Part shown: piece after piece, positions 1 to 64,000 of the stretch
How the letters are laid out: every line of letters starts with the position of its first letter
Numbering within the stretch: position 1 is the first letter of the stretch
NCBI GenBank assembly: GCA_964344415.1
Contig: CAYFMS010000002.1
Coordinates: 128,196-192,195, forward strand
DNA length: 64,000 bases
Direction of reading: 5' to 3'
From: an uncultured Gammaproteobacteria bacterium
Lineage (GTDB): Bacteria; Patescibacteriota; Patescibacteriia; UBA9934
Made by a program: the position numbers and the translations under genes
The notes under the pieces: model-generated
What the model was told of the DNA's origin: nothing
Databases searched by the model: none
What the model saw: the letters and a program-made list of their open reading frames with translations, nothing else

Positions 1-127
1 CAATCGATATGAATTTAGAGCGAGCACTCGAATACATTGATAGCGACGAATACGTGGAAATTACTCCAGAAAATGTCCGCATCCGCAAAAAATTCCTCAC
101 CGAAAACGAAAGAAAACGGCAGAAGTA
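1..127 (+). CDS. typA: 3' end (partial) of GTP-binding protein TypA/BipA
   Basis: Frame 3 reads ...[33 protein letters not shown], which matches the conserved TypA/BipA C-terminus. The CDS enters from upstream of the window. Confidence 0.6.
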
Positions 128-132
128 AAAAA

Positions 133-160
133 ATCACCACCAGTTGGTGGTTTTTTATAT
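133..160 (+). terminator. rho-independent terminator after typA
   Basis: Hairpin caccacc-agtt-ggtggt followed by a T6 run. Confidence 0.6.
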
Positions 161-221
161 AGCATTTGTAGCGGCCTGTATACTTTTCGGCTAATACAAG
201 CCAATAATTGGTAATAATATC

Positions 222-250
222 TTGACAGAGGTCCAAAAATATGCTACAGT
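222..250 (+). promoter_or_regulatory. sigma70-like promoter (TTGACA-N17-TACAGT)
   Basis: Perfect -35 hexamer, a 17-bp spacer, and a near-consensus -10, sitting upstream of the GC-rich ORF. Confidence 0.45.
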
Positions 251-402
251 GCATCTCTGTTGCTGCTGCTGCTGTGTTGATTGGCAGATGTGGCGCGAAC
301 TATCGTGCCCTGCCTACTTCTCAACACGATTGAGCAGTTCATATACAGAACAGGCTTTGGCTGTATATGGGTACAATGAAAGGCCATAAGGAGGGCACGC
401 TG

Positions 403-957
403 ATGCCTGACACGGATAATAGCATCATGATCACCACCACCCCGCTGGACCGTTGGATCGGCCCGATCCCAAACACAGTGCGGAAGGGCGAGGATCTGCC
501 CGCTTGGGGCGGCCTTGAGCCAACTCATTGGGGTGAGGGCGGGCATCCCTTCGACTGGGATTCTGGCGCCCACATGCGTCGTGATGAGCAAGGTTGGTGG
601 GTTGGATTGCCGGATCGACCCGTACTGACGGCGGTTTACATTCTGAGGGATGCCAAAACCGCTGGCGCGGACCTTACCGCGATCGAAGGTGTCTATAACG
701 CCGAGCGGATCACAGCCGACATCCCTGGCTGTCCATCGGTTGAGGAGGTGGACATCATCCACGCGGCCTTGAGTCGTTTGGGTGCTGCGCCGATCTCGGA
801 GAAGGGTGTCCGGCGCACTGCTGGGCATCTTCGCAGGGCCTTGGCGGCAGCAATCAACTTTTCGATCGAAGCTGCACAGGCATACGATCGTAAGGCGAAG
901 GACTGCAACGACAGCGGCGACGTTGTCAGACGTAGTCGCAAAAACAAAAAAACGTAA
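403..957 (+). CDS. hypothetical protein encoded on a high-GC (~60%) insert
   Basis: SD aaggaggg lies 7 nt before the ATG at 403. The product is MPDTDNSIMITTTPLDRW... with no recognisable family. A terminator follows the stop codon. The opposite-strand ORFs here are GC artefacts. Confidence 0.45.
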   Translation: MPDTDNSIMITTTPLDRWIGPIPNTVRKGEDLPAWGGLEPTHWGEGGHPFDWDSGAHMRRDEQGWWVGLPDRPVLTAVYILRDAKTAGADLTAIEGVYNAERITADIPGCPSVEEVDIIHAALSRLGAAPISEKGVRRTAGHLRRALAAAINFSIEAAQAYDRKAKDCNDSGDVVRRSRKNKKT

Positions 958-965
958 CCGTCCCG

Positions 966-1006
966 ACGACCGCCCTTGGCGACCTCGTCCGAGGCGGTCT
1001 TTTTTA
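966..1006 (+). terminator. rho-independent terminator
   Basis: Stem gaccgcc...ggcggtc followed by a T6 run. Confidence 0.5.
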
Positions 1007-1020
1007 TATATATCTCATGA

Positions 1021-1050
1021 AATGAAAGAAACGGCAGAAGTAAAAAATTA
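1021..1050 (+). repeat. degenerate direct repeat of the typA 3' end (compare 98-127)
   Basis: gaaagaaacggcagaagtaaaaaa at this position versus gaaagaaaacggcagaagtaaaaaa at 101-127. The two copies differ by one indel. Confidence 0.7.
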
Positions 1051-1107
1051 ATAAGAAAAACAATTGTAGTCAATATAAAAACCTAGTCTTTATGACTAGG
1101 TTTTTAT

Positions 1108-1191
1108 GGTGGGCCGAGCTGGACTCGAACCAGCGAAGGCGAATGCCAGCAGATTTACAGTCTGCCCCGTTTGACCACTTCGGTATCGACC
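1108..1191 (-). tRNA. tRNA-Tyr (GTA)
   Basis: Hand-folded cloverleaf on the minus strand. The anticodon loop is cuGUAaa, the variable arm is long, the T-arm is GGTTCGAGTCC, and a CCA end is encoded. Confidence 0.8.
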
Positions 1192-1213
1192 CGCAACATT
1201 GTTAATTTAAAAA

Positions 1214-1290
1214 TGGAGCCAACTGTGGGATTCGAACCCACGACCTACGGTTTACAAAACCGTTGCTCTAACCAGCTGAGCTAAGTTGGC
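1214..1290 (-). tRNA. tRNA-Thr (TGT)
   Basis: The minus-strand sequence is GCCAACTTAGCTCAGCTGGTTAGAGCAACGGTTTTGTAAACCGT...GGTTCGAATCCCACAGTTGGCTCCA. The anticodon is TGT. Confidence 0.8.
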
Positions 1291-1499
1291 ATTATTTTTT
1301 TGACGACTTAGCGAGGCTGCTTGCAGCTGCCTGTCCGACCGTAGCTACTAAGTAGCGAAGGTGAAAGCTAAGTTGACGTATTCAATGTTCGTGCGCAGAT
1401 AGTAACAAGTTTTATTAAATGAATCAAGTCTTTTGTCGTTAGAGGCTCCGATTGACCAGAACGATAAAATATGATACATTTTGTGCACATTTTAAACCT

Positions 1500-1575
1500 A
1501 GGGGAGTAGCTCAGTTGGTAGAGTAGAGGTCTCCAAAACCTTTGGTCGCAGGTTCGAGTCCTGTCTCCCCTGCCA
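1500..1575 (+). tRNA. tRNA-Trp (CCA)
   Basis: The acceptor stem pairs aggggag with ctcccct. The anticodon loop is ctCCAaa, the T-arm is GGTTCGAGTCC, and the 3' end is CCA. Confidence 0.8.
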
Positions 1576-1615
1576 AAATCAACCGAATGAATCGGTTGTT
1601 TTTGTTTATGATAAA

Positions 1616-2941
1616 ATGCTTGAATCTATGGCAAAAACCAGTGTGAAATCGAAAGGGAAAATCAAACTCACCAAGGAATTCAAGCAAGCATTTGAAACGA
1701 TTGAGAAAACAAAAAAGAATATTTTTCTTACAGGGCGAGCTGGAACAGGGAAGTCGACGCTCTTGAAATATTTTCGTAAGAAAACAAAGAAAAAGCATAT
1801 CGTTTTGGCTCCAACCGGTGTTGCAGCATTAAATGTAAAAGGGCAGACAATCCATTCATTTTTTGGTTTTCATCCACAAATCACAAAACAAATGGTGCGC
1901 AAAGCTTCCGACGAAAAGCGTGTATTGATGGGCGGTTTGCAGACAATTGTGATCGATGAGATTTCAATGGTTCGGGCTGACCTCCTTGATTGTATTGATG
2001 CATCCCTTCGACTGAACAGAAAATCGAAAGAGCCATTTGGTGGCGTGCAAATGATTTTTATTGGAGATCTTTTTCAATTACCCCCCGTTGTGACTCGCGA
2101 CGAAACTGACCGATTTAAAACCGAATATGAATCACCGTATTTTTTCTCGGCGGATGTTATGCGACATACGCCAATAGAAATTATCGAATTAAAAACAGTA
2201 CATAGGCAGACAGAGAATCATTTTATTGATCTGCTGGAAAAGGTGAGAATGAAATCACTAGATTATGATGATCTTACACATTGGAATGAATGTCATAATC
2301 CCTATTTCGACCCGCGTGAGGAAACGGGATATATTCATTTGACGACAACAAATAAAATGGCTCATCAGCGTAATCAGTATGAATTGAAACAGCTCTCCGG
2401 TAAGGAATGGAAACTCCGTGGTAAATCCGAGGGGCAAATTCCAGATAGGCGCATGCCATCAGATGCTCTTATTGCGATCAAAGAGGGCGCGAGAATTATG
2501 TTTACCGTCAATGATCCTGAAAAGCGTTTTGTGAATGGAAGTCTTGGGACGGTGAAAAAGATAAAGAAAAATGGATTATCCAAAGATCCAATTCTTGTCA
2601 TTGAATTAGAAAATGGGACACAGATCAAGGTCGCGCGGCATACATGGGAATTATTTGAATATACGCAGGGCGATAATGGACCAACCGAATCAGTTGTCGG
2701 ATCATTTAGTCAGTATCCGATTGCTCTTGCATGGGCGGTGACGATTCATAAAAGTCAGGGGAAGACATTTGATAAAGTTCTGGTTGATATTGGTTGGGGT
2801 GCATTTGCACATGGTCAAATGTATGTCGCATTGAGTCGTTGTACAACATTTGATGGATTGGTGCTGATGAAACCTCTGAAGCAAAAAGATGTCATTTTAG
2901 ATCGCGCCGTTGTTCAATTTATGAATGGATCACAGATATAG
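1616..2941 (+). CDS. PIF1/RecD-family ATP-dependent DNA helicase
   Basis: Walker A motif GRAGTGKST, DEISMV, a LPPV motif, and the C-terminal HKSQGKTFD...ALSRCT signature typical of the Pif1/RecD family. Confidence 0.75.
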   Translation: MLESMAKTSVKSKGKIKLTKEFKQAFETIEKTKKNIFLTGRAGTGKSTLLKYFRKKTKKKHIVLAPTGVAALNVKGQTIHSFFGFHPQITKQMVRKASDEKRVLMGGLQTIVIDEISMVRADLLDCIDASLRLNRKSKEPFGGVQMIFIGDLFQLPPVVTRDETDRFKTEYESPYFFSADVMRHTPIEIIELKTVHRQTENHFIDLLEKVRMKSLDYDDLTHWNECHNPYFDPREETGYIHLTTTNKMAHQRNQYELKQLSGKEWKLRGKSEGQIPDRRMPSDALIAIKEGARIMFTVNDPEKRFVNGSLGTVKKIKKNGLSKDPILVIELENGTQIKVARHTWELFEYTQGDNGPTESVVGSFSQYPIALAWAVTIHKSQGKTFDKVLVDIGWGAFAHGQMYVALSRCTTFDGLVLMKPLKQKDVILDRAVVQFMNGSQI

Positions 2942-2973
2942 GCCTTGCAATCGACCTTTGCTAGAATAATGCT

Positions 2974-3222
2974 ATGGGTAAGATGTCAAAATCACCTGCA
3001 CATAAAGCTCCAAAAGATCTTCGGGCTGCTATTGAAGCTTCAAGGGCGGCGACCGAAACGTGGGAAAAAGTTACGCCTCTTGCGGAAGGGGAATGGGCTT
3101 GCTGGGTTATGTCGGCAAAGAAACGGGATACACGTAAGCGGCGTATTTCAATTGCCGTAGATAAACTTTCAAAAGGGGATCGTCGTCCATGCTGCTGGGC
3201 TGGCTGTCCACATCGTACATAG
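2974..3222 (+). CDS. YdeI/OmpD-associated family small protein
   Basis: Basic 82-aa protein with a C-terminal CCWAGCPHR-type motif. Confidence 0.4.
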   Translation: MGKMSKSPAHKAPKDLRAAIEASRAATETWEKVTPLAEGEWACWVMSAKKRDTRKRRISIAVDKLSKGDRRPCCWAGCPHRT

Positions 3223-3324
3223 GCATTGACATCGGGCGTAATACATGCGATAATCTCAGCGCTTTCCTTGTTCGCTTGTTCGTAATAAGGTGAAGTGCTA
3301 AATCAAATGACACTCTTGTTACGT

Positions 3325-3579
3325 ATGAGCAATAAGCTATACATCGGAGGTCTCCCATGGGCGACTGACGATCAAGGTCTTCAAGAACTATTCTCATCTT
3401 ATGGTGAGGTGACCTCTGCACGCGTTGTTACAGACCGTGAAACAGGTCGCAGCCGTGGATTCGGATTCGTTGAATTCAGCGATGAAGAATCAGCGAAAGC
3501 TGCACTTGAAGCTATGGACGGTTCAGATGTCGGTGGTCGAACAATCAATGTCGACTTTGCCCGACCTCAGGAGAACTAG
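3325..3579 (+). CDS. RRM-type RNA-binding protein
   Basis: RNP-2 motif LYIGGL and RNP-1 motif RGFGFVEF. The start is ambiguous: GTG at 3295, or ATG at 3307 or 3325. Confidence 0.75.
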   Translation: MSNKLYIGGLPWATDDQGLQELFSSYGEVTSARVVTDRETGRSRGFGFVEFSDEESAKAALEAMDGSDVGGRTINVDFARPQEN

Positions 3580-3585
3580 TTCAAA

Positions 3586-3612
3586 AAAAGCCACCTTCGG
3601 GTGGTTTTTTGT
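3586..3612 (+). terminator. rho-independent terminator
   Basis: agccacc-ttcg-ggtggtt followed by a T-run. Confidence 0.6.
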
Positions 3613-3652
3613 TACAATAGGATTATGAAATATTGGCTAATGAAAATGTAAT

Positions 3653-4165
3653 ATGCCGCGGTCGAAAAAGAAAAAAATCGTCGTGCGCGATAAAATGCAA
3701 AACTATACATATTATCTGACGGAGCCTGTTGGTCGGAATTTTGATCCAGATTTTAAGCCAGAACTTACTCCGAAAGAAATGCTTAGCATTGGCGTTTTTG
3801 GTGGAAAATATTTCGCCGATAAGCCAAAAGAACTTCCTGCGTCTTGGTATAAAGGTGCGAAGCTATGCAAGAAGGAGCATGATGCTGACCTCAATTATTT
3901 TAAAATCAATGCATCTCAAACGCTCGAGCAATGGCAGGAGAAAGGGTGGATTCATAAAGATGACCCTCGAGGGTGGTTTCAATGGTATTGTCGGTATTAT
4001 TTGGGGCGTCGGCATGAAGATGATGATCGTCAGATAAAACGCTGGCGAGCATATAAACGTCATCTGTCGCAGGTGAAGAAAAATTGTCGTAAAGGCGATA
4101 AGACATGCCGTCCAAAGCAAAAGCAATCATTACTGCATTGGGCATATGATTCGCGGAAAATATAA
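3653..4165 (+). CDS. conserved hypothetical basic protein
   Basis: 170-aa ORF with motifs GWFQWYCRYYLGRR and DDRQIKRW. The family is not recognised. Confidence 0.5.
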   Translation: MPRSKKKKIVVRDKMQNYTYYLTEPVGRNFDPDFKPELTPKEMLSIGVFGGKYFADKPKELPASWYKGAKLCKKEHDADLNYFKINASQTLEQWQEKGWIHKDDPRGWFQWYCRYYLGRRHEDDDRQIKRWRAYKRHLSQVKKNCRKGDKTCRPKQKQSLLHWAYDSRKI

Positions 4166-4201
4166 AAAGCCGACTGGCATCGGCTTGAGGTAAGGGGATA
4201 T

Positions 4202-4459
4202 TCAATCAGTTATTGAGTGATTCACGTCCTGATCGAGATCCATGAATGTCGCTTTAGTGGCAATGATCGTCCAAATTATGGCGAATATCACGATATTGTA
4301 CAAAGTTATCGTCAAAATGGCTGGCAGCATGCTTAGCATTAGTCGTGATGGCATGAGTACCATGAATACGATTACATTGGACATGCTCCACAAAAATCCT
4401 CCACAGACGATTATAACCCATTTATCGACGAGTTGTTTGCCGGGGCTTGTCTGTTCCAT
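4202..4459 (-). CDS. small membrane protein (hypothetical)
   Basis: 85 aa with two hydrophobic helices. Confidence 0.4.
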   Translation of the reverse strand: MEQTSPGKQLVDKWVIIVCGGFLWSMSNVIVFMVLMPSRLMLSMLPAILTITLYNIVIFAIIWTIIATKATFMDLDQDVNHSITD

Positions 4460-4535
4460 GAAAACCTCCTAATATCAGGGTAGTTTATTGACTTATTTTG
4501 TCAATTCTGATAGCATGCGCGCATAGCAAAATACT

Positions 4536-4706
4536 ATGTCTCAAGATAATTTGATCAAATTAGAATCTGAGGGTGACGAAAACGGTGTTGGGAAAGGACA
4601 TATTATCCGATCTCATAAAAACACGAAGAAGTTGAAGGATCGTCTTCGGATCAAGAAATATAATCCTATTGCCGGAAAACATACCTGGTATAAGGAAACA
4701 AAGTAA
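4536..4706 (+). CDS. rpmG: 50S ribosomal protein L33
   Basis: 56-aa ORF below the ORF-track cutoff. It ends ...KLKDRLRIKKYNPIAGKHTWYKETK, which is L33-like. This is a Cys-less variant. Confidence 0.65.
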   Translation: MSQDNLIKLESEGDENGVGKGHIIRSHKNTKKLKDRLRIKKYNPIAGKHTWYKETK

Positions 4707-4740
4707 AAAATAGCCACATCGAGTGGCTATTTTTTAGATC
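4707..4740 (+). terminator. terminator hairpin after rpmG
   Basis: tagccacatcgagtggcta followed by T6. A near-identical copy lies at 4897-4935. Confidence 0.55.
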
Positions 4741-4896
4741 AGCTACATTTGTGATCTATCATTTCAGATCTCCATTGCTCGACACCGTACGTTTATGTAC
4801 GGCTTACTCTGCTATTCGATCTTCAATGATATCTCATCAAATGTATCATGATCATCGGAATCGGGTCCTCACATCTGCACCGATATCTTAAGAAGA

Positions 4897-4935
4897 ATGG
4901 CCACATCGAGTGGCTATTTTTTAGATCAGATACAT
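4897..4935 (+). repeat. second copy of the rpmG terminator hairpin
   Basis: ggccacatcgagtggctattttttagatcag repeats 4711-4745. Confidence 0.6.
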
Positions 4936-4949
4936 TCCGAGATCCGATC

Positions 4950-5085
4950 TCAAATCGGATCTCAATTTAGCGATATTCTAAAATTATAATCGCTCCAATC
5001 GCTAATATTAGTGAATTTATAATTCAATATTCCGCGGAGATCGGATCTCGGATGTGGATAAGTAAATCGGATCTCGGGAAGGGAA
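4950..5085 (+). repeat. short repeats of atcggatctc(gg) and a GATGTGGATAAGT box upstream of rnhB
   Basis: Four copies of cggatctc and a gagatcggatctc palindrome. The perfect DnaA-box complement tgtggataa lies at 5062-5070. Confidence 0.55.
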
Positions 5086-5103
5086 ACATGCTAAGCTGGA
5101 ACT

Positions 5104-5703
5104 ATGACTGTTTCAACACCGACGCGAGCATTTGAAGCAAAAGTATTAGAGGAGGGTTATCGCTTTGTCGTTGGGGTTGATGAAGCGGGCGCAGGTGCGC
5201 TCGCCGGCCCCGTAGTGGCAGGTGCCGTCATCTTACATCCAACAGAGTCTGTCACGGGATTGCAAGATTCAAAAAAGCTCAGTGCAAAAAAGCGCGAGGA
5301 ATTATATTCGGCTATTTTAAAATATTCAGTGGCATGGGCTTTTGGTATGGCAACAGTCGAGGAAATTATGTTGCATGGAATCCGCCCAGCAAATTATCTC
5401 GCCATGCGCCGCGCTATAGAAAAAATTGAACAGGCAGAATATGCCCTCGTCGATGCATGGACAATTCCGTCACTTCACATACCTCAACTTGGAATCATAA
5501 GAGGCGACCAACAGGTCGAATCGATTGCAGCCGCTTCAATTATTGCAAAAGTAACACGCGATCGCATGATGATGGATTATCATGCACGCTACCCGATATA
5601 TGGTTTCGATAGCCATAAAGGGTATGGCACTCGCAAGCACCGTGAAGCTATTGAAAAGCATGGGCCATCACCGGTGCATCGAATGAATTTCACATTATAT
5701 TAA
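5104..5703 (+). CDS. rnhB: ribonuclease HII
   Basis: Motifs GVDEAGAGALAGPVV and DSKKLS. Confidence 0.85.
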   Translation: MTVSTPTRAFEAKVLEEGYRFVVGVDEAGAGALAGPVVAGAVILHPTESVTGLQDSKKLSAKKREELYSAILKYSVAWAFGMATVEEIMLHGIRPANYLAMRRAIEKIEQAEYALVDAWTIPSLHIPQLGIIRGDQQVESIAAASIIAKVTRDRMMMDYHARYPIYGFDSHKGYGTRKHREAIEKHGPSPVHRMNFTLY

Positions 5704-5704
5704 T

Positions 5705-5953
5705 ATGGGGCATCTTTCCGCAGAGCAGCTTGAGCAGAAATTGACAGATGCAAGAGGGGTGGTGACTGTCGGAAAAAAGTATCGACATTATAAAACTCGC
5801 GGAATATATATTATCGAGGATATTGTTTTATCTGAAAAAGATGAGGATATTTTGGTCGTGTACGCGAATACAGAAAATGGATTGAAATGGGCGAGGCCGC
5901 TTTCCAGCTTCACCGAGAAAGTCGACGGCCAATCCCGATTCGAAATGGTATAA
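5705..5953 (+). CDS. DUF1653-like small protein
   Basis: 82 aa with the motif YANTENGLKWARP. Confidence 0.4.
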   Translation: MGHLSAEQLEQKLTDARGVVTVGKKYRHYKTRGIYIIEDIVLSEKDEDILVVYANTENGLKWARPLSSFTEKVDGQSRFEMV

Positions 5954-5962
5954 TCCTGCTGT

Positions 5963-6685
5963 ATGAATATGAAATCTTGCTATTTCGCGACAGCTGATGA
6001 AATGGCGGAGCTCGACCGACTTGCCGTTGAGTCTGGTTTAGAAATTCGGCAAATGATGGAGCTTGCGGGATGGCATATGCTGGCGGTATTGCGGCGGCTG
6101 CGAATTAAAAAGAACAAGAGAATTGTCATTGTTGCAGGGGAGGGGAATAAGGGTGGTGATGGGCTGTCTGCAGCTCGTCATCTTTTAAATTCGGGTTATT
6201 CTGTTCAGATTATTCTCGTCGGCGATCGTCGGAAAATGAAAAAAGATGCGAGGCATCATTTAAAAATGGCTGATCGCATGAATATCCCTATTTGGTATTG
6301 GAAGGCGGAATCATCGCGCTGCGTGGAAATTCTCGGCATGTCCGATGTGATCATTGATGCGATGATTGGGTATCGATTGAAAGGATCACCGCGGGCGCCG
6401 TTTCGAGATGTGATTGAGGGAATCCAACTGCAAAAATCAAAGGTTATTTCATATGATTTACCGACCGGCATTGACCCGACAACGGGAATTCCAACGGCGG
6501 CATTTGTGCATGCGGATGCAACATTGACATTGGCACTTCCCAAAAAACTATTTCAAGCAAAAGAGGCTCGCAAGCATTCTGGAAGGATTTTTATAGCCGA
6601 TATCGGCATTCCGTCGATTGTTTATGATCAAATCCATGCGAGGAGCCGGCCACATTTCCGCAGCGGCGGAATGATTGAGCTTTGA
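5963..6685 (+). CDS. nnrE: NAD(P)H-hydrate epimerase (YjeF N-terminal domain)
   Basis: GEGNKGGDG motif, and DLPTGID within the Rossmann-like YjeF_N fold. Confidence 0.7.
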   Translation: MNMKSCYFATADEMAELDRLAVESGLEIRQMMELAGWHMLAVLRRLRIKKNKRIVIVAGEGNKGGDGLSAARHLLNSGYSVQIILVGDRRKMKKDARHHLKMADRMNIPIWYWKAESSRCVEILGMSDVIIDAMIGYRLKGSPRAPFRDVIEGIQLQKSKVISYDLPTGIDPTTGIPTAAFVHADATLTLALPKKLFQAKEARKHSGRIFIADIGIPSIVYDQIHARSRPHFRSGGMIEL

Positions 6686-6928
6686 TTACTTTCGCACCAA
6701 GAAAAATAAATACACGATAAGGGCAGTTACAAAAGCAAGAATGTGAACTTGGGGAATTTCGAGTATTCCTGGGATGAAATGCTCAAGATCGAGGATATTA
6801 AAATAATTGAGATGCATGATTTCTTTTGTTCTGATCGCATGAATTGCGAGAAGTATCATGTGAGCGCCCGCAGATAGCAGCATTGTTTTGAAGAGTGCAT
6901 CGATATACTTATTTTTGTGCATTTTCAT
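6686..6928 (-). CDS. small hydrophobic hypothetical protein
   Basis: 80-aa ORF supported by compositional signal only. Confidence 0.25.
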   Translation of the reverse strand: MKMHKNKYIDALFKTMLLSAGAHMILLAIHAIRTKEIMHLNYFNILDLEHFIPGILEIPQVHILAFVTALIVYLFFLVRK

Positions 6929-7164
6929 ACAGCCGTATTATAGCAAGTTCACTTGACTGGAGTGTGATTCACGGTTATCCTTTTGCTACATTTCGAATTA
7001 GCAAGCTGTCGTCGATTGCAATTTGATGTACTTACACTACGTCAGAATAGTAAAGTCTGTTGAGTACAAGGCGCGGGTGGTGGTCGAGGAGCCGTATTTA
7101 AACATACGGTGACGAAGACCGACGGGTCCCGCAACGCCGTAATCAGCAGACTTGGACTATTCTA

Positions 7165-7240
7165 GCCGCCGTAGCTCAGTTGGTAGAGCGCATCCATGGT
7201 AAGGATGAGGTCACCAGTTCAATCCTGGTCGGTGGCTCCA
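7165..7240 (+). tRNA. tRNA-Thr (GGT)
   Basis: Sequence GCCGCCGTAGCTCAGTTGGTAGAGC...atGGTaa...GGTTCAATCC...GGCTCCA with a hand-folded cloverleaf. Confidence 0.8.
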
Positions 7241-7244
7241 ACAA

Positions 7245-7268
7245 AGCCCGTCTTCTGACGGGTTTTGT
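7245..7268 (+). terminator. terminator after tRNA-Thr
   Basis: Stem cccgtc-ttct-gacggg followed by a T-run. Confidence 0.55.
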
Positions 7269-7408
7269 TGTCTCCTGAATATGATAAAGGGTTTCCGGCA
7301 ACGCCGGACCAGGCTCCGCCTGGCAAGCCCCGACGGTGGCTCCATCACGAATATGTGAATAGATCAGGGGTTCCCCCTGTTTTTTAATAGATCAGCTTTC
7401 AACTTTGT

Positions 7409-7440
7409 AAAAATAAAAAACCGAGGCGGCGATGCCTCGG
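7409..7440 (-). terminator. minus-strand rho-independent terminator
   Basis: Stem ccgaggc-ggcgat-gcctcgg with an A-run on the plus strand, which is a T-run on the minus strand. Confidence 0.55.
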
Positions 7441-7473
7441 ATCATGGGTGAAGATGCTGTAAGGCGGCGGGAG

Positions 7474-7650
7474 TTACCGGCCATGATCTTCAACGATTGC
7501 CGTGCCTGCGCAGCTACATTCCTGCACATAGCTCGTGAACAGAAAGAGGGCCAGGGTGAAGATCACGACGAGCGCTCGACCCTTACCGCCACTGCCTTTA
7601 TGATCTTGTTGATCATCCCAGTTCGCAAGATTATTGTCTGAACTCAACAC
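7474..7650 (-). CDS. possible small membrane protein (GTG or TTG start)
   Basis: Reads ...DNNLANWDDQQDHKGSGGKGRALVVIFTLALFLFTSYV... A GGAGG sits just upstream. The region is GC-rich and open on both strands, so the call is uncertain. Confidence 0.2.
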   Translation of the reverse strand: MLSSDNNLANWDDQQDHKGSGGKGRALVVIFTLALFLFTSYVQECSCAGTAIVEDHGR

Positions 7651-7687
7651 ACCTCCATTATTCGTAGCCTGAGATTACCACTTCTAC

Positions 7688-8062
7688 TTACTTTTTTCTA
7701 TACTTGGCTGTCTTTTTTGCAATTTTTCCCGGCTGTTTTACCCATTGTTTTCCAGATTTAGTACCTTTATTTTTTGCTCGACTTGTTGCCGCCTTTTCTC
7801 CTGGTTTCAATGCTTCACGAGCTTTTTTGGGCAAGTATCGACTCTCGCCATCTTTCCCAACATATCCCCAATCCTCATCAGTCCATTTTGCTAAATCATT
7901 ATCTTCAGATTTTGATCCAATGTATTCACCCCCGCGGTCTTTATATAACTTAACTGCATATTGCATGGCTCGAGCTGAAAATTTACCATCCATTTTCTTG
8001 ATGGCGTCTTTTTTACACTTTTCCCATAATTCTGGATCCTTGCGTTCCGCTGTTTTTGACAT
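7688..8062 (-). CDS. lysine-rich hypothetical protein
   Basis: 124 aa, MSKTAERKDPELWEKCKKDAIKK...KWTDEDWGYVG. The family is not recognised. Confidence 0.5.
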   Translation of the reverse strand: MSKTAERKDPELWEKCKKDAIKKMDGKFSARAMQYAVKLYKDRGGEYIGSKSEDNDLAKWTDEDWGYVGKDGESRYLPKKAREALKPGEKAATSRAKNKGTKSGKQWVKQPGKIAKKTAKYRKK

Positions 8063-8122
8063 ATTAAATATTATACCGCAGATATTGCTTGTTCTTGTGC
8101 GAATTGCTAATCTTGAATCAAT

Positions 8123-9127
8123 ATGAAGTTACTTGTGACTGGCGGGGCTGGATTTATAGGATCAAATTTTATCCATTACTGGCTAAAAAATCATCCCGAT
8201 GATGAAATTGTGAATCTCGATGCTCTGACCTATGCTGGGAATTTGGAAAATTTGCAGGGAGTTGAAAGTGATGAACGCTATCAGTTTGTGAAAGGGGATA
8301 TTACAGATCGAGATCTTGTTTTTAGCCTTGTGAAAGATTGTGACATTGTGGTGCATTATGCGGCGGAAAGTCATGTTGATCGGTCAATTTTAGATCCGGC
8401 AGCATTCATCAAAACAAATGTACTCGGGACGCAAGTGCTTTTGGATGCAGCGCGCGAATATGGGAAGCGATTCCATCATGTTTCGACGGATGAGGTTTAT
8501 GGAACATTAGCTCCAGAGGATTCTGCTTTTACGGAAGAATCTCCTTATAAACCGCGGAGCCCCTATGCGGCATCAAAAGCAGCGAGCGATCATTTAGTGC
8601 GCGCTTACCACGTGACATATGATTTGCCTGTTACATTATCGAATTGCTCGAATAATTACGGCCCATTTCATTTTCCAGAAAAATTAATCCCACTCTTTAT
8701 TACGAATCTTATGGAGGGGAAGAAGGTGCCAGTTTACGGAGATGGGGGGCAGATTCGTGACTGGATTCATACAGAAGATCATGCCCGAGGTGTTGAAGCG
8801 ATTATTAAAAAGGGGAAAGTCGGTGAAACATATTTGCTTGGGGGTAATAATCAGCCAACGAACCTTGAAATCACAAAAAAACTTCTTGATTTACTTGGAC
8901 GAGATGAATCCTTTATAGAATATGTGAAAGATAGGCCTGGGCATGACCGACGCTATGACATCGACTTTACAAAGGCGAAAAATGAATTAGGATGGGAACC
9001 GAAAATTGATTTGAATGCAGGACTTACAATGACGGTTGACTGGTATAAGAAAAATGAAGATTGGTGGAAGAATTGTAAGTCAGGTTCTTACCAAGAATAT
9101 TACGAAAAACAGTATAAAGATCGATAG
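8123..9127 (+). CDS. rfbB: dTDP-glucose 4,6-dehydratase
   Basis: TGGAGFIGS motif with a YxxxK catalytic context. The sequence is typical of RfbB. Confidence 0.85.
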   Translation: MKLLVTGGAGFIGSNFIHYWLKNHPDDEIVNLDALTYAGNLENLQGVESDERYQFVKGDITDRDLVFSLVKDCDIVVHYAAESHVDRSILDPAAFIKTNVLGTQVLLDAAREYGKRFHHVSTDEVYGTLAPEDSAFTEESPYKPRSPYAASKAASDHLVRAYHVTYDLPVTLSNCSNNYGPFHFPEKLIPLFITNLMEGKKVPVYGDGGQIRDWIHTEDHARGVEAIIKKGKVGETYLLGGNNQPTNLEITKKLLDLLGRDESFIEYVKDRPGHDRRYDIDFTKAKNELGWEPKIDLNAGLTMTVDWYKKNEDWWKNCKSGSYQEYYEKQYKDR

Positions 9128-9128
9128 T

Positions 9129-10217
9129 ATGAAAGCAGTTATTACGGCGGGCGGGCGCGGAACGCGATTAAGGCCCGTAACCTGGACAATGAATAAACAT
9201 GTGATACCCATTGCGAATGAGCCAATGATTTTTAATGCATTTCGGAAAATTGCGGAAACGGGCATTAAAGATGTGGCCGTCATCATCAATGAGGGTGATA
9301 TTGATTTGCCTCGTATTTGTGGTGATGGGTCAAGATGGGGTATTTCTCTAACGTATATTGAACAGGTCGGTGGGCCGCTTGGGCTCGCAAACACATTGTG
9401 GCAGGCAAAGGATTTTGTTGGAAATGATGATGTCCTTCTATACCTTGGAGACAATATCGTTCTTGGTTCGCTTTCTGATCTTGTGAACAAGTTTCAGAAT
9501 GAACATCTTGATTGCTGCTTGGCTCTAACTCGCGTTGATGACCCTGAGCGTTTTGGTGTTGCTGAAATTGATGCAGATGGCAGGATTACGGCCGTTATTG
9601 AAAAGCCGGAAAATCCACCGAATAATTTAGCAGTGACGGGACTCTATATTTATAAAGGGCCGAGCTATTTTGAGGCATATGAACATATTCAACCTTCAGA
9701 TCGAGGTGAGTATGAAATTTCAGATATTCATGACTGGTTTGTGAAAAATGGCCGTACTGTTGGATATGAAGAGATGTTTGGTTGGTGGAAAGATACAGGA
9801 AAGCCAGATGATTTGCTTGAAGGGAATCAGTTGCTATTGAATGAAATGGGGCTCGAGGATGCGACGATCGACGAGGCGGCAACGGTGCATAAGGATGCGC
9901 GTATTCAAGGACGCGTGAAAATTGCTGCGGGAGCGGAGATTGAGCAAGATGTATTGATTCGAGGCCCGGTTATCATTGGTGCTAATGCCAAGCTCGAGAA
10001 TTGTTATATTGGCCCGCATACCACGATTGGAAATAACACGGTTATTTCAGATTGCGAAATCGAGCATTCTATTGTTATGGATGGTGCGAAGATATCCACC
10101 AATGAACGCATTACAGACAGCATTATCGGTCACAATGCAACGATTGTGAAGCAGGCGGCATCTCGTCCCGGAGGCCATAAAATGGTCATCGGCGAGAATA
10201 CATATCTTGAATTATAA
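9129..10217 (+). CDS. sugar-phosphate nucleotidyltransferase with a C-terminal hexapeptide-repeat domain (RmlA-like, long form)
   Basis: N-terminal AGGRGTRLRPVT motif and a C-terminal left-handed beta-helix repeat region. The ATG lies 1 nt after the rfbB stop codon. Confidence 0.7.
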   Translation: MKAVITAGGRGTRLRPVTWTMNKHVIPIANEPMIFNAFRKIAETGIKDVAVIINEGDIDLPRICGDGSRWGISLTYIEQVGGPLGLANTLWQAKDFVGNDDVLLYLGDNIVLGSLSDLVNKFQNEHLDCCLALTRVDDPERFGVAEIDADGRITAVIEKPENPPNNLAVTGLYIYKGPSYFEAYEHIQPSDRGEYEISDIHDWFVKNGRTVGYEEMFGWWKDTGKPDDLLEGNQLLLNEMGLEDATIDEAATVHKDARIQGRVKIAAGAEIEQDVLIRGPVIIGANAKLENCYIGPHTTIGNNTVISDCEIEHSIVMDGAKISTNERITDSIIGHNATIVKQAASRPGGHKMVIGENTYLEL

Positions 10218-10337
10218 GATTTATTCACGTTGCTTCTTGCATGCTCATTTGAGTTGTGAATGCAATTTATTCACAATTCCTTAGAAAAATAGTGAAATTG
10301 TGCTAAGATCGCTCTGTAATCAATAATTAATCAAATT

Positions 10338-10622
10338 ATGGAAAAGCGTTTAACAAAATCTCAACTTATGTCAGCACTAGCTGAAACTTGGGGAATTTCA
10401 AAGAAAGAAGCGGAAGAAGGGTACAATGCCTTCGTGGAGATGCTTTATAAGGAAATTAATCGAGCAGGAGAGGTAATGCTTCCAGGACTTGGTAAATTTG
10501 CAAAGAAGCACCGAAAGGCGCGAATGGGGCGTAACCCAATGACGGGTGAGTCAATTCAAATCCCTGCAAAGACGGTTTTGAAGTTCGGAGTAAACAAGGC
10601 GGCAAAAGATGCATTGCTCTAA
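10338..10622 (+). CDS. hup: HU/IHF-family DNA-binding protein
   Basis: Motif GKF...ARMGRNPMTGESIQIPA. Confidence 0.8.
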   Translation: MEKRLTKSQLMSALAETWGISKKEAEEGYNAFVEMLYKEINRAGEVMLPGLGKFAKKHRKARMGRNPMTGESIQIPAKTVLKFGVNKAAKDALL

Positions 10623-10751
10623 GGTGTAATTTGTATCTGGCTCGTACGGAGTCGGGTTTTATACAGAAATCTCCCTCATGGATTTCCTTGGGGGATTTTT
10701 GTTTAAATGCTGTAAATTTGAATGCAGCTAAGTCTGTGGTAAAGTCAAAAT

Positions 10752-11948
10752 ATGAAAGGGCGGTGGAAAAAAGTTGCAAAGATTGCAGCCCTGTTTGTGG
10801 GGATTCTTTTTGTATTGGCCGGAATTTCTTGGAGAATTTTTGTTGCATATGCAAGTCTTGAAGATGTACTCCATGTAGATGCCGTGAAAGATGAATTGCA
10901 AATTCGCCGTGATCAATTCGTGGATACATATGGCGGCACCGTGGATTTTGCGGAGGATGATGAAATCAATGTTTTACTTTTGGGACTTGATGCTCGCAAG
11001 GGTTGGGAATCGGCGCATTGCGACGCTATTCACATGTTCACACTTAATCTAACGGATTGGACAATGACCATTACATCGGTGCCGCGGGGAACATACTCAT
11101 CTCTCCCCGAGCGGTACGCGGATACGGAATACTATCTTGCAAATGCATGTGGTTATGGAGGATTGGAATATGGAATTGAGCAAATAGAAAAGACGCTTGG
11201 CGTAAGGGCTGACTATTATGCAACGGTTGGCTTTTCTCAGGTATACGGCATTTTGCGCACATTTAATTTGCCAACATCAGACTCTCTGCAATGGCTTCGT
11301 CATCGTCGAAGCTATGCAATAGGCGACCCGCAGCGTAGTCACAATCAGGCAGTGTTCATGAAGGACATGATTCTTACGCAGCTTGGCCGATTCAGAAGTG
11401 ATGTATTCAAACCAATGTTCTTGATCGTATTTAACATGCTCGATACGGATATGGACATTGTTCTGGCCCGATCGCTTCTTTTTGCATATCTTGATGCAGA
11501 TATCGACAAGAGGCCTGATGACATTGTGCTCAGCATGAAGCCGTATCATCCCGATATTCAGGATTTGCATTTTGATTTCGAGAATGGAGGTGATCAGATT
11601 GACGAATTGCTCGAACGGATTCGGCCGGTAACAAGCTCAGAGGATTTGTCGGATAAATCACTTGAAGAATATCAAATAGATTTATTGCAATTTTTGGAAG
11701 ATGGACTCACTGATGAGGAAGAGTTTGATTTAATTGTCGAGCGCCAACTCTGGCTTCAAATTGAAGATCATGAGATGCGCGAAGAAATGCATTTCAACTA
11801 TTTAGAAGCGCAAGTGAATGCTTTGGCGGAGAGTGAAATCAATGATGCTATTAATCTCATCACGGTATTCATTATCGAAAAAGAAACCTTTGGCGAAGAT
11901 CTTTCCATAAAGCGAGCCGAGGATTTGATGAAAGAAGTGATACAATAG
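10752..11948 (+). CDS. LytR-CpsA-Psr (LCP) family protein with an acidic C-terminal tail
   Basis: N-terminal TM segment, followed by LLLGLDARK...SVPRGT... characteristic of the LCP domain. Confidence 0.6.
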   Translation: MKGRWKKVAKIAALFVGILFVLAGISWRIFVAYASLEDVLHVDAVKDELQIRRDQFVDTYGGTVDFAEDDEINVLLLGLDARKGWESAHCDAIHMFTLNLTDWTMTITSVPRGTYSSLPERYADTEYYLANACGYGGLEYGIEQIEKTLGVRADYYATVGFSQVYGILRTFNLPTSDSLQWLRHRRSYAIGDPQRSHNQAVFMKDMILTQLGRFRSDVFKPMFLIVFNMLDTDMDIVLARSLLFAYLDADIDKRPDDIVLSMKPYHPDIQDLHFDFENGGDQIDELLERIRPVTSSEDLSDKSLEEYQIDLLQFLEDGLTDEEEFDLIVERQLWLQIEDHEMREEMHFNYLEAQVNALAESEINDAINLITVFIIEKETFGEDLSIKRAEDLMKEVIQ

Positions 11949-11953
11949 GACAT

Positions 11954-12784
11954 ATGAATGTGAAAAAGGAGGACGGTCGCATCGTCCCATTTGACCCAGC
12001 AAAAGTGATTGAAAGCATCAAAAGAACTGGTGCGGGCGATGAAGTTGCGGAGAAAGTTCTGAATGCTGTGCGTTCAAAAATGACAGATGGCATGACAACA
12101 GCGAAACTGTATCACCTTGTACGTGCCGAGCTTGATAAGCAAAATATTTGCTTCGCTTGTAGATATGGCTTGCGGGAGGGGATTTTAAAGCTTGGTCCGG
12201 CTGGATATAATTTTGAATATTATATTGCTGCTATTTTGCGTGCCTATGGCTATGAAGCTACAAATCCGCAAAGAGATATCGAGGGAAGTTGCGTAGCTCA
12301 TGAAGTTGATGTTATTGGCGAAAAAGACGGGAAGCGTATTTTTATAGAAGCAAAGTTTAGGAATCGTCGCAGCGATAATGTGAATTTGAAAGATATCATG
12401 GCAACATGGTCCAGGTTCGTTGATTTGGTCGATGGAGGGTCAATGGGCAAGAATCCTGGTTTTGACGAATGTCATGTTATGACAAATGCTCGTTTTTCTG
12501 ATCGAGCATTGGCATTTGGTGAATGTAAAGGAATGAAATTAACGGGATGGAGCTATCCGAAAGAGGGGGCATTTAATGAATTGGTTGATCGAGTTGAGTT
12601 TTACCCAGTGACTGTCATTGAAGATATGTCAAAAACGGAGCTTGAGCATTTCGCGAAAGCAGGACTCATTTTATGTAAAGATATTGAGGGTCTGGAACCG
12701 GAAGAGTTGGCGGACCGGACGGATATTTCTGTGCATCGCGCAGAAGAATTAATCGGACTTTGCACGAAAGTAATTGAGGGATAA
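11954..12784 (+). CDS. ATP-cone domain fused to an Mrr-like PD-(D/E)xK restriction endonuclease domain, with a C-terminal HhH-like region
   Basis: N-terminal sequence VKKEDGRIVPFDPAKVIESIKR is ATP-cone. The nuclease core has D...EVDVIG...EAK. Confidence 0.6.
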   Translation: MNVKKEDGRIVPFDPAKVIESIKRTGAGDEVAEKVLNAVRSKMTDGMTTAKLYHLVRAELDKQNICFACRYGLREGILKLGPAGYNFEYYIAAILRAYGYEATNPQRDIEGSCVAHEVDVIGEKDGKRIFIEAKFRNRRSDNVNLKDIMATWSRFVDLVDGGSMGKNPGFDECHVMTNARFSDRALAFGECKGMKLTGWSYPKEGAFNELVDRVEFYPVTVIEDMSKTELEHFAKAGLILCKDIEGLEPEELADRTDISVHRAEELIGLCTKVIEG

Positions 12785-12810
12785 AAAAACAGGCCTTTGC
12801 AGGTCTGTTT
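12785..12810. terminator. bidirectional terminator between convergent genes
   Basis: Hairpin caggcc-tttgc-aggtctg with an A-run on one side and a T-run on the other. Confidence 0.55.
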
Positions 12811-13038
12811 TTACTTATAGTCGCGGAGGTCGAATTTCTTACCCTCGGCTGCCCACTTTTGCAGCGTTCGCAGTCCTCGAGTTGAAATCTGAACCGTTTC
12901 CATCTTTCCTGTTGCAGGATTGAGCATACGCTTCTTCTGCATATTCGGATGCTGGCGACGTTTTGTCTTTACATTTGAGTGACTTACATTGTGGCCTGTA
13001 AGGGCTGTTTTTCCAGTCACTTTGCATTCTTTTGCCAT
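12811..13038 (-). CDS. rpmB: 50S ribosomal protein L28
   Basis: MAKECKVTGKTALTGHNVSHSNVKTKRR... matches the L28 signature. Confidence 0.8.
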   Translation of the reverse strand: MAKECKVTGKTALTGHNVSHSNVKTKRRQHPNMQKKRMLNPATGKMETVQISTRGLRTLQKWAAEGKKFDLRDYK

Positions 13039-13173
13039 AAATTAGTAAGTAGAGAGTAGTTAGTGGTAAGTAGGATATGACTGATAAAAATCATTCAAAT
13101 CCACGATGGCGGAATTGTAGCGGATTTTGGCTATTTTGGCAAGTGCTGGAGGGGTGATATAATCTTTGCATAT

Positions 13174-14529
13174 ATGAAGGGGGATTCCGGAGGCAAAAAG
13201 GCGCATATTGTTGCGGTGAATATGGGATATGGTCATGAGAGGCCGGCACATGTCATGCGGCAGCTTTTTGGCTATAAAAATCAGGTGATAATAGCCAATG
13301 ATTATGAGGGTATTCCCGAACGAGATCAGCGATTATGGGAGGATGGCCGCAAGGTCTATGAAAAGGTATCTCGTTTCAAAAAAGTGCCTGTTTTTGGACA
13401 AATGGTATTTGGGATCATGAATGAGATTCAGCGAATACCTCCTTTTTATCCACAAAGAGATTTATCATCCCCAAGCCTACAGGTTCGTCAATTTTATTGG
13501 TTGATTCGCCAGAAAAACATGATGCGGCACTTAATTGAGAAGTTAGGGGAGCATCCTTTGCCATTTGTCAGCACATTTATGTCGCCAGCATTTGCTGCTG
13601 AAGAATTTGGTTACCCGGAAGATATTTTTGTGCTTTGCACGGATTCCGATATAAGCAGAGCATGGGTCCCGCTCGATCCAAAAAAGACGCGCATTCAGTA
13701 CTTTGCACCGACTGGCCGCGTTGCTGCTCGTTTGAATATGTATGGCGTGCCTGAAAAGAATATTCATCTAACCGGATTCCCACTTCCTCCAAAAAATATT
13801 GGCGGGACGGAATCAAAGTTGGTCCTTTCAGATTTAAACCGGCGTATTTGTAATTTGGATCCGAATGGATATTTTATTGCACATACGGGTGTGGCATTGA
13901 ATGCCTATCTTGGCGCGCAGTATTGTCGAAATGTTCAGAAAAAGAAAGCGACAAAGATTCAATTGGCTTTTGCTGTTGGTGGAGCTGGTGCTCAAAGAGA
14001 AATCGGCGGTGCGATTATGAAATCTCTCAAGAGAGAGCTGGCGCAAAATAAAATAGTTTTGCATTTAATTGCGGGGACGAGGCTAGAGGTTGCGCGATAT
14101 TTTGAAGATGCTGCTCGGCAGTTAAGGCTTTCGAAGTTTTTAGGAAAATCGATCAAAATTCTTATCGAGCCGAGCCGCCCTCAATACTTTGATGCATTTT
14201 CTGCGCTCATGAGGAAAATCGATATTTTATGGACAAAGCCAAGTGAATTGTCTTTTTATGCTGGGCTTGGAATTCCGATTATTATGGCACCGACCGTTGG
14301 GTCTCAGGAAGATTTTAATAAGCAATGGTTGACGCAAATGGGGGCGGGGATTGATCAAATGGATCCGCGCTATACAAATGAATGGCTTTTTGATTGGATT
14401 GAATCTGGTGCACTTGCGCGGATGGCTTGGAATGGATACATCGAGGCGCCGACGCATGGTGTTTACCGAATCCATGAGACGATTAGTGGGCGTAAGCATG
14501 ATATTCACCCATTACCACTCATAGTCTAG
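13174..14529 (+). CDS. putative GT-B fold glycosyltransferase (MurG/MGDG-synthase-like)
   Basis: N-terminal NMGYGHERPAH and C-terminal PIIMAPTVGSQEDFNKQWL...GAG, which resembles GT28 C-terminal motifs. Confidence 0.4.
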   Translation: MKGDSGGKKAHIVAVNMGYGHERPAHVMRQLFGYKNQVIIANDYEGIPERDQRLWEDGRKVYEKVSRFKKVPVFGQMVFGIMNEIQRIPPFYPQRDLSSPSLQVRQFYWLIRQKNMMRHLIEKLGEHPLPFVSTFMSPAFAAEEFGYPEDIFVLCTDSDISRAWVPLDPKKTRIQYFAPTGRVAARLNMYGVPEKNIHLTGFPLPPKNIGGTESKLVLSDLNRRICNLDPNGYFIAHTGVALNAYLGAQYCRNVQKKKATKIQLAFAVGGAGAQREIGGAIMKSLKRELAQNKIVLHLIAGTRLEVARYFEDAARQLRLSKFLGKSIKILIEPSRPQYFDAFSALMRKIDILWTKPSELSFYAGLGIPIIMAPTVGSQEDFNKQWLTQMGAGIDQMDPRYTNEWLFDWIESGALARMAWNGYIEAPTHGVYRIHETISGRKHDIHPLPLIV

Positions 14530-14850
14530 GTGTCGCTCGTGAGTTAGCGATCTTTCGCTTCAGTTTTCCGTTGCTCATTCACCGTACGTTTCAGTACGGC
14601 TCATTCCGCTACTCAAACTTCAACGAAATATCATCTAACTCACTTCGCGACCACAATCGTAATCCCAAACTTGATATGGGATCCATACGATGCGCCTCTC
14701 GACTACTTACTATTTTCTACTAACTACTTACTGCTAAATCACTGCGCGACCCTATTCGAAATCCTGAGCCTGTCGAAGGATCTTTCCAAATTGCGACCAG
14801 AATCTCCTCAATCTCCTAAATCTCCTTTATCTCCGTTTCACGCATATAAT
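14530..14850 (+). repeat. mosaic intergenic repeat element, copy B (modules M1-M2-M3-M4)
   Basis: Starts immediately after a stop codon. Shares gtcgctcgtgagttagcgatc, the hairpin ccgtacgtttcagtacgg, cacttcgcgacc, and gatcgaaatcctgagcctgtcgaaggatct with the other loci. Confidence 0.7.
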
Positions 14851-14918
14851 CCTCTTGCCAGACAAGATTTTTTAATTTAATGTAAATATATCTTGGTGGA
14901 CATTCATGTAAACGATTG

Positions 14919-15107
14919 TCACGGAAACTGTAAGACTTCATGGATTGAGTGCCTGTTTGCAATTTCTAGAGTTGCTTGAACGGGATGGGTAATAGAAAGC
15001 CCTTCATTCTCCAGGTCGATCAGCCGCGTCTCCTCAAAAACGCCTTCTTGCAGTGCCTGTGCTGATTCCAACCTCTTCGCAAAGGGATGGCATTGAATGC
15101 TCACCAT
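14919..15107 (-). CDS. questionable small ORF embedded between repeat copies
   Basis: 62 aa with no SD. It may be a gene fragment. Confidence 0.15.
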   Translation of the reverse strand: MVSIQCHPFAKRLESAQALQEGVFEETRLIDLENEGLSITHPVQATLEIANRHSIHEVLQFP

Positions 15108-15109
15108 TT

Positions 15110-15180
15110 TTTTTATTTTGTCGCTTGTGAGTGAGCGATCTTGATCGAAATCCTGAGCCTGTCGAATTGACGATTGCTCT
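15110..15180 (+). repeat. mosaic intergenic repeat element, copy D (M1 fused to M3)
   Basis: The segment ttgtcgcttgtgagtgagcgatcttgatcgaaatcctgagcctgtcgaa. Confidence 0.7.
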
Positions 15181-15236
15181 AATTCTTGCTATTTTTACTA
15201 CTCGCATTTAGCGAGATTACTTCAAAAGGAGGGGGT

Positions 15237-15620
15237 ATGTACTGTGCGATCTTGGCCATTATCATCACGATCATGGCTATCTCAACGAGGCGGTATATGC
15301 AATTCAAGAACGAATGGCATGGTAAGCCGATCAGATTTCAAGATCCAAATACGGCAATCATTTGGTTCGTGGAGGGTTTCACTCGCGCCGAGGCGAAAGC
15401 TGTCTATCTACAAAACGATAAATGGTGTGTAGTGCTACGTTTCAATAGAAGCACATGGGTGTCATTGGCGGCCAAGCAATCATTGCATTTGAGTCATTTA
15501 CGGACAGAGATGATCACAAAGCCATGCCGTGGAACCGAATGCGTCCAAGGTAATGAAGTCGACAATGAGGAGCGCCGCCGAATTGCTGCCCGGCATCGAG
15601 CAGCACAGAAAAAGAGGTAA
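15237..15620 (+). CDS. membrane-anchored hypothetical protein
   Basis: Strong SD aaaggaggggg 3 nt before the ATG, an N-terminal TM helix, and a basic C-terminus. Confidence 0.5.
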   Translation: MYCAILAIIITIMAISTRRYMQFKNEWHGKPIRFQDPNTAIIWFVEGFTRAEAKAVYLQNDKWCVVLRFNRSTWVSLAAKQSLHLSHLRTEMITKPCRGTECVQGNEVDNEERRRIAARHRAAQKKR

Positions 15621-15699
15621 TCAACCCACGGTGATTTGCAATGGTGTACGCTCTCCCAAATAGATGGGAGAGATTTTTTTATGCTAAAATGCCTTCACT

Positions 15700-17775
15700 A
15701 TGAAGGAATTCGTTTTAACAGGTTCTTCACCGAGAGATTTGAAAATTGATTATGATGCTGAGCTTAATGATCAGCAATTGCAGGTCGTGAAAGAGGCGGA
15801 TGGTGCATCACTCGTTTTGGCTGGGGCCGGTTCGGGAAAAACACGTACCATTACCTATCGTGTTGCATGGCTGATGGAGCATGGAGTGAGTCCAGAAAAT
15901 ATCTTGCTTGTCACATTCACAAATAAGGCATCACGCGAAATGATCGAACGAGTGGAGGGGTTGCTTGGGTCTTATCCAAAAGGGCTTTGGGCTGGAACAT
16001 TTCACTCAATTGCGAATCGATTGTTGCGTAAATATGCTCACACAATTGGGTATCAATCGAATTTTTCTATTCTAAGTGAGGAAGATGCGCGCGACCTAAT
16101 TTCCCTCTGCGTAAAAGATTTAAAAATTGACACGAAAAAACGTCGCTTTCCAAGTAATAAAGTTTTGCTTGGCTACATTTCATATAGTCGGAATAGGCAA
16201 GATGATTTTGAATGGTTTATCGAGCATAATCATCCGAAAATGCTACCAATTATTGGCGACATGAAGGCAGTTGCGAATAAGTATGCCGAAGTAAAGAAAT
16301 TGCAGAATGCAATGGATTTTGACGATTTGCTTATTAATTTACTTGAGCTACTTCAAAATCCGGAAATTATTAGTCGGCTGTCGAATCAATTTCAGTATGT
16401 ATTGGTTGACGAGTTTCAGGACACAAATATCGTGCAGGCAAAAATTATTAAACTCATATCGAGTACGCATAAAAATGTCCTCGTCGTGGGGGATGATGCG
16501 CAGAGTATTTACTCATTCCGAGCGGCTGAAATCCGAAATATTCTCGATTTTCCAAATAGCTATGAACAGGCGAAGACATTCAGATTAACGAAGAATTATC
16601 GTTCAACACCGCAGATTCTCTCGATTGCAAATGCAGTTATTCAACATAATGAAGAACAATTCGATAAAGAATTATCTGCGACACGGGGCGGAGGTTCGCT
16701 TCCGGAATTAATCCCTGCTCGCAGCACAAGTCAAGAGGCGCAATATATTGCCGAAAAGATTTTAGATTTGCATGCAAAGGGGACGGCGCTCAGTGAAATT
16801 GCTGTGCTATTCCGCGCCGCATTTCATTCACAGGCACTTGAATTCGAGCTCATGAAACGCGACATTCCATATGACTATCGTGGCGGGATGAAATTTTTTG
16901 AACGTTCACATGTGAAAGATATTGTTTCGCATCTGCGTCTCCTCAATAATTTGAAAGATGGAATGGCTTGGGTGAGGGCACTTCGTATTCATCCAGGAAT
17001 TGGATTGGTAACGGCGGGGAAAATATCTGCCAAAGCGGGTGCATTTGATTCACTCAGGGATGCAGTAGACGCTTTGGGTCCTGGAGGAAAAAGGGCGCAA
17101 GCAGGATTTGAGGGATTTAGGCGCATTATTCGGAAGATGCTTTCCGTCCCAGATATGCCATCGGAACTCATACGAGCCCTTGCTTCAAGCGACGATTATA
17201 AAGCATATATCGAAAATGAATTTCCAAATTATCAGGATCGTTTGGATGATTTAGAGCAATTTGCCGTTTTCGCTGAGCAATTTAATGATCTCGGTGAATT
17301 TTTGGATGCAGTGAGCTTAACGGATGAATATGGTGTGAATACAAAGCAAAATCAGCCAATCGATAGTGATCGCATTATTCTTTCTACCATTCATCAGGCA
17401 AAGGGGCTTGAATGGGATGCGGTATTTATTATGAATTTGGCGGATGGAAAATTCCCGAATAAGCGCGCAATGGAAGAAGCGGATGGTGTTGAAGAAGAGC
17501 GCCGGCTTTTTTATGTCGCGACGACGCGTGCCCGCAGCGCACTTTTCATGACTTATCCAATCACGGCTGGATACGAACATGTTGAATTACAGCAACCGTC
17601 TATGTTTATCGATGAAATTCCAAAGGAAATGTATGAAACGGTGAAATTGCGCCATGAGAGGCCTCGGTATAATCATTCCCGACGCTCGGATGATTTTGAT
17701 ACTATTGTTCTTGATGAGCTTGGTGAACAGATTAAAAAACCAATGCCATCGTCATTCTTAAAAGATATTACATAA
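15700..17775 (+). CDS. pcrA: UvrD/PcrA-family ATP-dependent DNA helicase
   Basis: Walker A motif AGAGSGKTRTI, LLVTFTNKA, VLVDEFQDT, and YRS. The length of 691 aa is typical. Confidence 0.85.
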   Translation: MKEFVLTGSSPRDLKIDYDAELNDQQLQVVKEADGASLVLAGAGSGKTRTITYRVAWLMEHGVSPENILLVTFTNKASREMIERVEGLLGSYPKGLWAGTFHSIANRLLRKYAHTIGYQSNFSILSEEDARDLISLCVKDLKIDTKKRRFPSNKVLLGYISYSRNRQDDFEWFIEHNHPKMLPIIGDMKAVANKYAEVKKLQNAMDFDDLLINLLELLQNPEIISRLSNQFQYVLVDEFQDTNIVQAKIIKLISSTHKNVLVVGDDAQSIYSFRAAEIRNILDFPNSYEQAKTFRLTKNYRSTPQILSIANAVIQHNEEQFDKELSATRGGGSLPELIPARSTSQEAQYIAEKILDLHAKGTALSEIAVLFRAAFHSQALEFELMKRDIPYDYRGGMKFFERSHVKDIVSHLRLLNNLKDGMAWVRALRIHPGIGLVTAGKISAKAGAFDSLRDAVDALGPGGKRAQAGFEGFRRIIRKMLSVPDMPSELIRALASSDDYKAYIENEFPNYQDRLDDLEQFAVFAEQFNDLGEFLDAVSLTDEYGVNTKQNQPIDSDRIILSTIHQAKGLEWDAVFIMNLADGKFPNKRAMEEADGVEEERRLFYVATTRARSALFMTYPITAGYEHVELQQPSMFIDEIPKEMYETVKLRHERPRYNHSRRSDDFDTIVLDELGEQIKKPMPSSFLKDIT

Positions 17776-17776
17776 T

Positions 17777-18349
17777 ATGGGTTATCAAAGATTTGGTTCG
17801 GGAAATGGGCCTGCCGGCAAAGCAAAGGGTACAATTATTGCTTTGATTGGATTACTTGCAGCCGTGGCATTTTTTCTTATTATTCTCATCACATTCTTCA
17901 TTGATATGGCGGCGGAAGATATAGATGATGTTGAAATGGTGGAAGTGGTGGAAGAATCGACGAGTCAAATCGAGGAACAAATTCCATCGGTCAACATTGC
18001 GGTTGAGGAGATTGAATTGCATGGTTCCGAAGGATTTACAGCAAGTGGAATTGCACGTCGCGGCGTGGAAAATGGCATTTTTACACATGTCGTTGTTGCG
18101 GATTTACCGGCCATTAATACGGATGCCTATTTTTATGAGGGATGGCTTGTGCGTCCAGGAGTAACCGAATTCTTTTCAACGGGTGCTATGTTCCCGCGTG
18201 AAGATGGGAAGTGGGGATTGGTTTATGACATTGAACTTGATGATAGGGACGATGTATACGATTTTTATCGAGTGATTTTAACGCGCGAGCCATTTGATAA
18301 TGATCCGGCGCCGGATGTTCATGTCGCAGAAGGAGACTTCGTGAACTAG
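17777..18349 (+). CDS. membrane protein with an anti-sigma-K (RskA)-like C-terminal domain
   Basis: TM helix, an acidic linker, and a C-terminal YEGWLV...ILTREPFDNDPAP pattern. Confidence 0.35.
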   Translation: MGYQRFGSGNGPAGKAKGTIIALIGLLAAVAFFLIILITFFIDMAAEDIDDVEMVEVVEESTSQIEEQIPSVNIAVEEIELHGSEGFTASGIARRGVENGIFTHVVVADLPAINTDAYFYEGWLVRPGVTEFFSTGAMFPREDGKWGLVYDIELDDRDDVYDFYRVILTREPFDNDPAPDVHVAEGDFVN

Positions 18350-18560
18350 CTGTCGCTTGTGAATGAGCGCTCTTTCGGCTCAGATCTGCGCTACTCGACG
18401 TCGCACCTTTCAGTGCGCCTTACTGCGTGTGCTCGATCTTCACCGAAATAGCATCTCATTCACTTCGCGACCCGGATCGAAATCCTGAGCCTGTCGAAGG
18501 ATCTTTCTGTATCTACAAGCTACCAGCTAAAACCTACCAGCTACTTACTGCGCAACTCGC
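18350..18560 (+). repeat. mosaic intergenic repeat element, copy C (M1-M2-M3-M5)
   Basis: gctgtcgcttgtgaatgagcgctc, hairpin cgcac-ctttca-gtgcg with compensatory substitutions, cacttcgcgacc, and gatcgaaatcctgagcctgtcgaaggatct. Confidence 0.7.
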
Positions 18561-18587
18561 TACAGATCATGATATAATGAATGCATT

Positions 18588-19322
18588 ATGAAAGCGTTCA
18601 AATCTCAGGGTAGCGAAGATACATGCCGCATGCCGCTTACGCCGGCTGAGCGTGAAATGTGCAAGACGCAAAATGGCCAGCAAACGAGAATGTCAGACAT
18701 AACCTGGCGGATTTTTCGCATCATGGCTGAATTTGTGGACGGCTTTCAATTTCTGTCATCCATGTCTCGCGAGGTGACGATTTTTGGATCAGCAAGATTG
18801 CCTGCAGAAAATAAATACTATCAGGAAGCTCGAAAGCTCGGTGCACTTCTGGCGGACGGTGGATTTACGGTTATTACCGGTGGTGGCCCTGGAATCATGG
18901 AAGCGGCAAATCGTGGAGCATATGAAGCTGGCGGAACATCTGTAGGGCTCAATATTCAGCTTCCAATGGAGCAGCGAGTAAACCCATATGTGAATAAGGC
19001 AAAAGCTTTTCATTATTTTTTCACGCGAAAAGTTATGCTCGCGGCGTCAGCGCAGGCCTATGTCTATTTTCCAGGCGGCTTCGGAACAATGGATGAACTT
19101 TTTGAAATTTTAACACTCATTCAAACAGAAAAATCAGAAAAAATTCCTGTTGTATTGGTTGGAAAAGAGTATTTTGGAGGATTAAAAGACTGGATGGACA
19201 AAACAATGCTCGGCACATTCGATGCAATTGATAGAGATGATATGGAATTATTTCATATTGTTGACACAGCAGAGGAGGCATTTAATCTCATAAAAAATTC
19301 TGGTGAGCGCACCTTTTTCTAA
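18588..19322 (+). CDS. LOG-family protein (TIGR00730, cytokinin riboside 5'-monophosphate phosphoribohydrolase-like)
   Basis: Motifs TGGGPGIMEAANRGA and PGGFGTMDEL. The true start may be internal. Confidence 0.75.
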   Translation: MKAFKSQGSEDTCRMPLTPAEREMCKTQNGQQTRMSDITWRIFRIMAEFVDGFQFLSSMSREVTIFGSARLPAENKYYQEARKLGALLADGGFTVITGGGPGIMEAANRGAYEAGGTSVGLNIQLPMEQRVNPYVNKAKAFHYFFTRKVMLAASAQAYVYFPGGFGTMDELFEILTLIQTEKSEKIPVVLVGKEYFGGLKDWMDKTMLGTFDAIDRDDMELFHIVDTAEEAFNLIKNSGERTFF

Positions 19323-19324
19323 TT

Positions 19325-20899
19325 ATGTCAGAATCAATGCTACAACTTGCATCCGCTTTAAAGGAATCTGATGATGTTCGAGCGAAAGAGGGGGAGGAAA
19401 CGATTGAAGTCAGTTTACCGGCGCGAAGTGCGGGAACACTTTATGAAAAAGCCCGAAGTGCGATTGATTATCAGGAAGAACATCTTTTGCGTCGCAATGC
19501 CATTTTGCGCATATTGCGTCGATACATTGGAAGTGACACGCCTGTTCAGGAAATTGCTGAGAAATTATTAAAAGAACTCGTTTGGGCAAAACATCTTCCA
19601 AATAAAGAAGTTCCAACGCGCTTGCAGGAAGAAGTTGTCCCGATTCTCGAAAAATATGAACCGCTTCTTGAGGAAGTGGATGATTTTGATGGAAATGATA
19701 AAGAGCATGCTTTTAAATTTGTTCTCGATGCATTATCGACAGAAATTGAATACGCCGTAACGCCTCCGCTTGGTGATGAAGCCTTGGTTAGTTACATGTA
19801 TCAGGAAATGATGCCACGCATTGAATGGGATAGAAATATCATTTTGACCGATGAGCAAAAGGATTTGCTTACCTATATTGCCATTCATAGGACACTCCTG
19901 AAATCGAATAAGGCGACATTGCGTTTTCGTGTTTTGACGCTTTATTATCCAGACTGGCCAGGCGCATCAACTGCAGAGCGCATCGAGGATGTAAAAACGC
20001 ATTTAATGCATGTCATTGAAACAGTGGATAGCGATATCGAACATCCCGTTATTGAGAAGTTATCAATGCAGCTTCGTCGAAAGGCGGGTGTGTTTCATGT
20101 ATTGCGTGAAGCGATCGATCAAGATCCTGAAGAATTGCCGCGACTCATTGACGATCCAGGATTAATGGACCGGCTCATTGCAAGAACATTAAAAAAGCGC
20201 ACGGCTGAATTCCGTAAACGTCTTCGTAGGACGGTATCTCGATCCATTATCTTCCTCCTGATCACGAAGAGTATTTTTGCACTTATTATCGAGCTTCCGT
20301 ATGAATTGCTCGTTCTCGATAAAATCATTTACGGTCCGCTTGCAGTAAATATTCTCTTCCCGCCAATTCTCCTTGCTGTTATTGCGCTTACCATAGGAAT
20401 TCCTGAACGAAAGAATGCCAAGGACTATCAGGAAGCTGTGCGTGCGCTTTTGGTTGGTACCGATCATGAACATCTTAATGTCCGATTAAAGCGAAGTACA
20501 TTTTCAAAATGGAGTATTTTCTTCAATGTGATTTATGCATTGACCTATTTGATTGTGTACGGCGGTATTGCAATTATCCTTGCAAATCTTCACTTCACTT
20601 GGGTGTCGATTATGCTCTTCCTCTTCTTCCTTTCTCTTGTTGCATTCTTTGGAATCCGCGTTCGATTCTCAACAAGAGATATTATTGTTTCAAGTACAAG
20701 AAGAGGGATATTCGGAACTATTTTCGACATCTTTATGATTCCGGTTGTCAGGGCTGGACGTTGGCTATCGACGAATGTCGCGAAAATAAATGTTTTCATC
20801 TATTTCTTTGATTTTATTCTAGAAGCGCCGGTGAAGGTTGCGATTCAATTCTTTGACAGTTGGATGGATTATATTAGAGAAAAACGGGAGGAAATATGA
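19325..20899 (+). CDS. hypothetical protein with a soluble N-terminal half and a C-terminal polytopic membrane domain
   Basis: 524 aa with four or more TM helices after residue 300. No family recognised. Confidence 0.5.
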   Translation: MSESMLQLASALKESDDVRAKEGEETIEVSLPARSAGTLYEKARSAIDYQEEHLLRRNAILRILRRYIGSDTPVQEIAEKLLKELVWAKHLPNKEVPTRLQEEVVPILEKYEPLLEEVDDFDGNDKEHAFKFVLDALSTEIEYAVTPPLGDEALVSYMYQEMMPRIEWDRNIILTDEQKDLLTYIAIHRTLLKSNKATLRFRVLTLYYPDWPGASTAERIEDVKTHLMHVIETVDSDIEHPVIEKLSMQLRRKAGVFHVLREAIDQDPEELPRLIDDPGLMDRLIARTLKKRTAEFRKRLRRTVSRSIIFLLITKSIFALIIELPYELLVLDKIIYGPLAVNILFPPILLAVIALTIGIPERKNAKDYQEAVRALLVGTDHEHLNVRLKRSTFSKWSIFFNVIYALTYLIVYGGIAIILANLHFTWVSIMLFLFFLSLVAFFGIRVRFSTRDIIVSSTRRGIFGTIFDIFMIPVVRAGRWLSTNVAKINVFIYFFDFILEAPVKVAIQFFDSWMDYIREKREEI

Positions 20900-21894
20900 G
20901 GAAAAAGAAATTTTTTGGAGCTATCGCAGGACTCATTATTACTGTCCTCATTTTTGCTTTTTTGAGCATATTCATTGGAACTCCAAAAAATCAAATTATT
21001 GGTGCTACATTTTCCGTGCATTATGCGGAAGAATTGGGTCTTGATTGGCAAGAAATGTATATTGCATCACTCGAAGAACTTGAACTAAACCATTTGCGCA
21101 TTCCGGTATATTGGAATCGAATTGAATTTCAACCGGGTGATTATCTCTGGGAGGAAATCGATTTCATGATGGATGAAGCAGCGGCGCGCAATGTTGATAT
21201 TACGCTTGCAATTGGGCAGAAAGTGCCTCGATGGCCGGAATGTTTTGTGCCAGCTTGGGCTGAGGGGTATGAGGAGGATGATCGTCAAAGTGCCTTGCTC
21301 TCATTTATCGCAGCTACGACGGATAAGTACAAAGATCATCCGGCCCTTGATCGCTGGCAAATTGAAAATGAGGCGCAATTTCCATTTGGTGAATGTGATC
21401 CGCTTGGTCCAGCATTTGTAAACGAAGAAATAAAAACCGTGAAAGATATTGATGCTAGTACGGATATTCAAGTCACGGCAAGTGGCGAGCAGGCCTTGTG
21501 GCTCTTTCGGTCTTTACAGGGGGATATCGTGGGAGTGAGCCTCTATCGAACTGTGAAAAATGAATTGGGAACAATAACATTCCCGCATTCGCCATTCTTT
21601 TATCGCGTGCAGGCTTTGATTTCACGGCCATTTTCTCGAGTCATCATATCTGAATTGCAGGCAGAGCCATGGGGCATTCATTCCTACAGTATTCCGGAAG
21701 ACGAAAGCGCATCTGAAGCATATGAATCATTCACAGCGCGAGATTTAACGGCGCATGTTGAGTTTGCGCGCGCGACGAAACTCGATGAAGTGTATTTGTG
21801 GGGAATTGAGTGGTGGTACTTGCTACATGTAAATGGTGATTCCAGGCTATGGGATCATGGAAAAAATCTAATACGAGCATGGAATAGCTATTAG
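20896..21894 (+). CDS. putative glycoside hydrolase (clan GH-A, cellulase-like TIM barrel)
   Basis: Signal or TM segment, and a WQIENEAQ motif (NEP/ENE catalytic acid context). Confidence 0.4.
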   Translation: MRKKKFFGAIAGLIITVLIFAFLSIFIGTPKNQIIGATFSVHYAEELGLDWQEMYIASLEELELNHLRIPVYWNRIEFQPGDYLWEEIDFMMDEAAARNVDITLAIGQKVPRWPECFVPAWAEGYEEDDRQSALLSFIAATTDKYKDHPALDRWQIENEAQFPFGECDPLGPAFVNEEIKTVKDIDASTDIQVTASGEQALWLFRSLQGDIVGVSLYRTVKNELGTITFPHSPFFYRVQALISRPFSRVIISELQAEPWGIHSYSIPEDESASEAYESFTARDLTAHVEFARATKLDEVYLWGIEWWYLLHVNGDSRLWDHGKNLIRAWNSY

Positions 21895-21895
21895 T

Positions 21896-23287
21896 ATGAA
21901 GAAATATGACATTGTCATTATCGGGTCCGGAGCGGCAGGCTTTCCGGCGGCAGAAGCAGCGAGCCGTGCTGGTAAAACAGCTTGCATGATTGAAGCAGGT
22001 GAGCTTGGCGGCGAATGCCCAAATTGGGCTTGCATTCCAACGAAAGCGCTTTTAAAGGCGGTTCGAATGTATACACTTGCAAAAAGCGACTTGAGTGAAT
22101 TTGGAGTGAATGTGTCGAATATTTCGTATGATTTTAAGAAAATGATGCAGTACCGCCATCATGTCGTTGATACGATCACGGATGGTGGAAAGAGAACAGA
22201 AGCTCTTCTGAAAAAACTTGGCGTCGATCTTGTTCGCGGATTTGCTGTTTTTAAAGATGATCACACTGTCATCGTGAATGAAGAAGAAATAGAAGGAAAG
22301 GTGATCGTGATTGCGACGGGAGCTACGGATTTTGTACCTCCAATCGCTGGTATTCAGGAAATAGGATACTGGAATTATCAAGATGCCGTTACGGCTGAAG
22401 AACAACCAAAAAGCCTCGCCATTATTGGGGCAGGTCCCGTTGGATGTGAATTTACCACTATCTATTCGGGTATTGGGACAAAGGTGACACTTATAGATCA
22501 CGGAGATCATATCTTGGGCCGTGAAGAGCCGGAGATCGCTCAAATCGTTCATGACGCATTCACGGAAAAAGGCGTCGACATTGTGAATAAGGGGGCGGTA
22601 CTTTCCGTGCAACATGATCGCGGGAAAATACTTTTGACCTATCAAAAAGAGGGCTCAGAATCGGAAGATATATATGTAGATAAGATAATGCTTGCAGCAG
22701 GAAAGCGAGCGAATATTCATAAAATGGGTCTTGATCGCACTGGTGTGCAGGTTGACGAAAGGGGTCGGCTCATTCTTTCTGAATCCTTGCAAACAACAGT
22801 TCCGCATATTTTTGCGGCCGGAGATGTAACATCGAATATGATGTTCACGCATACGGCGCATCATGAAGGTGCCATTGTCGCAGAGAATGTTTTGGAATTG
22901 TTGAGCGGGGGAAATGACATGCAAAAAAGAGATTTAGGTATTGTGCCACGCGTGACATTTACGCATCCAGAAGTTGCTTCCGTGGGCATGACTTTGCAAG
23001 AAGCAAAGAAAAAAGGAGGGGTTATGATGGGGCAATTTGAAATGGCATCGCTTGGCAGAAGTGTGACGGAAGCGGTGCGTACAGGGCTTGTTCAAATTAT
23101 TACAGATGAAAAAGGACTCATTCTTGGCGGACATATTGCCGGACCGCATGCGGGGGAAATGATTCATGAAATAGCCATCGCAATGAAAGCAAAAATGAAA
23201 GCAGAGGATTTGGGGAATACCATTCATGCATTCCCAACATTCAGCGAAGCAATTGTAGCGGCTGCAGCAATGGTTCAGCAAATATGA
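21896..23287 (+). CDS. pyridine nucleotide-disulfide oxidoreductase (dihydrolipoyl dehydrogenase-like)
   Basis: FAD-binding GSGAAG and the redox centre GGECPNWACIPTK. A second Rossmann fold is present. 463 aa. Confidence 0.75.
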   Translation: MKKYDIVIIGSGAAGFPAAEAASRAGKTACMIEAGELGGECPNWACIPTKALLKAVRMYTLAKSDLSEFGVNVSNISYDFKKMMQYRHHVVDTITDGGKRTEALLKKLGVDLVRGFAVFKDDHTVIVNEEEIEGKVIVIATGATDFVPPIAGIQEIGYWNYQDAVTAEEQPKSLAIIGAGPVGCEFTTIYSGIGTKVTLIDHGDHILGREEPEIAQIVHDAFTEKGVDIVNKGAVLSVQHDRGKILLTYQKEGSESEDIYVDKIMLAAGKRANIHKMGLDRTGVQVDERGRLILSESLQTTVPHIFAAGDVTSNMMFTHTAHHEGAIVAENVLELLSGGNDMQKRDLGIVPRVTFTHPEVASVGMTLQEAKKKGGVMMGQFEMASLGRSVTEAVRTGLVQIITDEKGLILGGHIAGPHAGEMIHEIAIAMKAKMKAEDLGNTIHAFPTFSEAIVAAAAMVQQI

Positions 23288-23841
23288 TCGTGTCGATTAT
23301 TATTTTATTTGCACTTCTTGCTATTGCGCTTCTCATGCTTATTTTTGTTTTCGCATTTACGTCGAGCATTCTTTTTGGTGCTCCGTATGTTGGAACCAGA
23401 AGTGAAGTTGCACATGGGATGCTTGAAACGGTCGGTGCTGGTAAGGATGATGTCGTTCTAGACGTCGGATGCGGTCTTGGAAATATTTTACGGTCTGCAC
23501 TTGATGATTTTCATGTAAAAAAAGTGATTGGCATTGACGTGAATCCATTTATTTTGCTTCTTACACGTTTCAGATTTCGAAAGGCTATTAAAAATGGCAG
23601 GGCGGAGTTTTATCGTGCAGATCTTCGGAGAATGAAAAAGCATTCTGATGTCACAATTGTTACGACATATCTTCTTTCTGGATTGATGGCAGAGATGCCA
23701 AGAGTACTCAAAGCGCGCGTCCCGACATCTGCAACATTTATTTCTCATGGATTCAAAATTCCCGGCATTGATCCAGAAAAGGAACTTCGAGTCGAGAATG
23801 CAAGAATGTTCATTTATAATATGCATGCTGTGGTAGAATAG
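23284..23841 (+). CDS. class I SAM-dependent methyltransferase, membrane-anchored
   Basis: N-terminal TM helix and the motif LDVGCGLG. Confidence 0.55.
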   Translation: MIVSIIILFALLAIALLMLIFVFAFTSSILFGAPYVGTRSEVAHGMLETVGAGKDDVVLDVGCGLGNILRSALDDFHVKKVIGIDVNPFILLLTRFRFRKAIKNGRAEFYRADLRRMKKHSDVTIVTTYLLSGLMAEMPRVLKARVPTSATFISHGFKIPGIDPEKELRVENARMFIYNMHAVVE

Positions 23842-23848
23842 TTCTGAT

Positions 23849-24430
23849 ATGAAAGGGGAAGTGGTACTTGATATTGAAACAAAAAATACGTTTCAAGATG
23901 TCGGGGGATATTTTACAGATAAGCTGGAAGTATCTGTTGTCGTTGCCTATTATTATGATTCTGATGAATATGAATCATATCTTGAGTCAGATTTGCCAAA
24001 GCTCTTTAAGAGGCTCGAGCATGCATCGCGGATTATAGGTTTCAATAGTAAGCATTTTGATATGCCTGTACTTAACAATTACTATGCGGGTGATTTACTG
24101 CAGATTCCACAGCTAGATATGCTTGAAAAGGTTCAGGCATCGCTTGGTCACCGTTTAAAATTGGATTCAATTGCATCATCAACGCTTGGAACGAAAAAAA
24201 GCGCACATGGCTTACTTGCTGTGAAGTGGTGGAAAGAAGGAAAGATTCAAGAAATCATAGATTATTGTCAGCAGGATGTGAAAGTGACGAAGGATGTGTA
24301 TGATTTTGGTCTTGAAAAAGGTTATGTTTTATTCGATGATAGGACTGGAGAGCGAAGGCAGGCATTTGTTGATTTTGCCGATGCAAATCAGGAACAAGAA
24401 GCGGTGCTCAATTTAACACTAGGATTTTAA
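23849..24430 (+). CDS. DEDD-type 3'-5' exonuclease domain protein
   Basis: LDIETKN, GFNSKHFDMPVL, and YCQQDV motifs (Exo I, II and III). Confidence 0.6.
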   Translation: MKGEVVLDIETKNTFQDVGGYFTDKLEVSVVVAYYYDSDEYESYLESDLPKLFKRLEHASRIIGFNSKHFDMPVLNNYYAGDLLQIPQLDMLEKVQASLGHRLKLDSIASSTLGTKKSAHGLLAVKWWKEGKIQEIIDYCQQDVKVTKDVYDFGLEKGYVLFDDRTGERRQAFVDFADANQEQEAVLNLTLGF

Positions 24431-24441
24431 TCAATTATTTT

Positions 24442-24780
24442 ATGAAAAAAGAAGGTTTACAAATTTGGGATATCATTGTGCTTTTTCCACTCATTTTTAT
24501 GGGGCTGGTTATTCTTATGCTTATTGTTGTTGCACAGCAGGCTGCGATAGGAAATGTACCGACAGAATCTGCCGCATTGACATATGGTTCACTTGTTGGT
24601 CTTGGATATGTGCTCACAATTGTATCGATGTTTGCATCGTATTTTTATGCCATTCACCGCATGTATACTCGAACATCGCTTGACGACAAGTCGAAGCTGT
24701 TCTGGCTTTGGATGATCGCACTTTTCAGTCCGATATCCATTCCAATCTTGCATTTTAAGCATCTTCGAGACCTGAATTAG
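24442..24780 (+). CDS. hypothetical membrane protein
   Basis: 112 aa with three predicted TM segments. Confidence 0.4.
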   Translation: MKKEGLQIWDIIVLFPLIFMGLVILMLIVVAQQAAIGNVPTESAALTYGSLVGLGYVLTIVSMFASYFYAIHRMYTRTSLDDKSKLFWLWMIALFSPISIPILHFKHLRDLN

Positions 24781-24846
24781 TCCTGAAAATGAAAGGTTTT
24801 TGACAGCGGCTTTACAATCATTTTTTTGCTGTTATACTTCGCGATT

Positions 24847-25278
24847 ATGACCATAGACCAAGCAATACAATTATTGATGGATGGCGATCCAATTGTGATT
24901 AGCGATAAGACATTCCATGCGACAAACCTTGAACAAATCCGTCTTAAAACGGGCGAAATGATTTATTTAGCAAAAGATGATCATGATGTTTGGGTTGGAC
25001 TCGATGCCAATTCAGATGAGGTGACGCTTTATCAAGAGCTGGAAGAGGGTATAGATGCTTCGGAAGATGTTTTGGTATATTCAGGCGATGACTTCGAGCT
25101 TTCTCTTGAGAGCGATGGATCAGTGATTGAGGGCGATGAGACTATTGATGATATTTCTATTCGAGATTTTGAATCTGGTTCCGGCCAGCGCATGCGTGTT
25201 ATTGAATACAATGTCAGCGGTGAAACAATTGGAATGATTGGAAGAATTGTCGCGGAAGAAGAATTACAGGGGGTTTAG
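24847..25278 (+). CDS. acidic hypothetical protein
   Basis: Begins MTIDQAIQLL. Highly acidic. Lies upstream of PBP2. Confidence 0.4.
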   Translation: MTIDQAIQLLMDGDPIVISDKTFHATNLEQIRLKTGEMIYLAKDDHDVWVGLDANSDEVTLYQELEEGIDASEDVLVYSGDDFELSLESDGSVIEGDETIDDISIRDFESGSGQRMRVIEYNVSGETIGMIGRIVAEEELQGV

Positions 25279-25343
25279 GGAGATGCGTTGAACCCTATCT
25301 GTCCGTCATCGACTACTAACTATCATCACTTTCTACTCCCTAA

Positions 25344-27245
25344 TTGCTGCTGTATAATGCCTGCATGGCTTGGGGAAGAAAAACCAAAAATATACCGCCA
25401 GCCGATATTCGGATGAAAATCATCCGAACTATCTTTATTGCATCTGCCATTATCCTCATCGCACGTCTTTTTATGATTCAAGTGGCGGATGCGGCATTTT
25501 ATCGAACGCTCGCTGAGGGTCAGCATTCATTCGAAGCAGAATTATTTGCAGAGCGTGGCGACATTCTTATACGAGATTGGGTGGATGATATTGAGTATAA
25601 AGCTGCGACAAATACACGAACAGCACTTGTGTATGCGGAGCCGTCGCGTATCACCAATCCCGACATTGCTGCCCGTAAATTAAGTGCCATTTTTGATTAT
25701 GAAGTTCCTCGAGAATATGATGAGCAATCAAGTTCGTCGATTTTTGATGGGCTTGATATTGTTGAAGATGAACCAATCGAAGAAGAGGCGGTGGATGAGA
25801 ACCCAGAGACGGAGATTGAAAATCCATTTGAGGATTTTGAAACATTATTAGCTCGCTTATCCAAAGAAGATGATCCGTATGAACCTCTGAAGCGCGGTGT
25901 GAGCGAAGATGACCTTGACCGCATTCTTGCACTCGAAATCACTGGCATTGGTTATCTATTTGAAAATTCGCGCATGTATCCAGAAGAGAATATCGGAGGT
26001 CATATTTTTGGATTTTTGGGGCAGGACAATGAAGGAAATCCCAAGGGTCAATATGGAATTGAGGGCTATGAAGATGAATTCTTGGCTGGCGTGAATGGAT
26101 ATTTAGACTCAATCACCGACCCTTCAGGTAGATGGATTGGCGTGGGTAGTCGCTCATTTGAACCTGCGATAGACGGAGGTGATATTTTGCTGACCATTGA
26201 TCGCACGGTCCAGTATATTGCTTGTAATGCACTTCGTGATGGAGTCGAGCGCTATCAGGCTGATGCGGGTGCTGTCATTATTATAGAACCGTCATCAGGT
26301 CGAATTATTGCCATGTGCAGCGCTCCAGACTTTGATGCAAATACATATAATGAGGTGGAAGATATTTCGGTTTACAATAATCTTGCAGTGACGCATACAT
26401 ATGAACCGGGGTCCATTTTCAAACCGATTATTATGGCTGCAGCGATTGACGCGGGTACGGTGACTCCAACGACACTTTATAATGATACGGGTGAAGAGAA
26501 AATTGACCGTTTCACCATTCGAAATTCAGATCATGAATCGCATGGATGGCAAACAATGACAGATGTGCTTGCTAAATCCCTCAATACGGGGATGATTTTT
26601 GCAATGCGAGCGCTTGGAATGGAGCCAATGCTTGGCTATATCGAAGATTTTGGATTTGGTAAAAAGACGGGAATAGAATTACCGGCAGAGCGATCGGGAG
26701 ACATCTCATCCCTCGATATTGTTTCGGAAATTTTCTATGCGACGGCAAGTTATGGTCAAGGAATCACGGCGACGCCAATGCAAATGGCGGTGGCATATAG
26801 TGCTCTTGCCAATGGTGGTGATATTATGCGTCCGTATATCATTGAAGAAAAGAGACATTCGAGTGGATTCACGGAAACGACGCCGGTACATAAAGTACGA
26901 AATGCCATTTCGAGTAAAACGGCAACGACTGTCGGGGCCATGATGGTACAGGTAATCGAAGAAGGGCATGGTAATTTGGCTGGTGTTCCGGGATACTATT
27001 TGGCTGGGAAAACAGGAACAGCGCAGGTGGTGAAAGAGGGTTCAACTGTTTATGATGCGAATCACACAAAGGCATCCTTCGCTGGATTTGGTCCTGTTGA
27101 AAATCCTCAATTTGCTATGGTAGTTATGCTCGATCACCCCAAAACATCTCCATGGGCATCGGGTACCGCTGCGCCAATTTGGGGAGAAATTGCTGATTTT
27201 ATGCTTCAATATTTTGAAATAGCTCCAACCAGGGAAGTGAATTAA
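25344..27245 (+). CDS. penicillin-binding protein 2/FtsI-type peptidoglycan D,D-transpeptidase
   Basis: SxxK as GSIFKP, SxN as KSLNTG, and KTGT. There is an N-terminal TM segment and a ~70-aa acidic insertion. Confidence 0.85.
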   Translation: MLLYNACMAWGRKTKNIPPADIRMKIIRTIFIASAIILIARLFMIQVADAAFYRTLAEGQHSFEAELFAERGDILIRDWVDDIEYKAATNTRTALVYAEPSRITNPDIAARKLSAIFDYEVPREYDEQSSSSIFDGLDIVEDEPIEEEAVDENPETEIENPFEDFETLLARLSKEDDPYEPLKRGVSEDDLDRILALEITGIGYLFENSRMYPEENIGGHIFGFLGQDNEGNPKGQYGIEGYEDEFLAGVNGYLDSITDPSGRWIGVGSRSFEPAIDGGDILLTIDRTVQYIACNALRDGVERYQADAGAVIIIEPSSGRIIAMCSAPDFDANTYNEVEDISVYNNLAVTHTYEPGSIFKPIIMAAAIDAGTVTPTTLYNDTGEEKIDRFTIRNSDHESHGWQTMTDVLAKSLNTGMIFAMRALGMEPMLGYIEDFGFGKKTGIELPAERSGDISSLDIVSEIFYATASYGQGITATPMQMAVAYSALANGGDIMRPYIIEEKRHSSGFTETTPVHKVRNAISSKTATTVGAMMVQVIEEGHGNLAGVPGYYLAGKTGTAQVVKEGSTVYDANHTKASFAGFGPVENPQFAMVVMLDHPKTSPWASGTAAPIWGEIADFMLQYFEIAPTREVN

Positions 27246-27246
27246 T

Positions 27247-28071
27247 ATGAAAAAAATCATTATACCCCTTATACTCATTACTCTTGGTGCCGGTTCACTT
27301 TATATTTTGCGGCAAGGCGGAGCTGAAAAAACCGTGCCAGATATTCAGCTAACAACGGCAGGGCCGGTCTTAAAATCTGCGGAATCATATGGACGGACAT
27401 CGAGAATGGCATATGATGTTTTTTATAGAGATAGTTATGAAAATGCGCCCGTGGCATTTTTAATACATGGCGGGTCCAATGGATCTGGCGTAAAGGAAAC
27501 ACTCGAGCCGATGGTTGATATGTATACGGATCTAGGATTTGCTGCGGTACTTGTTGAATATAGGACGGGACGACAAAATGCGCTTGTCGATATTCCATGT
27601 GCCGTTTCGCATTTCAGTTTGCAAGCTGAAGAATTTGGTGTAAATCCTGAAGCCTCAATTATTCACGGTTTTTCATTTGGTGGGAATAATAGTTCGAATA
27701 TTGTTTTCACGGATAATTACGATTGGACATCATCCTGCAGTGTTGATCAGAATGATTCTGAGGTACTCGCATTTATTGGGCATAGTGCGAATAATCTTGG
27801 GCATCAAGGTCCGCGTGGAGCTTTCGATAAAATCAGTAAAAATGACCCACCAACACTTCTTCTTTTTGGCGCGGATGATCCAGACCTAAATCCTTCGGAG
27901 CCGCAATCATTCATTGATCGTTTGTATGAAAAGGGGATTGATGGGCAACTCGAAATCATTGATGGGATTGGACATGGTCCATCGGGACATCTCCAGAATG
28001 CAGAAATTACATCTATCATTCAGGAATTTTCAATGGATATACTAAATGAATATGCGAACATTATTGATTAA
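27247..28071 (+). CDS. alpha/beta hydrolase (esterase/lipase-like)
   Basis: Signal peptide, an HGGS oxyanion-hole motif, and the nucleophile elbow GFSFGG. Confidence 0.6.
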   Translation: MKKIIIPLILITLGAGSLYILRQGGAEKTVPDIQLTTAGPVLKSAESYGRTSRMAYDVFYRDSYENAPVAFLIHGGSNGSGVKETLEPMVDMYTDLGFAAVLVEYRTGRQNALVDIPCAVSHFSLQAEEFGVNPEASIIHGFSFGGNNSSNIVFTDNYDWTSSCSVDQNDSEVLAFIGHSANNLGHQGPRGAFDKISKNDPPTLLLFGADDPDLNPSEPQSFIDRLYEKGIDGQLEIIDGIGHGPSGHLQNAEITSIIQEFSMDILNEYANIID

Positions 28072-29371
28072 CATTTTATATGCGAGAGCGAAGAGATATG
28101 TCGAGCTCTGCAGACCTATTGTTATTGCGGTAACGGGATCTCATGGGAAAACAACGACGAAAAATGCCATTGCCGCAGCGGCGCATGCCTTATATCCAAG
28201 TAGAAGTATTCGGCAGGCAAAAAAAAGTTTCAATAATGAATTCGGTGTTCCGCTCTCTATTCTTGGTGAAGAGAGTCCGGGTAGGTCTATTTTTGGATGG
28301 CTCGGATTGCTATGGCGCTTATTTCGATTAAATGCGAAGGATTGCCCCGAGGTGCTGATTCTTGAGTATGGAGCTGACCGACCGGGTGAAATTGAGCATT
28401 GGTGCAAATTAGCTGCACCTGATATTGGAGTGATTACGGGGGTTTCAGCGGTGCATGCAGCGAATTATCCAGGTGGAATCAGCGATGTGATTCAGGAGAA
28501 ATCCACTCTTGCAAAGTATACAAAGCAGGTACTTGTTTTGAATGGCGACGATGCTGAGGTCGAGAAGATGAAATCTCATGCGGGTGAACATGTCAAAACA
28601 GTTTTTTATGGTGAGAAGAGTAATAATCTTTCATTTTCGATGAATATTGAAATGGCAGATGATGGAAGCTTTGATGCAGGTGAAACATTCATGGTCACAA
28701 GGGCAGAGCTTGGCGGAGGTATTGGGCAAGGTCATGAAATGCATCTTCGCAATTTGATCGGCTATGCGCCGGTGATGTCCTCGCTTGCTGCCATTCTTGC
28801 CGTGAATGCTCTTGCCGAGATTTCTGATAGACAAACAACATTGCAAGAAATCATTATATCGATTGAGGATCGATTCGGGCCAACACCGGGCCGACTCCGC
28901 CCAATCGCTGGAATCAAAAAATCCTTGATTATTGACGATTCATACAATGCAGCACCTGCAGCCATGGTGAATGGTTTGCATGTACTCCAGAGTATTCCCG
29001 TGCAGGATGAGGGGCGTCGAATTGCTGTACTCGGAAAAATGGCAGAATTAGGGGAGGAATCAGAGCAAGCTCATTATGATATTGGAAAAACAGTTGCGGA
29101 GATAGCAGATACATTCATTGCTGTTGGTGAAGAAATGAAAACAGCAAAAGGGTCCGCCATGCAATTTGGCATGAATACGGATTCGATTGAATGGTTTGCA
29201 ACATCTGAAGAGGCTGGGAGGTATTTAGACAATTATATTCAGCGGGGCGACATTATTTATGTGAAAGGGTCTCAGTCAGCCCGAATGGAAAAAGTGGTGA
29301 AAGATATTATGGCCGATCCACTGAAAGCTGTCGATCTTTTGGTTCGACAAGAGAAAATATGGCTCAATTAG
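28046..29371 (+). CDS. murF: Mur ligase (UDP-MurNAc-tripeptide--D-Ala-D-Ala ligase-like)
   Basis: AVTGSHGKTTTK and DDSYNAAP motifs. The start is ambiguous. Confidence 0.75.
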   Translation: MNMRTLLINILYARAKRYVELCRPIVIAVTGSHGKTTTKNAIAAAAHALYPSRSIRQAKKSFNNEFGVPLSILGEESPGRSIFGWLGLLWRLFRLNAKDCPEVLILEYGADRPGEIEHWCKLAAPDIGVITGVSAVHAANYPGGISDVIQEKSTLAKYTKQVLVLNGDDAEVEKMKSHAGEHVKTVFYGEKSNNLSFSMNIEMADDGSFDAGETFMVTRAELGGGIGQGHEMHLRNLIGYAPVMSSLAAILAVNALAEISDRQTTLQEIIISIEDRFGPTPGRLRPIAGIKKSLIIDDSYNAAPAAMVNGLHVLQSIPVQDEGRRIAVLGKMAELGEESEQAHYDIGKTVAEIADTFIAVGEEMKTAKGSAMQFGMNTDSIEWFATSEEAGRYLDNYIQRGDIIYVKGSQSARMEKVVKDIMADPLKAVDLLVRQEKIWLN

Positions 29372-29388
29372 CCGAGCATTGACCAAAC

Positions 29389-29445
29389 TTATCCACAGTC
29401 AATGCCCGACTTAGATGTGGATAAGTCGGGAAGGGGATTTGAGGT
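29389..29445 (+). promoter_or_regulatory. nested palindrome containing inverted DnaA-box sequences (cttatccaca / tgtggataag)
   Basis: Sequence acTTATCCACAgtcaatgCCCGACTTAgatgTGGATAAGTCGGGaaggg. It lies between murF and the GC-rich island. Confidence 0.5.
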
Positions 29446-29493
29446 TTTGATGTAGGGTAAAATGGCATCTACGCTACGTGTAAGGAGGATACG

Positions 29494-30291
29494 ATGCAAT
29501 ATAAGCCCGAAATGCTTCGTGCTGCAGAGGTCGTCCTTCGCGGCGGCTGTGCTGAGCTCTCATATGACTTCATGTCCACGGTTGAGTCGTTGTACCCAAT
29601 TTTCGAAACGAGAGACTCGCTGGACGATCATCTACATACACTGCTTCAAGTCGACAGAAGCAAGGACGGAAAGGATCCAGACGATGGATTCATCGTCCGT
29701 GACCAGAAAATGCGGAATCACATCGGAGAGCTTTACGATCCGAAAGACGTGTTCATGTACCGGCCTGATCTTTGGTCGCGTCACTACTGCGACACCCTGC
29801 CACCACGTGTGCTCGACAGATTGCGGTCGTATTGGAATCCGTTGCGTACGGTCCATGGGAAATGTGACAGGATTCACCGTGAATTCTGTCTAGCTCTTGG
29901 TGAGGTTTCTGGAGAGCGGGAGCTTTTCGACCAACTGTCTCACAGGGATCATTCCGAGTTTGCTGGTTCAAAGCTTCGACTGCTCCGTTACCGCGAGCCG
30001 CGAGAGACGGATCCAGCAAAGGTCGGAAAATTCCACACCGACCGATGCGCGATCACGTATCACTTGGCTCAAAATCATCCTGGACTCGTTGGTCCAGACA
30101 ATGAGCTGGTAGATGTTCGACCTGACAAGATCCGTATTTTCCCATCTGATCAGCTGCAAGTTGTGACGAGTGGAAGGATTCCGGCATGGCGTCATGGCGC
30201 AAGGTATGTCGAACCATACCCGCCCGGCGGGCGTCGCATGGCCGTGTACTTCGCTAGGTTCTTCAAGGGCCAGAACGACAGAGGTATCTGA
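29494..30291 (+). CDS. 2OG-Fe(II) oxygenase superfamily protein on a high-GC (~57%) island
   Basis: SD aaggagg upstream. Contains LRLLRYRE...FHTDRCAITYHLAQ...GLVG...WRHGARY, which is an IPNS-like HxD...H pattern. Overlapping ORFs here are GC artefacts. Confidence 0.55.
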   Translation: MQYKPEMLRAAEVVLRGGCAELSYDFMSTVESLYPIFETRDSLDDHLHTLLQVDRSKDGKDPDDGFIVRDQKMRNHIGELYDPKDVFMYRPDLWSRHYCDTLPPRVLDRLRSYWNPLRTVHGKCDRIHREFCLALGEVSGERELFDQLSHRDHSEFAGSKLRLLRYREPRETDPAKVGKFHTDRCAITYHLAQNHPGLVGPDNELVDVRPDKIRIFPSDQLQVVTSGRIPAWRHGARYVEPYPPGGRRMAVYFARFFKGQNDRGI

Positions 30292-30326
30292 CACCTTTCT
30301 TCAAGAGGGGTGTTTTTATTTTGCCC

Positions 30327-30356
30327 TTGCATCGCATAGAATGAGTGGTCTATAAT
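30327..30356 (+). promoter_or_regulatory. sigma70-like promoter TTGCAT-N18-TATAAT
   Basis: Consensus -10 hexamer about 50 nt upstream of the riboflavin kinase ATG. Confidence 0.45.
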
Positions 30357-30409
30357 GACCAATTAGTCATTGCAAAATAGATGAAACCATGTAAGATATT
30401 CGAAATTCT

Positions 30410-30775
30410 ATGTTACTTGCACAATACAAAGGAATTGTTGTCAAAGGAGAGGGTATTGCGGGTATTGAGTATTCAACACCCACAGCGAATCTCGACTTAG
30501 GCAAAATCGCACTTGAGCATGGTATTTATGCTGCGAGGACAGTTTATGACGGAGATACATACAATAGCGCTGTTTGCTATGGTGCTGATGGGAAGTATAA
30601 ATTTGAAGTTCATTTGCTGAATTTTGACAAAGATATTTACGGTGAGGAATTAGAAGTGACTGTTATTGAGAAGATCAGTGAAGTCATCCCATGGGTTTCG
30701 AAAGAGCGGATGCGTCAAAAAATTCTAGATGATTTGCATCAAATTAGAGAGTATTTCAAAAAAAGAGCCGTGTAG
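30410..30775 (+). CDS. riboflavin kinase (stand-alone RFK domain)
   Basis: Motifs GEGIAGIEYSTPTANL and E.H...F..DIYGEELEV. Confidence 0.65.
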   Translation: MLLAQYKGIVVKGEGIAGIEYSTPTANLDLGKIALEHGIYAARTVYDGDTYNSAVCYGADGKYKFEVHLLNFDKDIYGEELEVTVIEKISEVIPWVSKERMRQKILDDLHQIREYFKKRAV

Positions 30776-30783
30776 GCTCTTTT

Positions 30784-32079
30784 TTATTTCCCGGTCACGA
30801 TTTCTACCATTTTTTCAATTCGTCGCTTGTCAGCAAGTAATTTTGATCGACTCTTATTAAAGAGAATCACATTGAATACGGATTTACCACCATGTTTTGA
30901 GAATCGGACCATGTCGCCAATCTTTTTGTTGATATCAATACTCACAAAAGAATCAATTTCCCGAATTTTCTTTACCCCCTTCATTTTCTTAATTCGACCC
31001 TCTTTTTTCGGATAGTATTTCAGAACGGCCGAATAGCCTTTTCTCCGTCTTGGGATCTGTAGCTTCTCAGGGATGCGAATCAAGACATCATTGAGTGAAT
31101 GATTAATGCCAAATGACATTTCATAAAATTTATGTCTGAATCCACCAATACGGGCACCAATTTCAATAATTTTCCAGCCTGTTTCCGTTCGCATTAATTC
31201 AGTATGTGCTGTTGTACTTCGAAGGCCAAGCGCATGAATGCCTTTTTCGGCCGTTTCTTTGAGAGCCTTCAATGTTGATGCGCTCAGTGTTGTCGGAGTA
31301 ATTTGGAAATAATTGAAGAAATCATCAATCCCAATGTCCTGACCTGTTTTTACGGCAACAACGGGGCAATGGAAGACTTTTCCTCGTGATGAGACATATG
31401 AATCGATTGAATACATATCTCCCTCCATGAATTCTTCTACCAATACTTTGGCTTCATCATCTAATTTTCGTTCACGATAATGTTTCTTGATTTTTCTAAA
31501 TGTCTTTCGAAGTGTCGATTCGAGCTCATCGCGATGATAGCAAATGGTTACGAGTAGACTCTGAGCTAGTCCAGCGGGTTTTACAACACATGGATAATTA
31601 ATCTTCCGCTCAATTTTCTTAATCGATTCAATTCCGCTATCTGAAACAAGCGTGTACTTCGGAGTAATAGATTTATCATAAGCAGAAAAGCGGCGGCGCA
31701 TTTGCGTCTTGTCGATTGCCCAGGCGACAGAATCTGCCGTTGGCGTTCGAAGATAGGGGACATTTGGAATAATTTTTTTGAATGAACCCATATGCGCCTC
31801 ACTTCTACATGTGACGGCAAGCAATCGATTCTCATATGGCTTCAATGCCTTTCGAATATCTGAATGAGAATTGAGTTTTGCTTTTATGACAAGGTCAAAT
31901 CGGTCATTTAGCTTATCGGTAAACTTCTTTTTTCTCTTACTGTCGACAATAACAGCGAAGACGATATCTCTTTTTTGAGCAGCAAAAACATCGCGCAATT
32001 CCTCAATTGCATAATCTGGTGCTGTTTGGACATAGAGAATCATGTCTCGTCCTTGTTTCCAGTTTTTACTCCTCGCCAT
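30784..32079 (-). CDS. ATP-grasp domain protein (carboxylate-amine ligase-like)
   Basis: YPCVVKPAG, EEFMEGDMYSID, and IEIGARIGG motifs. There is a 150-aa N-terminal extension. Confidence 0.6.
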   Translation of the reverse strand: MARSKNWKQGRDMILYVQTAPDYAIEELRDVFAAQKRDIVFAVIVDSKRKKKFTDKLNDRFDLVIKAKLNSHSDIRKALKPYENRLLAVTCRSEAHMGSFKKIIPNVPYLRTPTADSVAWAIDKTQMRRRFSAYDKSITPKYTLVSDSGIESIKKIERKINYPCVVKPAGLAQSLLVTICYHRDELESTLRKTFRKIKKHYRERKLDDEAKVLVEEFMEGDMYSIDSYVSSRGKVFHCPVVAVKTGQDIGIDDFFNYFQITPTTLSASTLKALKETAEKGIHALGLRSTTAHTELMRTETGWKIIEIGARIGGFRHKFYEMSFGINHSLNDVLIRIPEKLQIPRRRKGYSAVLKYYPKKEGRIKKMKGVKKIREIDSFVSIDINKKIGDMVRFSKHGGKSVFNVILFNKSRSKLLADKRRIEKMVEIVTGK

Positions 32080-32098
32080 ATGCGCAAATAGTATTTGG

Positions 32099-33133
32099 TT
32101 AATGCGTCGCGGTCAATAGCCGCTCTTCGTCATTAGAATAAGAATGCAAAATCTGATCAAGAAGATTGAAAACCTCATTTTTGGTCGTCGCTGTCATGAG
32201 TGGCTGTTTGAATGATTTGAAATGAGGGATTCCTTTAAAATACCATGAAAGGTGTTTGCGGAATGTTCGGACTCCTTTTTCGCCATATTGCTCCGTATGT
32301 AAATCCAAGTGCCGCTTCACAACGCGAATTCTTTCTTCCATTGTGACTTCAATCGGTTCTTCACCGGCGAGACGCTGTTCAATCTGTTTGAATATCCATG
32401 GATTACCAAGTGCGCCGCGCGCAATGAGCACACCGTCGCATTTCGTGTATTCAATTGCTTCAAAGAAATCTTCATGCGTAAAGATGTCGCCATTATACAG
32501 TACGGGAACAGAAACGGCTTCTTTGACAGCTTTAACAACATTACGATTCGAAAGGCCAGCATAGCCCTGTTCCTTTGTGCGTCCATGGACGGTGATGAGG
32601 TCAGCTCCGGCCGCTTCCATTTTTTTTGCAAAAGAAATGCATTCATCATGCTTCGACCAGCCAGCTCGCATTTTGACAGAAATTGGCGCATTGACGGCCG
32701 CTTTCATTTTTTTAACGATTTCCGTTGCGAGCTCTGCATCTTTCATCAATGCTGATCCATTGAAATTCGATGTAATTTTATAAACGGGGCATCCCATATT
32801 GATATCAATCCCTTCAGGGTGATGTCCTTCTTCGACAATAGCAGCAGATGCAGCCATTGTTTCTGGATTGGCTCCAAAAATTTGCTGGACAAGAGGTCGC
32901 TCTTCCGGATGAATGTCTGTCATTTCCATCGTTTTATCATTCCCGCGTACAACAGCCTCAGAAGAAACCATTTCACGAAAAACAATCGGAGAAGCGATTT
33001 CCTTCACGACACGACAAAAAGCCGAATCAGTCATATCGGCCATTGGAGATAGGGCCACGATGGGCCGTTTTGTCGTCTTCCAATCAATATACATAGAAGC
33101 GGTGATTCTGACAGAAAATAAGCGAATTGTCAA
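32099..33133 (-). CDS. dus: tRNA-dihydrouridine synthase
   Basis: ALSPMADMTD, DINMGCP, and VKMRAGW motifs. The start is possibly internal (MYIDW...). Confidence 0.8.
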   Translation of the reverse strand: MTIRLFSVRITASMYIDWKTTKRPIVALSPMADMTDSAFCRVVKEIASPIVFREMVSSEAVVRGNDKTMEMTDIHPEERPLVQQIFGANPETMAASAAIVEEGHHPEGIDINMGCPVYKITSNFNGSALMKDAELATEIVKKMKAAVNAPISVKMRAGWSKHDECISFAKKMEAAGADLITVHGRTKEQGYAGLSNRNVVKAVKEAVSVPVLYNGDIFTHEDFFEAIEYTKCDGVLIARGALGNPWIFKQIEQRLAGEEPIEVTMEERIRVVKRHLDLHTEQYGEKGVRTFRKHLSWYFKGIPHFKSFKQPLMTATTKNEVFNLLDQILHSYSNDEERLLTATH

Positions 33134-33163
33134 TATAAGTATAAGGGTTTAGAATACTCGTAT

Positions 33164-33544
33164 ATGAAATTATCTTCGACAACATCAATGCTACTTCTTG
33201 CTGGCGGAATTATCGCCCTTCTTATCGGTGCTGCTATTTGGCGCAGTGCTGGTCCATCTAAATATGACGGTTTTGCGCAGTGTCTTGCGGAAAAGGATGC
33301 CTTTGTATATGAGGCATGGTGGTGCAGTGCATGTACGCAGCAAAAAGACTTATTCGGTAGTGCTTGGCGACATGTTCCAAAGAAAGAATGTGCTCCAGCG
33401 GGGCAGAGTGGAAGTTTGTCGCTTTGTGCAGATGATAATATCACGGCGACGCCAACATGGCAGTACCCTGATGCATCAACGCGATCGGGCGTTCATCCAC
33501 TTTCAGAATTAGCAACAATTTATGGCTGCGAACTTCCTGAATAA
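33164..33544 (+). CDS. thioredoxin-like protein (VKOR partner, CxxC)
   Basis: TM anchor and the motif WWCSACTQQK, with two further Cys residues. Confidence 0.5.
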   Translation: MKLSSTTSMLLLAGGIIALLIGAAIWRSAGPSKYDGFAQCLAEKDAFVYEAWWCSACTQQKDLFGSAWRHVPKKECAPAGQSGSLSLCADDNITATPTWQYPDASTRSGVHPLSELATIYGCELPE

Positions 33545-33989
33545 GATAAAGCGCGAAACGTTGATTGCGATTATTATTGCAGCAGCACTTGTTGGTGTTG
33601 TTGCGGCAAGTTATACGGCTTTGGCAAAGCTTGGGGCAGCATCTCATGAAGTATGTTCGGTGAGCGAGAGTTTTAACTGTGAAATTGTTAATACAAGTCA
33701 ATGGTCCGAAATCGCCGGAATTCCCGTTTCAGTTTTGGGATTGATCTCGTATGTTCTGTTCATTATCGGATCACTCATTGTTCTGAAAAAACCACAGGAG
33801 AATATCGAAACGCTTTTAGGCGCTTTGGCAATCGTAGGTTTGCTGTTCAGTCTTTATCTGACATCCATTGAGGCATTTGTTTTGCATGCTTGGTGCATGT
33901 TCTGTATTGCTTCACAAATTGCCATTCTTATTATCGCCGCGGCTGTTATGATGCTGCGGTATAAAGATTTCGGAGGAAAAAATGCTTAA
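33522..33989 (+). CDS. vitamin K epoxide reductase (VKOR) family membrane protein
   Basis: Loop Cys pair CSVSESFNC and the active site WCMFC in TM4. Confidence 0.6.
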   Translation: MAANFLNKIKRETLIAIIIAAALVGVVAASYTALAKLGAASHEVCSVSESFNCEIVNTSQWSEIAGIPVSVLGLISYVLFIIGSLIVLKKPQENIETLLGALAIVGLLFSLYLTSIEAFVLHAWCMFCIASQIAILIIAAAVMMLRYKDFGGKNA

Positions 33990-35343
33990 ATTATCATTTC
34001 ATGGCGCGGTTCGGGGGGTGACGGGATCTGCTCATCTTGTTGAAACCGAAATGGGAAAATTGCTTGTTGATTGCGGGATGCATCAAGGGGAGCGGCTTTG
34101 TAGTAAAACAAATCATGAAGAATTTGATTTCGACCCAGCAGAAATCGATGCCGTTCTGGTAACGCATGCACATTTTGATCACACTGGGCGTTTACCTCTT
34201 CTCATCAAGCGAGGATTTAAGGGGTCCATATACACGACACCACCAACAAAGGCATTGATGCATTATATTTTGGAAGACGCGCTTCGGATTATGCAATACA
34301 ATGCTCAGAAATGCGGGGATGATATTTTATATTCCGGCGATGATTTGCAGGAAATGATGTCACGCGTAAAGGGGATTGGTTATCACACGGAATTTGAAGC
34401 GGCGCCGAAAATGCATGTCATGTTTCATGATGCTGGTCATATTTTAGGTTCAGCATTTATATCGGTGAAGACTCCTGAAAAGAAAATCGTATTCAGTGGT
34501 GATCTTGGAAATGATGATGTACCGATTCTCCCAGACACGGAGTATATTGAGCAGGCAGATTTTATCGTCTGTGAATCAACATATGGAGATAAGGATCATA
34601 ATCCGTCCAGTGAGAGAAAAGAGCAATTATTGCAGGATGTCATGAAAATTACTGGTCGTGGCGGCACAGTCATCATTCCCGCTTTTTCCATCGAGCGGAC
34701 ACAGGAGCTTCTTTATTTGCTTGATGAATTGGTCGATGAGGGGTCCTTGCCGGATATTCCCGTATTTTTAGACAGTCCACTTGCGATTCATGCGACGGAG
34801 GTGTATGAAAAATACAAAAATTATCTTCGTTTTGATCGGTCAACGAATGAGAGTAAGGATGGAGACTTTTTCTCTTTTCGAAATTTGCATATTACATTGA
34901 GAGTTGAGGATTCGAAAAATATTAATCAGCATAAGGGTCCAAAAGTTATCATTGCCGGAAGTGGAATGATGACGGGAGGACGTGTTCTGCATCATTTGAA
35001 ACGTTATCTACCAGATCCAGATAGCGGAGTCATTATTATCGGTTACCAAGCTCAGCATACGCTTGGTCGGAAGATTCAGGACGGGGCGCATCAAGTTGTG
35101 ATTCATCGAGAAACGGTGCCTGTGCATGCCGAGATTTTTGAAATTGAGTCATTTTCTGCACATGCGGGTAGATCGAAATTGGCAAAATGGGTGCAGCCAA
35201 GATCGGGCCCAGCTGAAAAAATATTTTTAGTGCATGGCGATTTAGAGGTGCGTCCGCAGCTTAAAGATTTTATGAAAAAAAATGGAGTTGAGAGCACGAT
35301 TATTTTGCCAGGATTTCAGCAAGAATTTGAATTGGATTTTTAA
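33982..35343 (+). CDS. MBL-fold beta-CASP ribonuclease
   Basis: THAHFDHTG motif and C-terminal beta-CASP motifs. Confidence 0.7.
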   Translation: MLKLSFHGAVRGVTGSAHLVETEMGKLLVDCGMHQGERLCSKTNHEEFDFDPAEIDAVLVTHAHFDHTGRLPLLIKRGFKGSIYTTPPTKALMHYILEDALRIMQYNAQKCGDDILYSGDDLQEMMSRVKGIGYHTEFEAAPKMHVMFHDAGHILGSAFISVKTPEKKIVFSGDLGNDDVPILPDTEYIEQADFIVCESTYGDKDHNPSSERKEQLLQDVMKITGRGGTVIIPAFSIERTQELLYLLDELVDEGSLPDIPVFLDSPLAIHATEVYEKYKNYLRFDRSTNESKDGDFFSFRNLHITLRVEDSKNINQHKGPKVIIAGSGMMTGGRVLHHLKRYLPDPDSGVIIIGYQAQHTLGRKIQDGAHQVVIHRETVPVHAEIFEIESFSAHAGRSKLAKWVQPRSGPAEKIFLVHGDLEVRPQLKDFMKKNGVESTIILPGFQQEFELDF

Positions 35344-35372
35344 TAAAAAAAGCGGGTTCGAAAACTCGCTTA

Positions 35373-35645
35373 TTACGCTATTCTCCTTTTGGTTTCCTCT
35401 GGGGGGAGTCCGCTTACTGGTTTTACTTGGATTGAGTAGGTCGTGATTTGGCCACTGAAGGCACATTTGTGTTCGTGACCGTGCACATGCCGAAGTATGA
35501 GTTCGGCATCCTCAGGAGTTGTTTGATATTCCTGATGTCCACTGGTTTGGGTGAGCTTTGTATAAACATGACAATTCTCACATGTCCCTTTCGCCCCAAA
35601 GAGTTGAACTGTGTCTGCCTTTTTCGATCTATAGAGTTCAAGCAT
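35373..35645 (-). CDS. small Cys/His-rich hypothetical protein
   Basis: SD ggaggg upstream. Starts MLELYRSKK and contains GTCENCH...HVHGHEHKC. The longer ORF 35373..35945 is probably a GC artefact. Confidence 0.4.
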   Translation of the reverse strand: MLELYRSKKADTVQLFGAKGTCENCHVYTKLTQTSGHQEYQTTPEDAELILRHVHGHEHKCAFSGQITTYSIQVKPVSGLPPEETKRRIA

Positions 35646-35977
35646 GTTTCCCTCCATATATGAAGCTAGCATAGATAGGGGGTTGTGCCAAATATCTTCT
35701 ATCACGTCATCTCGAGCCCTGCCTCTACCTGACGGTAGACAGGTGCAGGCAGGCACGGCTGGGATTTCGCTGCCCGAATCTGCCGCCACCTGTGAGACTG
35801 TCACACTGCATGCGGCAAGAGCGAGGAATTGCAAAACAGCCGAATGAAATGAACAATGAATTGTCCTTTCGGAAAATAAAGACATTTCCGTTCTCTGTTT
35901 TGCCCAGCTCAGCTGGGTTTGCCCGAGCGATGACGCTCTATGCATGTGACAAAGCGAGCACTGGCGGCGTTCTTTTG

Positions 35978-36003
35978 CTTACTTTTCTTTAAAGAAAAGT
36001 AAG
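35978..36003. repeat. perfect 26-bp palindrome cttacttttctttaaagaaaagtaag
   Basis: 13 plus 13 perfect inverted repeat in a GC-rich non-coding region. Confidence 0.8.
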
Positions 36004-36099
36004 AAGAAAAACAAGGGATGCCGGATCGAGTCCGGCATGACGGTTGCTGATGGATTCCGGCTCGGAGGCCAGAATGACGATCACGGATTGAAGCCGTAA

Positions 36100-36390
36100 C
36101 TCGTGACCTTGATCGAAATCCTGAGCCTGTCGAAGGATCTATTCCCGCCTTTGCTCTTCCCCCCTTCGCTCGGCTAGCCGAGCTTCGGAGGGACATGTAG
36201 AGCTACAGCGGACATGTATGCCCGGAATGACGCGAAGCTCCTAAAATCTCCTTTCAATCTCATTTATCTCCTCCACATAAATCCGTATATTCGTACTATC
36301 CGTAAATCTGTAACGGTGACCCCACAAGCTACGAGCTAAAACCTACAACCTAAAATTCGTGCTATCCGTAAATCAGTAACGACACCCTAA
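36100..36390 (+). repeat. mosaic intergenic repeat element, copy E (M3-M4-M5 plus internal tandem)
   Basis: gatcgaaatcctgagcctgtcgaaggatct, ctcctaaaatctcctttcaatctc, and two cgtactatccgtaaatctgtaacg-like units. Confidence 0.7.
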
Positions 36391-36938
36391 TCACTCAAAA
36401 TATTTAAATAGAAATCAGCTGAACTTGATGATTCGGGGACGAGCGGGTCAATTGGGTAAAAGGTTTGATCAATCGTATCAATGTGTATGTTCTTATGCTG
36501 ATGTCCAATAGCTTCATCCTCGGCATATAAATCAAAAATGCTTTCTTTACTCATCGCATGCACATCCATTTCATCGAGCCAGCTATAATGAACAATGCTT
36601 ACGATCCCTTGACTGGATACACGAAGATCTCGTACATGTGTATTTAAATCACCATTCACGACAATGCGCCCTTGCACAAGTGAAATAGCTTCTTCGCCAT
36701 CAAGTGTATTCACAAGCTCAACTTCTGTATTCCTATCAAGATGAACGAAGGACCCTCCAATCTCGAAATCTGAAAACGCATCTCCGGAAGCGATGACTTC
36801 GCCGCGATGATATTCCCGTCCCTCAACAAAAATGCTCGGATGCGACACATTGTTTGAAAGGGAATTATGTATGAGGACGGATGTGGAAATGACAGCAATG
36901 GCTGTGATGATTATGCTAAGATGAATACGATTATTCAT
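36387..36938 (-). CDS. membrane-anchored hypothetical protein (FecR-like beta-rich domain?)
   Basis: N-terminal TM helix. The family call is tentative. Confidence 0.4.
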   Translation of the reverse strand: MNNRIHLSIIITAIAVISTSVLIHNSLSNNVSHPSIFVEGREYHRGEVIASGDAFSDFEIGGSFVHLDRNTEVELVNTLDGEEAISLVQGRIVVNGDLNTHVRDLRVSSQGIVSIVHYSWLDEMDVHAMSKESIFDLYAEDEAIGHQHKNIHIDTIDQTFYPIDPLVPESSSSADFYLNILSD

Positions 36939-36948
36939 AAAAATAGAT

Positions 36949-37212
36949 ATGGCTTTACAAGAATATTACGGTGAAACATGTCCGCATTGCAATGCAATGA
37001 AACCAATTGTCGCGAAGGCGGAAGAGAAATTCGGAGTAGAATTTGAAAAATACGAAGTATGGGAAAATGAGGAGAATGCAAAGATGATGGAGGAAGTTGA
37101 TGACGGAAAATGCGGTGGAGTTCCATTTTTCTACAGTACAACCACAAAAGAATTCATTTGCGGGAGCACCGATGAAGAGACATTCTTGAAATGGGTGGAA
37201 GAGAATAAATAA
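36949..37212 (+). CDS. glutaredoxin/thioredoxin-like small protein (CPHC)
   Basis: CPHC motif near the N-terminus within a thioredoxin fold. 87 aa. Confidence 0.55.
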   Translation: MALQEYYGETCPHCNAMKPIVAKAEEKFGVEFEKYEVWENEENAKMMEEVDDGKCGGVPFFYSTTTKEFICGSTDEETFLKWVEENK

Positions 37213-38067
37213 TTAATACGTCATTCTATCAACCCAATGCGGATCGACTTGAACTTCCAGGTCTAAGAACCATTTCTTCTGAGATATAGCTTCAAGTTCG
37301 CGGCGGGCAGATTGGCCAATTTCCTTGATACCGCGCGCACCTTTTCCAATAATCATCCCTTGATACCGTTTATTGGTAACGAGAACATTGGCATGGACGT
37401 ACATCATGCCATTTTTTCGTTCATGTAATTCATCCACTTCAACATGCACAGCATAGGGCACCTCTTCGCGGAGTCGAAGAAAGAGCTTTTCGCGAATAAT
37501 CTCAGCTATTTGCTGTTCGCTGCTTAGACTCGAGAATTGATCATCTGGATACATAAATTCACCCTCAGGTAGCTGCTCGAATATCCACTGCTTTAACAGG
37601 TCTAAATTCGATCCTTTTTTTGCTGAAATTTCAACCATGCCATCGAATTGGGGGAGGAGGTCGCGGTAAAAGTCTATATATTTCTTAGCTCCTGGATCAT
37701 CAATTTTATTAATAACAAGCAGTTTTGGCTGGCTTGCATTCTCAATCATTTTCATTGTTTGCTTTTCTTCATTGCCGATATCTCGCGTAGCATCAACAAT
37801 ATAAAGAATGACATCGATTCCTTCGAGAGAATCCCTTGTCCATTTCAAGAGCTTCTTTGTTAACGGATCTTTTGCTTTTTGCATGATCCCAGGAGTGTCG
37901 ACAAAGACAATTTGGCCTTCTTCGGTTGTAACAACGCCTTGCAGTGGCATACGCGTTGTTTGAGGCTTTGGTGTTGTGATGGCAATTTTGGTGCCAATAA
38001 GATTATTCAAAAGAGTTGACTTTCCAACATTTGATCGTCCAATAAGGACGGCGAATCCGCTTTTCAT
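37213..38067 (-). CDS. era: GTPase Era
   Basis: G1 GRSNVGKST, G3 DTPG, G4 NKID, and a C-terminal KH domain. Confidence 0.85.
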   Translation of the reverse strand: MKSGFAVLIGRSNVGKSTLLNNLIGTKIAITTPKPQTTRMPLQGVVTTEEGQIVFVDTPGIMQKAKDPLTKKLLKWTRDSLEGIDVILYIVDATRDIGNEEKQTMKMIENASQPKLLVINKIDDPGAKKYIDFYRDLLPQFDGMVEISAKKGSNLDLLKQWIFEQLPEGEFMYPDDQFSSLSSEQQIAEIIREKLFLRLREEVPYAVHVEVDELHERKNGMMYVHANVLVTNKRYQGMIIGKGARGIKEIGQSARRELEAISQKKWFLDLEVQVDPHWVDRMTY

Positions 38068-38114
38068 ATGCCTCGAGTTTAGCAGAGATTAGAGAGCTGC
38101 GCTATAATACAACC

Positions 38115-38588
38115 ATGAAATACCATATTGGAGCGATAGCAATTGTCGGGCTTGCGACACTTAATATTGTGGCTATTTTGCGTCTGGCGATTATCGATAC
38201 TGGTCCTGCATTAGAAGATATTGAACAGCAAGCACTCGAAATCCGATCCCAAAACCTTATTCCTGAACTAGATGCCGCCCTTGTTATGCAAATCGAAGGT
38301 GCGGTCGAAGCCCAGACGGAAACAGATTTTCGTTTCATAGGTAATGCAATTATTCAGAATGCGCAGGGAATCCCAATTAATGACGCAATTTTAACCTATC
38401 AATTCATCACGTCGAATGATGTACAAATTTTGCAATCTCGTACGAATGCAAATGGAGAAGCGATTATTGATGTTTTTTTCTCTGATCGCGGAACATATCG
38501 TGTAGAGATCTTAGACATTACGGGCGAGGGTATTCAGCTTGATCGAGAGTTAAGTGAACAGCTGAATTTAACACAGTCGCATTCTTGA
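38115..38588 (+). CDS. hypothetical secreted protein
   Basis: Signal anchor. No family recognised. Confidence 0.4.
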   Translation: MKYHIGAIAIVGLATLNIVAILRLAIIDTGPALEDIEQQALEIRSQNLIPELDAALVMQIEGAVEAQTETDFRFIGNAIIQNAQGIPINDAILTYQFITSNDVQILQSRTNANGEAIIDVFFSDRGTYRVEILDITGEGIQLDRELSEQLNLTQSHS

Positions 38589-38636
38589 GCTATACACATT
38601 GATAAAAAAATATAATCCAAGGTATTCTGGATAGAT

Positions 38637-39611
38637 ATGAAAAAATATCTACCATACATTGGAATTGCTATTGTACTTATTGCTGCCATACTTCTTATCA
38701 TGCAAGCGAATACACCAAATATACCTGAAACGGATCCAGATATTTACAAACAAGTTGATAATGGAGATGTGCTCGAGGATCTTGCTGATCATTTGGTAAG
38801 CGGCGGACCTCCTCCAGACGGCATCCCTCCGATTGAGGAGCCGGAGTTTATTGCGGTATCCGATGTCGATTTTTTGGAAGATGAAGACAGAGTGTTTATC
38901 GCCGAAAGAAATGGAATCGTAAAAATATATCCGCAATCCGTTCTTGTTTGGCATGAAATTGTGAATGATGAATTTGCGGGTGAACATGCGTCAATTACAT
39001 ATTGCCCTTTAACGGGTACGGTGATTGGAATGGAAAATGAACTCGAAGATGGCTCGCAAACGGATTTTGGTACATCGGGCAGTCTCGTGAATAGTAATCT
39101 CGTCATGTATGACAGGGATTCGGGAAGCTATTGGCCGCAAATCGCAAGAAAAGCGGTGACGGGTGAGAGAACGGGGGAAGAGCTTGGCATGTTCCCAGTA
39201 ATCTGGAGTTCATGGGAAAAAGCGTCGGTCGAATTTCCTGATGCATTTGTCCTAACCGAGGAAACGGGTTTTTTGCGAAATTATAATAATGACCCCTATG
39301 GGTCCTACACATCCGGCAAAGGGTATTATGTCGAGGGTCCGCCCCTGTTCGCAACGATGCATACCGACAATCGGCTGACTCCAAAAACAGTTGTTTTGGG
39401 TGTTTATGATGAGGATGGTGAAATTGCCTTTGTAAAGGAATCAGTAAAAATTCAGGGGTCCATGACGCAGCGCGGGTATACAGCTCATTACATTGAATCG
39501 CTTGATGCAGTTGAGGTTGTGATCGAAGGAACGGATGAGCATGCGGATTTCGTTGAAGGATTTTGGTTTGCTTGGTCTTCATTCTTCCCAAATACAGATC
39601 TCTTTGAATAA
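38637..39611 (+). CDS. DUF3179 domain protein
   Basis: Motif YCPLTGT...SGSLVNSNLVMYDRDSGSYWPQ. Confidence 0.6.
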   Translation: MKKYLPYIGIAIVLIAAILLIMQANTPNIPETDPDIYKQVDNGDVLEDLADHLVSGGPPPDGIPPIEEPEFIAVSDVDFLEDEDRVFIAERNGIVKIYPQSVLVWHEIVNDEFAGEHASITYCPLTGTVIGMENELEDGSQTDFGTSGSLVNSNLVMYDRDSGSYWPQIARKAVTGERTGEELGMFPVIWSSWEKASVEFPDAFVLTEETGFLRNYNNDPYGSYTSGKGYYVEGPPLFATMHTDNRLTPKTVVLGVYDEDGEIAFVKESVKIQGSMTQRGYTAHYIESLDAVEVVIEGTDEHADFVEGFWFAWSSFFPNTDLFE

Positions 39612-39613
39612 AT

Positions 39614-40189
39614 ATGATAAAGCGACTTCAAAAAGATAAAAAAGCTCTCAGTATTGCACTTACAATCGCGTCTGTATATTTTCTGTTTTATCTCTGGAGT
39701 ATTCAAAATATCGTCTTTGATTCATTTGGTCATATCATGCAATTTGAATTCGCGAGTGATTGGATATCGTTGATCTTCCGCCAGCGTGTGGCATTATTAT
39801 GGGAACCAATTGGTGTATGGCATATCTTTGACGGACTCAGTATATTTATCGCCCCGCTTAATATTGTGCTAGCGCTCATACTGTCAGTTCTCGTTTATAT
39901 GAATATTCTGGTTGCGGTGTATACATATCGCATGGGAAGCGTATGCAATATTCGACCGAAATTTCATGGCATTATTGGGTTCTTGCCTGCATTTTTAACG
40001 GGATTTGCCTGCTGTGCGCCAACATTCATCATCGCATTTGCTGCTGCATTTTCAAGCATTACCACATTATTCATCGCCATACGACCCTGGCTTATACCAG
40101 CATCGATTCTCATCATGATTTTCGGATATTGGTATAGCGCAAATAGAATAAAGCCCGGACAAATGGAAACATATGAACGCAGCCTATGA
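39614..40189 (+). CDS. hypothetical polytopic membrane protein
   Basis: 191 aa with five TM helices. Lies immediately after the DUF3179 gene. Confidence 0.45.
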   Translation: MIKRLQKDKKALSIALTIASVYFLFYLWSIQNIVFDSFGHIMQFEFASDWISLIFRQRVALLWEPIGVWHIFDGLSIFIAPLNIVLALILSVLVYMNILVAVYTYRMGSVCNIRPKFHGIIGFLPAFLTGFACCAPTFIIAFAAAFSSITTLFIAIRPWLIPASILIMIFGYWYSANRIKPGQMETYERSL

Positions 40190-40638
40190 TCATCATCGCT
40201 CATAATATTCGCAGCATGTACAATGTCGGTTCAATTTTTCGGAATTGCGCTGCATTTGGAATTGAAAAATTATATCTTACTGGAATAACGGCGACACCGC
40301 CACGTAAAGAAATTGCAAAAGTGGCCCTGGGAAGTGAGCGACTTGTTGATTGGGAAGAGGGGGATATTGGAGATATTATTCTCAAGCTCCGTAGTGAAGA
40401 TTATGCTATTTACGGCCTCGAAACGACGGAAAATGCGAAAAATCTACATGAAGTCTCTGACGAAAAATTAGCAATAGTACTCGGTAATGAAGTAGATGGA
40501 ATTGATGCGGAAACACTTGAGAAGCTCGATGGATCTGTTATCATCCCCATGAATAAGAAACAATCACTCAATGTCTCTGTCGCTTCAGGGATAGCTATGT
40601 ATGCCTACACTTGCGATTATCATTCCAACAAAAAATGA
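40186..40638 (+). CDS. SpoU/TrmH-family RNA 2'-O-methyltransferase (TrmL-like)
   Basis: Motifs HNIRSMYNVGSIFRN, GNEVDG, and IPMNKKQSLNVS. Confidence 0.65.
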   Translation: MIIIAHNIRSMYNVGSIFRNCAAFGIEKLYLTGITATPPRKEIAKVALGSERLVDWEEGDIGDIILKLRSEDYAIYGLETTENAKNLHEVSDEKLAIVLGNEVDGIDAETLEKLDGSVIIPMNKKQSLNVSVASGIAMYAYTCDYHSNKK

Positions 40639-41329
40639 AGACGAGAATCTTGGCAATCTTTTGCGAGACATTAAAAATCAAAGTTTGCAGCCAAATGAGG
40701 TCATTATTGCGGATGCCCAATCGACGGACAGAACATGTGAAATAGCAGAAGACTTTGACGCGAAGGTGGTTGACGGTGGTTTGCCGGGCCCTGGCAGAAA
40801 TAGAGGTGCGGAAGCAGCGAAAAGCGATATTTTCATGTTTATTGATGCCGATGCACGACTTTTTGATACCGATTTTCTCAAAGACGCAATGCATGAATTC
40901 GAAGAAAGAGAGCTTGGTATTGCTGGTTGTGATCTTGTGCCTGTAACGCATCGGCTATTCGATAGATTTGGTCATCGAGTTTACAATTGGCTTGTCAGGC
41001 GTTGGGAAAAGAAGCGTCCGCATGCCGCCGGAAGCTTTATCATGGTGCGATCAAGTATTCATGATCGTTTGAACGGTTTTGACGAAGATATTCTGCTTGC
41101 AGAGGATAGAGATTACACATTCAGAGCGAATAAAATCTCGAAATTTGGTATGCTGAATGAAGTAGAAATTGGTGTATCGGTTCGACGTTTTGACAAAGAT
41201 GGTCGTTTGAAAACAATCATAAAATATCTAGCGGCTGAACTTCACTACAGACTCTTAGGTCCGATTAAGCATAACTATTTCAATTATGGTTTTGGGTACG
41301 AAAAAAAGCGAAGCTCCACAAACGAATAA
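40601..41329 (+). CDS. family 2 glycosyltransferase
   Basis: Motifs IIIPTKNE and IDADA (DxD). Confidence 0.7.
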   Translation: MPTLAIIIPTKNEDENLGNLLRDIKNQSLQPNEVIIADAQSTDRTCEIAEDFDAKVVDGGLPGPGRNRGAEAAKSDIFMFIDADARLFDTDFLKDAMHEFEERELGIAGCDLVPVTHRLFDRFGHRVYNWLVRRWEKKRPHAAGSFIMVRSSIHDRLNGFDEDILLAEDRDYTFRANKISKFGMLNEVEIGVSVRRFDKDGRLKTIIKYLAAELHYRLLGPIKHNYFNYGFGYEKKRSSTNE

Positions 41330-41993
41330 ATTATTTGATCAGCGTGCTGTTGATCATGCAGCGGTTATCGACAAAATCGTTCAAGAAAGTTCGCCACGAA
41401 AAACATTTCTCCTTCTCATTATTGTTTCAAGTGTTATGGCCGCTATCGGTCTTTTGAATGATTCTGCTGCCATTGTAATTGGAGCGATGCTTGTTGCGCC
41501 GCTTTTGTGGCCAATTCTTGGAATTTCAATGGGCTTACTTCTTAGGGATTTTAAAATGATTTGGCTTTCTACACTCAGTATTATTTTTTCAATTATTTTA
41601 GCGCTCGGTACGGCAATACTGATCACATTCCAATACATCCCGCTTGGGGCATCGAATGAAATCATGAATCAAACAACAGTGAATTTTATGATTCCTGTTG
41701 CTATCGCTTCTGGAATCGCTGCCGCTTTTGCCGTGAGTTATGAACATATTAAAGAGGCCGTAACGGGCGTCGCAATATCCGTAGCGCTTATTCCGCCGCT
41801 TGTCACAATAGGAATTGGTCTTGGCGGAACAGATTGGTCTCTCGTAACACGCGCGAGCAATGTCTTTGTTATCAATCTATTTGGTATAATCATTACATCA
41901 CTCATTATTTTTGCGCTTTTAGGATTTGGATCTCAACGTCGCGCGGCTGAAAATGCCGTAAAGAAGGAAGAAAAGGTTTTAAAAACGCAATAA
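41286..41993 (+). CDS. DUF389 family membrane protein
   Basis: Motif IGAMLVAPLLWPI and a repeat architecture of about six TM helices. Confidence 0.5.
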   Translation: MVLGTKKSEAPQTNKLFDQRAVDHAAVIDKIVQESSPRKTFLLLIIVSSVMAAIGLLNDSAAIVIGAMLVAPLLWPILGISMGLLLRDFKMIWLSTLSIIFSIILALGTAILITFQYIPLGASNEIMNQTTVNFMIPVAIASGIAAAFAVSYEHIKEAVTGVAISVALIPPLVTIGIGLGGTDWSLVTRASNVFVINLFGIIITSLIIFALLGFGSQRRAAENAVKKEEKVLKTQ

Positions 41994-42013
41994 TGTCCTG
42001 ATAAAAGGGAGGT

Positions 42014-42925
42014 ATGGCTCATGACATCGTTGGCGGCAAGGAATTTGTTTGGTGGCATTTCTCAGAATTTGAGGAAGGTGATTTTGAGACTCTTGAAAAG
42101 AATTTTAAATTTCATCCACTCGATTTTGATGACTTGAGAGATGATACCGAGCTGACAAAGCTCGATCATTACAAACATTATCTGTTTTCCATCATTAATA
42201 TTCCCGTTTTTGACACAAGGACAATGTCAATCACGAAAAGGAATTTGGGAATTTTCATCGGTAAGGATTATGTCGTGACCGTGACGAGGCAGCCCATTCA
42301 GGCTGTTGATCGTTTTTTTAGTCGTGTACAGCGAAGTAGTGGATTGAAGCGCGAATCATTTTCAAAGACGACAGGATATCTTCTGTATAAATTGCTTGAT
42401 TATGTTTTGCGGGATGTGAAAGTCATTTTGCGCGAATTAGTGCGCGAAGCAGAGCAGGTTGAGAAACGTGTTTATGATCGCCATACTCGCGTTACAACGA
42501 AACGACTTGGCATTTTGCGCCGCAATGTTCTTTTTATGCGGCATATGATTGAGCCAAAAAAGATTTTACTTGAACAATTCATCAATGCTCGCAAGACATA
42601 TATTCCAAAAACGCTTGAAATTTACTTCGATGACATACGGGATACATTGAATAGTATTTCTGTCGTACTCGAAAATCAGAAAAATATTGTTGATGGACTC
42701 TTTGACGTTAATGAAGCATTTTTGTCCCATCGAACAAATGAAATCATCCGCTTTCTCACAATTATTTCTGTTGTATTGATGCCACCAACACTTATCACGA
42801 GTTTTTATGGAATGAATGTAGATGGACTGCCATTTGCAAATAATATTCTCACCGTTTCGGGCGTCCTTCTGGCTTCACTGATCATCTTCATTTTTATTAT
42901 TCTAAGAATAGATCGTAGAAATTAA
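42014..42925 (+). CDS. corA: CorA-family magnesium transporter
   Basis: YGMN motif before the two C-terminal TM helices. Confidence 0.75.
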   Translation: MAHDIVGGKEFVWWHFSEFEEGDFETLEKNFKFHPLDFDDLRDDTELTKLDHYKHYLFSIINIPVFDTRTMSITKRNLGIFIGKDYVVTVTRQPIQAVDRFFSRVQRSSGLKRESFSKTTGYLLYKLLDYVLRDVKVILRELVREAEQVEKRVYDRHTRVTTKRLGILRRNVLFMRHMIEPKKILLEQFINARKTYIPKTLEIYFDDIRDTLNSISVVLENQKNIVDGLFDVNEAFLSHRTNEIIRFLTIISVVLMPPTLITSFYGMNVDGLPFANNILTVSGVLLASLIIFIFIILRIDRRN

Positions 42926-42926
42926 T

Positions 42927-43496
42927 ATGCGACCCATTCCGGTATATATCATCCCATCGCATGTCTATCTGTCGGCTGAAGATCAGGTAAAGCTTTTTGG
43001 TTCTGGACATGCAATGACTATTCTTGAAGATCATATTCATGCGGGGCAATATGTCTATCAGGAGAAGGTTAATGTTTCCGGAAGACTAAAGCGCGATTTG
43101 GATTTGCATGTGCTTGGCCCAAATTGGAAGAGAAGTCATGTTGAGCTGACGCCGACGGAAGCAGTTTATCTGGGCTATAAGCTCGACGAGGTAAAAACAG
43201 GGTCACTTCTAGATGCAGCGCCAATTACCATCACGGGGCCGAATGGATCGGTCGACCTCGATCACGGTGTGATTATTCCAAAGCCTCATATGACATGTAA
43301 TATTGAGGATGCGAGGCGATTGAATCTTGCGAATGGGGATAGAGTCGCTGTTGAGATACTTGGTGATCACCTAAGGAAAGTCGAGGAGGCGGTTGTGCGT
43401 GTACATCCGACATTCTCATTGAGTGTTGAATTGCATCAAGATTATGCAAGGGGGCTTTGGGTAAATCACCGAGTTCATGCTCATATTATTTCATGA
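42927..43496 (+). CDS. PduL-like phosphate acyltransferase family protein
   Basis: Two half-domains, with PHMTCNIEDARRLNLANGDRVAVE and VRVHPTFSLSVELHQD matching PduL-type motifs. This is a from-memory match. Confidence 0.4.
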   Translation: MRPIPVYIIPSHVYLSAEDQVKLFGSGHAMTILEDHIHAGQYVYQEKVNVSGRLKRDLDLHVLGPNWKRSHVELTPTEAVYLGYKLDEVKTGSLLDAAPITITGPNGSVDLDHGVIIPKPHMTCNIEDARRLNLANGDRVAVEILGDHLRKVEEAVVRVHPTFSLSVELHQDYARGLWVNHRVHAHIIS

Positions 43497-44569
43497 TTAT
43501 GTTTAAGAAAATCATCATTCTGGCAGCATTATTATTCATGCCTATTACAGCCTTGTCTGCCGAAGGGGCTGATTTGGCGCTTCTTACGGGCAATATTCGT
43601 TTCTCAACAGATACATTCGTTGTCGGGGAAGAGGTACGCATTTATGCGACCGTTCGTAATGCGGGTACGGAAGATGTTGCCGGATTTGTTCGATTTAATC
43701 TCGGAAATAAAGTTATAGGCGATTCCCAGCCCATTTCATTGGTATCTAAGGGCGCGCAGGAAGAGGTTTGGGTAGATTTCACAGTTCCGGACAACCCATT
43801 TAATATTCAAATACAAATTAAGGGCACAGATCCGCAAGATATAAATGCAGCAAATGATTCGTATTTATCACCACTTTATAATCCTATTGTAGACGATGAT
43901 GGTGACGGTGTTTCAAATGACAGCGACAATTGCCCTCAAGCATCAAATGCTGATCAGGTGGATAGCGATGGTGATGGAATTGGCGATGCTTGCGATGAAC
44001 CAGATATTGTCGAGCAGAACGAGGAGGATGAGCCAGAAGAATTGCCTGCAACCGAAGAAGTGGCCCAAGAAGAAGCGCAAACTGAGCCGGTCATCGAAAC
44101 AAGTCAGCCAGCATCTCAATCGCCTGTGCAGAACTTGCCAGATATTTCAGTAGACATTACTTCAGAGTCAGGAATTGAAGAATTGCAAAAGAGTATTGTA
44201 CCGAATTCGAATCTTAGCCTCTCTCCACGTGCTGGATTTGTATTCGCACCGGTAAATTGGAAGACCTATGATTTTAAGGCACTTTACGGAGATCGAAGTG
44301 AGCATCAATATCATTGGGAATTCGGTGATGGCGCTATTTCAGCTCAAAGTTCTGTACAGCATGCATTCCCCGGGCCAGGGAAATATGAAGTCAGATTAAC
44401 CGTTACTGCACCGGATGGGACGGAGCAAATTGATTCGCAGATGATAGAGATTTCCTTCTTTCATATGCAGAATCCGGTTGTGATTGCATTAACGGTTGTG
44501 CTATTACTTCTCATCATCACCATGTTTATTCTGGCGGTGAAGAGAAAGAATGCAGAGCGGAGCTCATGA
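43493..44569 (+). CDS. secreted/cell-surface protein with thrombospondin type 3 Ca-binding repeats and a PKD domain
   Basis: Signal peptide, DDDGDGVSNDSDNCP...DSDGDGIGDACD, YHWEFGDG, and a C-terminal TM helix. The ATG overlaps the upstream stop codon as ATGA. Confidence 0.55.
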   Translation: MIMFKKIIILAALLFMPITALSAEGADLALLTGNIRFSTDTFVVGEEVRIYATVRNAGTEDVAGFVRFNLGNKVIGDSQPISLVSKGAQEEVWVDFTVPDNPFNIQIQIKGTDPQDINAANDSYLSPLYNPIVDDDGDGVSNDSDNCPQASNADQVDSDGDGIGDACDEPDIVEQNEEDEPEELPATEEVAQEEAQTEPVIETSQPASQSPVQNLPDISVDITSESGIEELQKSIVPNSNLSLSPRAGFVFAPVNWKTYDFKALYGDRSEHQYHWEFGDGAISAQSSVQHAFPGPGKYEVRLTVTAPDGTEQIDSQMIEISFFHMQNPVVIALTVVLLLLIITMFILAVKRKNAERSS

Positions 44570-46179
44570 TTAAGAAAATCTTACAAAATAGTTCGAAGAC
44601 GATTACGAGCGCGGCAATCATTGTCGCGGTCTTTTCTGTATTGTCGCGCATTGTTGGATTTATTCGTGACCGTATTCTTGCAGGTCAATTTGGTGCGGGC
44701 GAAGAACTCGATGTCTATTTTGCAGCTTTTCGTATCCCAGATTTCTTTTTTCAGATGATTGTTGTAGGGGCATTGTCAGCAAGTTTTATCCCCTTATTCA
44801 CGAAATACTATCGAGTAAAAGGACATGAGCGGGCTTGGAGGATGACAAATACGGTTCTCAATCTGGTGCTTACCACATTTGTTATTTTGTCAGGACTTGG
44901 CATTATTTTTGCGGATTATCTGGCACCATTTATCGCTATTGGTTATAGCGCAGAATTGCAGGCTCAGGTTGCTGATTTGTCGAGAATTATGTTCGGGGCT
45001 CAGATTCTGCTCGCTATTTCGATGGTATTCGGATCTGTCTTACAGAGCGTTCGACGATTCCTGATCTATTCAATGGCTCCTGTCTTTTATAATTTTGGAA
45101 TCATTGCGGGTGCATTATTCTTAGCGCCCGAATATGGAGTGATGGGACTTGGTTTTGGTGTTCTCATCGGTGCTGCGCTTCATCTTCTTGTGCAATCTAT
45201 TGGTGTCTTTGCTCTTGGGTATCGATACCGGCCCATACTTCGCCTTCGCAGTCCGGAAGTGAAATACATCATAAAGCATATGCCACCGCGTGTACTTGGG
45301 CTTGCGGTCAATCAATTAAATTTTGTTTTGATGACGATATTCGCAACACTTCTTGGGACAGGTGCGGTGACTATTTTGCAATTCGCGTATAATCTCAATT
45401 TTTTCCCAATTGGAGTCATTGGCGTTTCCTATGCTATCGCGGCTTTCCCGACATTATGTGATTATGCTCAGCACAAGAAGCAAGAAGAATATAGGCGAGC
45501 TTTTTCACTCACCGTTAGGCAAATCATTTTCTTTATTATGCCAGCAACGGTGCTTTTTATTTTAATGCGCGCGCAAATTGTACGAGCCGTCGTGGGGGCG
45601 GGGGAATTTGATTGGCCGGCGACCATTGCAACGGCAGATTTACTTGGATTATTTGCAATTAGTTTCTTTGCACAGGCGATTTCGTATTTACTTATCCGTG
45701 CTTTCTTTGCAAAAAATGACACCATGACTCCATTTTGGATTGCACTTCTGTCGCTCATTATCAATATTGGTTTGGCATGGCCACTCACGCAGCATTTTGG
45801 GCCAATAGGATTTGGGATGGCCTTTTCGGCATCTGCTATTGTTCAAATGCTTGCACTTTGGACGATTTTACGAGGTCGCGTTGGCGGACTCGATGAAGGA
45901 AAAATATTTAAATCCACAGCAATTTTACTTGTTGCCGCAGCGCTTGCAGCGATCACAATTCAGCTGCTCGAGCAAGTCGTTGTTGTCTTTTTCACGCTCG
46001 ACACTTTCCTCGGCATTGTCGGTCAGATTGTGATTGCCGGTGGAATGGGAATGCTGATGTATGGACTTTCTGCGTATTTGATGAGGTCAGAAGAGATGAT
46101 TGATTTCCTCGCTGGATTCAAGAAACGTTTCCTGAAACGGGCAAAGCCGGAAGAACCAATTGCCGCCGCCTCGCAATAG
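44566..46179 (+). CDS. murJ: lipid II flippase MurJ
   Basis: N-terminal LSRIVGFIRDRILAGQFGAG and DVYFAAFRIP. The membrane topology is MOP-type. Confidence 0.8.
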   Translation: MIKKILQNSSKTITSAAIIVAVFSVLSRIVGFIRDRILAGQFGAGEELDVYFAAFRIPDFFFQMIVVGALSASFIPLFTKYYRVKGHERAWRMTNTVLNLVLTTFVILSGLGIIFADYLAPFIAIGYSAELQAQVADLSRIMFGAQILLAISMVFGSVLQSVRRFLIYSMAPVFYNFGIIAGALFLAPEYGVMGLGFGVLIGAALHLLVQSIGVFALGYRYRPILRLRSPEVKYIIKHMPPRVLGLAVNQLNFVLMTIFATLLGTGAVTILQFAYNLNFFPIGVIGVSYAIAAFPTLCDYAQHKKQEEYRRAFSLTVRQIIFFIMPATVLFILMRAQIVRAVVGAGEFDWPATIATADLLGLFAISFFAQAISYLLIRAFFAKNDTMTPFWIALLSLIINIGLAWPLTQHFGPIGFGMAFSASAIVQMLALWTILRGRVGGLDEGKIFKSTAILLVAAALAAITIQLLEQVVVVFFTLDTFLGIVGQIVIAGGMGMLMYGLSAYLMRSEEMIDFLAGFKKRFLKRAKPEEPIAAASQ

Positions 46180-46180
46180 T

Positions 46181-46262
46181 TATCCCCACCAAGGTTAAAC
46201 CTTGATGTGGATAAGTGCCGTTCAAGGTTTAACCTTGCTGTGGATAAGTAAAGTCTGTTAAT
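46181..46262 (+). promoter_or_regulatory. cluster of three DnaA-box-like sites with two tandem palindrome-plus-box units
   Basis: ttatcccca, then caaggttaaaccttg-aTGTGGATAAGt, then caaggtttaaccttg-cTGTGGATAAGt. These are revcomp TTATCCACA. Lies directly upstream of alaS. Confidence 0.5.
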
Positions 46263-46273
46263 ATCAAGTCATT

Positions 46274-48043
46274 ATGACAAGCGCTGAACTTCGAAAGAAA
46301 TATATCGATTTTTTTACACAGAATGGACATGTAGAAATCCCGTCCGCATCTGTTATTCCCGAAAATGATCCATCTGTTCTCTTTACAACGGCGGGCATGC
46401 ACCCACTCGTTCCGTATTTGATGGGTGAATCGCATCCTTCGGGCAATAGAATTGTGAATTCCCAAAAATGTGTCCGAACTGGTGATATTGATGAAGTCGG
46501 TGATGAAACGCATCTGACATTCTTTGAAATGCTTGGAAATTGGTCGCTTGGTGACTATTTTAAAGATGAATCTATTTCATGGAGCTTTGAATTTTTGACT
46601 TCGGATGAATGGCTGGGAATTCCTACTCAGAAATTAGCGGTGAGTGTATTCGCTGGTGATGACGATGCTCCATTTGATCAAGAAGCATATGACAAATGGT
46701 TATCTCTAGGTCTTCCGGAGGCGCGCATCGCTAAGCTCGGAAAAGAAGATAATTGGTGGCCAGCTGGTGGAAAGCATGCGGGACCTCAAGGGCCAGACAC
46801 GGAAATATTCTATTGGACTGGCGACGGAGAAGCTCCGGATAGCTTTGATCCTGAAAATGAAGCTTGGGTTGAGATTTGGAATAATGTTTTCATGCAATTT
46901 AATAAGGATGAATCAGGTAATCTCTCACCACTTGCGCAGAAAAATGTGGACACGGGCATGGGGCTTGAACGTGTGGTAGCGGTTCTGCAAGGAAAGAAAT
47001 CCCCATATGAAACGGATATATTCGCTGGGATACTTCAAAAAATTGCTGAACTTTCTCAAAAAGAATATGAAGGTGAGTACAAGGAATCGATGCGTGTAAT
47101 TGCGGATCATATTCGAAGTGCTATTGTCATTATTTCGGATGGGATCACTCCGTCGAATAAAGATCAGGGGTACATTTTACGTCGGCTCATTCGCCGCGCT
47201 GTTCGTCATGCACGAAAACTTGATATTGCTGGCGTGGATTTGATGCAGCCATTAACAGACGAGGTTATTTCATCACTTGGCGAGGCTTATCCGAGCATTC
47301 CTGAACAAAAAGATCATATTATTCAAACGCTTGAAGCAGAGGCGCAGAAATTCGACAAAACAGTTGAAAAGGGGCTTCGAGAGCTTAAGAAGTTCTGGGA
47401 TAAGAATGGAAATATTACTGGTGAAGATGCATTTAATTTGTATCAAACATTTGGATTTCCATTTGAGCTTACGGAAGAGGTGGCGAAGGAATATGGTCAG
47501 ACGGTGGAGGCTGGGGAGTTCAGGAAGGCATTTGAAGCACATCAGGCTAAGTCTCGCGAGGGCGCGGGGCAGAAATTTGCTGGTGGCCTTGCGGATACGA
47601 GTGAGGAAACGACGCGATTGCATACTGCAACGCACTTGCTTCATAAGGCCCTTAGAATGGTGCTTGGTGAGCATGTTCAGCAAAAGGGGTCGAATATCAA
47701 TCAAGAACGATTGCGGTTTGATTTTTCGCATGACAAAAAGGTGACGCCCGATGAGATTGCTGAAATTGAAGAGATTATAAATGAGCAGATTGATGCTGCC
47801 TTGCCAGTTTCATTCGGTCTCATGTCGGTTGAGGATGCAAAAGCCGCAGGGGCTCTCGGATTCTTCGAAGACAAATATGCACAGCAAGGCGGAAAGATAA
47901 AAGTTTACTCTGTTGGTGATTTTAGTAAGGAGATTTGCGGTGGACCACATGTCGCGAATACATCAGAACTCGGGAGCTTCAAAATCAAGAAAGAAGAGGC
48001 CTCATCTGCAGGCGTAAGAAGGATTAAAGCAGTGCTTGGTTAG
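46274..48043 (+). CDS. alaS: alanine--tRNA ligase (short form lacking the C-Ala domain)
   Basis: N-terminal FTTAGMHPLVPY, the editing motif HTATHLLH, and GGPHV. 589 aa. Confidence 0.8.
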   Translation: MTSAELRKKYIDFFTQNGHVEIPSASVIPENDPSVLFTTAGMHPLVPYLMGESHPSGNRIVNSQKCVRTGDIDEVGDETHLTFFEMLGNWSLGDYFKDESISWSFEFLTSDEWLGIPTQKLAVSVFAGDDDAPFDQEAYDKWLSLGLPEARIAKLGKEDNWWPAGGKHAGPQGPDTEIFYWTGDGEAPDSFDPENEAWVEIWNNVFMQFNKDESGNLSPLAQKNVDTGMGLERVVAVLQGKKSPYETDIFAGILQKIAELSQKEYEGEYKESMRVIADHIRSAIVIISDGITPSNKDQGYILRRLIRRAVRHARKLDIAGVDLMQPLTDEVISSLGEAYPSIPEQKDHIIQTLEAEAQKFDKTVEKGLRELKKFWDKNGNITGEDAFNLYQTFGFPFELTEEVAKEYGQTVEAGEFRKAFEAHQAKSREGAGQKFAGGLADTSEETTRLHTATHLLHKALRMVLGEHVQQKGSNINQERLRFDFSHDKKVTPDEIAEIEEIINEQIDAALPVSFGLMSVEDAKAAGALGFFEDKYAQQGGKIKVYSVGDFSKEICGGPHVANTSELGSFKIKKEEASSAGVRRIKAVLG

Positions 48044-48103
48044 TCAAGGTAAGTTTTTACCAACAAAAAACCCCATGAAAATTTCAGGGGTTACGTTGGT
48101 ATA

Positions 48104-48865
48104 TCAGGGGAAGCCCAGCTTGCGCCTATTGTATCGATCAGCAAAAGCATGCACTGCGATGATACGCTCCATTTCGTCATCGACCACTAAGCAATGCTTT
48201 GCAATCCTACCACTCGGTGTCTCGAGTAATACAATACGATCATCCTGTTCGTACTGACTCTGTGAGACAGGGTCAAGACCGAAAATAGTTCGGAATTTAA
48301 GCACAACGTAAATGATGGTACCTTCAAGCTCGACTGGCTCGGCATAATCCTCACTCAGATACCGCACCCATTCATCCTGCGAGATTGTTGGTCGAGGTGG
48401 GCGCATGATTGATGCAGGGACATCGCTTGAGAGCTTCGTGCACGACCCGCATCTCTGTTGACCTTTTGACGCGATTCGCCACCTGCAATGACTGCACCAG
48501 TGCAGCGGGGCAGGTTTTTTCTGGCAGATCTCTAAGTTGCTTATCGCGCGTTTATAATTGATGTGATCGGTATTTTCAAACCAGTATCTGTAGTGAGGAT
48601 CATTGTACCTGGGATCATCATATACAAACACGACGCGCACTCTATTCTTTTTGATCCAGTCGCGTACATGACCGATCAGTAGGGGGGTTGCAGGGATTTC
48701 TCCCTGCTTCATCAGTCCATTCTGTACCGCAAATGCGCGGAGATTAACAACGGCTTGTGAGCAATACTTGGCACTGCCCGGATTTTTTATTACTTCTTCG
48801 ATGATGGCAAGTCCTTTTTTTCGGATTGCTGGCTTTATTCGTGTATGATTTGTCATTTCAGACAC
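48104..48865 (-). CDS. hypothetical protein with a central Cys4 zinc ribbon
   Basis: 253 aa. Contains CSHCRW...CGSC. No family recognised. Confidence 0.5.
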   Translation of the reverse strand: MSEMTNHTRIKPAIRKKGLAIIEEVIKNPGSAKYCSQAVVNLRAFAVQNGLMKQGEIPATPLLIGHVRDWIKKNRVRVVFVYDDPRYNDPHYRYWFENTDHINYKRAISNLEICQKKPAPLHWCSHCRWRIASKGQQRCGSCTKLSSDVPASIMRPPRPTISQDEWVRYLSEDYAEPVELEGTIIYVVLKFRTIFGLDPVSQSQYEQDDRIVLLETPSGRIAKHCLVVDDEMERIIAVHAFADRYNRRKLGFP

Positions 48866-49031
48866 TCCTTGTTAATGAACGACATGAGACTTTATCAAGA
48901 ATATATAGACGAGTCAATATTGTGCTGAGTGATTCCTTGACACAATTACATATATTGAGTACACTCCTCATGCGATTTAATAGTTCATTCTCTTGCTAAA
49001 TCGATGAATTACTGTTATATTCCAAGCGATT

Positions 49032-49247
49032 ATGGCAGAAAAACAATTTATCGAGATGCGCGGAACGGTTGAAGAACCTCTTCCAGCCGGAAAATTCCGC
49101 ATCAAGCTTGAAAATGACCAAGAAATCATCGGTCATCTATCTGGAAAACTTCGGAAATTCAGAATCCGAGTTATGCCAGGGGATGACGTCAAAGTCGAGA
49201 TCAGTCCGTATGACTTGACGAAAGGTCGCATCACGTATCGCTTCTGA
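49032..49247 (+). CDS. infA: translation initiation factor IF-1
   Basis: S1-like OB fold: [42 protein letters not shown]. Confidence 0.85.
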
Positions 49248-49319
49248 TACGACATGTCGGTCTTTAAAAACATCACCAAATTTTAGAGGTGATGTTTTGA
49301 TTAGTAAAAACCTTAAACT

Positions 49320-49433
49320 ATGAAGGTACGAGCATCTGTAAAAAAAATGTGCCGAGACTGTCGGACAATTCGTCGCAAAGGTCGCGTGCATGTTATTTGT
49401 AAAAACCCAAAGCATAAACAGCGCCAAGGGTAA
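49320..49433 (+). CDS. rpmJ: 50S ribosomal protein L36
   Basis: [37 protein letters not shown]. 37 aa, below the ORF-track cutoff. Confidence 0.8.
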
Positions 49434-49458
49434 TTAATTCAAAAGGACACTGAATAGT

Positions 49459-49845
49459 ATGGCAAGAATTGCTGGAGTATTGATTCCGTCAAATAAACAA
49501 GTTGTGATTGCCCTCACATACATTTATGGTATTGGGCTGTCAACATCAAAGAAAATCCTTGCGCAAGCTGGAGTTGACGAATCTACAAAATCAAAAGATT
49601 TAACGGCTGAAGAAGAAAATAAAATCCGTACACTTGTTGAAAAAGAACACAAGGTAGAGGGTGAGCTTCGTCGTCAAACAATGGCGAATATTAAACGTCT
49701 AAAAGAAATTGGTTCATACCGCGGAGAGCGTCATAAGGCGCATCTGCCAGTACGTGGTCAGCGAACAAAGTCAAATTCACGAACGGTTCGTGGAAATGTA
49801 CGTCGAACAGCTGGAAGCGGACGTCGTATAATCTCTAAGACCTAA
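49459..49845 (+). CDS. rpsM: 30S ribosomal protein S13
   Basis: MARIAGV...YGIG motif and a basic C-terminus. Confidence 0.9.
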
Positions 49846-49848
49846 ACT

Positions 49849-50301
49849 ATGTCTGAAGAAGCAGTAAAGGAAGTAAAAAAGAATGAAGCCGCTGAGAAGA
49901 AAGTCCAGGCAAAGTTCATCCGAACAGCCAAGGGTAAAAAGCGTCAATTCAAGTCAATTCCACGAGGTCGAGCCTATGTAAATGCATCCGTGAATAATAC
50001 GATTATCACGATTACAGATCCAAATGGAAATGTAGTGACATGGGCAAGTTCAGGAAATTGTGGATTTAAAGGACCAAAAAAGGCAACGCCATATGCAGCA
50101 AGTGTTGTTGTAAATAAAGTAGCCGATAATTTGGAGCCATACGGAATGCGAGAATTGCATATCATCACCAATGGTATTGGAGGTGGACGTGATTCGGCAA
50201 TCCGAACACTTAATTCAAAAGGGTTTAGCATTCTTTCAATCAAAGAAGTAACTCCGGTACCTCATAATGGTTGCCGCCCACGTCGCGTACGACGCGTTTA
50301 A
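49849..50301 (+). CDS. rpsK: 30S ribosomal protein S11
   Basis: Motifs ASFNNTIVTITD-like and GGGRDSAIR. Confidence 0.9.
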   Translation: MSEEAVKEVKKNEAAEKKVQAKFIRTAKGKKRQFKSIPRGRAYVNASVNNTIITITDPNGNVVTWASSGNCGFKGPKKATPYAASVVVNKVADNLEPYGMRELHIITNGIGGGRDSAIRTLNSKGFSILSIKEVTPVPHNGCRPRRVRRV

Positions 50302-50309
50302 TTGTTTGT

Positions 50310-50930
50310 ATGGGAAAAACACTTAAGAAAATGGGAAAAATGAGTCGACGCGATAGCGTTGCACTCTCAACGAGTGGAAAGGTGCTGAAAGTAATGCAGC
50401 GTCGTCCATATGGCCCTGGTCAGCATGGAAATACTCGACGTAGAAGGCGTTTATCTGTTTACGGTCAGCAATTGCGCGAAAAACAGAAGGCAAAACGACT
50501 ATACGGAGTTCTTGAAAAGCAATTCCGAAACTATTTCTCAAAGGCATCAAATATGCCTGGAAATACGCCAGATAACTTGAGTCGACTTCTTGAAACTCGA
50601 CTTGATAATGTTGTATTTCGCCTTGGACTTGCAAAAACACGTCCTCAGGCTCGTCAAATGGTTTCACATGCTCTCTTCACGGTTAATGGAAACAAGGTTA
50701 ATATTCCTTCATACCAAGTACGTGTTGACGATGTAATTGCTGTTCGCGAAAACAAACAGAAAAAGGGAGTATTTGCTGATCTTGATGAAAGAATGAAGAA
50801 TCACACAGTCCCTGGATGGTTGCATATGGATGCATCAGTAAAGGAGGGGAAGGTTGTGAATATGCCAGAAGGTGAAGATCTGAAAGAGGTATATGATCCT
50901 ACACTCATTGTTGAGTTCTATTCACGCTAA
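50310..50930 (+). CDS. rpsD: 30S ribosomal protein S4
   Basis: An S4 domain follows the N-terminal zinc-finger-less region. The start is the first ATG after the rpsK stop. Confidence 0.85.
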   Translation: MGKTLKKMGKMSRRDSVALSTSGKVLKVMQRRPYGPGQHGNTRRRRRLSVYGQQLREKQKAKRLYGVLEKQFRNYFSKASNMPGNTPDNLSRLLETRLDNVVFRLGLAKTRPQARQMVSHALFTVNGNKVNIPSYQVRVDDVIAVRENKQKKGVFADLDERMKNHTVPGWLHMDASVKEGKVVNMPEGEDLKEVYDPTLIVEFYSR

Positions 50931-50938
50931 TATATATT

Positions 50939-51709
50939 ATGGAAAATATTCTACTTCCATCAAAGATGACGTTCACGGATGGTGAACGAGAACATGAAAC
51001 GATTCTTACAATTGAACCGCTTCATCATGGTTACGGAACGACAATTGGAAACAGTTTGCGCCGTGTCCTACTTTCTTCACTTGAAGGAGCTGCGGTTACA
51101 GCTGTAAAAATCAAAGGTGCACAGCATGAATTCTCAACAGTAGACGGAATCAAAGAAGATGTTCTTGAAGTTATTCTTAATCTCAAGAAACTTCGAATGA
51201 AAATGCATGCAAATGATTCTGTGACACTACAAATTGAAAAAACAGGTCATGTTGGTTCGGTAACAGCAAAGGACATTGAAGCAAATGCTGATGTTGAAAT
51301 CATGAATACCGACCTTGTTCTTGCAACACTTACGGACAAGAAGGCTACGCTTAACATGGAAATCACGGTAAGTCGTGGTCGAGGGTTCCTTCCAACAGAA
51401 GAAATGGACACAACAGGAAATGAAATTGGTCTTATTGCCGTTGATGCAATGTTTAGCCCAATTGTGAATGTTGGAATGAAAGTTGAAAACACGCGTGTTG
51501 GTGAGATTACGAACTATGACCGTCTTGTAATGGCTATTACAACAGATGGAACGGTTACAGCTCAGGAAGCGGTGACGAATGCAGCGCAGGTGATCATGAA
51601 TCACTTCAACTGGATTGATGGACAGCTTTCTCATGCATCGCTTACGGAAAAAATTAATACCGCTCAGGAAGAAAAAAAGGAAACGGAGGATGATTCTGAC
51701 GAAGAATAA
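50939..51709 (+). CDS. rpoA: DNA-directed RNA polymerase alpha subunit (NTD only, acidic tail)
   Basis: 256 aa of alpha-NTD only (IEPLHHGYGTTIGNSLRRVLLSS). It ends in an acidic tail and has no alpha-CTD. Confidence 0.8.
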   Translation: MENILLPSKMTFTDGEREHETILTIEPLHHGYGTTIGNSLRRVLLSSLEGAAVTAVKIKGAQHEFSTVDGIKEDVLEVILNLKKLRMKMHANDSVTLQIEKTGHVGSVTAKDIEANADVEIMNTDLVLATLTDKKATLNMEITVSRGRGFLPTEEMDTTGNEIGLIAVDAMFSPIVNVGMKVENTRVGEITNYDRLVMAITTDGTVTAQEAVTNAAQVIMNHFNWIDGQLSHASLTEKINTAQEEKKETEDDSDEE

Positions 51710-51711
51710 TT

Positions 51712-52062
51712 ATGCGACATAGAAATACGACAAAAACACTTGGCCGAAAGGTATCTGCTCGCAAGGCGCTTCTACGCGACCTCGCGACGAGTGTTATTGT
51801 CTATGAAAAAATTCAGACAACAGAGGGGAAGGCAAAGGCAGTAAAGCCTGTTGTTGAAAAGCTCATCACGACAGCTAAAAAGGGAGATTTGGCGGCTCGA
51901 CGAAAGTTGATCGCTTTCTTCACGACAAAGCAGCCGGTTGATAAGCTCATGGATGTTATTGGACCTCGTTATAAGAAACGCGAGGGAGGCTACACGCGTA
52001 TCCGCAAAGTTGGTTTCCGTCAGGGTGATGGAGCGCGAACGGTTGAATTAGAACTTGTATAG
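51712..52062 (+). CDS. rplQ: 50S ribosomal protein L17
   Basis: MRHRNTTKTLGRKVSARKALLRDL... Confidence 0.9.
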   Translation: MRHRNTTKTLGRKVSARKALLRDLATSVIVYEKIQTTEGKAKAVKPVVEKLITTAKKGDLAARRKLIAFFTTKQPVDKLMDVIGPRYKKREGGYTRIRKVGFRQGDGARTVELELV

Positions 52063-52063
52063 T

Positions 52064-52417
52064 ATGGAAATGACAAGAGAAACATATAAGATTGATGCTG
52101 AGAACCAGGTGCTCGGTCGTCTGGCAACAGATATTGCAATGCATTTGATGGGAAAGCATCGTCCTAATTATCAACCACATATCGATAGTGGAGATATTGT
52201 TGAGGTATCAAATGTTGGTAAAATCCAGGTTTCTGGAAAGAAAATGCAGCAGAAGAAGTATTACCGTCATTCAGGATACCCAGGTGGATTAAAAACGAAG
52301 GTAATGGAAAAGATTTGGGCGGAAGATCCAGCTCAGATTTTGAAAGCTGCCGTATCTCGAATGCTTCCAAAGAATAAATTACGCGCAGATAGAATGAAGC
52401 GCCTCATTATCAAGTAA
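52064..52417 (+). CDS. rplM: 50S ribosomal protein L13
   Basis: Contains IDAENQVLGRLAT. The alternative start at 52055 overlaps the rplQ stop. Confidence 0.85.
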   Translation: MEMTRETYKIDAENQVLGRLATDIAMHLMGKHRPNYQPHIDSGDIVEVSNVGKIQVSGKKMQQKKYYRHSGYPGGLKTKVMEKIWAEDPAQILKAAVSRMLPKNKLRADRMKRLIIK

Positions 52418-52418
52418 T

Positions 52419-52817
52419 ATGGCAGATCAGAAATATATACAAAGCATTGGGCGGCGTAAAACTGCTATTGCACAGGTAAGAATTTATCCAGGTGGAACCG
52501 GTAAATTTACCGTGAATGAACGAGATTTGAGTGATTACTTCAAAGTTTCATCACAAATCGACACGGTAATGAAGCCGCTTAAGACAACGGGTAAGACGGA
52601 ATCGATGGACATTACGGTTCGTGCGGTCGGCGGAGGTCATACCGGTCAAGCCGATGCAATCAGCCTCGGTGTTGCACGCGCGCTCGTAAAGTATGACGAG
52701 ACGCTGAAAACAACAGTAAAGTCAGAAGGATTGCTTACACGCGATGCTCGAAAGAAAGAACGAAAGAAATTTGGAAAACGCGGTGCTCGACGTTCACGTC
52801 AGTGGCGCAAACGATAA
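52419..52817 (+). CDS. rpsI: 30S ribosomal protein S9
   Basis: GGGHTGQADAISLGVARAL and a C-terminal ...RRSRQWRKR. Confidence 0.9.
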   Translation: MADQKYIQSIGRRKTAIAQVRIYPGGTGKFTVNERDLSDYFKVSSQIDTVMKPLKTTGKTESMDITVRAVGGGHTGQADAISLGVARALVKYDETLKTTVKSEGLLTRDARKKERKKFGKRGARRSRQWRKR

Positions 52818-52845
52818 AAACAGGCAATTGCCTGTTTTTATCTTG
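52818..52845 (+). terminator. rho-independent terminator after rpsI
   Basis: Perfect palindrome caggcaattgcctg followed by T5. Confidence 0.65.
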
Positions 52846-52896
52846 CCTGAATTGAAATGCAGAGTACCAAGTTGACAGTTGATACACTTTAAATAT

Positions 52897-53115
52897 ATGG
52901 CTACGACAAAACGTAGGGTGAATGTTAGTCTCCCCAAGCAAACCGACACTGCTCTAAAAAAACTAGCAATGCGAGATGATGTTCCAGAAGCTACAAAAGC
53001 CTTGGAGCTTATTCAAATTGCGCTCGAAATTGAAGAGGACGAAATACTAGACTCCCTTGCAGGTGCTAGAAGTGGCAAGGGTACTTTTGCTTCACATGAC
53101 GATGCATGGGCATGA
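52897..53115 (+). CDS. ribbon-helix-helix (CopG/antitoxin-like) DNA-binding protein
   Basis: Begins MATTKRRVNVSLPKQTDTALKKLA, which has an RHH beta-strand signature. No adjacent toxin is visible. Confidence 0.5.
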   Translation: MATTKRRVNVSLPKQTDTALKKLAMRDDVPEATKALELIQIALEIEEDEILDSLAGARSGKGTFASHDDAWA

Positions 53116-53221
53116 TCTTCACCATCAAATATCATGAGAAAAAGGTTATCATTATTCTACATCGGAGAGAGGTGTATAAACGATCTGAGGATAGGATCTG
53201 ATTTAATAATAGTGAGCACCG

Positions 53222-53590
53222 ATGATAGCTTATTGGTCAAATTTCTTTGCTTTGGAGATTATCTTCATTAATAGTACAATTCGTCATATGAAGCGTATAT
53301 TTGCACTATTCAAACAAACTCCGATCTACTTTAGGGCCGGTTTTATCATCTTGCTTATTAGTCTCACTGTTCTTATTCTCGGACTTACCGCAGATATGTA
53401 TGACATTCCAGCATTTGGTTATATATCGGACATTTTTCTTTTTCCGGCAATAATTACACTTGGGTGGGGATTGGATAGAGCGGTCGATAATACCGTCTGG
53501 TTCAATATATTATTTGCATTCGTCTATCTATTTTTCTGGCCAATCGTCATTTCACTCCTTGTATACGTAACAACGCGTGGTAAAAAATAA
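53222..53590 (+). CDS. hypothetical membrane protein
   Basis: 122 aa with three TM helices. Confidence 0.4.
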   Translation: MIAYWSNFFALEIIFINSTIRHMKRIFALFKQTPIYFRAGFIILLISLTVLILGLTADMYDIPAFGYISDIFLFPAIITLGWGLDRAVDNTVWFNILFAFVYLFFWPIVISLLVYVTTRGKK

Positions 53591-54173
53591 AACAAAAATA
53601 ATCATAGGAATTCTCGGCGCCACATATATCCTATTTTGGCTGCCATTTGTTTTTATTTTCTCGAATACGGAGATGTACGACGAAGGTACGGATGGGTTCG
53701 ATACCGCCTTGGTCCTTGGAGGACTCCATATTCCGAGTACTGAATTGACTCCACTAAATAAAGAGCGCCTGGATGTAGCGAGATATTTGTATGAACAAGA
53801 TAAGATAGGGAATATTATTGTTTCAAATACGGTCGACGCTGCCTCGGCAATGAAAGGTTATCTTATAAAAAACGGCGTAGATACTGATGATATACAGTTG
53901 GATTCAAATGCAGATATCACAAGTGATAGTTGTCGGTATGTAAAGAGAAATCTCGAGAATGAGTCGGTCATAATTATTTCCCAACATTTTCATCTCCCAA
54001 GAGCATTGTTTTTGTGCAAGAAGGCTGGAGTGCATGCTTTTGGTTATGCAGCTGAAGAAATTCGCGGTCCAGAGAATGTTTCATCATGGATCGGCGCATT
54101 GCCAACAAGAGTTTATCGGTATCACCGTGAAGCATTGCTTCTAAATCTCGCGATTTTAAATATATATAAATAA
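53577..54173 (+). CDS. DUF218 (SanA/ElyC/YdcF-like) protein
   Basis: N-terminal TM helix, then ALVLGG... and IIVSN. The fold is DUF218-like. Confidence 0.55.
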   Translation: MVKNKTKIIIGILGATYILFWLPFVFIFSNTEMYDEGTDGFDTALVLGGLHIPSTELTPLNKERLDVARYLYEQDKIGNIIVSNTVDAASAMKGYLIKNGVDTDDIQLDSNADITSDSCRYVKRNLENESVIIISQHFHLPRALFLCKKAGVHAFGYAAEEIRGPENVSSWIGALPTRVYRYHREALLLNLAILNIYK

Positions 54174-54221
54174 TAAGTTCGGCTTGCCACCGCATGTAAA
54201 TTTACGTACGATGGGGACATT

Positions 54222-55649
54222 ATGAGCCGAATACTCATAAAAAATACGGCCTATTTTACGGCTGCAAGCATCGCTCAAAAAGTGATCGCTTTTTTGTATT
54301 TTGCTTTGATCGCGAAATACATGGGAGTTGAAAATACGGGGTCATATTTCCTTGCAACATCTATCGTGGTGATGCTTAGCGTCCTCGAAGATATTGGGCT
54401 AAATTCTGTGATCATACGAGAAATTGCAAAAAAGCAAGAGGCTGCATCTCAATGGCTCTCAGCCGTGATGGGGTGGAAACTGATCACGGTGCCGCTTACA
54501 CTTATTCTCGTTTACTTTCTACCGCTTTGGCTTGGTTATGATCAAGAAGTGACATCCCTTATTCGATTTGGATCGATTATCTTGGTTGCCGATACGCTGT
54601 CATTGTCATTTTATGGGGTGTTACGAGGAATGCGGCGATTACGATTCGAATCAATCGGTATATTTTTGGCTCAGCTCACAATAACCATCGTCGGATCAAT
54701 ATTTATATTATCCGGCAAAGCGACGGTTCAGATTCTGGTCTTGGCACTTGGTGCTGGATCTATTGTAAATATGCTGTACTCCGGAAGTGTTGTCTTTCGG
54801 AAGCTTGGCCTACGATCGATAATTCCGCGTTGGGATATGGGATTGAAACCGGTGAAAATGGCATCCGCATTTTTTCTCGCTGCAATATTCACAAAAGTCT
54901 ATTCTTATATTGATACCATTGTTATTTCAAAGGTGTTGGGCGAGGCATCTGTTGGTATTTATGCCATCGCCTATAAATTGACATACTCTTTTCAATTTTT
55001 GCCACTCGCTTTTGTCGCAGCACTTTATCCGAGTATGAGTCATGCGTCGCATGATTCAGAGGCTCTGAAACGTCAATTGCTCCAAAGCTATTGGTATATG
55101 TTCTTGCTTGCAACGCCGATTGTATTTGGAATTTGGGCACTTGCTGAGCCCATCGTTGTAACATTTTCATCTGAGGAATTTATCGATGCTGTGCCGGTTC
55201 TACGAACCATGATTTTCGTTTTATATTTCGTTTTTCTTGATTTTCCCATTGGATCTTTGCTGAATGCAACGAATAGACAAGCAACCAAGACAGCGATCAT
55301 GGGCGTATCAATGCTCGTGAATATCGCATTGAATGTCATATTAATCCCGATGATTGGGATTATGGGGGCTGCAATAGCTGCATTATGCAGTTTAGGGCTA
55401 TTATTTGTACTTGACTGGGTCTTTTCTCAAAAAACGGTTAGGGTACGTATATTTGAGTTTTTAAGCATTACTTGGGGAATATTGCTCGCAGGTCTTCTTA
55501 TGGCATTTATTGTGTCGTCGTTGAGTGATTCAGTTCACTTTGTCGCATTAATCCCGCTCGGTGCCATTATCTTTTTTGCTGTTCTTATTCTCACGAAATC
55601 CATCGATATTCGTAAAATACATGCAATACTCATAGGGAAGGTAATATGA
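54222..55649 (+). CDS. oligosaccharide/polysaccharide flippase (Wzx, MOP superfamily)
   Basis: 475 aa with about 12 TM helices, and the N-terminal pattern KNTAYFTAASIAQKVIAF. Confidence 0.65.
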   Translation: MSRILIKNTAYFTAASIAQKVIAFLYFALIAKYMGVENTGSYFLATSIVVMLSVLEDIGLNSVIIREIAKKQEAASQWLSAVMGWKLITVPLTLILVYFLPLWLGYDQEVTSLIRFGSIILVADTLSLSFYGVLRGMRRLRFESIGIFLAQLTITIVGSIFILSGKATVQILVLALGAGSIVNMLYSGSVVFRKLGLRSIIPRWDMGLKPVKMASAFFLAAIFTKVYSYIDTIVISKVLGEASVGIYAIAYKLTYSFQFLPLAFVAALYPSMSHASHDSEALKRQLLQSYWYMFLLATPIVFGIWALAEPIVVTFSSEEFIDAVPVLRTMIFVLYFVFLDFPIGSLLNATNRQATKTAIMGVSMLVNIALNVILIPMIGIMGAAIAALCSLGLLFVLDWVFSQKTVRVRIFEFLSITWGILLAGLLMAFIVSSLSDSVHFVALIPLGAIIFFAVLILTKSIDIRKIHAILIGKVI

Positions 55650-56638
55650 AGCATATATTAATTCCCACAATTGATTATTTCCCAAAAACGGGAGGCGTTG
55701 CACGTTATTTGAAAACAATGGCAGATGCATTTCCTGAACATATCACTGTTCATTATTGGGACACGAATCCTCCAAAACGACTACGTCTTTTGAAAGAATT
55801 ACATCGATTGTCAAAGCAGTATGATGAGGTTTGGACGAGCCATATTTATCCAATCGGGTTTGCAGCGTATTTACTTTCATTTTTTGGGAAACCATATACG
55901 GTCATGCTTCATGGGATGGATTTTGATTTAGCAAGACGCAATTGGATAAGAAATGTGTTCAGTAATCTCATTCTGCGTCGTGCGACGAATATCATTACAA
56001 ATACAAATCACTTGGCTGAAGAGGTGAGGAATTTTTGTGGCAGGCAGGCTACGGTTATTTACCCAACGCTTCCTGTGGCATTTGAGCAGTGTGAGATGGC
56101 GGAAGCAAAGAAAAATGGAAAAACATTGTTGACGGTTGGGCGTTTGGTTAAGCGTAAAGGGCATGAAAAGGTTATTCGATCTATACAAAATACAGATGTA
56201 TATTATGTCATTATTGGCGACGGGCCTTATCGCGGAGAAATTGAACGTTTAATAAATGAACTTCAATTACAGGACCGAGTGCAAATTATTGCAGATGCGA
56301 ATGATGAATTACTCATGCACTATTATCGAGCGGCGGATATATTCATTATGACTCCTGATCGAATAGAGAATGACCGCGAAGGATTTGGTATTGTATATCT
56401 TGAGGCCTCATGGTTTGGAGTCCCTATCATCGCATCGAATCTGCCGGGCATTGATGAAGCGGTTCAAGATAATGAAACAGGAATTCTAATTTCAGATGAT
56501 GACGATATTGAAGCAGCGATTCAAGCGCTATTATCGAATGCCGATGAAAGAAAACGGCTTGGCGTTCATGGTCATGAACGAGTTAAACAGCAATTTCTTG
56601 CAAAACATCAAATGAAAAAACTGGAAGAATTATTATGA
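55646..56638 (+). CDS. family 4 glycosyltransferase (GT-B)
   Basis: E(x7)E-type C-terminal motif: GFGIVYLEASWFGVPIIAS...ETGIL. Confidence 0.75.
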   Translation: MKHILIPTIDYFPKTGGVARYLKTMADAFPEHITVHYWDTNPPKRLRLLKELHRLSKQYDEVWTSHIYPIGFAAYLLSFFGKPYTVMLHGMDFDLARRNWIRNVFSNLILRRATNIITNTNHLAEEVRNFCGRQATVIYPTLPVAFEQCEMAEAKKNGKTLLTVGRLVKRKGHEKVIRSIQNTDVYYVIIGDGPYRGEIERLINELQLQDRVQIIADANDELLMHYYRAADIFIMTPDRIENDREGFGIVYLEASWFGVPIIASNLPGIDEAVQDNETGILISDDDDIEAAIQALLSNADERKRLGVHGHERVKQQFLAKHQMKKLEELL

Positions 56639-57483
56639 TAGATATTTCAGTCATTGTCATAACATATAATACGAGGCTTGATTTGCTGAAGGCATGTTTT
56701 GATAGTGTATATGCTTCCAAAGATATCGATGTTGAGCTGATTGTTGTCGATAATGGAAAGATTTTGGGGCTCGAAGGATTGCTGAAAGCGTATGAAGGCA
56801 GTCAATATGTGAGAAATGAATATAATGTAGGTTTTGCAAAAGCTGTAAATCAGGGAATAGAACGTTCAAAAGGAGAGTACATTGTTCTTGTGAATCCGGA
56901 TGTGCAATTTGATTCAGACATTCTATTGAAAATGAAGAATCATTTAGATAGAGACACAGATGTAGAGATTGCAAGCTGTCGAATGCATTACCGATCCGGT
57001 GAATTGCAAAGAAGTATTCGCCGTTTCCCAACATTCAAGGATCAAGTAGAAATCATGCTTAAAGTCCCGCATTTTAGAAAAACAGATGCGAATAGTTCAT
57101 ATCTCATGCTTGATTCAAATTTGCATGAGACGCAAGATGTAGACTCGATCATGGGTGCATTTATGTGGATGCGAAGGTCGATTGTTGAAAGAATAGGGGG
57201 TTTTGACCCAAGGTTTTTCTTATGGTTTGAAGAGGTTGATTATTGCAAAAGGGCAGTGGATGCTGGTGCGACAATACGTCATTATGGCGATATTGTGATC
57301 ACACATGTGAAAGGTCATGATTTCAGTAAAATTCCAACATTTCGCAAACAGAAATGGATGCGTAGCAGTTTGAGAAAATATGCATTTAAACATTTTGCGC
57401 TTCATGAATGGGCATTTTTATGGTTATTGACACCTCTTTTTATTCTCATTTCACTCATCGCATCAATCATAAAGCCAAAATAA
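56635..57483 (+). CDS. family 2 glycosyltransferase
   Basis: VIVITYNT motif and DxD at VNPDV. Confidence 0.7.
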   Translation: MIDISVIVITYNTRLDLLKACFDSVYASKDIDVELIVVDNGKILGLEGLLKAYEGSQYVRNEYNVGFAKAVNQGIERSKGEYIVLVNPDVQFDSDILLKMKNHLDRDTDVEIASCRMHYRSGELQRSIRRFPTFKDQVEIMLKVPHFRKTDANSSYLMLDSNLHETQDVDSIMGAFMWMRRSIVERIGGFDPRFFLWFEEVDYCKRAVDAGATIRHYGDIVITHVKGHDFSKIPTFRKQKWMRSSLRKYAFKHFALHEWAFLWLLTPLFILISLIASIIKPK

Positions 57484-57484
57484 T

Positions 57485-59098
57485 ATGCTGAAGCAGCAGT
57501 TTTTATCGCATGTCACGTGGAAATTATTAGCAGGCGCAGGTGCAATGCATATACTTGCATTTTTCGTATTCATGAATTGGATTCCCGCACTTATCATCAT
57601 TATTCCGGTCATTGCTACCATGATATATCTTGGCTATAAAAAACCGTTTGTGGGAATGATGATAGCCCTTTTCGAAGCAGCAATAGGAGGGCATGGGATA
57701 CTCATTTCAGATAGTTTATTCGGTCAGGGATTGTCGCTTCGAATAGCTATATTCCTTGGTTTTTTCATCGGGTATGCATGCAATATCATTCTCAATCGAA
57801 AGAAGGTGCAGATTGATTTTAATAGATTCCTACCATTTTTAAGCTTGATGATTATTGTTGGATTAGCATCCGTAAACGGTTATTTGCTGGGTAATGGCGC
57901 TGGGGCCGTATTTGACGATGCAAATGGGTATCTGTGGTTTCTCTATGCTATTCCAATGCTGACAATACAGTGGACGAGTGAAAAAAGAGCTGGGCTTTTA
58001 CAAATGGTATTCGCTGCAGTCATTTGGCTATCATCGACAACATTGATTCTATCCTATGCATTCACGCATATTGATGGAGATACGCTCGATATTCTCTATC
58101 GATTCGTGCGAGACAGTCGCTTGGCTGAGATTACTTTGCAGGTGACGAATCAACCAGGGATAGTCAAAAATATACTCTCAATTTTCATCGGAAATGAGAG
58201 TTACTGGTTTAGAATATTTCAACCATCACAATTATGGATTATTTTATTTGGCTTCTTGCTTATATCCTCTCACTTTTTTATCGGGAAAAAATCTGACTGT
58301 GGTTGTTTTGCGGACTCTTGGATCATTGTTATATCCGCAGCACTTATAACAAGTCTGTCCAGAAGCTTTCTTGTCGCATTTATTTTTGGATTAATACTTG
58401 GTCTATTTTATCTTCTAAAATTTACTGATAGGAATTGGAGAGAATTTTTCATTCTGTCTCTAAAAACTGCGGGATATGCATTGCTTGGAATACTGATAGC
58501 TATCATTATCGCGGTAATGCCAATACCGGGACGTCCAGATTTGCAAGATGCCGCTTTTTACCAAACGGCCGCTGATACAGGGAGGTCTGAAGCGGTTATT
58601 TCTCGATGGAATTTACTTGATCGTCTGCATGAACACATTTTTGATTCACCAATTATCGGATCTGGTATGGGATCTGCTGTCAGTTATATTTCAGAAGATC
58701 CAAGGATCATTGAATCAGAGGGCGGCGAATACACGACATATCGATTTGAATGGGGCTATCATGACATTTGGCTCAAAATGGGCATTGCGGGACTCGCTGT
58801 TTATGCATGGATTTTCTTTGCAATTATGAAGGGCTTATTACTACGAATAAAAGAAAGCGAATCAAAGTGGATACCAATCGGATTATCTCTTGCAATTATT
58901 GCGGTATTCACGTCACACATCTTTTCACCATTCTTAAATCATCCAATAGGGATTTCTATGCTGCTATTTACGATTCCGTTTATTGGGAATCATCTTGTAC
59001 CGGGCAGGGTAGTAGAACAAGGACAGAAAACTACTAGATTACGCGTTAATAATTTAAAAATGACAAATGCTTCGACAATTGTGAATAAGATGGAGTAA
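57485..59098 (+). CDS. O-antigen ligase/polymerase-like polytopic membrane protein (Wzy_C-like)
   Basis: 537 aa with more than 10 TM helices and a large periplasmic loop containing HNxxLxxxxExG-like residues. Confidence 0.45.
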   Translation: MLKQQFLSHVTWKLLAGAGAMHILAFFVFMNWIPALIIIIPVIATMIYLGYKKPFVGMMIALFEAAIGGHGILISDSLFGQGLSLRIAIFLGFFIGYACNIILNRKKVQIDFNRFLPFLSLMIIVGLASVNGYLLGNGAGAVFDDANGYLWFLYAIPMLTIQWTSEKRAGLLQMVFAAVIWLSSTTLILSYAFTHIDGDTLDILYRFVRDSRLAEITLQVTNQPGIVKNILSIFIGNESYWFRIFQPSQLWIILFGFLLISSHFFIGKKSDCGCFADSWIIVISAALITSLSRSFLVAFIFGLILGLFYLLKFTDRNWREFFILSLKTAGYALLGILIAIIIAVMPIPGRPDLQDAAFYQTAADTGRSEAVISRWNLLDRLHEHIFDSPIIGSGMGSAVSYISEDPRIIESEGGEYTTYRFEWGYHDIWLKMGIAGLAVYAWIFFAIMKGLLLRIKESESKWIPIGLSLAIIAVFTSHIFSPFLNHPIGISMLLFTIPFIGNHLVPGRVVEQGQKTTRLRVNNLKMTNASTIVNKME

Positions 59099-59156
59099 AT
59101 AGCTTCACGTGGGCCTTCTCGAAACTTTTCGGGGAGGCTCTTCTTTTTTTACAAAA

Positions 59157-59594
59157 TCACTTCTGAATCTTGTAAAATAATCGTATGCAGGCATCCAAAT
59201 CTCGGATCAAGGGCATGCTCAAGGCATTTTTTGGAGTGGTCCATTTAGAATCCTTATGTTCAGTATGGCTAATAACAACATCTTTTTTCTTCTCTAGTTC
59301 CGTATGAAAAATATGATACACAAAATCATAATCAGGATATCTGACGAAGAGTTTTTCATGGTGTGAAAGTTCTGAAGGGTAGATCCTAAAACCCGTTTCT
59401 TCATGTACCTCTCTCATTGTGGCTTCCAAAATATCTTCACCTGGATCGACTTTCCCAGCAGGAACTCCCCATGTATTGCCCTCTGGTTTATGGTCATGTC
59501 TGTGCAATAAAAGAATTTCTCCATTGCATTCAACAAAGCAGCTCGTGACGGTAAATTTTGCATCAAAGTTTGGTGGTTCTTCAATGTAAATCAT
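59157..59594 (-). CDS. NUDIX hydrolase
   Basis: Nudix box GKVDPGEDILEATMREVHEETG. Confidence 0.8.
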   Translation of the reverse strand: MIYIEEPPNFDAKFTVTSCFVECNGEILLLHRHDHKPEGNTWGVPAGKVDPGEDILEATMREVHEETGFRIYPSELSHHEKLFVRYPDYDFVYHIFHTELEKKKDVVISHTEHKDSKWTTPKNALSMPLIRDLDACIRLFYKIQK

Positions 59595-59608
59595 GGAGAA
59601 TTATTAAA

Positions 59609-60550
59609 CTATTTGAGTACGGATCCTTCTATCTTAGAATATCCTGCAATAAAGGCCTTAGCGGGCATTTTTTGCTTGCCCTCGATTTGAAGCTCTGTGA
59701 TTTCGACGGGATAAGTGGATGTTCCGATATATATTTGACCGTCACTGACTTTGACTTCTCCTGGCGAGAGTGTCAGGTTTGAATCTCTTGCTATTTCAAT
59801 GCTATGCAATTTCAGCATTTTGCTATTCCATTTTGTATAAATTCCTGGCCAAGGACGATAAGCGCGCAATTGAGCATCAATTAATTCTGCAGAATTATTC
59901 CAGTTAACATTTCCATCCTCTTTTTTGATCAATTTGCAGAATGTCGCTTCATCGTGATTTTGTTCTTTGGGAATAAGATCTCCGGCCACAAATCGCTTCA
60001 TCGATTCAACAAGCATAGGAGCTCCGATTTCAGCAGATGAATTCAATATAGACATGGTGTCATCCTGATCCGATATCTCTATCGTTTTTTGCATCAGAAT
60101 TGGGCCATGATCCATTTTTTCATCAATAAGCATAATGCTAACGCCAGTTTCCTTATCTCCAGCTGCAATCGCCGCCTGTACAGGACTTGGGCCACGGTAT
60201 TTAGGGAGAAGGGATGGGTGAACATTTATATTTCCATATTTTGGAATATCTAGCAGTTTTTGAGGAATAATTTTTCCATATGCAACAATAATGAACAGAT
60301 CTGGCTTCAGATCTTGAATATGGTTTATGAATTCCGGATTTCGCAATTTTTCTGGCTCAAAGACCGAGATACTCTTATCCTCTGCGAAAACTTTAACAGG
60401 AGAGGGGGTTAATATCTTTTTCCTACCAACGGGTTTATCAGGCTGCGTGACGACCGCAGATACAAAAATATCCTCGTCTGCATGAAGCGATTCGAGGAAT
60501 TTTTTTGAAAAGTCAGGAGTCCCAAAGAAAACAATATTCATATTAAGCAA
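59609..60550 (-). CDS. fmt: methionyl-tRNA formyltransferase
   Basis: Motifs NIVFFGTP, INVHPSLLPKYRG, and a C-terminal domain. Confidence 0.85.
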   Translation of the reverse strand: MLNMNIVFFGTPDFSKKFLESLHADEDIFVSAVVTQPDKPVGRKKILTPSPVKVFAEDKSISVFEPEKLRNPEFINHIQDLKPDLFIIVAYGKIIPQKLLDIPKYGNINVHPSLLPKYRGPSPVQAAIAAGDKETGVSIMLIDEKMDHGPILMQKTIEISDQDDTMSILNSSAEIGAPMLVESMKRFVAGDLIPKEQNHDEATFCKLIKKEDGNVNWNNSAELIDAQLRAYRPWPGIYTKWNSKMLKLHSIEIARDSNLTLSPGEVKVSDGQIYIGTSTYPVEITELQIEGKQKMPAKAFIAGYSKIEGSVLK

Positions 60551-61049
60551 GAATTTCAGCTTCTTTTTCTGGTGTCAAATCATGAATTTTATGCGCTCTA
60601 TCAATGAAGAGAATTCCGTCCAAATGATCAATTTCATGCTGAAAAATCACTGCAAGTAATCCGCCTGTTCCAATATGAACTGGATTTCCCTTTCTATCGA
60701 GAGCTGAAGCCTTAATCTGCTTATGCCGTTTAACAATTCCATATACACCCGGAACGGAAAGGCATCCCTCTTCGCTATCAATCATTTTCGATGATGTCTT
60801 TGTGATGATCGGGTTAAAGAAGGCCTTATGTCCTTGCTTCGTTTCTGCCACAAAAAGTCGAATATGTTTACCAATCTGTGTAGCAGCGAGTCCTACACCG
60901 TCCTCGTCTTTCATTGTTTTTAACATGTCATCGACAAGAGTTTGCATTTCATCAGAAAGAATCTCTTCAACCGAAAGTTCCCGCGCTTTTTCACGCAGTT
61001 CATCATTTGGATGATGTAGTACTGGAATTCGGTTCATAAGGTGTTTCAT
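60543..61049 (-). CDS. def: peptide deformylase
   Basis: Motif 1 GVGLAATQ, motif 2 EGCLS, and motif 3 HEIDHL. Confidence 0.85.
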   Translation of the reverse strand: MKHLMNRIPVLHHPNDELREKARELSVEEILSDEMQTLVDDMLKTMKDEDGVGLAATQIGKHIRLFVAETKQGHKAFFNPIITKTSSKMIDSEEGCLSVPGVYGIVKRHKQIKASALDRKGNPVHIGTGGLLAVIFQHEIDHLDGILFIDRAHKIHDLTPEKEAEILA

Positions 61050-62724
61050 TTGTGATGATAATTGAATCTGGCAAACTCTTCAAAATCTTCTTAACATGTG
61101 GCCATGCGTCGGTAGATATTTGAAGAAGAAGTGTATCAGATTCTTGGATAAAATCAAGTGCTCGTAATGGTTCGGGAATATCAGAAGAGGGAAGTTTGAT
61201 TCGAATTCTTTTACCAAATGGCGGGATCTGTAGGCTGCGACGATCTTGATATTCTTCCAATTCAGCTTCAAAGCTTAATGCATGCTGTGTTGAGTCGAAT
61301 GTACCAGTCTGGCAAAGAAATGATGCGCGCAGGTCTTCTGAAACGAGGCGACTTCTCGCAAGTTTATATCGTAATTCATGCTTGCTATCTATTCCAGGAG
61401 GGAATAAGTGCAGTTCTGAACGTAATTCAATGAGTGACCCTATGTTCTGCTGGAGATGCTTATGGTAATGCTTGAAGAAATATTCCGTCGCGACAATGAT
61501 ATTTGCATTGAGATCTGTATGCAATGCATCATAGACGGAAGATTTCACATTGAATAACTTTTGTATTCGATCTGCGATTGCTTCATTTCCAATTCCTTTC
61601 TCTTTCATCTTTTTTGATGAACAGGCGGGGCACTGGGGTGGTTTATACATTTCTACATTACAGATAGTGCAGGCTAAGTCATGAATGCGTACAGTTGGCG
61701 CATTCCCGCAGCCCGCACAAAATGGTATATGTCCACAATCATGACATTCTAATATCTTTGCCGCGCCTTTTCGATTATAGATAAGCACTGCCTTCTTACC
61801 TTGCTTGATTGTTTTTTCTATCTTGCTCTGGGCTGTTTGACTAAGCCAGAACACATCTGTCTTTTCATTCGGTGCATGCATGTCGATGAGTGGGATAGAT
61901 TCACCTTTGATCGGATGTGCATGCGGCGAGCGATAATAACCTAATTCTGTGTATTTTGTATTGTATTGATCAGATAGTTTACGGGCAGAATGTACAGCAT
62001 GATAGCGTGGGTTTTGGTCGAGCATTTGATACTCGGACGAATTAGGATGCATGACGATTACGTGATCAATATCGTGACCTGGAAGTAGGCTTGCTACGCG
62101 TGTGCCAACCAAAACCTGAATTGATCCTGATCGCCATTTCTGAATGATTGTCGACGCGATGGCTCTCTTCGTTTTTCCTGTAAGCGTATGGACATTATGC
62201 GATGCAGCGAGTTGTAACGATATCCAATGAGCTAATTCATCATTCGGGCAAATAATGAGTACTTGATTCTTGGTATGTGAAATATATTCATGCAATCGAA
62301 TAAGTTGCGATCGTAAATGAACACATTTTTTATCCGATTGTGCTTCGGATATATCACGACGTGAATAGGTGAGAGGAGAGGTGGTCTTGGGAGTGGCATC
62401 TTCCTTATCGTCATCAGGTCGATAATGTCGATACATGACATAGAATAGATTTGCAGGTGATTGCAAAATTTCATCGGCAATCCATTCAATGCGCTGAATA
62501 TCGGACTCGCTCAGCATATTCTTTGACACGATGCCCTCGACCGAAGAAAGTCGTTTAAAATTACTTGTCTTGCTCACATTTCTGACAATGCCGCGTATAC
62601 GATTTCTTCGCAGAGAAATTTCAACCATATCTCCCGTTGATACATCCATATCATCTGGAATGCGATAATCAAAAAAACCAAGCCTCCTTGGGCTCCTTCT
62701 GATTGGATAAACTTGTGCGATCAT
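61003..62724 (-). CDS. priA: primosomal protein N' (PriA) homolog with degenerate helicase motifs
   Basis: N-terminal 3'-DNA-binding domain (IAQVYPIRR...FDYRIP...G..V.ISLRRNRIRGIV) and the Cys-rich Zn region CHDCG...CAGCG...CTICN...CPACS. Walker A GSGKT is absent. DEEH is replaced by VMHPN. Confidence 0.65.
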   Translation of the reverse strand: MIAQVYPIRRSPRRLGFFDYRIPDDMDVSTGDMVEISLRRNRIRGIVRNVSKTSNFKRLSSVEGIVSKNMLSESDIQRIEWIADEILQSPANLFYVMYRHYRPDDDKEDATPKTTSPLTYSRRDISEAQSDKKCVHLRSQLIRLHEYISHTKNQVLIICPNDELAHWISLQLAASHNVHTLTGKTKRAIASTIIQKWRSGSIQVLVGTRVASLLPGHDIDHVIVMHPNSSEYQMLDQNPRYHAVHSARKLSDQYNTKYTELGYYRSPHAHPIKGESIPLIDMHAPNEKTDVFWLSQTAQSKIEKTIKQGKKAVLIYNRKGAAKILECHDCGHIPFCAGCGNAPTVRIHDLACTICNVEMYKPPQCPACSSKKMKEKGIGNEAIADRIQKLFNVKSSVYDALHTDLNANIIVATEYFFKHYHKHLQQNIGSLIELRSELHLFPPGIDSKHELRYKLARSRLVSEDLRASFLCQTGTFDSTQHALSFEAELEEYQDRRSLQIPPFGKRIRIKLPSSDIPEPLRALDFIQESDTLLLQISTDAWPHVKKILKSLPDSIIITNETPYEPNSSTTSSK

Positions 62725-63509
62725 AAATCGAAATCTGCAACGAGAAGTCCGACACCAAATGGCGCTTCATAACTCAGTATGCGTGGCTTGGCGCTCATTC
62801 TGTCGAGAATTCCCATCAGAATGGCGAGCGGGCGATAGGCGGTTTCCTGTGCATGCTCAATCAGATCCTCAGACATTGAAAGAAGACTCGATACATTTTT
62901 CGATGCAATAATGTCTTGTATGCGTTCATCGAATATTTTTCCATCTTCATGAAATGGTGCGGGACTATCATCGGTAAGTGCATGTGATAAATCTCCAGCA
63001 GCAATAACGGCGATTCGTTCACGGCATCCATGTAATATATCCTTCAAAGAACGTCCAAAATCAAAATGCGCCTTAGCGTCCAGTTCAGAATATGTGATGG
63101 GAATAATCTTCATATTATTGAGCCTCCTTGTCATAAATCCAAGTGGTATCGCAGCGGCATAATGAAGAGCAGAATCCGTGGTGAGAGAAATCGGTTGATC
63201 ATCAATACGTAATTGTCTTTGAATGCGATCGATAATTTTAAGTGCCGGGTGAAGTGTACGTTTAAAACCGAGGTCTCCAAATGCGGAAAGATCGAATTGA
63301 TAAGGATCGTCTACGTTGATGGAGAAGGCATTTTTATAAATGGTTGGGTGTTCGCTGATCAGGACAATAATATCCGGCTTAGAATCGTAAAGAGCATCAG
63401 ACAATTCATACATTGCTGTTCTTGTTTTTTCGAAATAAACTCTCAAATCCTTGCTAATTGATGAAAGCAGGAGAGGGGAATGCGGCGTAAATCCCGCGAA
63501 TACAATCAT
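62721..63509 (-). CDS. MEMO1/AmmeMemoRadiSam system protein B family protein
   Basis: N-terminal AGFTPHSP and IAAGDLSH motifs of the extradiol-dioxygenase-like MEMO fold. Confidence 0.55.
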   Translation of the reverse strand: MIVFAGFTPHSPLLLSSISKDLRVYFEKTRTAMYELSDALYDSKPDIIVLISEHPTIYKNAFSINVDDPYQFDLSAFGDLGFKRTLHPALKIIDRIQRQLRIDDQPISLTTDSALHYAAAIPLGFMTRRLNNMKIIPITYSELDAKAHFDFGRSLKDILHGCRERIAVIAAGDLSHALTDDSPAPFHEDGKIFDERIQDIIASKNVSSLLSMSEDLIEHAQETAYRPLAILMGILDRMSAKPRILSYEAPFGVGLLVADFDL

Positions 63510-64000
63510 AATTCTAGACTGATAGAATCGCCAATTGAGTGAAAGTCAAACAGTGATTGATTAACGGTGATGACTGAGTCGAAGCTCCAACCATATGATC
63601 TGAAAACCTCCTCAGATGTGATTTCGCGTGCAACATCTTCAGAAATAAGGTAAACGGATGGACTATCAGCTGTTTTTACAAGATAGCCGTCGGGAATAAG
63701 TATGGGCCTACCTTCGGATAATTGTTCAATCTCAGATCCACCAACAATCTCAGCTCGTAATCCGTGAAGGGCGATATCAACGAGTGCACTGTCTGCGACA
63801 AAGTGCCGCTTACCGTCTTCTAAATAGAAAAGTGATCCACCGTCGCCAATTTGAACCAATCGTCCCGTTGGATGCAGCGTATCGAGTGTAATTGGTCGTC
63901 CAATATCGAAGTCTACGATGTCATCATAATCAACTTCAATGGCTTCATCGATATTAAAGCCTATGCTTCTGAATGTTTCCCAGTCGCTAATATGTCGTAG
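63506..64000 (-). CDS. hypothetical protein, 5'-partial (the ORF continues past the window end)
   Basis: The minus-strand frame stays open from 63859 to 64000 (...LRHISDWETFRSIGFNIDEAIEVDYDD...). The C-terminus is 63506. Confidence 0.4.
   Translation of the reverse strand, partial: LRHISDWETFRSIGFNIDEAIEVDYDDIVDFDIGRPITLDTLHPTGRLVQIGDGGSLFYLEDGKRHFVADSALVDIALHGLRAEIVGGSEIEQLSEGRPILIPDGYLVKTADSPSVYLISEDVAREITSEEVFRSYGWSFDSVITVNQSLFDFHSIGDSISLEL

Follow-up and report, generated by a model that had tools for sequence, protein, structure and literature searches.

A candidate integrase-less, one-gene islet at the 3′ end of typA in a Patescibacteria genome

Elements at gene 3′ ends and the typA locus

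The closest described systems are the cis-mobilizable elements (CIMEs), as defined in PMC6323972. In streptococci, CIMEs and microCIMEs represent decayed remnants of ICEs and IMEs, with attL and attR located at the 3′ ends of genes such as fda, rpsI, rpmG, and rplL (PMC6323972, PMC7563491). Among these remnants, the microCIMEs span 130–220 bp and carry no gene, and the classical CIMEs span 1.2–13 kb (PMC7563491). Such elements derive from a functional ICE, IME, or prophage, have att sites in common with it that its integrase recognises, and are mobilised by accretion, excising or transferring once a helper element has integrated beside them. A comparable topology is displayed by tyrosine-integrase islands and prophages, which occupy the 3′ ends of tRNA, tmRNA, or protein genes, reconstitute the gene with a copy carried on the element, and leave behind the order of intact gene, insert, and displaced 3′ fragment. 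Here, analysis of a 64-kb stretch of Patescibacteria (Uhrbacteria-like) DNA (hereafter, the window, meaning the whole stretch that was analysed) revealed an arrangement of this kind downstream of typA, composed of the following features:

1–127, plus strand: 3′ end of typA/bipA, encoding a translational GTPase; stop codon TAA at 125–127; the gene is intact and encodes 596 aa in full
104–132, plus strand: left direct repeat (attL-like), with an exact core at 114–132
133–157, plus strand: hairpin and T-run directly 3′ of the typA stop (stem 136–142/145–151), terminator-like on both strands
222–250, plus strand: candidate sigma-70-type promoter, TTGACA-17-TGcTACAGT, with a TGn extended −10; a consensus match only (10/12 positions, TG present), in AT-rich DNA (~33% GC)
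251–402, plus strand: GC-rich 5′ leader (~150 nt) containing a (CTG)n run (262–275) and a segment (387–399) complementary to 304–316
388–394, plus strand: Shine–Dalgarno (SD) sequence AAGGAGG, separated by 8 nt from the start codon (ATG, 403)
403–957, plus strand: orphan ORF of 184 aa plus stop, GC3 0.645
964–1006, plus strand: intrinsic terminator of the ORF, a GACCGCC...GGCGGTC stem followed by TTTTTT
1020–1047, plus strand: right direct repeat (attR-like), a putative displaced typA 3′-end fragment that is out of frame upstream of its core (1029–1047)
1075–1107, no strand assigned: perfect 14-bp bidirectional hairpin, probably the native terminator common to typA and the minus-strand tRNA pair
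1107–1192, minus strand: tRNA-Tyr(GTA), native right flank
1214–1290, minus strand: tRNA-Thr(TGT), native flank
1500–1575, plus strand: tRNA-Trp(CCA), native flank

The typA islet resembles a CIME in that direct repeats bracket it, one of them overlapping the 3′ end of a conserved housekeeping gene that stays intact, and in that it is devoid of integrase, relaxase, and conjugation genes, its sole credible gene being the 184-aa ORF, which is cargo only. With a length of 915 bp, it falls between the microCIMEs and the classical CIMEs in size. It differs from them in that neither a cognate integrase nor a parental ICE, IME, or prophage is known or was found for it, in the shortness of its core (19 nt), and in its target and host, as neither typA nor Patescibacteria is among the described cases. 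Conjugative elements are, to our knowledge, not established in this lineage.

Apart from their topology, the islands and prophages integrated by tyrosine integrases share with the typA islet an identity that is confined to the core while the arms are diverged, as well as a foreign composition and, here, the proximity of tRNA genes. However, the islet encodes no integrase, excisionase, or other element gene, measures 0.9 kb compared with 5–100 kb, and adjoins tRNAs that are not the target; a tyrosine or serine recombinase gene beside one att site, as expected of an integrase-encoding island or prophage, was not identified in the insert, nor was one identified within 6 kb on the upstream side or 63 kb on the downstream side. 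The comparison with IS elements and MITEs is also unfavorable, since there are no inverted repeats at the insert ends, no transposase, and only a single copy in the window, and since such elements generate a short target-site duplication of 2–15 bp, in contrast to the imperfect direct repeat of 19–31 nt observed here. Integron gene cassettes are single-gene mobile units of ~0.5–1 kb, often ORFans, that consist of a promoterless ORF and an attC site with a GTTRRRY core and are arrayed beside intI/attI. The typA islet is likewise a one-gene unit of ~0.9 kb, carries an ORFan, and could exist as a small circle, but it has its own promoter and terminator; neither GTTRRRY at its borders, nor an attC-like palindrome beyond the plain terminator, nor IntI or attI nearby in the window was found. 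The kind of structure, an integrase-less islet with att-like repeats at a gene 3′ end, is already known; the new aspects are the typA target, the phylum of the host, and an ORFan cargo that is complete.

The repeated typA end and its flanks

The typA gene was originally predicted to reach its true C-terminus and stop within 1–127, and the intact reading frame ending in TAA at 125–127 agrees with that placement. In the copies recovered from longer assembled contigs, full-length typA encodes the complete set of TypA Pfam domains (GTP_EFTU...BipA_C), and its best named relatives belong to Candidatus Uhrbacteria and other Patescibacteria (73–82% identity). Comparison with these relatives further revealed that the C-terminal sequence (...ENERKRQK) is typical of the clade, which argues that typA was restored precisely.

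The end of the gene recurs downstream as an exact core of 19 nt (AAACGGCAGAAGTAAAAAA), which comprises the final four codons of typA, its stop, and five A's and is found at 114–132 and again at 1029–1047, with a spacing of 915. The left copy (GAAAGAAAACGGCAGAAGTAAAAAA, 108–132) and the right copy (GAAAGAAACGGCAGAAGTAAAAAA, 1024–1047) remain similar leftwards as far as 104 and 1020, respectively (AAACGAAAGAAA vs. AAATGAAAGAAA), so that the similarity extends over ~29–31 nt in total. Within this length, the copies differ by one substitution and two single-base indels (104–115 vs. 1020–1031), all of which sit to the left of the perfect core. Left-sided differences next to a perfect core are the pattern that would be expected of a crossover core with diverged arms. 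A degenerate copy of the typA end ~900 bp downstream had been predicted, and the copy itself was recovered, whereas its limits required correction, with the left copy at 108–132 rather than 101–127 and the right copy at 1024–1047 rather than 1024–1050.

The repeat pair is unique within the window, had no match in 100 shuffles of it, and yielded a BLAST E-value of 2e-4 against the 64 kb. As an empirical null, the last 31 nt of each of 61 further genes in the window were searched for within 2 kb downstream; the longest match for any of these ends was 11 nt, compared with 19 nt for the typA end. Membership of the pair in a dispersed repeat family, which the original prediction had named as a finding that would refute it, was rejected, as the pair is unrelated to the dispersed GATCGAAATCCTGAGCCTGTCGAAGGATC family at 14.6–36 kb.

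The second copy contains a stop-like TAA (1044–1046), after which come 60 nt that include a hairpin and then the minus-strand tRNA-Tyr. The nearest relative with available sequence (L008) shows a similar order, in which 45 nt including a hairpin separate the typA stop from a minus-strand tRNA, and this match in layout supports the view that the sequence from position 1048 is the native flank of typA. The three tRNA genes placed immediately downstream by the original prediction were confirmed (Tyr, Thr, and Trp), but the accompanying argument for an integration hotspot is circumstantial because the junctions lie in typA and not in a tRNA.

At 90% identity, TypA forms a singleton cluster, and its nearest relatives are 81–82% identical. 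No empty site was found among these nearest relatives, whose downstream genes differ and in which synteny is not conserved. The five relatives examined lack a typA-end duplicate, and recurrent use of typA as an attB is therefore not demonstrated; our literature search found no report of typA as an attachment site. The original prediction would also have been refuted by related genomes carrying the GC-rich segment with ordinary GC and no repeat; no related genome was found to carry it. A search with the downstream helicase gene among GTDB representatives returned only deltaproteobacterial genes with 50% identity.

The GC-rich unit between the copies

The DNA between the copies had been described as ~60% GC against ~40% elsewhere. 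This holds for positions 251–1000, in which GC reaches 58.3% compared with a window mean of 42.7% (sd 2.8%, 750-bp windows), but not for the edges of the insert, which are AT-rich (~33% GC at 133–250 and ~20% GC at 1001–1023). By both measures proposed for judging the foreignness of the insert, it stands at the top of the window, with the highest GC in the 64 kb and a tetranucleotide composition that lies farther from the remainder than that of any other segment (~6 sd from the mean). Its GC-normalised dinucleotide signature is no outlier (delta* 0.091 vs. a mean of 0.085). Since the att-proximal 118 bp and 23 bp are AT-rich and host-like, the insert is composite and not uniformly foreign, and its compositionally foreign part is the transcribed unit only. 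The organised, AT-rich ends, in which a terminator follows the restored stop and is itself followed by a promoter, suggest an element backbone adapted to an AT-rich host and carrying a GC-rich cargo, and not a random fragment.

All parts of the expression unit that had been predicted, namely, a promoter of its own, an SD, an ORF, and a terminator, were confirmed, with the ORF at 403–957 comprising 184 aa plus stop. Its product is predicted to be soluble, with a pI of 6.2, a composition rich in Ala, Gly, Asp, and Arg, and six Trp residues. None of the 62 ORFs exceeds this one in GC3 (host mean 0.375, sd 0.06), and the codon usage of the orphan ORF corresponds to a donor of ~55–60% GC with no drift to host usage, which points to a recent acquisition.

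The open stretch of the sense frame measures 207 codons and that of the antisense frame in codon register 249, while the other four frames contain 6–12 stops. Among 5000 dinucleotide-preserving shuffles, one contained two frames of 200 codons or more, and a single frame of that length occurred in ~3%. The plus strand is the better coding candidate because G occupies codon position 1 at a frequency of 0.41, because the promoter, SD, and terminator lie on it, and because its product has an ordinary composition, in contrast to the antisense product, which is rich in Arg and Ser with a pI of 10.7. The ORF therefore looks like a real coding gene, and openness in both sense and antisense resembles the pattern of a real GC-rich gene. 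No Pfam match was obtained for the antisense and overlapping ORFs. Folding of the whole transcript gave a weak z of −2.8 (20 shuffles only), and that of the leader a nonsignificant z of −1.8. No credible Rfam family was found in 128–1023 on either strand at E ≤ 1; an overlap with WT1-AS_2, a vertebrate lncRNA model, was rejected as chance (22 bits vs. a gathering score of 45).

Homology searches bore out the orphan status claimed for the product, which had been counted as 185 aa. A word-indexed search of 5.8 billion proteins and an exhaustive phmmer search of 1.84 billion representatives were among the searches performed, and none but the ORF itself was retrieved from ~15 billion predicted proteins, indicating that the donor is unsampled. 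No significant match was detected in Pfam, PHROGs, PADLOC, NCBIfam, or PDB sequences, where Pfam gave only weak, sub-threshold RecJ_C and Chap-C hits. The tblastn searches against phages and plasmids and the peptide-pattern scans of IMG/VR and JGI metagenomes were empty as well. A single-sequence AlphaFold2 model of the protein reached a mean pLDDT of 37.6, which is too poor for a fold search.

Possible site-specific integration and its alternatives

Taken at about an even chance of being correct, our preferred reading of these sequence features is that the locus represents a 915-bp, integrase-less, CIME-like one-gene islet that was inserted at the 3′ end of typA by site-specific recombination. 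We infer from the same features its mechanism, the direction of the event (an insertion), its recency, and the expression of its cargo. In this model, the typA end (attB) would have undergone reciprocal recombination with a typA-like sequence (attP) on a small circular or excised element. The most likely agent would be a tyrosine-type site-specific recombinase, which either acted in trans or was later deleted, leaving a CIME-like remnant. The crossover is proposed to lie inside the 19-nt core shared by both copies; a crossover at that position means that the element supplies everything to the right of it at the left junction, including the terminator at 133–157, with TypA unchanged. The 133–157 hairpin would then serve as an element-supplied terminator for typA, while the insertion would have moved the original end of typA, together with the native bidirectional terminator, 915 bp downstream, beside tRNA-Tyr.

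The model predicts an empty site (attB) that reads ...CTCACCGAAAACGAAAGAAAACGGCAGAAGTAAAAAATTAATAAGAAAAACAATTG..., a circular or excised junction (attP) that reads ...TATATATCTCATGAAATGAAAGAAACGGCAGAAGTAAAAAAATCACCACCAGTTGGTGG..., and a pre-insertion order of typA, core, TTAATAAG, hairpin, and tRNA-Tyr. The cargo would constitute one autonomous transcription unit, consisting of the 222–250 promoter, the ~150-nt leader, a strong SD, the 184-aa soluble protein, and a terminator. The original prediction had proposed here an attL/attR-like footprint of site-specific integration; the anatomy (repeats, foreign DNA, and intact typA) supports it, but no empty site, integrase, or related element was found in our searches.

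The predicted absence of an integrase was upheld, as Pfam identified no integrase or recombinase in the insert, in window ORFs of 180 aa or longer, or within the 6 kb preceding typA, a search that covered the 64-kb window and these 6 kb out of the 768-kb metagenomic contig ERZ930061 k127_100043. The islet is thus either a deletion remnant or dependent on functions supplied in trans. Searches of phages, plasmids, IMG/VR, and JGI metagenomes yielded neither a related element nor an attP with the core. Scanning the metagenomes for the att core returned six matches. Two of them correspond to the typA end of an organism that is unrelated and has 50% GC, in which 20 nt are identical to the right copy, and the others are chance. 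The same scan of IMG/VR returned two matches; the one inspected is chance, and the other, on a giant-virus MAG contig, was assumed to be so.

Insertion could also have proceeded without a dedicated integrase, either by a RecA-dependent single crossover (Campbell-type) at a short chance homology or by homology-facilitated or microhomology-mediated illegitimate recombination with target-duplicating repair synthesis. We regard this route as unlikely. Its end product would be the same, direct repeats around an insert, since a repeat of 19–31 nt could also result from Campbell insertion or from repair-associated duplication, and the negative integrase search of the window and the 6 kb upstream is in line with it. 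The unrelated organism with an identical 20-nt typA end demonstrates, moreover, that typA-end-like sequences arise by codon-level convergence. Competence and pilus machinery are common in Patescibacteria and offer a possible route of DNA uptake. However, 19–31 nt of homology is short for a RecA-dependent crossover, illegitimate events normally duplicate nothing or few bases rather than 19–31 nt, and the AT-rich, organised insert ends, with a terminator exactly after the restored stop and then a promoter, look site-adapted. A further explanation, which we consider improbable, is that the GC-rich gene is an old or lineage-specific resident and that the repeat arose separately from its arrival, as a local duplication of the typA end and terminator by replication slippage or gene conversion. 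That local 3′-flank duplications occur here without foreign cargo is evident at rpmG, whose 44-nt terminator block is repeated 187 nt on with DNA of ordinary GC in between, and the unremarkable dinucleotide signature and host-like promoter region of the insert would also fit a resident. Yet a GC3 of 0.645 against 0.375 ± 0.06 in 62 host ORFs would be hard to sustain in a resident gene, no homologue was found even in the closest relatives, and the boundaries of the repeat coincide exactly with those of the extra DNA relative to the typA–hairpin–tRNA layout of L008.

The remaining alternatives question the gene or the assembly itself. GC-rich islands in AT-rich genomes are often structured non-coding RNA genes, and the GC-rich block could be a large gene of this type in which the ORF is incidental; the island has its own promoter and terminator beside tRNA genes, the whole-transcript fold is more stable than its 20 shuffles (z = −2.8), and the ORF has neither a homologue nor a confident AlphaFold2 model. 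We nevertheless judge this very unlikely, given that Rfam was empty at E ≤ 1 on both strands, that complementary frames of 207 and 249 codons are open together (1/5000 shuffles) while the other four frames hold 6–12 stops, and that the reading frame shows a G frequency of 0.41 at codon position 1 and a consensus SD 8 nt before its ATG. Splicing of a fragment from a GC-rich organism into the contig during metagenome assembly is conceivable in principle, considering the metagenome-assembled source (a 768-kb contig) and the abrupt change in GC, but is scarcely credible. Separate assemblies of the runs ERR2281801, ERR2281802, and ERR2281803 contain the same junctions at 99.9–100% identity, and so does the output of a second assembler (Logan). 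A chimera would require two joins, and the 19-nt shared repeat is far below the k of the assemblers (the contig names carry k127). Since the typA–ORF–helicase structure was reproduced in three separately assembled runs, an assembly artefact was rejected.

In the candidate phyla radiation, little is known about mobile elements or about how genes are gained. Should the site-specific integration reading be correct, typA would join the housekeeping-gene 3′ ends that are used as attachment sites, and integrase-less one-gene islets would be placed in an ultra-small (768 kb) genome of this radiation. The typA islet is a plausible single-locus inference that opens no new mechanism. Its cargo appears to be a well-formed and probably recently acquired GC-rich gene, whose lack of relatives among ~15 billion predicted proteins makes it of interest by itself. 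A bolder extension, to which we assign a low probability, would treat the islet as a member of an undescribed family of integrative elements in Patescibacteria that use the typA 3′ end as attB, reduced to its minimal form but still mobile. The movement of such elements would depend on an integrase acting in trans, from a gene located elsewhere in the genome, on a phage, or on an episome. The cargo would come from the GC-rich organism on which the epibiont lives, or from its virus, and would represent a protein family without sampled relatives. If this extension were true, the islet would mark gene flow from host to symbiont in the candidate phyla radiation.

Duplications of gene 3′ ends recur in this genome, at typA and at rpmG. 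The rpmG block lies 3.7 kb downstream, directly after its gene, and its two copies are 93% identical. This arrangement resembles a microCIME (PMC7563491) and provides circumstantial support for the integration reading.

The typA end in an unrelated organism and the helicase gene

The typA ending ...GAGAGAAAGAAACGGCAGAAGTAA also occurs in an unrelated organism, on two JGI metagenome contigs of ~50% GC recovered in the att-core scan (L013, 560-582; L017, 10423-10445), where it is identical over 20 nt to the right-hand typA copy of the window (1020-1047). Because this 20-nt identity is shared with typA of an unrelated organism, the same typA end can be reached in distant lineages by codon-level convergence. 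A dispersed intergenic family of ~53 nt, with the core GATCGAAATCCTGAGCCTGTCGAAGGATC and five copies in the window, was considered as the source of the typA repeat and rejected, the two being unrelated.

Copies of the dispersed intergenic repeat, ~53 nt
14635-14687
14734-14786
15123-15175
18455-18507
36091-36143

Beyond the tRNA cluster lies a further gene, whose codon usage is host-like.

1616-2941, PIF1-like helicase gene

Its closest matches among GTDB representative genomes, at only ~50% identity, belong to deltaproteobacterial or Syntrophus MAGs, and a PIF1-family gene likewise lies close to typA in the relative L010.

The leader of the orphan gene

Within the leader of the orphan gene (ORF 403-957), the segment CGTGCCCTGCCTA (304-316) is 85% complementary to the Shine-Dalgarno region TAAGGAGGGCACG (387-399), and their pairing could form a hairpin that sequesters the Shine-Dalgarno sequence; this pairing is absent from the predicted minimum-energy fold.

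A duplicated block behind rpmG

A 44-nt block comprising a terminator hairpin and AGATCAGCTACATT stands in two copies behind rpmG, the second 187 nt downstream at 93% identity, and the spacer separating them is of ordinary GC and holds no gene.

4535-4705, rpmG (L33)
4706-4749, first copy of the block, directly 3' of the rpmG stop
4893-4936, second copy

This duplication is microCIME-like, after the gene-less, att-flanked remnants of 130-220 bp from streptococci, in which rpmG is an established integration target (PMC7563491).

Other compositional outliers and motifs

A second GC-rich patch of the window (7050-7650) reaches 56% GC.

7165-7240, tRNA-Thr(GGT), within the patch
7474-7650, minus strand, small GC-rich ORF (58 aa, hydrophobic product) with its own Shine-Dalgarno sequence and terminator

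The tRNA 3' end CGGTGGCTCCA recurs at 7335-7345, an 11-nt match at the edge of chance. The second compositional outlier among the genes has a GC3 of 0.55 versus a host mean of 0.375 and is possibly another acquired gene.

29494-30291, 2OG-Fe(II) oxygenase ORF (265 aa)

The intergenic motif TGTGGATAAGT, which is DnaA box-like, occurs four times.

5046-5063
29409-29426
46199-46216
46232-46249

Follow-up and report, generated by a model that had tools for sequence, protein, structure and literature searches.

Composite hairpin repeats adjoining stop codons on a Patescibacteria contig

Several intergenic spacers in a tiny, Uhrbacteria-like genome of the Patescibacteria share blocks of non-coding sequence, which raises the question of what these repeats are and whether selection acts on a nucleic-acid structure that they form. 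The window analysed is a 64,000-nt stretch of this genome (contig CAYFMS010000002.1 of assembly GCA_964344415.1, positions 128,196-192,195, forward strand), for which the original prediction had described a dispersed mosaic family of intergenic repeats built from modules M1 to M5. The motifs were recovered where it had placed them, with M1 at 14531, 15119 and 18351, the M2 region at 4783, 14580 and 18399, CACTTCGCGACC at 14641, 14740 (one mismatch) and 18461, and M5 at 18517 and 36326. The family comprises at least eight loci (A-H) on the single 768-kb contig; they span 41.6 kb, and further copies were not found in the adjacent 36 kb. All of the copies named originally exist and lie on the + strand; that list was incomplete, missing H on the minus strand of the window as well as F and G, situated on the same contig 3.6-5.1 kb left of it. 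Shuffled sequence gave no comparable motif matches and the repeats are genuine, far above chance expectation; their sequences are unchanged (A and H identical) in a Logan assembly made independently from the same run, and the break of that assembly 41 nt inside copy B is what a repeat would be expected to cause. Divergence between copies amounts to 8-26%. A complete unit of about 240 nt consists of a long hairpin, the M3 hairpin and a tail, and its base composition is foreign, with a GC skew of -0.2 to -0.35 against about +0.1 in the surrounding + strand.

M1, M2 and cacttcgcgacc, which had been taken for separate modules, are the 5' arm, the tip and the 3' arm of a single imperfect hairpin of about 125 nt; M1 is not an independent module, since RNAalifold pairs it with cacttcgcgacc to form one long hairpin. 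The hairpin is present in six copies, two of them (F and G) outside the window on its left and four (A, B, C and H) inside it:

4738..4857, + strand: long hairpin of copy A (model R1, 115 bits; RNA fold -32.3 kcal/mol, 36 pairs), with the TAG at 4738-4740 as its 5' foot
4783-4804, + strand: tip motif of copy A
7036..7164, minus strand: diverged long hairpin of copy H (model R1, 22 bits, E 0.005-0.02; tip search)
14527..14654, + strand: long hairpin of copy B, starting at the TAG stop of a DUF6938 gene, with M1 at 14531-14553, the M2 tip at 14580-14601 and cacttcgcgacc at 14641-14652
18347..18474, + strand: long hairpin of copy C, starting at the TAG stop of a gene for a 190-aa protein, with its tip at 18399-18420

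The stem contains 37-40 bp, of which 16-26 pairs covary depending on the alignment. In an alignment of five copies, 96.4% of cells are paired as compared with 33-39% when the partners are slid, and double changes occur at 16 pairs, a count reached in none of 500 shuffles; a model-based alignment of all six copies gives 97.2% paired cells, with compensatory double changes at 26 of the 37 pairs. The tip (a 6-bp stem, a 6-nt loop and a flanking internal loop) is conserved in sequence; along the arms only base pairing is kept and the sequence drifts. The lower arms of copy A have diverged from those of the other copies, yet they are still compensated, and copies B and G share 92% identity across 139 nt. 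Copy H has the tip and the length of the other copies, with arms that share no BLAST-detectable similarity with them; its tip, CACCGTAT-GTTTAA-ATACGGCT, matches the consensus at 19 of 22 positions and its RNA fold reaches -51.1 kcal/mol (z -3.75). A nucleic-acid structure under constraint is thus supported. The argument from covariation to selection on structure, advanced originally for the M2 stem, stands through the 37-40-bp hairpin and falls for M2, which taken alone is weak covariation evidence, as compensation is confined to one pair (C-G for T-A in copy C) and the outermost pair is disrupted in copies C and G.

Downstream of the long hairpin lie the smaller hairpin M3, or another hairpin in its position, and a C-rich, G-poor tail with 7-nt and 9-nt tandem repeats that ends in …ACCCTAA. 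Several further units are best read, from their alignment to the complete ones, as products of deletion or truncation. The remaining features of the window are:

4706..4749, + strand: first copy of a 44-nt direct repeat (93% identity; repeat family D5, self-BLAST)
4860..4884, + strand: copy A, hairpin in the M3 position with another loop, ATCGG-15 nt-CCGAT (sequence, alignments)
4893..4936, + strand: second copy of the 44-nt direct repeat
14656..14691, + strand: copy B, hairpin in the M3 position with another loop, ATCGTA-ATCCC-11 nt-GGGAT-cca-TACGAT (alignment, sequence)
14692..14751, + strand: copy B, second unit, a putative 5'-truncated remnant of the hairpin 3' arm ending in CACTGCGCGACC, with 7-nt tandem repeats at 14702-14737
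14753..14783, + strand: copy B, M3 hairpin with loop GAGCCTGTCGA and stem TCCT/AGGA
14784..14860, + strand: copy B, C-rich, G-poor tail, with the 9-nt unit AATCTCCTA repeated 3.8 times at 14801-14834 (the former M4)
15119..15166, + strand: copy D, probable internal-deletion derivative
18475..18503, + strand: copy C, M3 hairpin
18504..18587, + strand: copy C, tail, with 7-nt tandem repeats at 18513-18544 (the former M5)
36085..36139, + strand: copy E, probable 5'-truncated derivative
36140..36386, + strand: copy E, tail with M4-like units, TAAATCCG repeats and 7-nt repeats at 36324-36352 (M5)

Copy D joins 23 nt from the start of the 5' arm (15119-15141) to an M3 (15143-15166) whose 3' stem half is missing (…TCGAATTGACG), and in copy E a short 3'-arm remnant (…CTCGTGACC) precedes M3 (36111-36139). 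Together with the second unit of copy B, which confirms the internal duplication reported there, these apparent derivatives bear out the notion of a mosaic family. The tail of copy C ends in a TATAAT-like box just before a LOG-family gene, and that of copy E, ending in …ACACCCTAA, abuts the stop codon of the minus-strand gene 36387-36938. Copy A is bracketed by the two copies of the 44-nt direct repeat, which is made of the rpmG terminator hairpin and the first 12 nt or so of hairpin A.

M3 had been described as a module of this repeat family. Its loop, GAGCYTGTCGA (as RNA, U-GAGCYUGUCGA-A), sits on covarying stems, and the hairpin occurs in Alpha- and Betaproteobacteria, in Bacteroidota and on more than 120 viral contigs, though not in E. 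coli. M3 is one member of a hairpin family that extends across phyla and conserves its loop, and is not private to the host genome; it has no counterpart in Rfam, and no description of it was found in the searchable literature. The 22-nt core TCGAAATCCTGAGCCTGTCGAA is exact at 14756, 15145, 18477 and 36113 and absent from shuffles, and 27 nt are invariant in six of the seven copies in the studied genome although the sequence beside them varies by 8-26%. M3 is strand-specific, its first free stem position showing 30 U·G combinations and 2 A·C. The M3-type hairpins of Proteobacteria occur in intergenic DNA as clusters and as closely spaced doublets, either inverted or direct; the sample contains 24 inverted pairs and 13 direct ones within 200 nt.

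The position of the units relative to genes is equally precise. They sit exactly at the ancestral stop codon of the upstream gene, which is TAG throughout: the copies are homologous from the T of TAG onward, each of the four abutting genes has TAG as its stop codon as against 23% genome-wide (p about 0.003), TAG stands at the foot of all six hairpins, and the upstream proteins terminate at the same residue as in relatives. In copy H, the TAG of its own strand (7162-7164) adjoins the first base of tRNA-Thr(GGT). The statement that M1 always follows a stop codon fails at 15119, where copy D lies between two divergent genes. Spacers have a median of 20 nt in this genome, and those that contain elements measure 238-707 nt. 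A relative (L019) has the same gene order and a spacer of 4 nt at the position of copy C; in other relatives the spacers measure 33-132 nt and do not match the hairpin model. The nearest relative is only 66% identical in UvrD, and the available sequences offer no near-identical empty site. Excising the element plus one TA would give spacers of 8 and 12 nt at F and G; a TA duplication is consistent with these two loci and not with E (…CCCTAA|TCA), and none was located at copies B and C. Convincing terminal inverted repeats are lacking in the composite unit. The junction pattern looks like insertion.

We lean cautiously towards lineage-specific, non-autonomous composite hairpin repeats, MITE- or REP/BIME-like, that insert at stop codons. 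A MITE/REP-like nature is tentatively favoured over a small RNA or a protein-binding hairpin because of the insertion-like junctions and the truncated derivatives. The absence of transposase, RAYT and reverse transcriptase from the window, as originally stated, extends to the 79.4 kb examined (about 10% of the contig), in which no integrase, TnpA or TnpB was seen either. Since all loci lie within 41.6 kb and none in the next 36 kb, local duplication may have taken the place of transposition, and any spread was not recent, given that copies differ by 8-26% and that the arms of H are unalignable.

Among known systems, the ERIC/IRU and Correia (NEMIS) elements are bacterial MITEs, non-coding, intergenic, multicopy and about 100-170 bp long, with TA termini, target-site duplications and transcripts that fold into a long stem-loop (PMC2229807). 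At gene ends they are frequently part of the gene's transcript, and effects on mRNA stability have been reported, ERIC being linked to RNase E and to ribosomes exposing its site, and Correia to RNase III (PMC2229807). The present repeats resemble them in the hairpin of about 125 nt, the location at gene ends, the TA(G) junction and the placement of copy F in an operon, but share no sequence similarity with them, and their host belongs to the Patescibacteria and has spacers with a median length of 20 nt. MITEs conserve their termini, inverted repeats that bind the transposase, whereas the present repeats conserve the tip and have arms that drift under compensation (those of H being unrelated), and the composite unit lacks terminal inverted repeats and begins precisely at stop codons. 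In single-stranded DNA or mRNA, REPINs fold into long hairpins, which commonly show compensatory changes (PMC3116915). The present hairpin shares these properties in reverse layout, as REPINs have conserved REPs at the foot and a variable spacer at the tip; moreover, no RAYT was seen in the roughly 10% of the genome examined. BIMEs are mosaics of a palindromic unit and other short motifs, a make-up that matches the mosaic impression given by these repeats, and REPs carry a GTAG head, reminiscent of the short conserved TAG beside the hairpin foot. The M3-type doublets and clusters of Proteobacteria are also REP/BIME-like, but the conserved part of M3 is its loop, across phyla, whereas a REP family is as a rule confined to one lineage and recognised by its stem and head. 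IS200/IS605 elements recognise hairpins, insert beside a short specific sequence with no need of inverted terminal repeats, and show a strong orientation bias relative to replication. In keeping with this, five of the six long hairpins and all seven M3 copies lie on the G-rich + strand, with TAG constant at the 5' foot. However, IS200/IS605 elements have a short hairpin near each end instead of one of 125 nt, their known targets are 4-5 nt and not 3 nt, neither TnpA nor TnpB was seen, and, judged by the wobble criterion, the strand on which the long hairpin folds better is not the one that should be exposed on the lagging-strand template.

A tentative alternative, which we consider rather unlikely and which is compatible with a mobile origin, is a host-selected cis-acting RNA of 3' UTRs or intercistronic regions, in which hairpin, M3 and tail are co-transcribed with the upstream gene and serve 3'-end stability, RNase III/E processing or Rho-type termination, the hairpin foot being opened whenever a ribosome terminates on the adjacent TAG. 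Five of the six hairpins lie directly 3' of a co-oriented gene, F inside the gene pair for the large and small RNR subunits; pairing has long been maintained, M3 is invariant with a wobble pattern that points to the + strand as the functional single strand, the C-rich, G-poor tail may resemble a Rho loading region, and ERIC and Correia elements are precedents (PMC2229807). On the other hand, neither hairpin is followed by a U-tract terminator, H and E do not share the orientation of an upstream gene, relatives have the same genes without the element, the genes served (RNR subunits, L33, DUF6938, the 190-aa protein) share no theme, and the + strand of the main-clade consensus has no G·U pair in the long hairpin, whose complement folds much better. 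In an improbable reading, the elements are genes for small RNAs encoded on the complementary strand. Such an RNA would act in trans, for instance by titrating a GGA- or SD-binding factor, or as antisense to the 3' ends of upstream genes, and would consist of GGAG-rich repeats followed by the reverse M3 hairpin and the long hairpin. The complement folds 8-18 kcal/mol better in six of six copies, carries inherited G·U pairs with one-sided G·U to G-C changes, and has purine-rich loops and M4 units that read (A/G)GGAGAU, 9 nt apart; read in this sense, B, D, E and H run in the same direction as an adjacent gene or tRNA. Nevertheless, the G·U asymmetry comes from about three inherited positions in one clade and is balanced in H (3 versus 4), no conserved promoter or terminator was found on that strand, F and G would need antisense synthesis inside an operon, and the cross-phylum M3 wobble favours the opposite strand. 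The strand signals thus disagree, long-hairpin folding pointing to the complement, M3 wobble and gene context to the + strand. attC sites are defined by RYYYAAC…GTTRRRY. That the hairpins are integron attC-type or other folded single-strand DNA recombination sites marking the 3' ends of gene cassettes is very improbable and already disfavoured, for although they are long imperfect palindromes right after stop codons, in a single orientation and more conserved in structure than in sequence, their core-site polarity is reversed (GTTAG in the 5' arm, CTAAC in the 3' arm), 79 kb contain no integrase, and the flanking genes are housekeeping genes in a conserved order shared by relatives without elements.

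For the MITE/REP-like repeats that we favour, insertion or duplication would have brought the units to their sites, the target probably being the TA of a stop codon; an element starting with G would regenerate TAG and leave TA followed by A or G at its far end. Later decay by internal deletion may have produced copy D, and 5' truncation copy E and the second unit of B. The selected property would be hairpin formation in a single strand. The hairpin may be the substrate of a trans-acting, hairpin-recognising mobilisation enzyme encoded elsewhere, or, co-transcribed at the 3' end of the upstream cistron, it may form a barrier or a site of processing and would be partly melted by ribosomes as they terminate; its long-term compensatory evolution is equally well compatible with a function for the host.

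The window corresponds to positions 122,408-186,407 of a 768,188-bp metagenome contig (ENA ERZ930061, run ERR2281801) and was examined together with 6.7 kb to its left and 8.7 kb to its right, 79.4 kb in all. The source organism belongs to the Patescibacteria and is related to Candidatus Uhrbacteria; as the best homologue of its UvrD anywhere is 66% identical, no close relative has been sampled. The median intergenic spacer among the 86 ORF-based genes of the 79.4 kb is 20 nt, against 238-707 nt for the spacers that hold the repeat. GC skew is positive over the entire plus strand and the majority of genes also lie on that strand, which is thus probably the leading strand.

The original prediction of a dispersed family of intergenic repeats built from five modules (M1 to M5) holds as far as its motif positions are concerned: all are correct and none is expected by chance. 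The 22-nt core of M3 occurs exactly at 14756, 15145, 18477 and 36113 (shuffled sequences: 0), M1 at 14531, 15119 and 18351, the M2 region at 4783, 14580 and 18399, CACTTCGCGACC at 14641, 14740 and 18461, and M5 at 18517 and 36326. Besides copies A to E inside the window, self-comparison of the extended contig reveals two further full copies on the left side (F and G) and none in the right-hand 8.7-kb extension, and a covariance model of the long hairpin described below detects a diverged sixth hairpin (H):

L010:1549-1789 (left of the window): copy F, between the genes for the large and small subunits of ribonucleotide reductase (RNR); self-comparison
L010:2825-3068 (left of the window): copy G, 3' of the RNR small-subunit gene; self-comparison
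Window 7036-7164, minus strand: copy H, diverged hairpin adjoining the first base of tRNA-Thr(GGT); covariance model

The eight loci, in the order F, G, A, H, B, D, C, E, lie within 41.6 kb. Regions A and H are identical in an independent Logan assembly of run ERR2281801, and this assembly ends 41 nt inside copy B; de Bruijn assemblers break at repeats.

The modules M1, M2 and 'cacttcgcgacc', which had been listed as separate, are parts of one structure: RNAalifold, applied to copies F, G, B, C and A, joins M1 as the 5' arm to 'cacttcgcgacc' as the 3' arm, with M2 at the tip, into one imperfect hairpin, about 125 nt long with 37 pairs. Standard pairs fill 96.4% of the sequence-by-pair cells in these five copies, compared with 33-39% once the 3' partners have been shifted by 1-3 columns, and two-sided changes are seen at 16 pairs against a shuffled mean of 5.5, a value reached in 0 of 500 shuffles. 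When the six distinct copies are placed on the model alignment, which is fitted to the structure and thus leans towards it, 97.2% of cells are paired and double changes occur at 26 of the 37 pairs (41 cells). Internal loops are also positionally conserved among the five related copies. Copy H has the same length as the other hairpins and folds at -51.1 kcal/mol (z -3.75); its tip, CACCGTAT-GTTTAA-ATACGGCT, is identical to the consensus at 19 of 22 positions, and its arms have no detectable sequence similarity to those of the other copies. The tip is thus kept as sequence and the arms only as pairs. The covariation claimed for M2 itself survives in part, with one compensated pair in C and another in H, but the outer pair is broken in C and G.

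Copies B, C, F and G start at the TAG stop of the upstream gene, and homology between copies begins at the T of this codon; as TAG is the stop of only 20 of the 86 genes (23%), its use at four elements out of four has a p of about 0.003. In A and H, a TAG is also found at the 5' foot, where it is not a stop codon, and in copy D the M1 at 15119 sits between two divergent genes, so that the earlier statement that M1 always follows a stop codon does not extend to all copies. The last residue of the upstream proteins has the same position in relatives (…AEGDFVN* versus …AEGEFEE*; …HPLPLIV* versus …HPHPLVV*), so the elements sit at the ancestral stop. In a relative with the same gene order (L019: UvrD, a gene of about 190 aa, LOG, a 524-aa gene), the junction is a 4-nt spacer, TAGagttATG, compared with 238 nt in the window; the corresponding junctions of other relatives measure 33-132 nt and have no match to the hairpin model. 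The ends of F and G read TA|G…element…CCCTAA|TA|A/G, compatible with a TA duplication, the typical target-site duplication of MITEs, at the stop, and removal of the element and one TA leaves TAA+8 nt+ATG and TAG+12 nt+ATG, respectively, which fits a model in which an element starting with G inserts into a stop codon at its TA. The end of E (…CCCTAA|TCA) does not fit a TA duplication, and the ends of B and C are not placeable. A role of the hairpin as a stop-codon readthrough or recoding signal after UAG is rejected, the downstream frames being closed or inconsistent between copies.

Within the unit, the long hairpin is followed by M3, a small hairpin, and by a C-rich, G-poor tail with a GC skew of -0.2 to -0.35, versus about +0.1 in the surroundings. 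The tail consists of 9-nt (AATCTCCTA) and 7-nt (CCCTAAA-, AGCTACC- and ACCTACA-like) tandem repeats, the M4 and M5 of the original prediction, and its 3' end, …ACCCTAA(T), is common to F, G and E. A G-quadruplex on the complementary strand of the tails was discarded as a family feature, the potential being present only in copy F. Derivative copies are of two kinds: D joins the first 23 nt of the 5' arm to M3 by an internal deletion, and E and the second unit of B retain the end of the 3' arm, M3 and the tail (5' truncation). In copy A and in the first unit of B, the position of M3 is occupied by a hairpin with a different loop.

Several other repeats and palindromes occur in the region. Copy A is bracketed by a 44-nt direct repeat (window 4706-4749 and 4893-4936, 93% identical) made of the rpmG terminator hairpin and the first 12 nt or so of hairpin A; its length exceeds that of an ordinary target-site duplication, and it possibly arose by tandem duplication followed by deletion. 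The string TTTTTTA(AT)AGATCAG(C/A)T follows three terminator-like hairpins (window 4730-4745, 4917-4932 and 7382-7397) and overlaps the 5' foot of hairpin A, so that it may represent a solitary leftover of this subfamily's 5' end. The spacer upstream of the RNase HII gene carries ATCGGATCTC four times (window 4942-4965, 5037-5050 and 5066-5080), two copies forming a perfect 10-bp hairpin (GAGATCCGAT-ctcaa-ATCGGATCTC), adjoined by the DnaA-box-like TGTGGATAA (5054-5062). Repeats of the CTTGATGTGGATAAGT type, containing the DnaA-box complement TGTGGATAA, are found at window 29400-29426 and 46177-46250; at the latter site, which lies between the murJ and alaS genes, a pair of them makes up a 29-nt inverted repeat that is 90% complementary. 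Since the window has no GC-skew switch, the CTTGATGTGGATAAGT-type sites are probably not oriC.

Just upstream of F, a single long hairpin of about 140 nt (L010:1355-1505, contig 117,086-117,236; -60.3 kcal/mol, z -2.9) lies within coding sequence, in the part of the RNR large-subunit gene that encodes a low-complexity linker rich in Pro and Ala, close to the C-terminus. Its sequence does not resemble the family tip, and it could derive from an old palindromic insertion that kept the frame. Beyond tRNA-Thr(GGT), a 190-nt stretch (window 7240-7430) folds very stably (-66.9 kcal/mol in a 140-nt frame), contains two terminator-like hairpins and, with copy H, makes up a 759-nt spacer, the second largest of the region. 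To the left of E, a 44-nt palindrome (window 35969-36012, 86% self-complementary) sits just upstream of a minus-strand gene (35373-35945), and its loop (GCCGGATCGAGTCCGGC) is similar to that of the rpmG terminator hairpin (GCCACATCGAGTGGC). Between B and D, a 62-aa ORF without a Pfam match (window 14919-15107) is the sole minus-strand gene of that stretch; the corresponding interval of relatives holds different small ORFs, and this ORF may have arrived or been rearranged along with the repeats.

M3 links the element to other phyla. An M3-type hairpin is defined here by the loop U-GAGCYUGUCGA-A on a stem of 4-5 bp or more, the sequence of which covaries from one instance to the next, and the M3 of the window, (A)UCCU-GAGCCUGUCGA-AGGA(U), is one of them. 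A scan of reference genomes finds exact matches to the 22-mer core in Sphingobium, Kiloniellales and Rhizobium, where the 11-nt GAGCYTGTCGA again forms a loop closed by T·A; the same loop is present on Nitratireductor and Comamonas plasmids, and a variant with one mismatch on a Hymenobacter plasmid. The stems of the proteobacterial instances differ and covary (CCT/AGG, GCT/AGC, GGT/ACC, TTC/GAA), and all these instances, that of Hymenobacter included, lie in unannotated DNA. In metagenomes, a 27-mer is found only on two low-GC contigs from an unrelated organism, and the loop is likewise present on a low-GC metagenome contig. Viral or proviral contigs (more than 120, 36-73% GC) carry the 17-mer CCTGAGCCTGTCGAAGG in flanks that are nearly all different. 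On these viral contigs, the next two stem positions after the 17-mer covary. The first free stem position is Watson-Crick in 151 cases, U·G in 30 and A·C in 2; this imbalance between U·G and A·C indicates a strand-specific hairpin whose functional strand is the one carrying GAGCYUGUCGA, the plus strand in the window. Close pairs of M3-type instances (within 200 nt) are frequent, 24 inverted and 13 direct, which resembles the behaviour of REP/BIME elements. Elsewhere, the shared 22-mer is the product of a tandem duplication, with ATCCTGAGCCTNTCGAA present twice:

M3-type tandem duplicates (ATCCTGAGCCTNTCGAA twice), in Alphaproteobacteria and a low-GC metagenome contig
L003:7939-7973
L004:141-175
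L005:5688-5722
L012:2515-2558

As this tandem duplicate yields exactly the 22-mer of the Patescibacteria copies, the GATCGAA that precedes M3 in the window may be a relic of a first tandem unit. Within the source genome, six copies of M3 do not differ at all over 27-31 nt, compared with differences of 8-26% between the adjoining hairpins, so that M3 is much more strongly constrained than the hairpin arms. Among 5,426 complete E. coli genomes, none matches the motif; cultured-phage records contain only a chance match, in a coding region, and no Rfam model matches at E<=1 over four proteobacterial loci with M3-type hairpins; a full-text literature search with 10-12-mers of the loop (as DNA and RNA) and derived peptides returned only chance primer matches. 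Peptides from M3 in spurious ORFs (LSLSKG, PELVEG, FDKLR, SLSNHE and others) are common. As to an origin of M3 from tRNA, the likeness of its TCGAAATCC to a T-loop is only loose.

The best-supported interpretation is that of a lineage-specific, non-autonomous composite repeat of the MITE or REP-BIME kind. The repeat is short (a full unit is about 240 nt, below the limit of about 300 bp for MITEs), non-coding, intergenic and present at eight loci. MITEs carry inverted repeats at both ends of the mobile unit; the composite unit, bounded by homology from TAG… to …ACCCTAA, has ends without a convincing match to each other, and the 125-nt hairpin in itself constitutes an inverted repeat. REPINs are inverted doublets of conserved REPs that form a hairpin, with a variable, compensated spacer; here, hairpin and compensation are present but the tip is conserved and the arms are variable. 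The logic is thus reversed with respect to MITEs and REPINs, in which the ends are conserved and the middle is free. In behaviour, the family comes nearest to ERIC/Correia-type hairpin MITEs and REPIN/BIME mosaics (PMC2229807, PMC3116915); in sequence, it is a member of none of them.

As stated in the original prediction for the window, and now for the whole 79.4 kb, no transposase, RAYT or reverse transcriptase is encoded. An integrase is likewise absent from the 79.4 kb; all genes there are housekeeping genes and no protein matches Y1_Tnp. RAYT is a single-copy Y1 transposase, usually flanked by its own REPs. Mobilisation of the composite repeat would be in trans, by an enzyme recognising the hairpin; insertion would proceed with TA duplication, and the element would have colonised the stop codons, the sole neutral targets of a gap-free genome, before diverging and decaying. 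The density of GATC is higher in the elements (11.9 versus 4.5 per kb), a difference confounded by the shared ancestry of the copies. In the literature, no description of dispersed hairpin repeats in Patescibacteria was found, only papers on TIGR-Tas, which concern unrelated tandem arrays.

The main competing reading is that of an RNA element selected by the host, in the 3' UTR or between cistrons. It is compatible with a mobile origin; ERIC and Correia elements are precedents for combining such an origin with a role at the RNA level (PMC2229807). Since five of the six hairpins lie at the 3' end of a cistron and must be transcribed with it, F inside an operon, a consequence at the RNA level would be expected. 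No conserved promoter or U-tract terminator is seen in the elements; at gathering score, Rfam 15 reports only four tRNAs in the window, and nothing relevant in the element regions at E<=10.

The wobble asymmetry of the long hairpin speaks most for a small RNA on the complementary strand. The plus-strand consensus of the main clade has no G·U pair; the complement is more stable by 8-18 kcal/mol in all six copies, and conserved G·U pairs occur in its consensus, together with one-sided changes from G·U to G-C. On the complement, 94.7% of cells are paired and 22 pairs covary, values reached in 0 of 500 shuffles. The asymmetry amounts to about three C·A oppositions inherited in the main clade, and all six copies share an A·C at the foot of the tip hairpin; H is otherwise balanced (3 C·A versus 4 G·U). 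This signal favours the complementary strand or a constraint at the DNA level and is suggestive, not decisive: it conflicts with the gene context and with the strand of M3, and a complementary-strand transcript would be without promoter and terminator signals.

Other candidates are rejected. Integron attC sites have the polarity R''(RYYYAAC)…R'(GTTRRRY) and come with an IntI integrase and mobile cassettes; here the order is the opposite one, with GTTAG in the 5' arm and CTAAC in the 3' arm, no integrase is encoded in the 79.4 kb and the flanks are housekeeping genes in conserved order. An intrinsic (Rho-independent) terminator is dismissed as no T-run lies 3' of the long hairpin or of M3, and a terminator scan returns only small sub-hairpins within M1 at background frequency. 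Nor is the element protein-coding: indels distinguish the copies, two of the three frames run into a stop within 15 nt of its 5' end and gene callers place no ORF in the element spacers.

As the genomes of Patescibacteria are extremely compact, eight spacers enlarged to 130-700 nt by a single repeat family are conspicuous. Compensation at 26 of the 37 pairs in six copies makes this an unusually clean case of conservation of structure alone, and a placement rule of starting exactly at TAG stops is uncommon; together they lead to testable hypotheses on how a genome with almost no free space is colonised. In practice, such repeats fragment assemblies and may seed spurious ORFs. The composite MITE or REP-BIME-like repeat is also tied by its M3 loop to a cross-phylum hairpin motif missing from Rfam, E. 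coli and the searchable literature. A tentative proposal, to which we assign a low probability, is that the M3 loop is a strand-specific single-stranded signal read by a widely conserved or horizontally spread factor, and that the Patescibacteria element is a new composite around it, with the 125-nt hairpin, conserved at its tip and free in its arms, as a second recognition module. If so, the signal, so far unnamed, would be common to Patescibacteria, Proteobacteria and Bacteroidota, and M3 with the long hairpin could offer a handle on a new RNA- or ssDNA-binding system that even minimal genomes contain. M3 is the most interesting loose end of this family, and whatever reads its loop would be of general interest.

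Follow-up and report, generated by a model that had tools for sequence, protein, structure and literature searches.

The three loci at which an extended DnaA box recurs in the window (the whole stretch of DNA that was analyzed, 64 kb) each hold a small intergenic repeat of modular build and are not an origin of replication. Judged from the sequence, the unit is a short palindrome that could form a hairpin, with a tag of 11-13 nt after it at a distance of 0-3 nt. On the other strand, this tag reads ACTTATCCACA(TC), a perfect DnaA box with extended flanks. We give an even chance to the best explanation, in which the units are REP-like mosaic repeats whose conserved tag is the extended DnaA box. 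The window lies on a 768-kb contig of a tiny-genome Patescibacteria host.

Exact copies of the 13-mer GATGTGGATAAGT were found upstream of rnhB (locus 1), a 2OG-Fe(II) oxygenase gene (locus 2) and alaS (locus 3), as listed in Table 1. The preliminary description was right about the recurrent motif, its perfect DnaA box and the three flanking genes; its motif positions (5059, 29421 and 46207) were 3-8 nt off, as the actual starts are 5051, 29414 and 46204. The inverted 11-mer of locus 2 extended to ACTTATCCACAGT (29387-29399). The 11-mer TGTGGATAAGT was observed five times in the window versus 0.03 expected, and all five copies were in intergenic DNA. The earlier caution that the box might be no more frequent than expected by chance did not hold within the 64-kb window, where the perfect 9-mer TTATCCACA was observed 6 times versus 0.72 expected and none of 100 shuffles reached that count. 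Single-mismatch boxes showed no enrichment in the window (21 with at most one mismatch versus 18 expected). Five of the six perfect boxes were intergenic, compared with approximately 11% of the window DNA, and the sixth, at 13446, was coding. The density of perfect boxes was about tenfold higher than in the other genomes compared (9.4 versus ~1.4 per 100 kb). The core of the tag matched the DnaA box at 9/9 positions, and its A[C/G] 5' flank was the preferred flank in unrelated boxes (14/21); of 17 unambiguous cases, 14 had TGTGGATAA on the G-rich strand. Additionally, inverted 11-mer pairs were found in 29 viral contigs, and head-to-head box pairs with 15-18-nt spacers were common in other sequences.

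Every direct copy of the 11-13-mer had a palindrome abutting within 0-3 nt. Only seven intergenic 13-nt palindromes with 6-bp arms were present in the window, and three of them abutted a box. The box had been described as lying directly 3' of a different palindrome each time; this was correct at loci 1 and 3, where the tag is outside the abutting palindrome, but at locus 2 the tag is overlapped by the 3' arm of the hairpin. CGGGAAGGG had been reported after two copies of the motif, and we found it directly downstream at locus 2 (29427-29435) but only after an 11-nt insert at locus 1. As add-on modules, locus 1 has an AT-rich core between its palindrome arms, and loci 1 and 2 share CGGGAAGGG(GATTT). 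All three loci had hairpin potential: locus 1 through 16-nt arms around its AT-rich core (z -4.8), locus 2 through two hairpins (z -3.7), and locus 3 through the longest inverted repeat of the window, with 29-nt arms (46177-46205 and the 46223-46237 region; z -8.2).

Table 1. Positions of the features at the three box-containing loci.
Locus	Feature	Position	Strand	Remarks
1	Left arm TCCGAGATCCGATCTC	4936-4951		Contains palindrome GAGATCCGATCTC (4939-4951); pairs with 5037-5052
1	AAATCGGATCTC half-palindrome module, copy 1	4952-4963	+	
1	AT-rich core between the two arms	4964-5036		
1	Palindrome GAGATCGGATCTC	5037-5049		Directly 5' of box
1	13-mer GATGTGGATAAGT	5051-5063	+	DnaA box TGTGGATAA at 5053-5061
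1	AAATCGGATCTC module, copy 2, then CGGGAAGGG	5064-5083	+	CGGGAAGGG at 5075-5083
1	Inferred rnhB extended -10 TGcTAAGCT	5089-5097	+	From sequence and L091 orthologue TGgTATAGT; 6 nt before ATG at 5104, leaderless type
2	Segment absent from syntenic L094	29372-30409	+	Box/hairpin unit, -10, 2OG-Fe(II) oxygenase gene, terminator
2	Hairpin 1, GCATTGAC / GTCAATGC	29376-29405		Inverted box ACTTATCCACA (29387-29397) in loop
2	Hairpin 2, CCCGACTTA / TAAGTCGGG	29405-29430		Arms 29405-29413 / 29422-29430; loop and 3' arm overlap 13-mer
2	13-mer GATGTGGATAAGT	29414-29426	+	Box at 29416-29424
2	CGGGAAGGGGATTT module	29427-29440	+	Near copy CGGGAGGGGATTTT upstream of alaS in L083
2	Inferred -10 TAAAAT	29458-29463	+	Inside segment 29372-30409
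2	2OG-Fe(II) oxygenase gene	29494-30291	+	
3	Variant inverted box TTATCCCCA	46180-46188	+	Directly after murJ stop codon
3	Palindrome CAAGGTTAAACCTTG	46190-46204		
3	13-mer GATGTGGATAAGT	46204-46216	+	Box at 46206-46214
3	Palindrome CAAGGTTTAACCTTG	46223-46237		Reverse complement of first copy CAAGGTTAAACCTTG
3	Variant GCTGTGGATAAGT	46237-46249	+	Box at 46239-46247; ~-34 to -22 of inferred alaS promoter
3	Inferred alaS extended -10 TGtTAATAT	46256-46264	+	9 nt before ATG at 46274

Comparison with relatives indicates that the sites at alaS and at the 2OG gene were inserted in this lineage specifically. In relatives at 71-74% AlaRS identity, the murJ-alaS gap was 26-39 bp and had the same extended -10 and no box; the alaS spacer of the closest relative contained palindromes, and a perfect box was absent. 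Because the more distant relatives have compact box-less spacers and the closest relative's alaS spacer is without a perfect box, both of these units count as insertions. The alaS extended -10 was conserved in L083, L084 and L086 (TGaTAATAT, TGcTAATAT), and the variant TTATCCCCA was kept in L083 and was present as TGGGGATAAG in L092. Ahead of its alaS gene, L083 (85% AlaRS identity) also carried at least five copies of CGAGGTTSAACCTCG, a palindrome of the same family, as well as CGGGAGGGGATTTT. In the syntenic relative L094, murF was followed by the flavokinase gene after just 30 nt, which makes the window's 2OG cassette, unit included, an addition relative to L094. The L094 boxes at 6900 and 20603 lay inside two copies of a long composite repeat ordered as palindrome, AT-rich stretch, palindrome, box and second palindrome; the AT-rich stretch (~45-60 nt) resembled the core of locus 1, and one copy of the repeat sat between convergent genes.

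The box upstream of rnhB was kept in two other genomes (L089; L092/L093), where the surrounding sequence had diverged. The palindrome sequence varies by locus and genome, and its pairing is retained. In particular, GAGATCGGATCTC of the window was GAGGTTGAACCTC at the orthologous rnhB site of L089, a change that consisted of two compensatory double substitutions, and CAAGGTTAAACCTTG at alaS corresponded to CGAGGTTCAACCTCG in comparison with a relative, with the pairing kept. The first pair outside the required palindromic core was still paired in 18 of 24 units, and double changes numbered four. Template-switch mutation could yield seemingly compensatory palindrome changes without selection.

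Among the readings offered in the preliminary description, that of an IS200-like or REP-like element with a variable hairpin gained the most new support. A metagenome scan with the pattern GAGGTTNAACCTC-N0-12-TGTGGATAAG, which demanded both the palindrome and the box modules, gave six real hits whose stems were longer than the pattern required. In three of these six hits (L096, L098 and L099), the palindrome-plus-box unit had a transposase gene of the IS200-like Y1 type (RAYT-like) at a distance of 0-100 nt. The L099 element was ~735 bp long and contained a single Y1 gene with a hairpin-forming palindrome on both sides and with the specific sequence abutting one end. The hairpin-to-box distance varied from 0 to 10 nt among the hits. 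The contigs were picked by the pattern and may or may not be akin to the window organism. The Y1 proteins matched Pfam Y1_Tnp (E 7e-4 and 2e-3) and the NCBIfam REP-associated tyrosine transposase (E 1.6e-8), with scores under the curated family cut-offs, and a domain search of them detected no DnaA_C-like domain. A tblastn search with these proteins found no other match in ~1.4 Mb of compared sequence. The cognate enzyme is hypothetical in the genome of the window, since the 77.6 kb examined yielded neither a Y1 nor a RAYT gene.

The main rival, which we regard as a minority prospect, is that the boxes belong to ordinary DnaA-regulated promoters and were selected in place, the palindromes being unrelated REP-like or terminator-like hairpins that share short spacers. 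The perfect consensus with its usual A[C/G] flank fits this reading, as does the orientation of the direct copies, all of which face the downstream gene 9-42 nt upstream of an inferred extended -10. L094 has a stand-alone, hairpin-less box beside two NrdR boxes at a ribonucleotide-reductase (RNR) promoter, the classical layout of the DnaA regulon, and relatives likewise had more perfect boxes in their intergenic DNA than expected (L091, 2 in 5.5 kb; L094, 3 in 21 kb). Simple regulation by DnaA could account for some of the pattern, given that the rnhB box is kept in three genomes and that the promoter with the RNR box is NrdR-regulated. However, the alaS and 2OG sites would not be ancestral regulatory sites because they are absent from syntenic relatives. 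The identity of the copies over 11-13 nt with no tail of degenerate sites, the palindrome at every direct copy, the L094 box internal to a dispersed repeat with one copy between convergent genes, and the units adjoining Y1 genes also argue against it. The earlier proposal of DnaA-regulated promoters or a titrating cluster is a less likely reading: the sequence match, the conservation at rnhB and the box at the RNR promoter favor it, and the insertions at alaS and 2OG and the repeat-internal box of L094 speak against it. The titration part, with box pairs and the alaS cluster acting as datA- or DARS-like sites that buffer free DnaA or recycle it in a very small genome, seems to us quite improbable. 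The clustering (three boxes within 70 bp at alaS, the variant TTATCCCCA included, and an inverted pair at locus 2), the high box density and the head-to-head pairs seen elsewhere are in its favor, but clusters of two to three boxes are small, no locus of the kind is conserved (relatives lack the alaS cluster), and the hairpins are left unexplained.

Improbable, to a lesser degree than titration, is that the tag belongs to a transposase or another dedicated protein, with the 10-13-nt motif playing the role of GTAG and its identity with the DnaA box being a coincidence. In favor of this reading, the variant TGGGGATAA, which recurs in three genomes, departs from the DnaA consensus at a normally critical position, and the units lie beside Y1 genes in three contigs. 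What defines a REP is a conserved tag that stays unpaired beside a hairpin (PMC3733652). Against such a coincidence, it is very unlikely that a repeat would match the most universal DNA site of bacteria at 9/9 positions by chance (an estimated 1e-5 or so per 11-mer), the flanks obey the general preference of DnaA boxes, the core 9-mer is constant across genomes with differing hairpins, and the RNR promoter has a box without a hairpin. The cryptic origin-like element that had also been suggested was not borne out, and we consider it extremely unlikely that either 46180-46262 or 4600-5100 is a cryptic or secondary replication origin. Locus 3 has its three boxes, and locus 1 has an AT-rich 70-nt stretch beside the box and the highest GATC density of the window (15 in 460 bp). 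However, 5 of the 15 GATC motifs derive from GAGATCSGATCTC palindromes and half-copies, and the others lie in the L33 gene, two terminator tails and a repeat module. Throughout the window and in both flanks, GC skew was positive and its cumulative curve climbed monotonically, and dnaA was not found in the window and its flanks (77.6 kb of this genome) or in any other locus compared; on these two grounds the loci are not an origin. Additionally, gene orientation does not change from one side to the other, dnaN was likewise not found nearby, and the candidate regions, the alaS cluster among them, are insertions relative to syntenic relatives.

To place the REP-like mosaic repeats among known systems, we compared them with several families. 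By definition a REP is a palindrome with a tag, and a RAYT gene has either REPs or terminal inverted repeats on its flanks (PMC3733652). The units resemble the REP/RAYT systems (REPtrons, TIRYT/TIRtrons) in their short intergenic palindromes with an unpaired conserved tag at one end, in their dispersed copies, dimers and clusters, in their mosaic association with other modules and, in three contigs, in their position beside or flanking an IS200-like Y1 (HUH) gene. In contrast, the tag is a 10-13-nt DnaA box rather than GTAG or CGTC, RAYT genes were not seen in the 77.6 kb, the Y1 proteins score below curated cut-offs, and three unrelated stems in one genome and a low copy number in the window are both unusual for a REP family. 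IS200/IS605 elements and their miniature derivatives (palindrome-associated transposable elements) share subterminal hairpins instead of classical terminal inverted repeats; the L099 element has this single-gene design, and locus 1, with two arms, an AT-rich core and then the box, resembles a gene-less derivative. The likeness is one of sequence, and the family targets 4-5 nt versus the 11-13 nt conserved here, while the L094 box is inside the repeat and not flanking it.

Non-oriC DnaA boxes (promoters of the DnaA regulon, e.g. E. coli nrdAB and dnaA; B. subtilis clusters) are similarly perfect, intergenic, upstream of genes and arranged in pairs or small clusters, and the box beside NrdR boxes in L094 is of this kind; the copies in the window differ in being identical over 11-13 nt, abutting hairpins, being insertion-polymorphic between relatives and having counterparts inside dispersed repeats. 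The outside end of Tn5/IS50 contains a DnaA box, and among plasmid single-strand initiation signals a hairpin with a dnaA box, the A site of the ABC primosome, serves as a priming signal. By predicted folding, single-stranded loci 2 and 3 are like this A site, as their two inverted boxes pair with each other in the stem to give a duplex DnaA box, whereas locus 1 has only one box. Some TnpA_REP proteins (subclass 2.1.2) carry a C-terminal Bac_DnaA_C-like domain, and Quentin et al. described the terminal inverted repeats of their subclass as unlike DnaA boxes (PMC6006769). Such DnaA-linked transposons likewise couple a mobile-element end or enzyme to DnaA-box recognition, but the Y1 proteins of our scan have no detectable domain of that type, and the repeats described here do resemble DnaA boxes.

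We infer that the units are mosaic, REP-like elements, either of the REPtron type or miniatures derived from IS200/IS605. A tyrosine transposase of the Y1 (HUH) class, working on hairpins in single-stranded DNA, would have spread them in this Patescibacteria lineage, and the conserved tag would be bound by DnaA, the initiator of the host. A unit inserted 9-42 nt ahead of an extended -10 would place a strong DnaA site at approximately -40 to -55 (rnhB and 2OG oxygenase) or, at alaS, at -22 to -34. As a by-product, the downstream genes may have become DnaA-responsive, or the units may soak up DnaA.

Three exact copies of the 13-mer GATGTGGATAAGT were found in the window, upstream of rnhB (locus 1), of a 2OG-Fe(II) oxygenase gene (locus 2) and of alaS (locus 3). 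The presence of the 13-mer at these loci agrees with the preliminary description, the coordinates of which were 3-8 nt too high. We found that the core common to the copies, the 11-mer TGTGGATAAGT, occurred five times in the window against 0.03 expected, and that the 9-mer TTATCCACA occurred six times against 0.72 expected, a count that was reached in 0 of 100 shuffles. The box frequency in the 64-kb window is thus not the chance frequency that was to speak against the earlier proposals. Of the six perfect boxes, one, at 13446, is coding; the other five are intergenic. Boxes with one mismatch were not enriched (21 with at most one mismatch vs 18 expected), so the excess consists of exact, long copies. 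The five intergenic perfect copies match the DnaA-box consensus TTATCCACA or TT(A/T)TNCACA, TTATCCCCA is a variant of it, and no further boxes were present in 13.6 kb of added flanks.

As proposed earlier, a palindrome abuts every direct copy, and the distance from hairpin to box in the window is 0-3 nt. Intergenic palindromes of 13 nt with 6-bp arms numbered only seven in the window, and three of these touch a box; the association of box and palindrome is genuine. Perfect palindromes of 13-15 nt begin at 4939, 5037, 46190 and 46223, and the stems of locus 2 measure 8-9 bp; in this they agree with REPs, which are short (20-40 bp) palindromic units that can form a hairpin. The DNA of locus 1 was predicted to fold with -28.7 kcal/mol (z -4.8). 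Of 17 clear cases of TGTGGATAA, 14 were on the G-rich strand, a bias that is confounded with gene orientation.

Positions of box copies, palindromes, putative promoters and Y1 genes (window coordinates unless a contig is named)
Feature	Position	Remark
13-mer GATGTGGATAAGT	5051-5063, 29414-29426, 46204-46216	three exact copies
One-mismatch copy of GATGTGGATAAGT	46237-46249	
Inverted copy ACTTATCCACAGT	29387-29399	
Variant box TTATCCCCA	46180-46188	
Locus 1 palindrome GAGATCGGATCTC	5037-5049	
Locus 1 arms TCCGAGATCCGATCTC and GAGATCGGATCTCGGA	4936-4951 and 5037-5052	AT-rich core between, box after
Locus 2 arms CCCGACTTA / TAAGTCGGG	29405-29430	overlap box
Locus 3 palindrome CAAGGTTAAACCTTG	46190-46204	
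Locus 3 palindrome CAAGGTTTAACCTTG	46223-46237	reverse complement of CAAGGTTAAACCTTG
rnhB promoter TGcTAAGCT	5089-5097	putative
2OG oxygenase promoter TAAAAT	29458-29463	putative; Shine-Dalgarno sequence follows
alaS promoter TGtTAATAT	46256-46264	putative; kept in relatives
IS200-like Y1 genes, 226 aa or more	L099 200-935; L096 13270-14062; L098 1520-2023	GAGGTTWAACCTC-core hairpins flanking, DnaA box abutting one

The window occupies ~122.4-186.4 kb of a metagenome contig of 768,188 bp (ENA ERZ930061), and its closest protein relatives were MAGs of Patescibacteria and 'Candidatus Uhrbacteria'. Among relatives, the murJ-alaS synteny is kept. In the alaS loci L084-L087 (AlaRS identity 71-74%), the spacer is only 26-39 bp long; it lacks a box but shares the extended -10 of the window. 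In the alaS locus L083 (85% AlaRS identity), the stretch upstream of the gene exceeds 189 bp. The palindrome CGAGGTTSAACCTCG occurs there five times or more, alongside the same TTATCCCCACC, as well as CGGGAGGGGATTTT, but TGTGGATAA is absent. The window palindrome CAAGGTTAAACCTTG differs from CGAGGTTSAACCTCG by one compensatory pair change. Across 80 distant genomes, boxes upstream of alaS were conserved in none. The alanyl-tRNA synthetase of the window (46274-48043) is itself short, with 589 aa, and ends after the second additional domain; this form was found at 50-60% identity in many Patescibacteria, DPANN archaea and some Lentisphaeria, spirochaete and clostridial MAGs.

Synteny is likewise preserved for rpmG and rnhB. 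In the rnhB loci L089 and L090 (74% RNase HII identity), CGAGGTTGAACCTCG-AA-TGTGGATAAGT lies 46 nt before the rnhB start; in the rnhB alignment the 12-nt ATGTGGATAAGT was invariant, while the ~150 preceding columns were of visibly low identity. The locus 1 palindrome GAGATCGGATCTC and its L089 counterpart GAGGTTGAACCTC are related by two compensatory double substitutions. The loci L092 and L093 (71% RNase HII) carry TGTGGATAAG and TGGGGATAAG, and after each of these comes one arm of a GGTTGGACC / GGTCCAACC hairpin. At the rnhB site of L091 (69% RNase HII) only GATGTGGTATAGT was present, a true extended -10 that is similar to, yet distinct from, the 13-mer; two other perfect boxes occur within 5.5 kb.

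The loci L089, L090 and L094 (a murF locus) belong to one relative, NCBI GCA_964462325.1, as the MurF of L094 falls on the same NCBI contig, of 93.5 kb. In L094 the flavokinase gene lies 30 nt after murF. It follows that the segment 29372-30409 of the window, which lies between these two genes and comprises the box/hairpin unit, the 2OG-Fe(II) oxygenase gene and a terminator, is an insertion. Three intergenic boxes were found in the 21 kb of L094. One stands next to two NrdR boxes upstream of a ribonucleotide reductase gene. The remaining two are internal to a long composite repeat present in two copies, one of which is located between convergent genes. The order in the composite is palindrome GAGGTTCAACCTC, an AT-rich stretch of ~45-60 nt, palindrome, box and a second palindrome AGGTCSGACCT; locus 1 has the same layout, with palindrome arms around an AT-rich core and then the box. 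The 0-3-nt adjacency at every direct copy, together with the internal position of the box in the L094 repeats, suggests that box and hairpin form one unit and do not share a spacer by chance. REPs are typically dispersed between genes in many copies, often arranged as inverted dimers or clusters; the window contains five box copies and four core palindromes in 64 kb, and the relative at least 13 palindromes in ~37 kb. The first unforced stem pair was paired in 18 of 24 units, with four double changes; this count is partly circular, since pairing of the core was required and only the first unforced pair is informative. In the RNR promoter of L094 (2802-2875), TTATCCACA is followed by NrdR-type boxes ACCACAATATATTGTGGT and CACAACATATTGTGT with centres ~33 bp apart. 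The RNR gene of L094 is missing from the syntenic place in the window, and a gene for the RNR small subunit is found immediately to the left of the window (14-1048 of the left flank, L132).

The core of the tag matched the DnaA box at 9 of 9 positions. Inverted 11-mer pairs of the form ACTTATCCACA-N5-35-TGTGGATAAGT were found in 29 viral or prophage contigs of IMG/VR (L103-L131) with widely differing GC content, where by our own estimate fewer than one was expected; their spacers were 5-35 nt long, most commonly 15-16. Among the other boxes of these contigs, the two bases 5' of TTATCCACA were AG in 11 of 21 and AC in 3 of 21. Since this AG/AC flank prevails, the ACTTATCCACA and AGTTATCCCCA of the window follow a general extended form of the box, and identity of the 11-mer alone is therefore no proof of copying by descent. 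Judged from the core match, the flanks of the viral-contig boxes and the RNR-promoter box in L094, DnaA is most likely the protein that would bind the tag. Additionally, human-gut viral contigs contained a recurrent inverted pair with the 16-nt spacer ATACAATATACGGTAT, which resembles the NrdR box, and some IMG/VR contigs look like origins (L103 with 8 boxes, L116 with 6).

The pattern GAGGTTNAACCTC-N0-12-TGTGGATAAG, which demanded both modules, was scanned over a metagenome collection. Seven matches were obtained, one of which was a chance match in GC-rich coding DNA; in the six real ones the stems run on past the pattern and the arms reach 14 bp. On three metagenome contigs, L096, L098 and L099, the unit is separated by 0-100 nt from a gene that encodes an IS200-like Y1 protein. 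In particular, L099 has its 226-aa gene between palindromes on both sides, with the box abutting the upstream-side hairpin, in an element of ~735 bp. The Y1 proteins matched Pfam Y1_Tnp with E-values of 7e-4 and 2e-3 and a single NCBIfam model, 'REP-associated tyrosine transposase', with 1.6e-8, all below cut-off. The tblastn searches with these proteins gave no other match in ~1.4 Mb of sequence, and no Y1 gene was present in the 77.6 kb read of this genome or in the fetched loci of the relative.

The arrangement in L096, L098 and L099 is the one described for REPs and RAYT genes (PMC3733652). REPs are defined by a palindrome that bears at one end a conserved, unpaired tag, GTAG or CGTC (PMC3733652), whereas the conserved neighbour of the window stems is (GA)TGTGGATAAGT. 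IS200/IS605 elements carry a Y1 gene between subterminal hairpins, in contrast to the window loci; none of the three has a Y1 gene, so that they could belong here only as non-autonomous derivatives. A TnpA_REP subclass has a C-terminal DnaA-like DNA-binding domain, and its flanking repeats are unlike DnaA boxes (Quentin et al., PMC6006769). The Y1 proteins of the present contigs differ from this subclass in that no DnaA_C-like domain was detected in them. The preliminary REP-like or IS200-like reading of the hairpins thus gained from the units beside Y1 genes in other contigs, although neither the GTAG/CGTC tag nor a Y1 gene in the 77.6 kb was found.

A second, commoner intergenic repeat of ~170-200 nt was observed at 14531-14790, 15119-15175, 18351-18510 and 36091-36143, partially at 4745-4845, and at 1050-1250 of L132. 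It is composed of the modules TGTCGCTYGTGAGT..., CACCGTACGTTTCAGTACGG... and GATCGAAATCCTGAGCCTGTCGAAGGATC, begins directly after the stop codons of several genes and gave no Rfam match. The CACCGTACG module is kept in the relatives upstream of the box-containing composite (L089 2715-2810; L094 6594-6720 and 20187-20300). In the window, one copy of it is bracketed by a duplicated rpmG (L33) intrinsic terminator with its tail (4706-4749 and 4893-4936, 187 nt apart, 93% identity). The surrounding region, 4609-5070, has the top GATC density of the window (15 in ~460 bp vs ~2 expected); five derive from GAGATCSGATCTC palindromes and half-copies, and the others are located in the L33 gene, in both terminator tails and in the repeat module. 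Farther downstream, a GC-rich self-complementary stretch (7040-7160) lies just upstream of tRNA-Thr(GGT), in a ~1-kb gap without an ORF of at least 120 aa (smaller genes were called). Rfam gave no match to it at E up to 1, and it may represent a small RNA that has not been described.

Canonical sigma-70 promoters exist in this genome, such as TTGACT-17-TAGCAT in front of rpmG. In many other cases the start codon is preceded at 6-10 nt by an extended -10 (TGnTAnAAT), and a Shine-Dalgarno sequence is missing (e.g. 5951-5962, 13151-13173, 15676-15699, 18565-18587, 38096-38114 and 46256-46273), and the same layout was found upstream of alaS and rnhB in relatives. This layout suggests that leaderless mRNAs are widespread. 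The 13-mer was rejected as a promoter itself, as other genes use TGnTAnAAT 6-10 nt before the ATG and the decisive A at position 2 is missing from its hexamer ATAAGT. Intrinsic terminators were excluded because the hairpins at the three loci have no T-runs, whereas the canonical terminators of the genome do. A riboswitch, T-box or known sRNA was rejected for want of an Rfam match: only tRNAs reached the threshold of the covariance models, and locus 1 gave nothing even at E up to 5. Sites of the NrdR, parS, dif, CRP-like, DNA-uptake-sequence and KOPS types (GGGNAGGG matches GGGAAGGG) were set aside since consensus, spacing or copy distribution did not fit.

We consider the chances about even that the units are DnaA-box-tagged REP-like elements. 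The loci combine two layers, a genuine-looking DnaA box and a family of hairpin modules that behaves like REP-type mosaic repeats. These modules are dispersed, insertion-polymorphic and kept by compensatory change, and they occur beside Y1 genes in other contigs. However, the 77.6 kb read of this genome contains neither a Y1 gene nor dnaA, the stems are heterogeneous within a single genome, the copy number is low, the scan presupposed the two modules, and the pair count is partly circular. The main rival, ordinary DnaA-regulated promoters, is unlikely in our assessment. Relative to the putative promoters, the boxes would lie at ~-53 to -41 (rnhB), ~-56 to -44 (2OG) and ~-34 to -22 and ~-67 to -55 (alaS).

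A tag whose sole reader is the transposase or another protein is improbable; Y1 genes do adjoin such units in other contigs, and the tag core is a perfect DnaA box. A titration role is very improbable. The cryptic origin of the preliminary description has next to no probability, and a replication origin at the three loci was ruled out. GC skew was positive across the entire window and both flanks, with no change of sign, and most genes are on the + strand, with no divergence of gene orientation. No dnaA was found by tblastn in the window, the two flanks or any fetched locus (query, a B. subtilis DnaA sequence), and the position is not conserved, the alaS and 2OG loci being absent from syntenic relatives.

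A further proposal, which we regard as somewhat unlikely, is that DnaA boxes are mobile in this Patescibacteria lineage, as REP-like hairpins moved by an IS200-like Y1 transposase, with a DnaA site as the tag. For its transposition as a single strand, such an element would exploit DnaA or the replication cycle. Every insertion would also supply a promoter region with a strong DnaA site and so rewire or titrate DnaA in a genome of <1 Mb. REPs, RAYTs, IS200-type miniature elements and DnaA boxes outside oriC are already known. In the literature we found no description of a hairpin repeat tagged by a full DnaA box in a candidate-phyla-radiation (CPR) genome, and full-text searches for DnaA boxes in Patescibacteria returned nothing relevant. 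To our knowledge, almost nothing is known about the regulatory and repetitive DNA of these bacteria. If the boxes are plain DnaA operator sites, they would give an ordinary but useful first view of the DnaA regulon in the phylum, including the extended -10 and leaderless starts. If the REP-like reading is true, reduced CPR genomes would carry REP-like repeats linked to Y1 transposases, and the conserved REP tag could consist of a complete site for a host factor, here the DnaA box, and not of a tetranucleotide. Promoters would then gain DnaA sites by repeat insertion, a simple route to an altered regulon or DnaA titration load, and the units would be a sequence-level counterpart to the puzzling DNA-binding domain, similar to that of DnaA, which some REP-type transposases possess.
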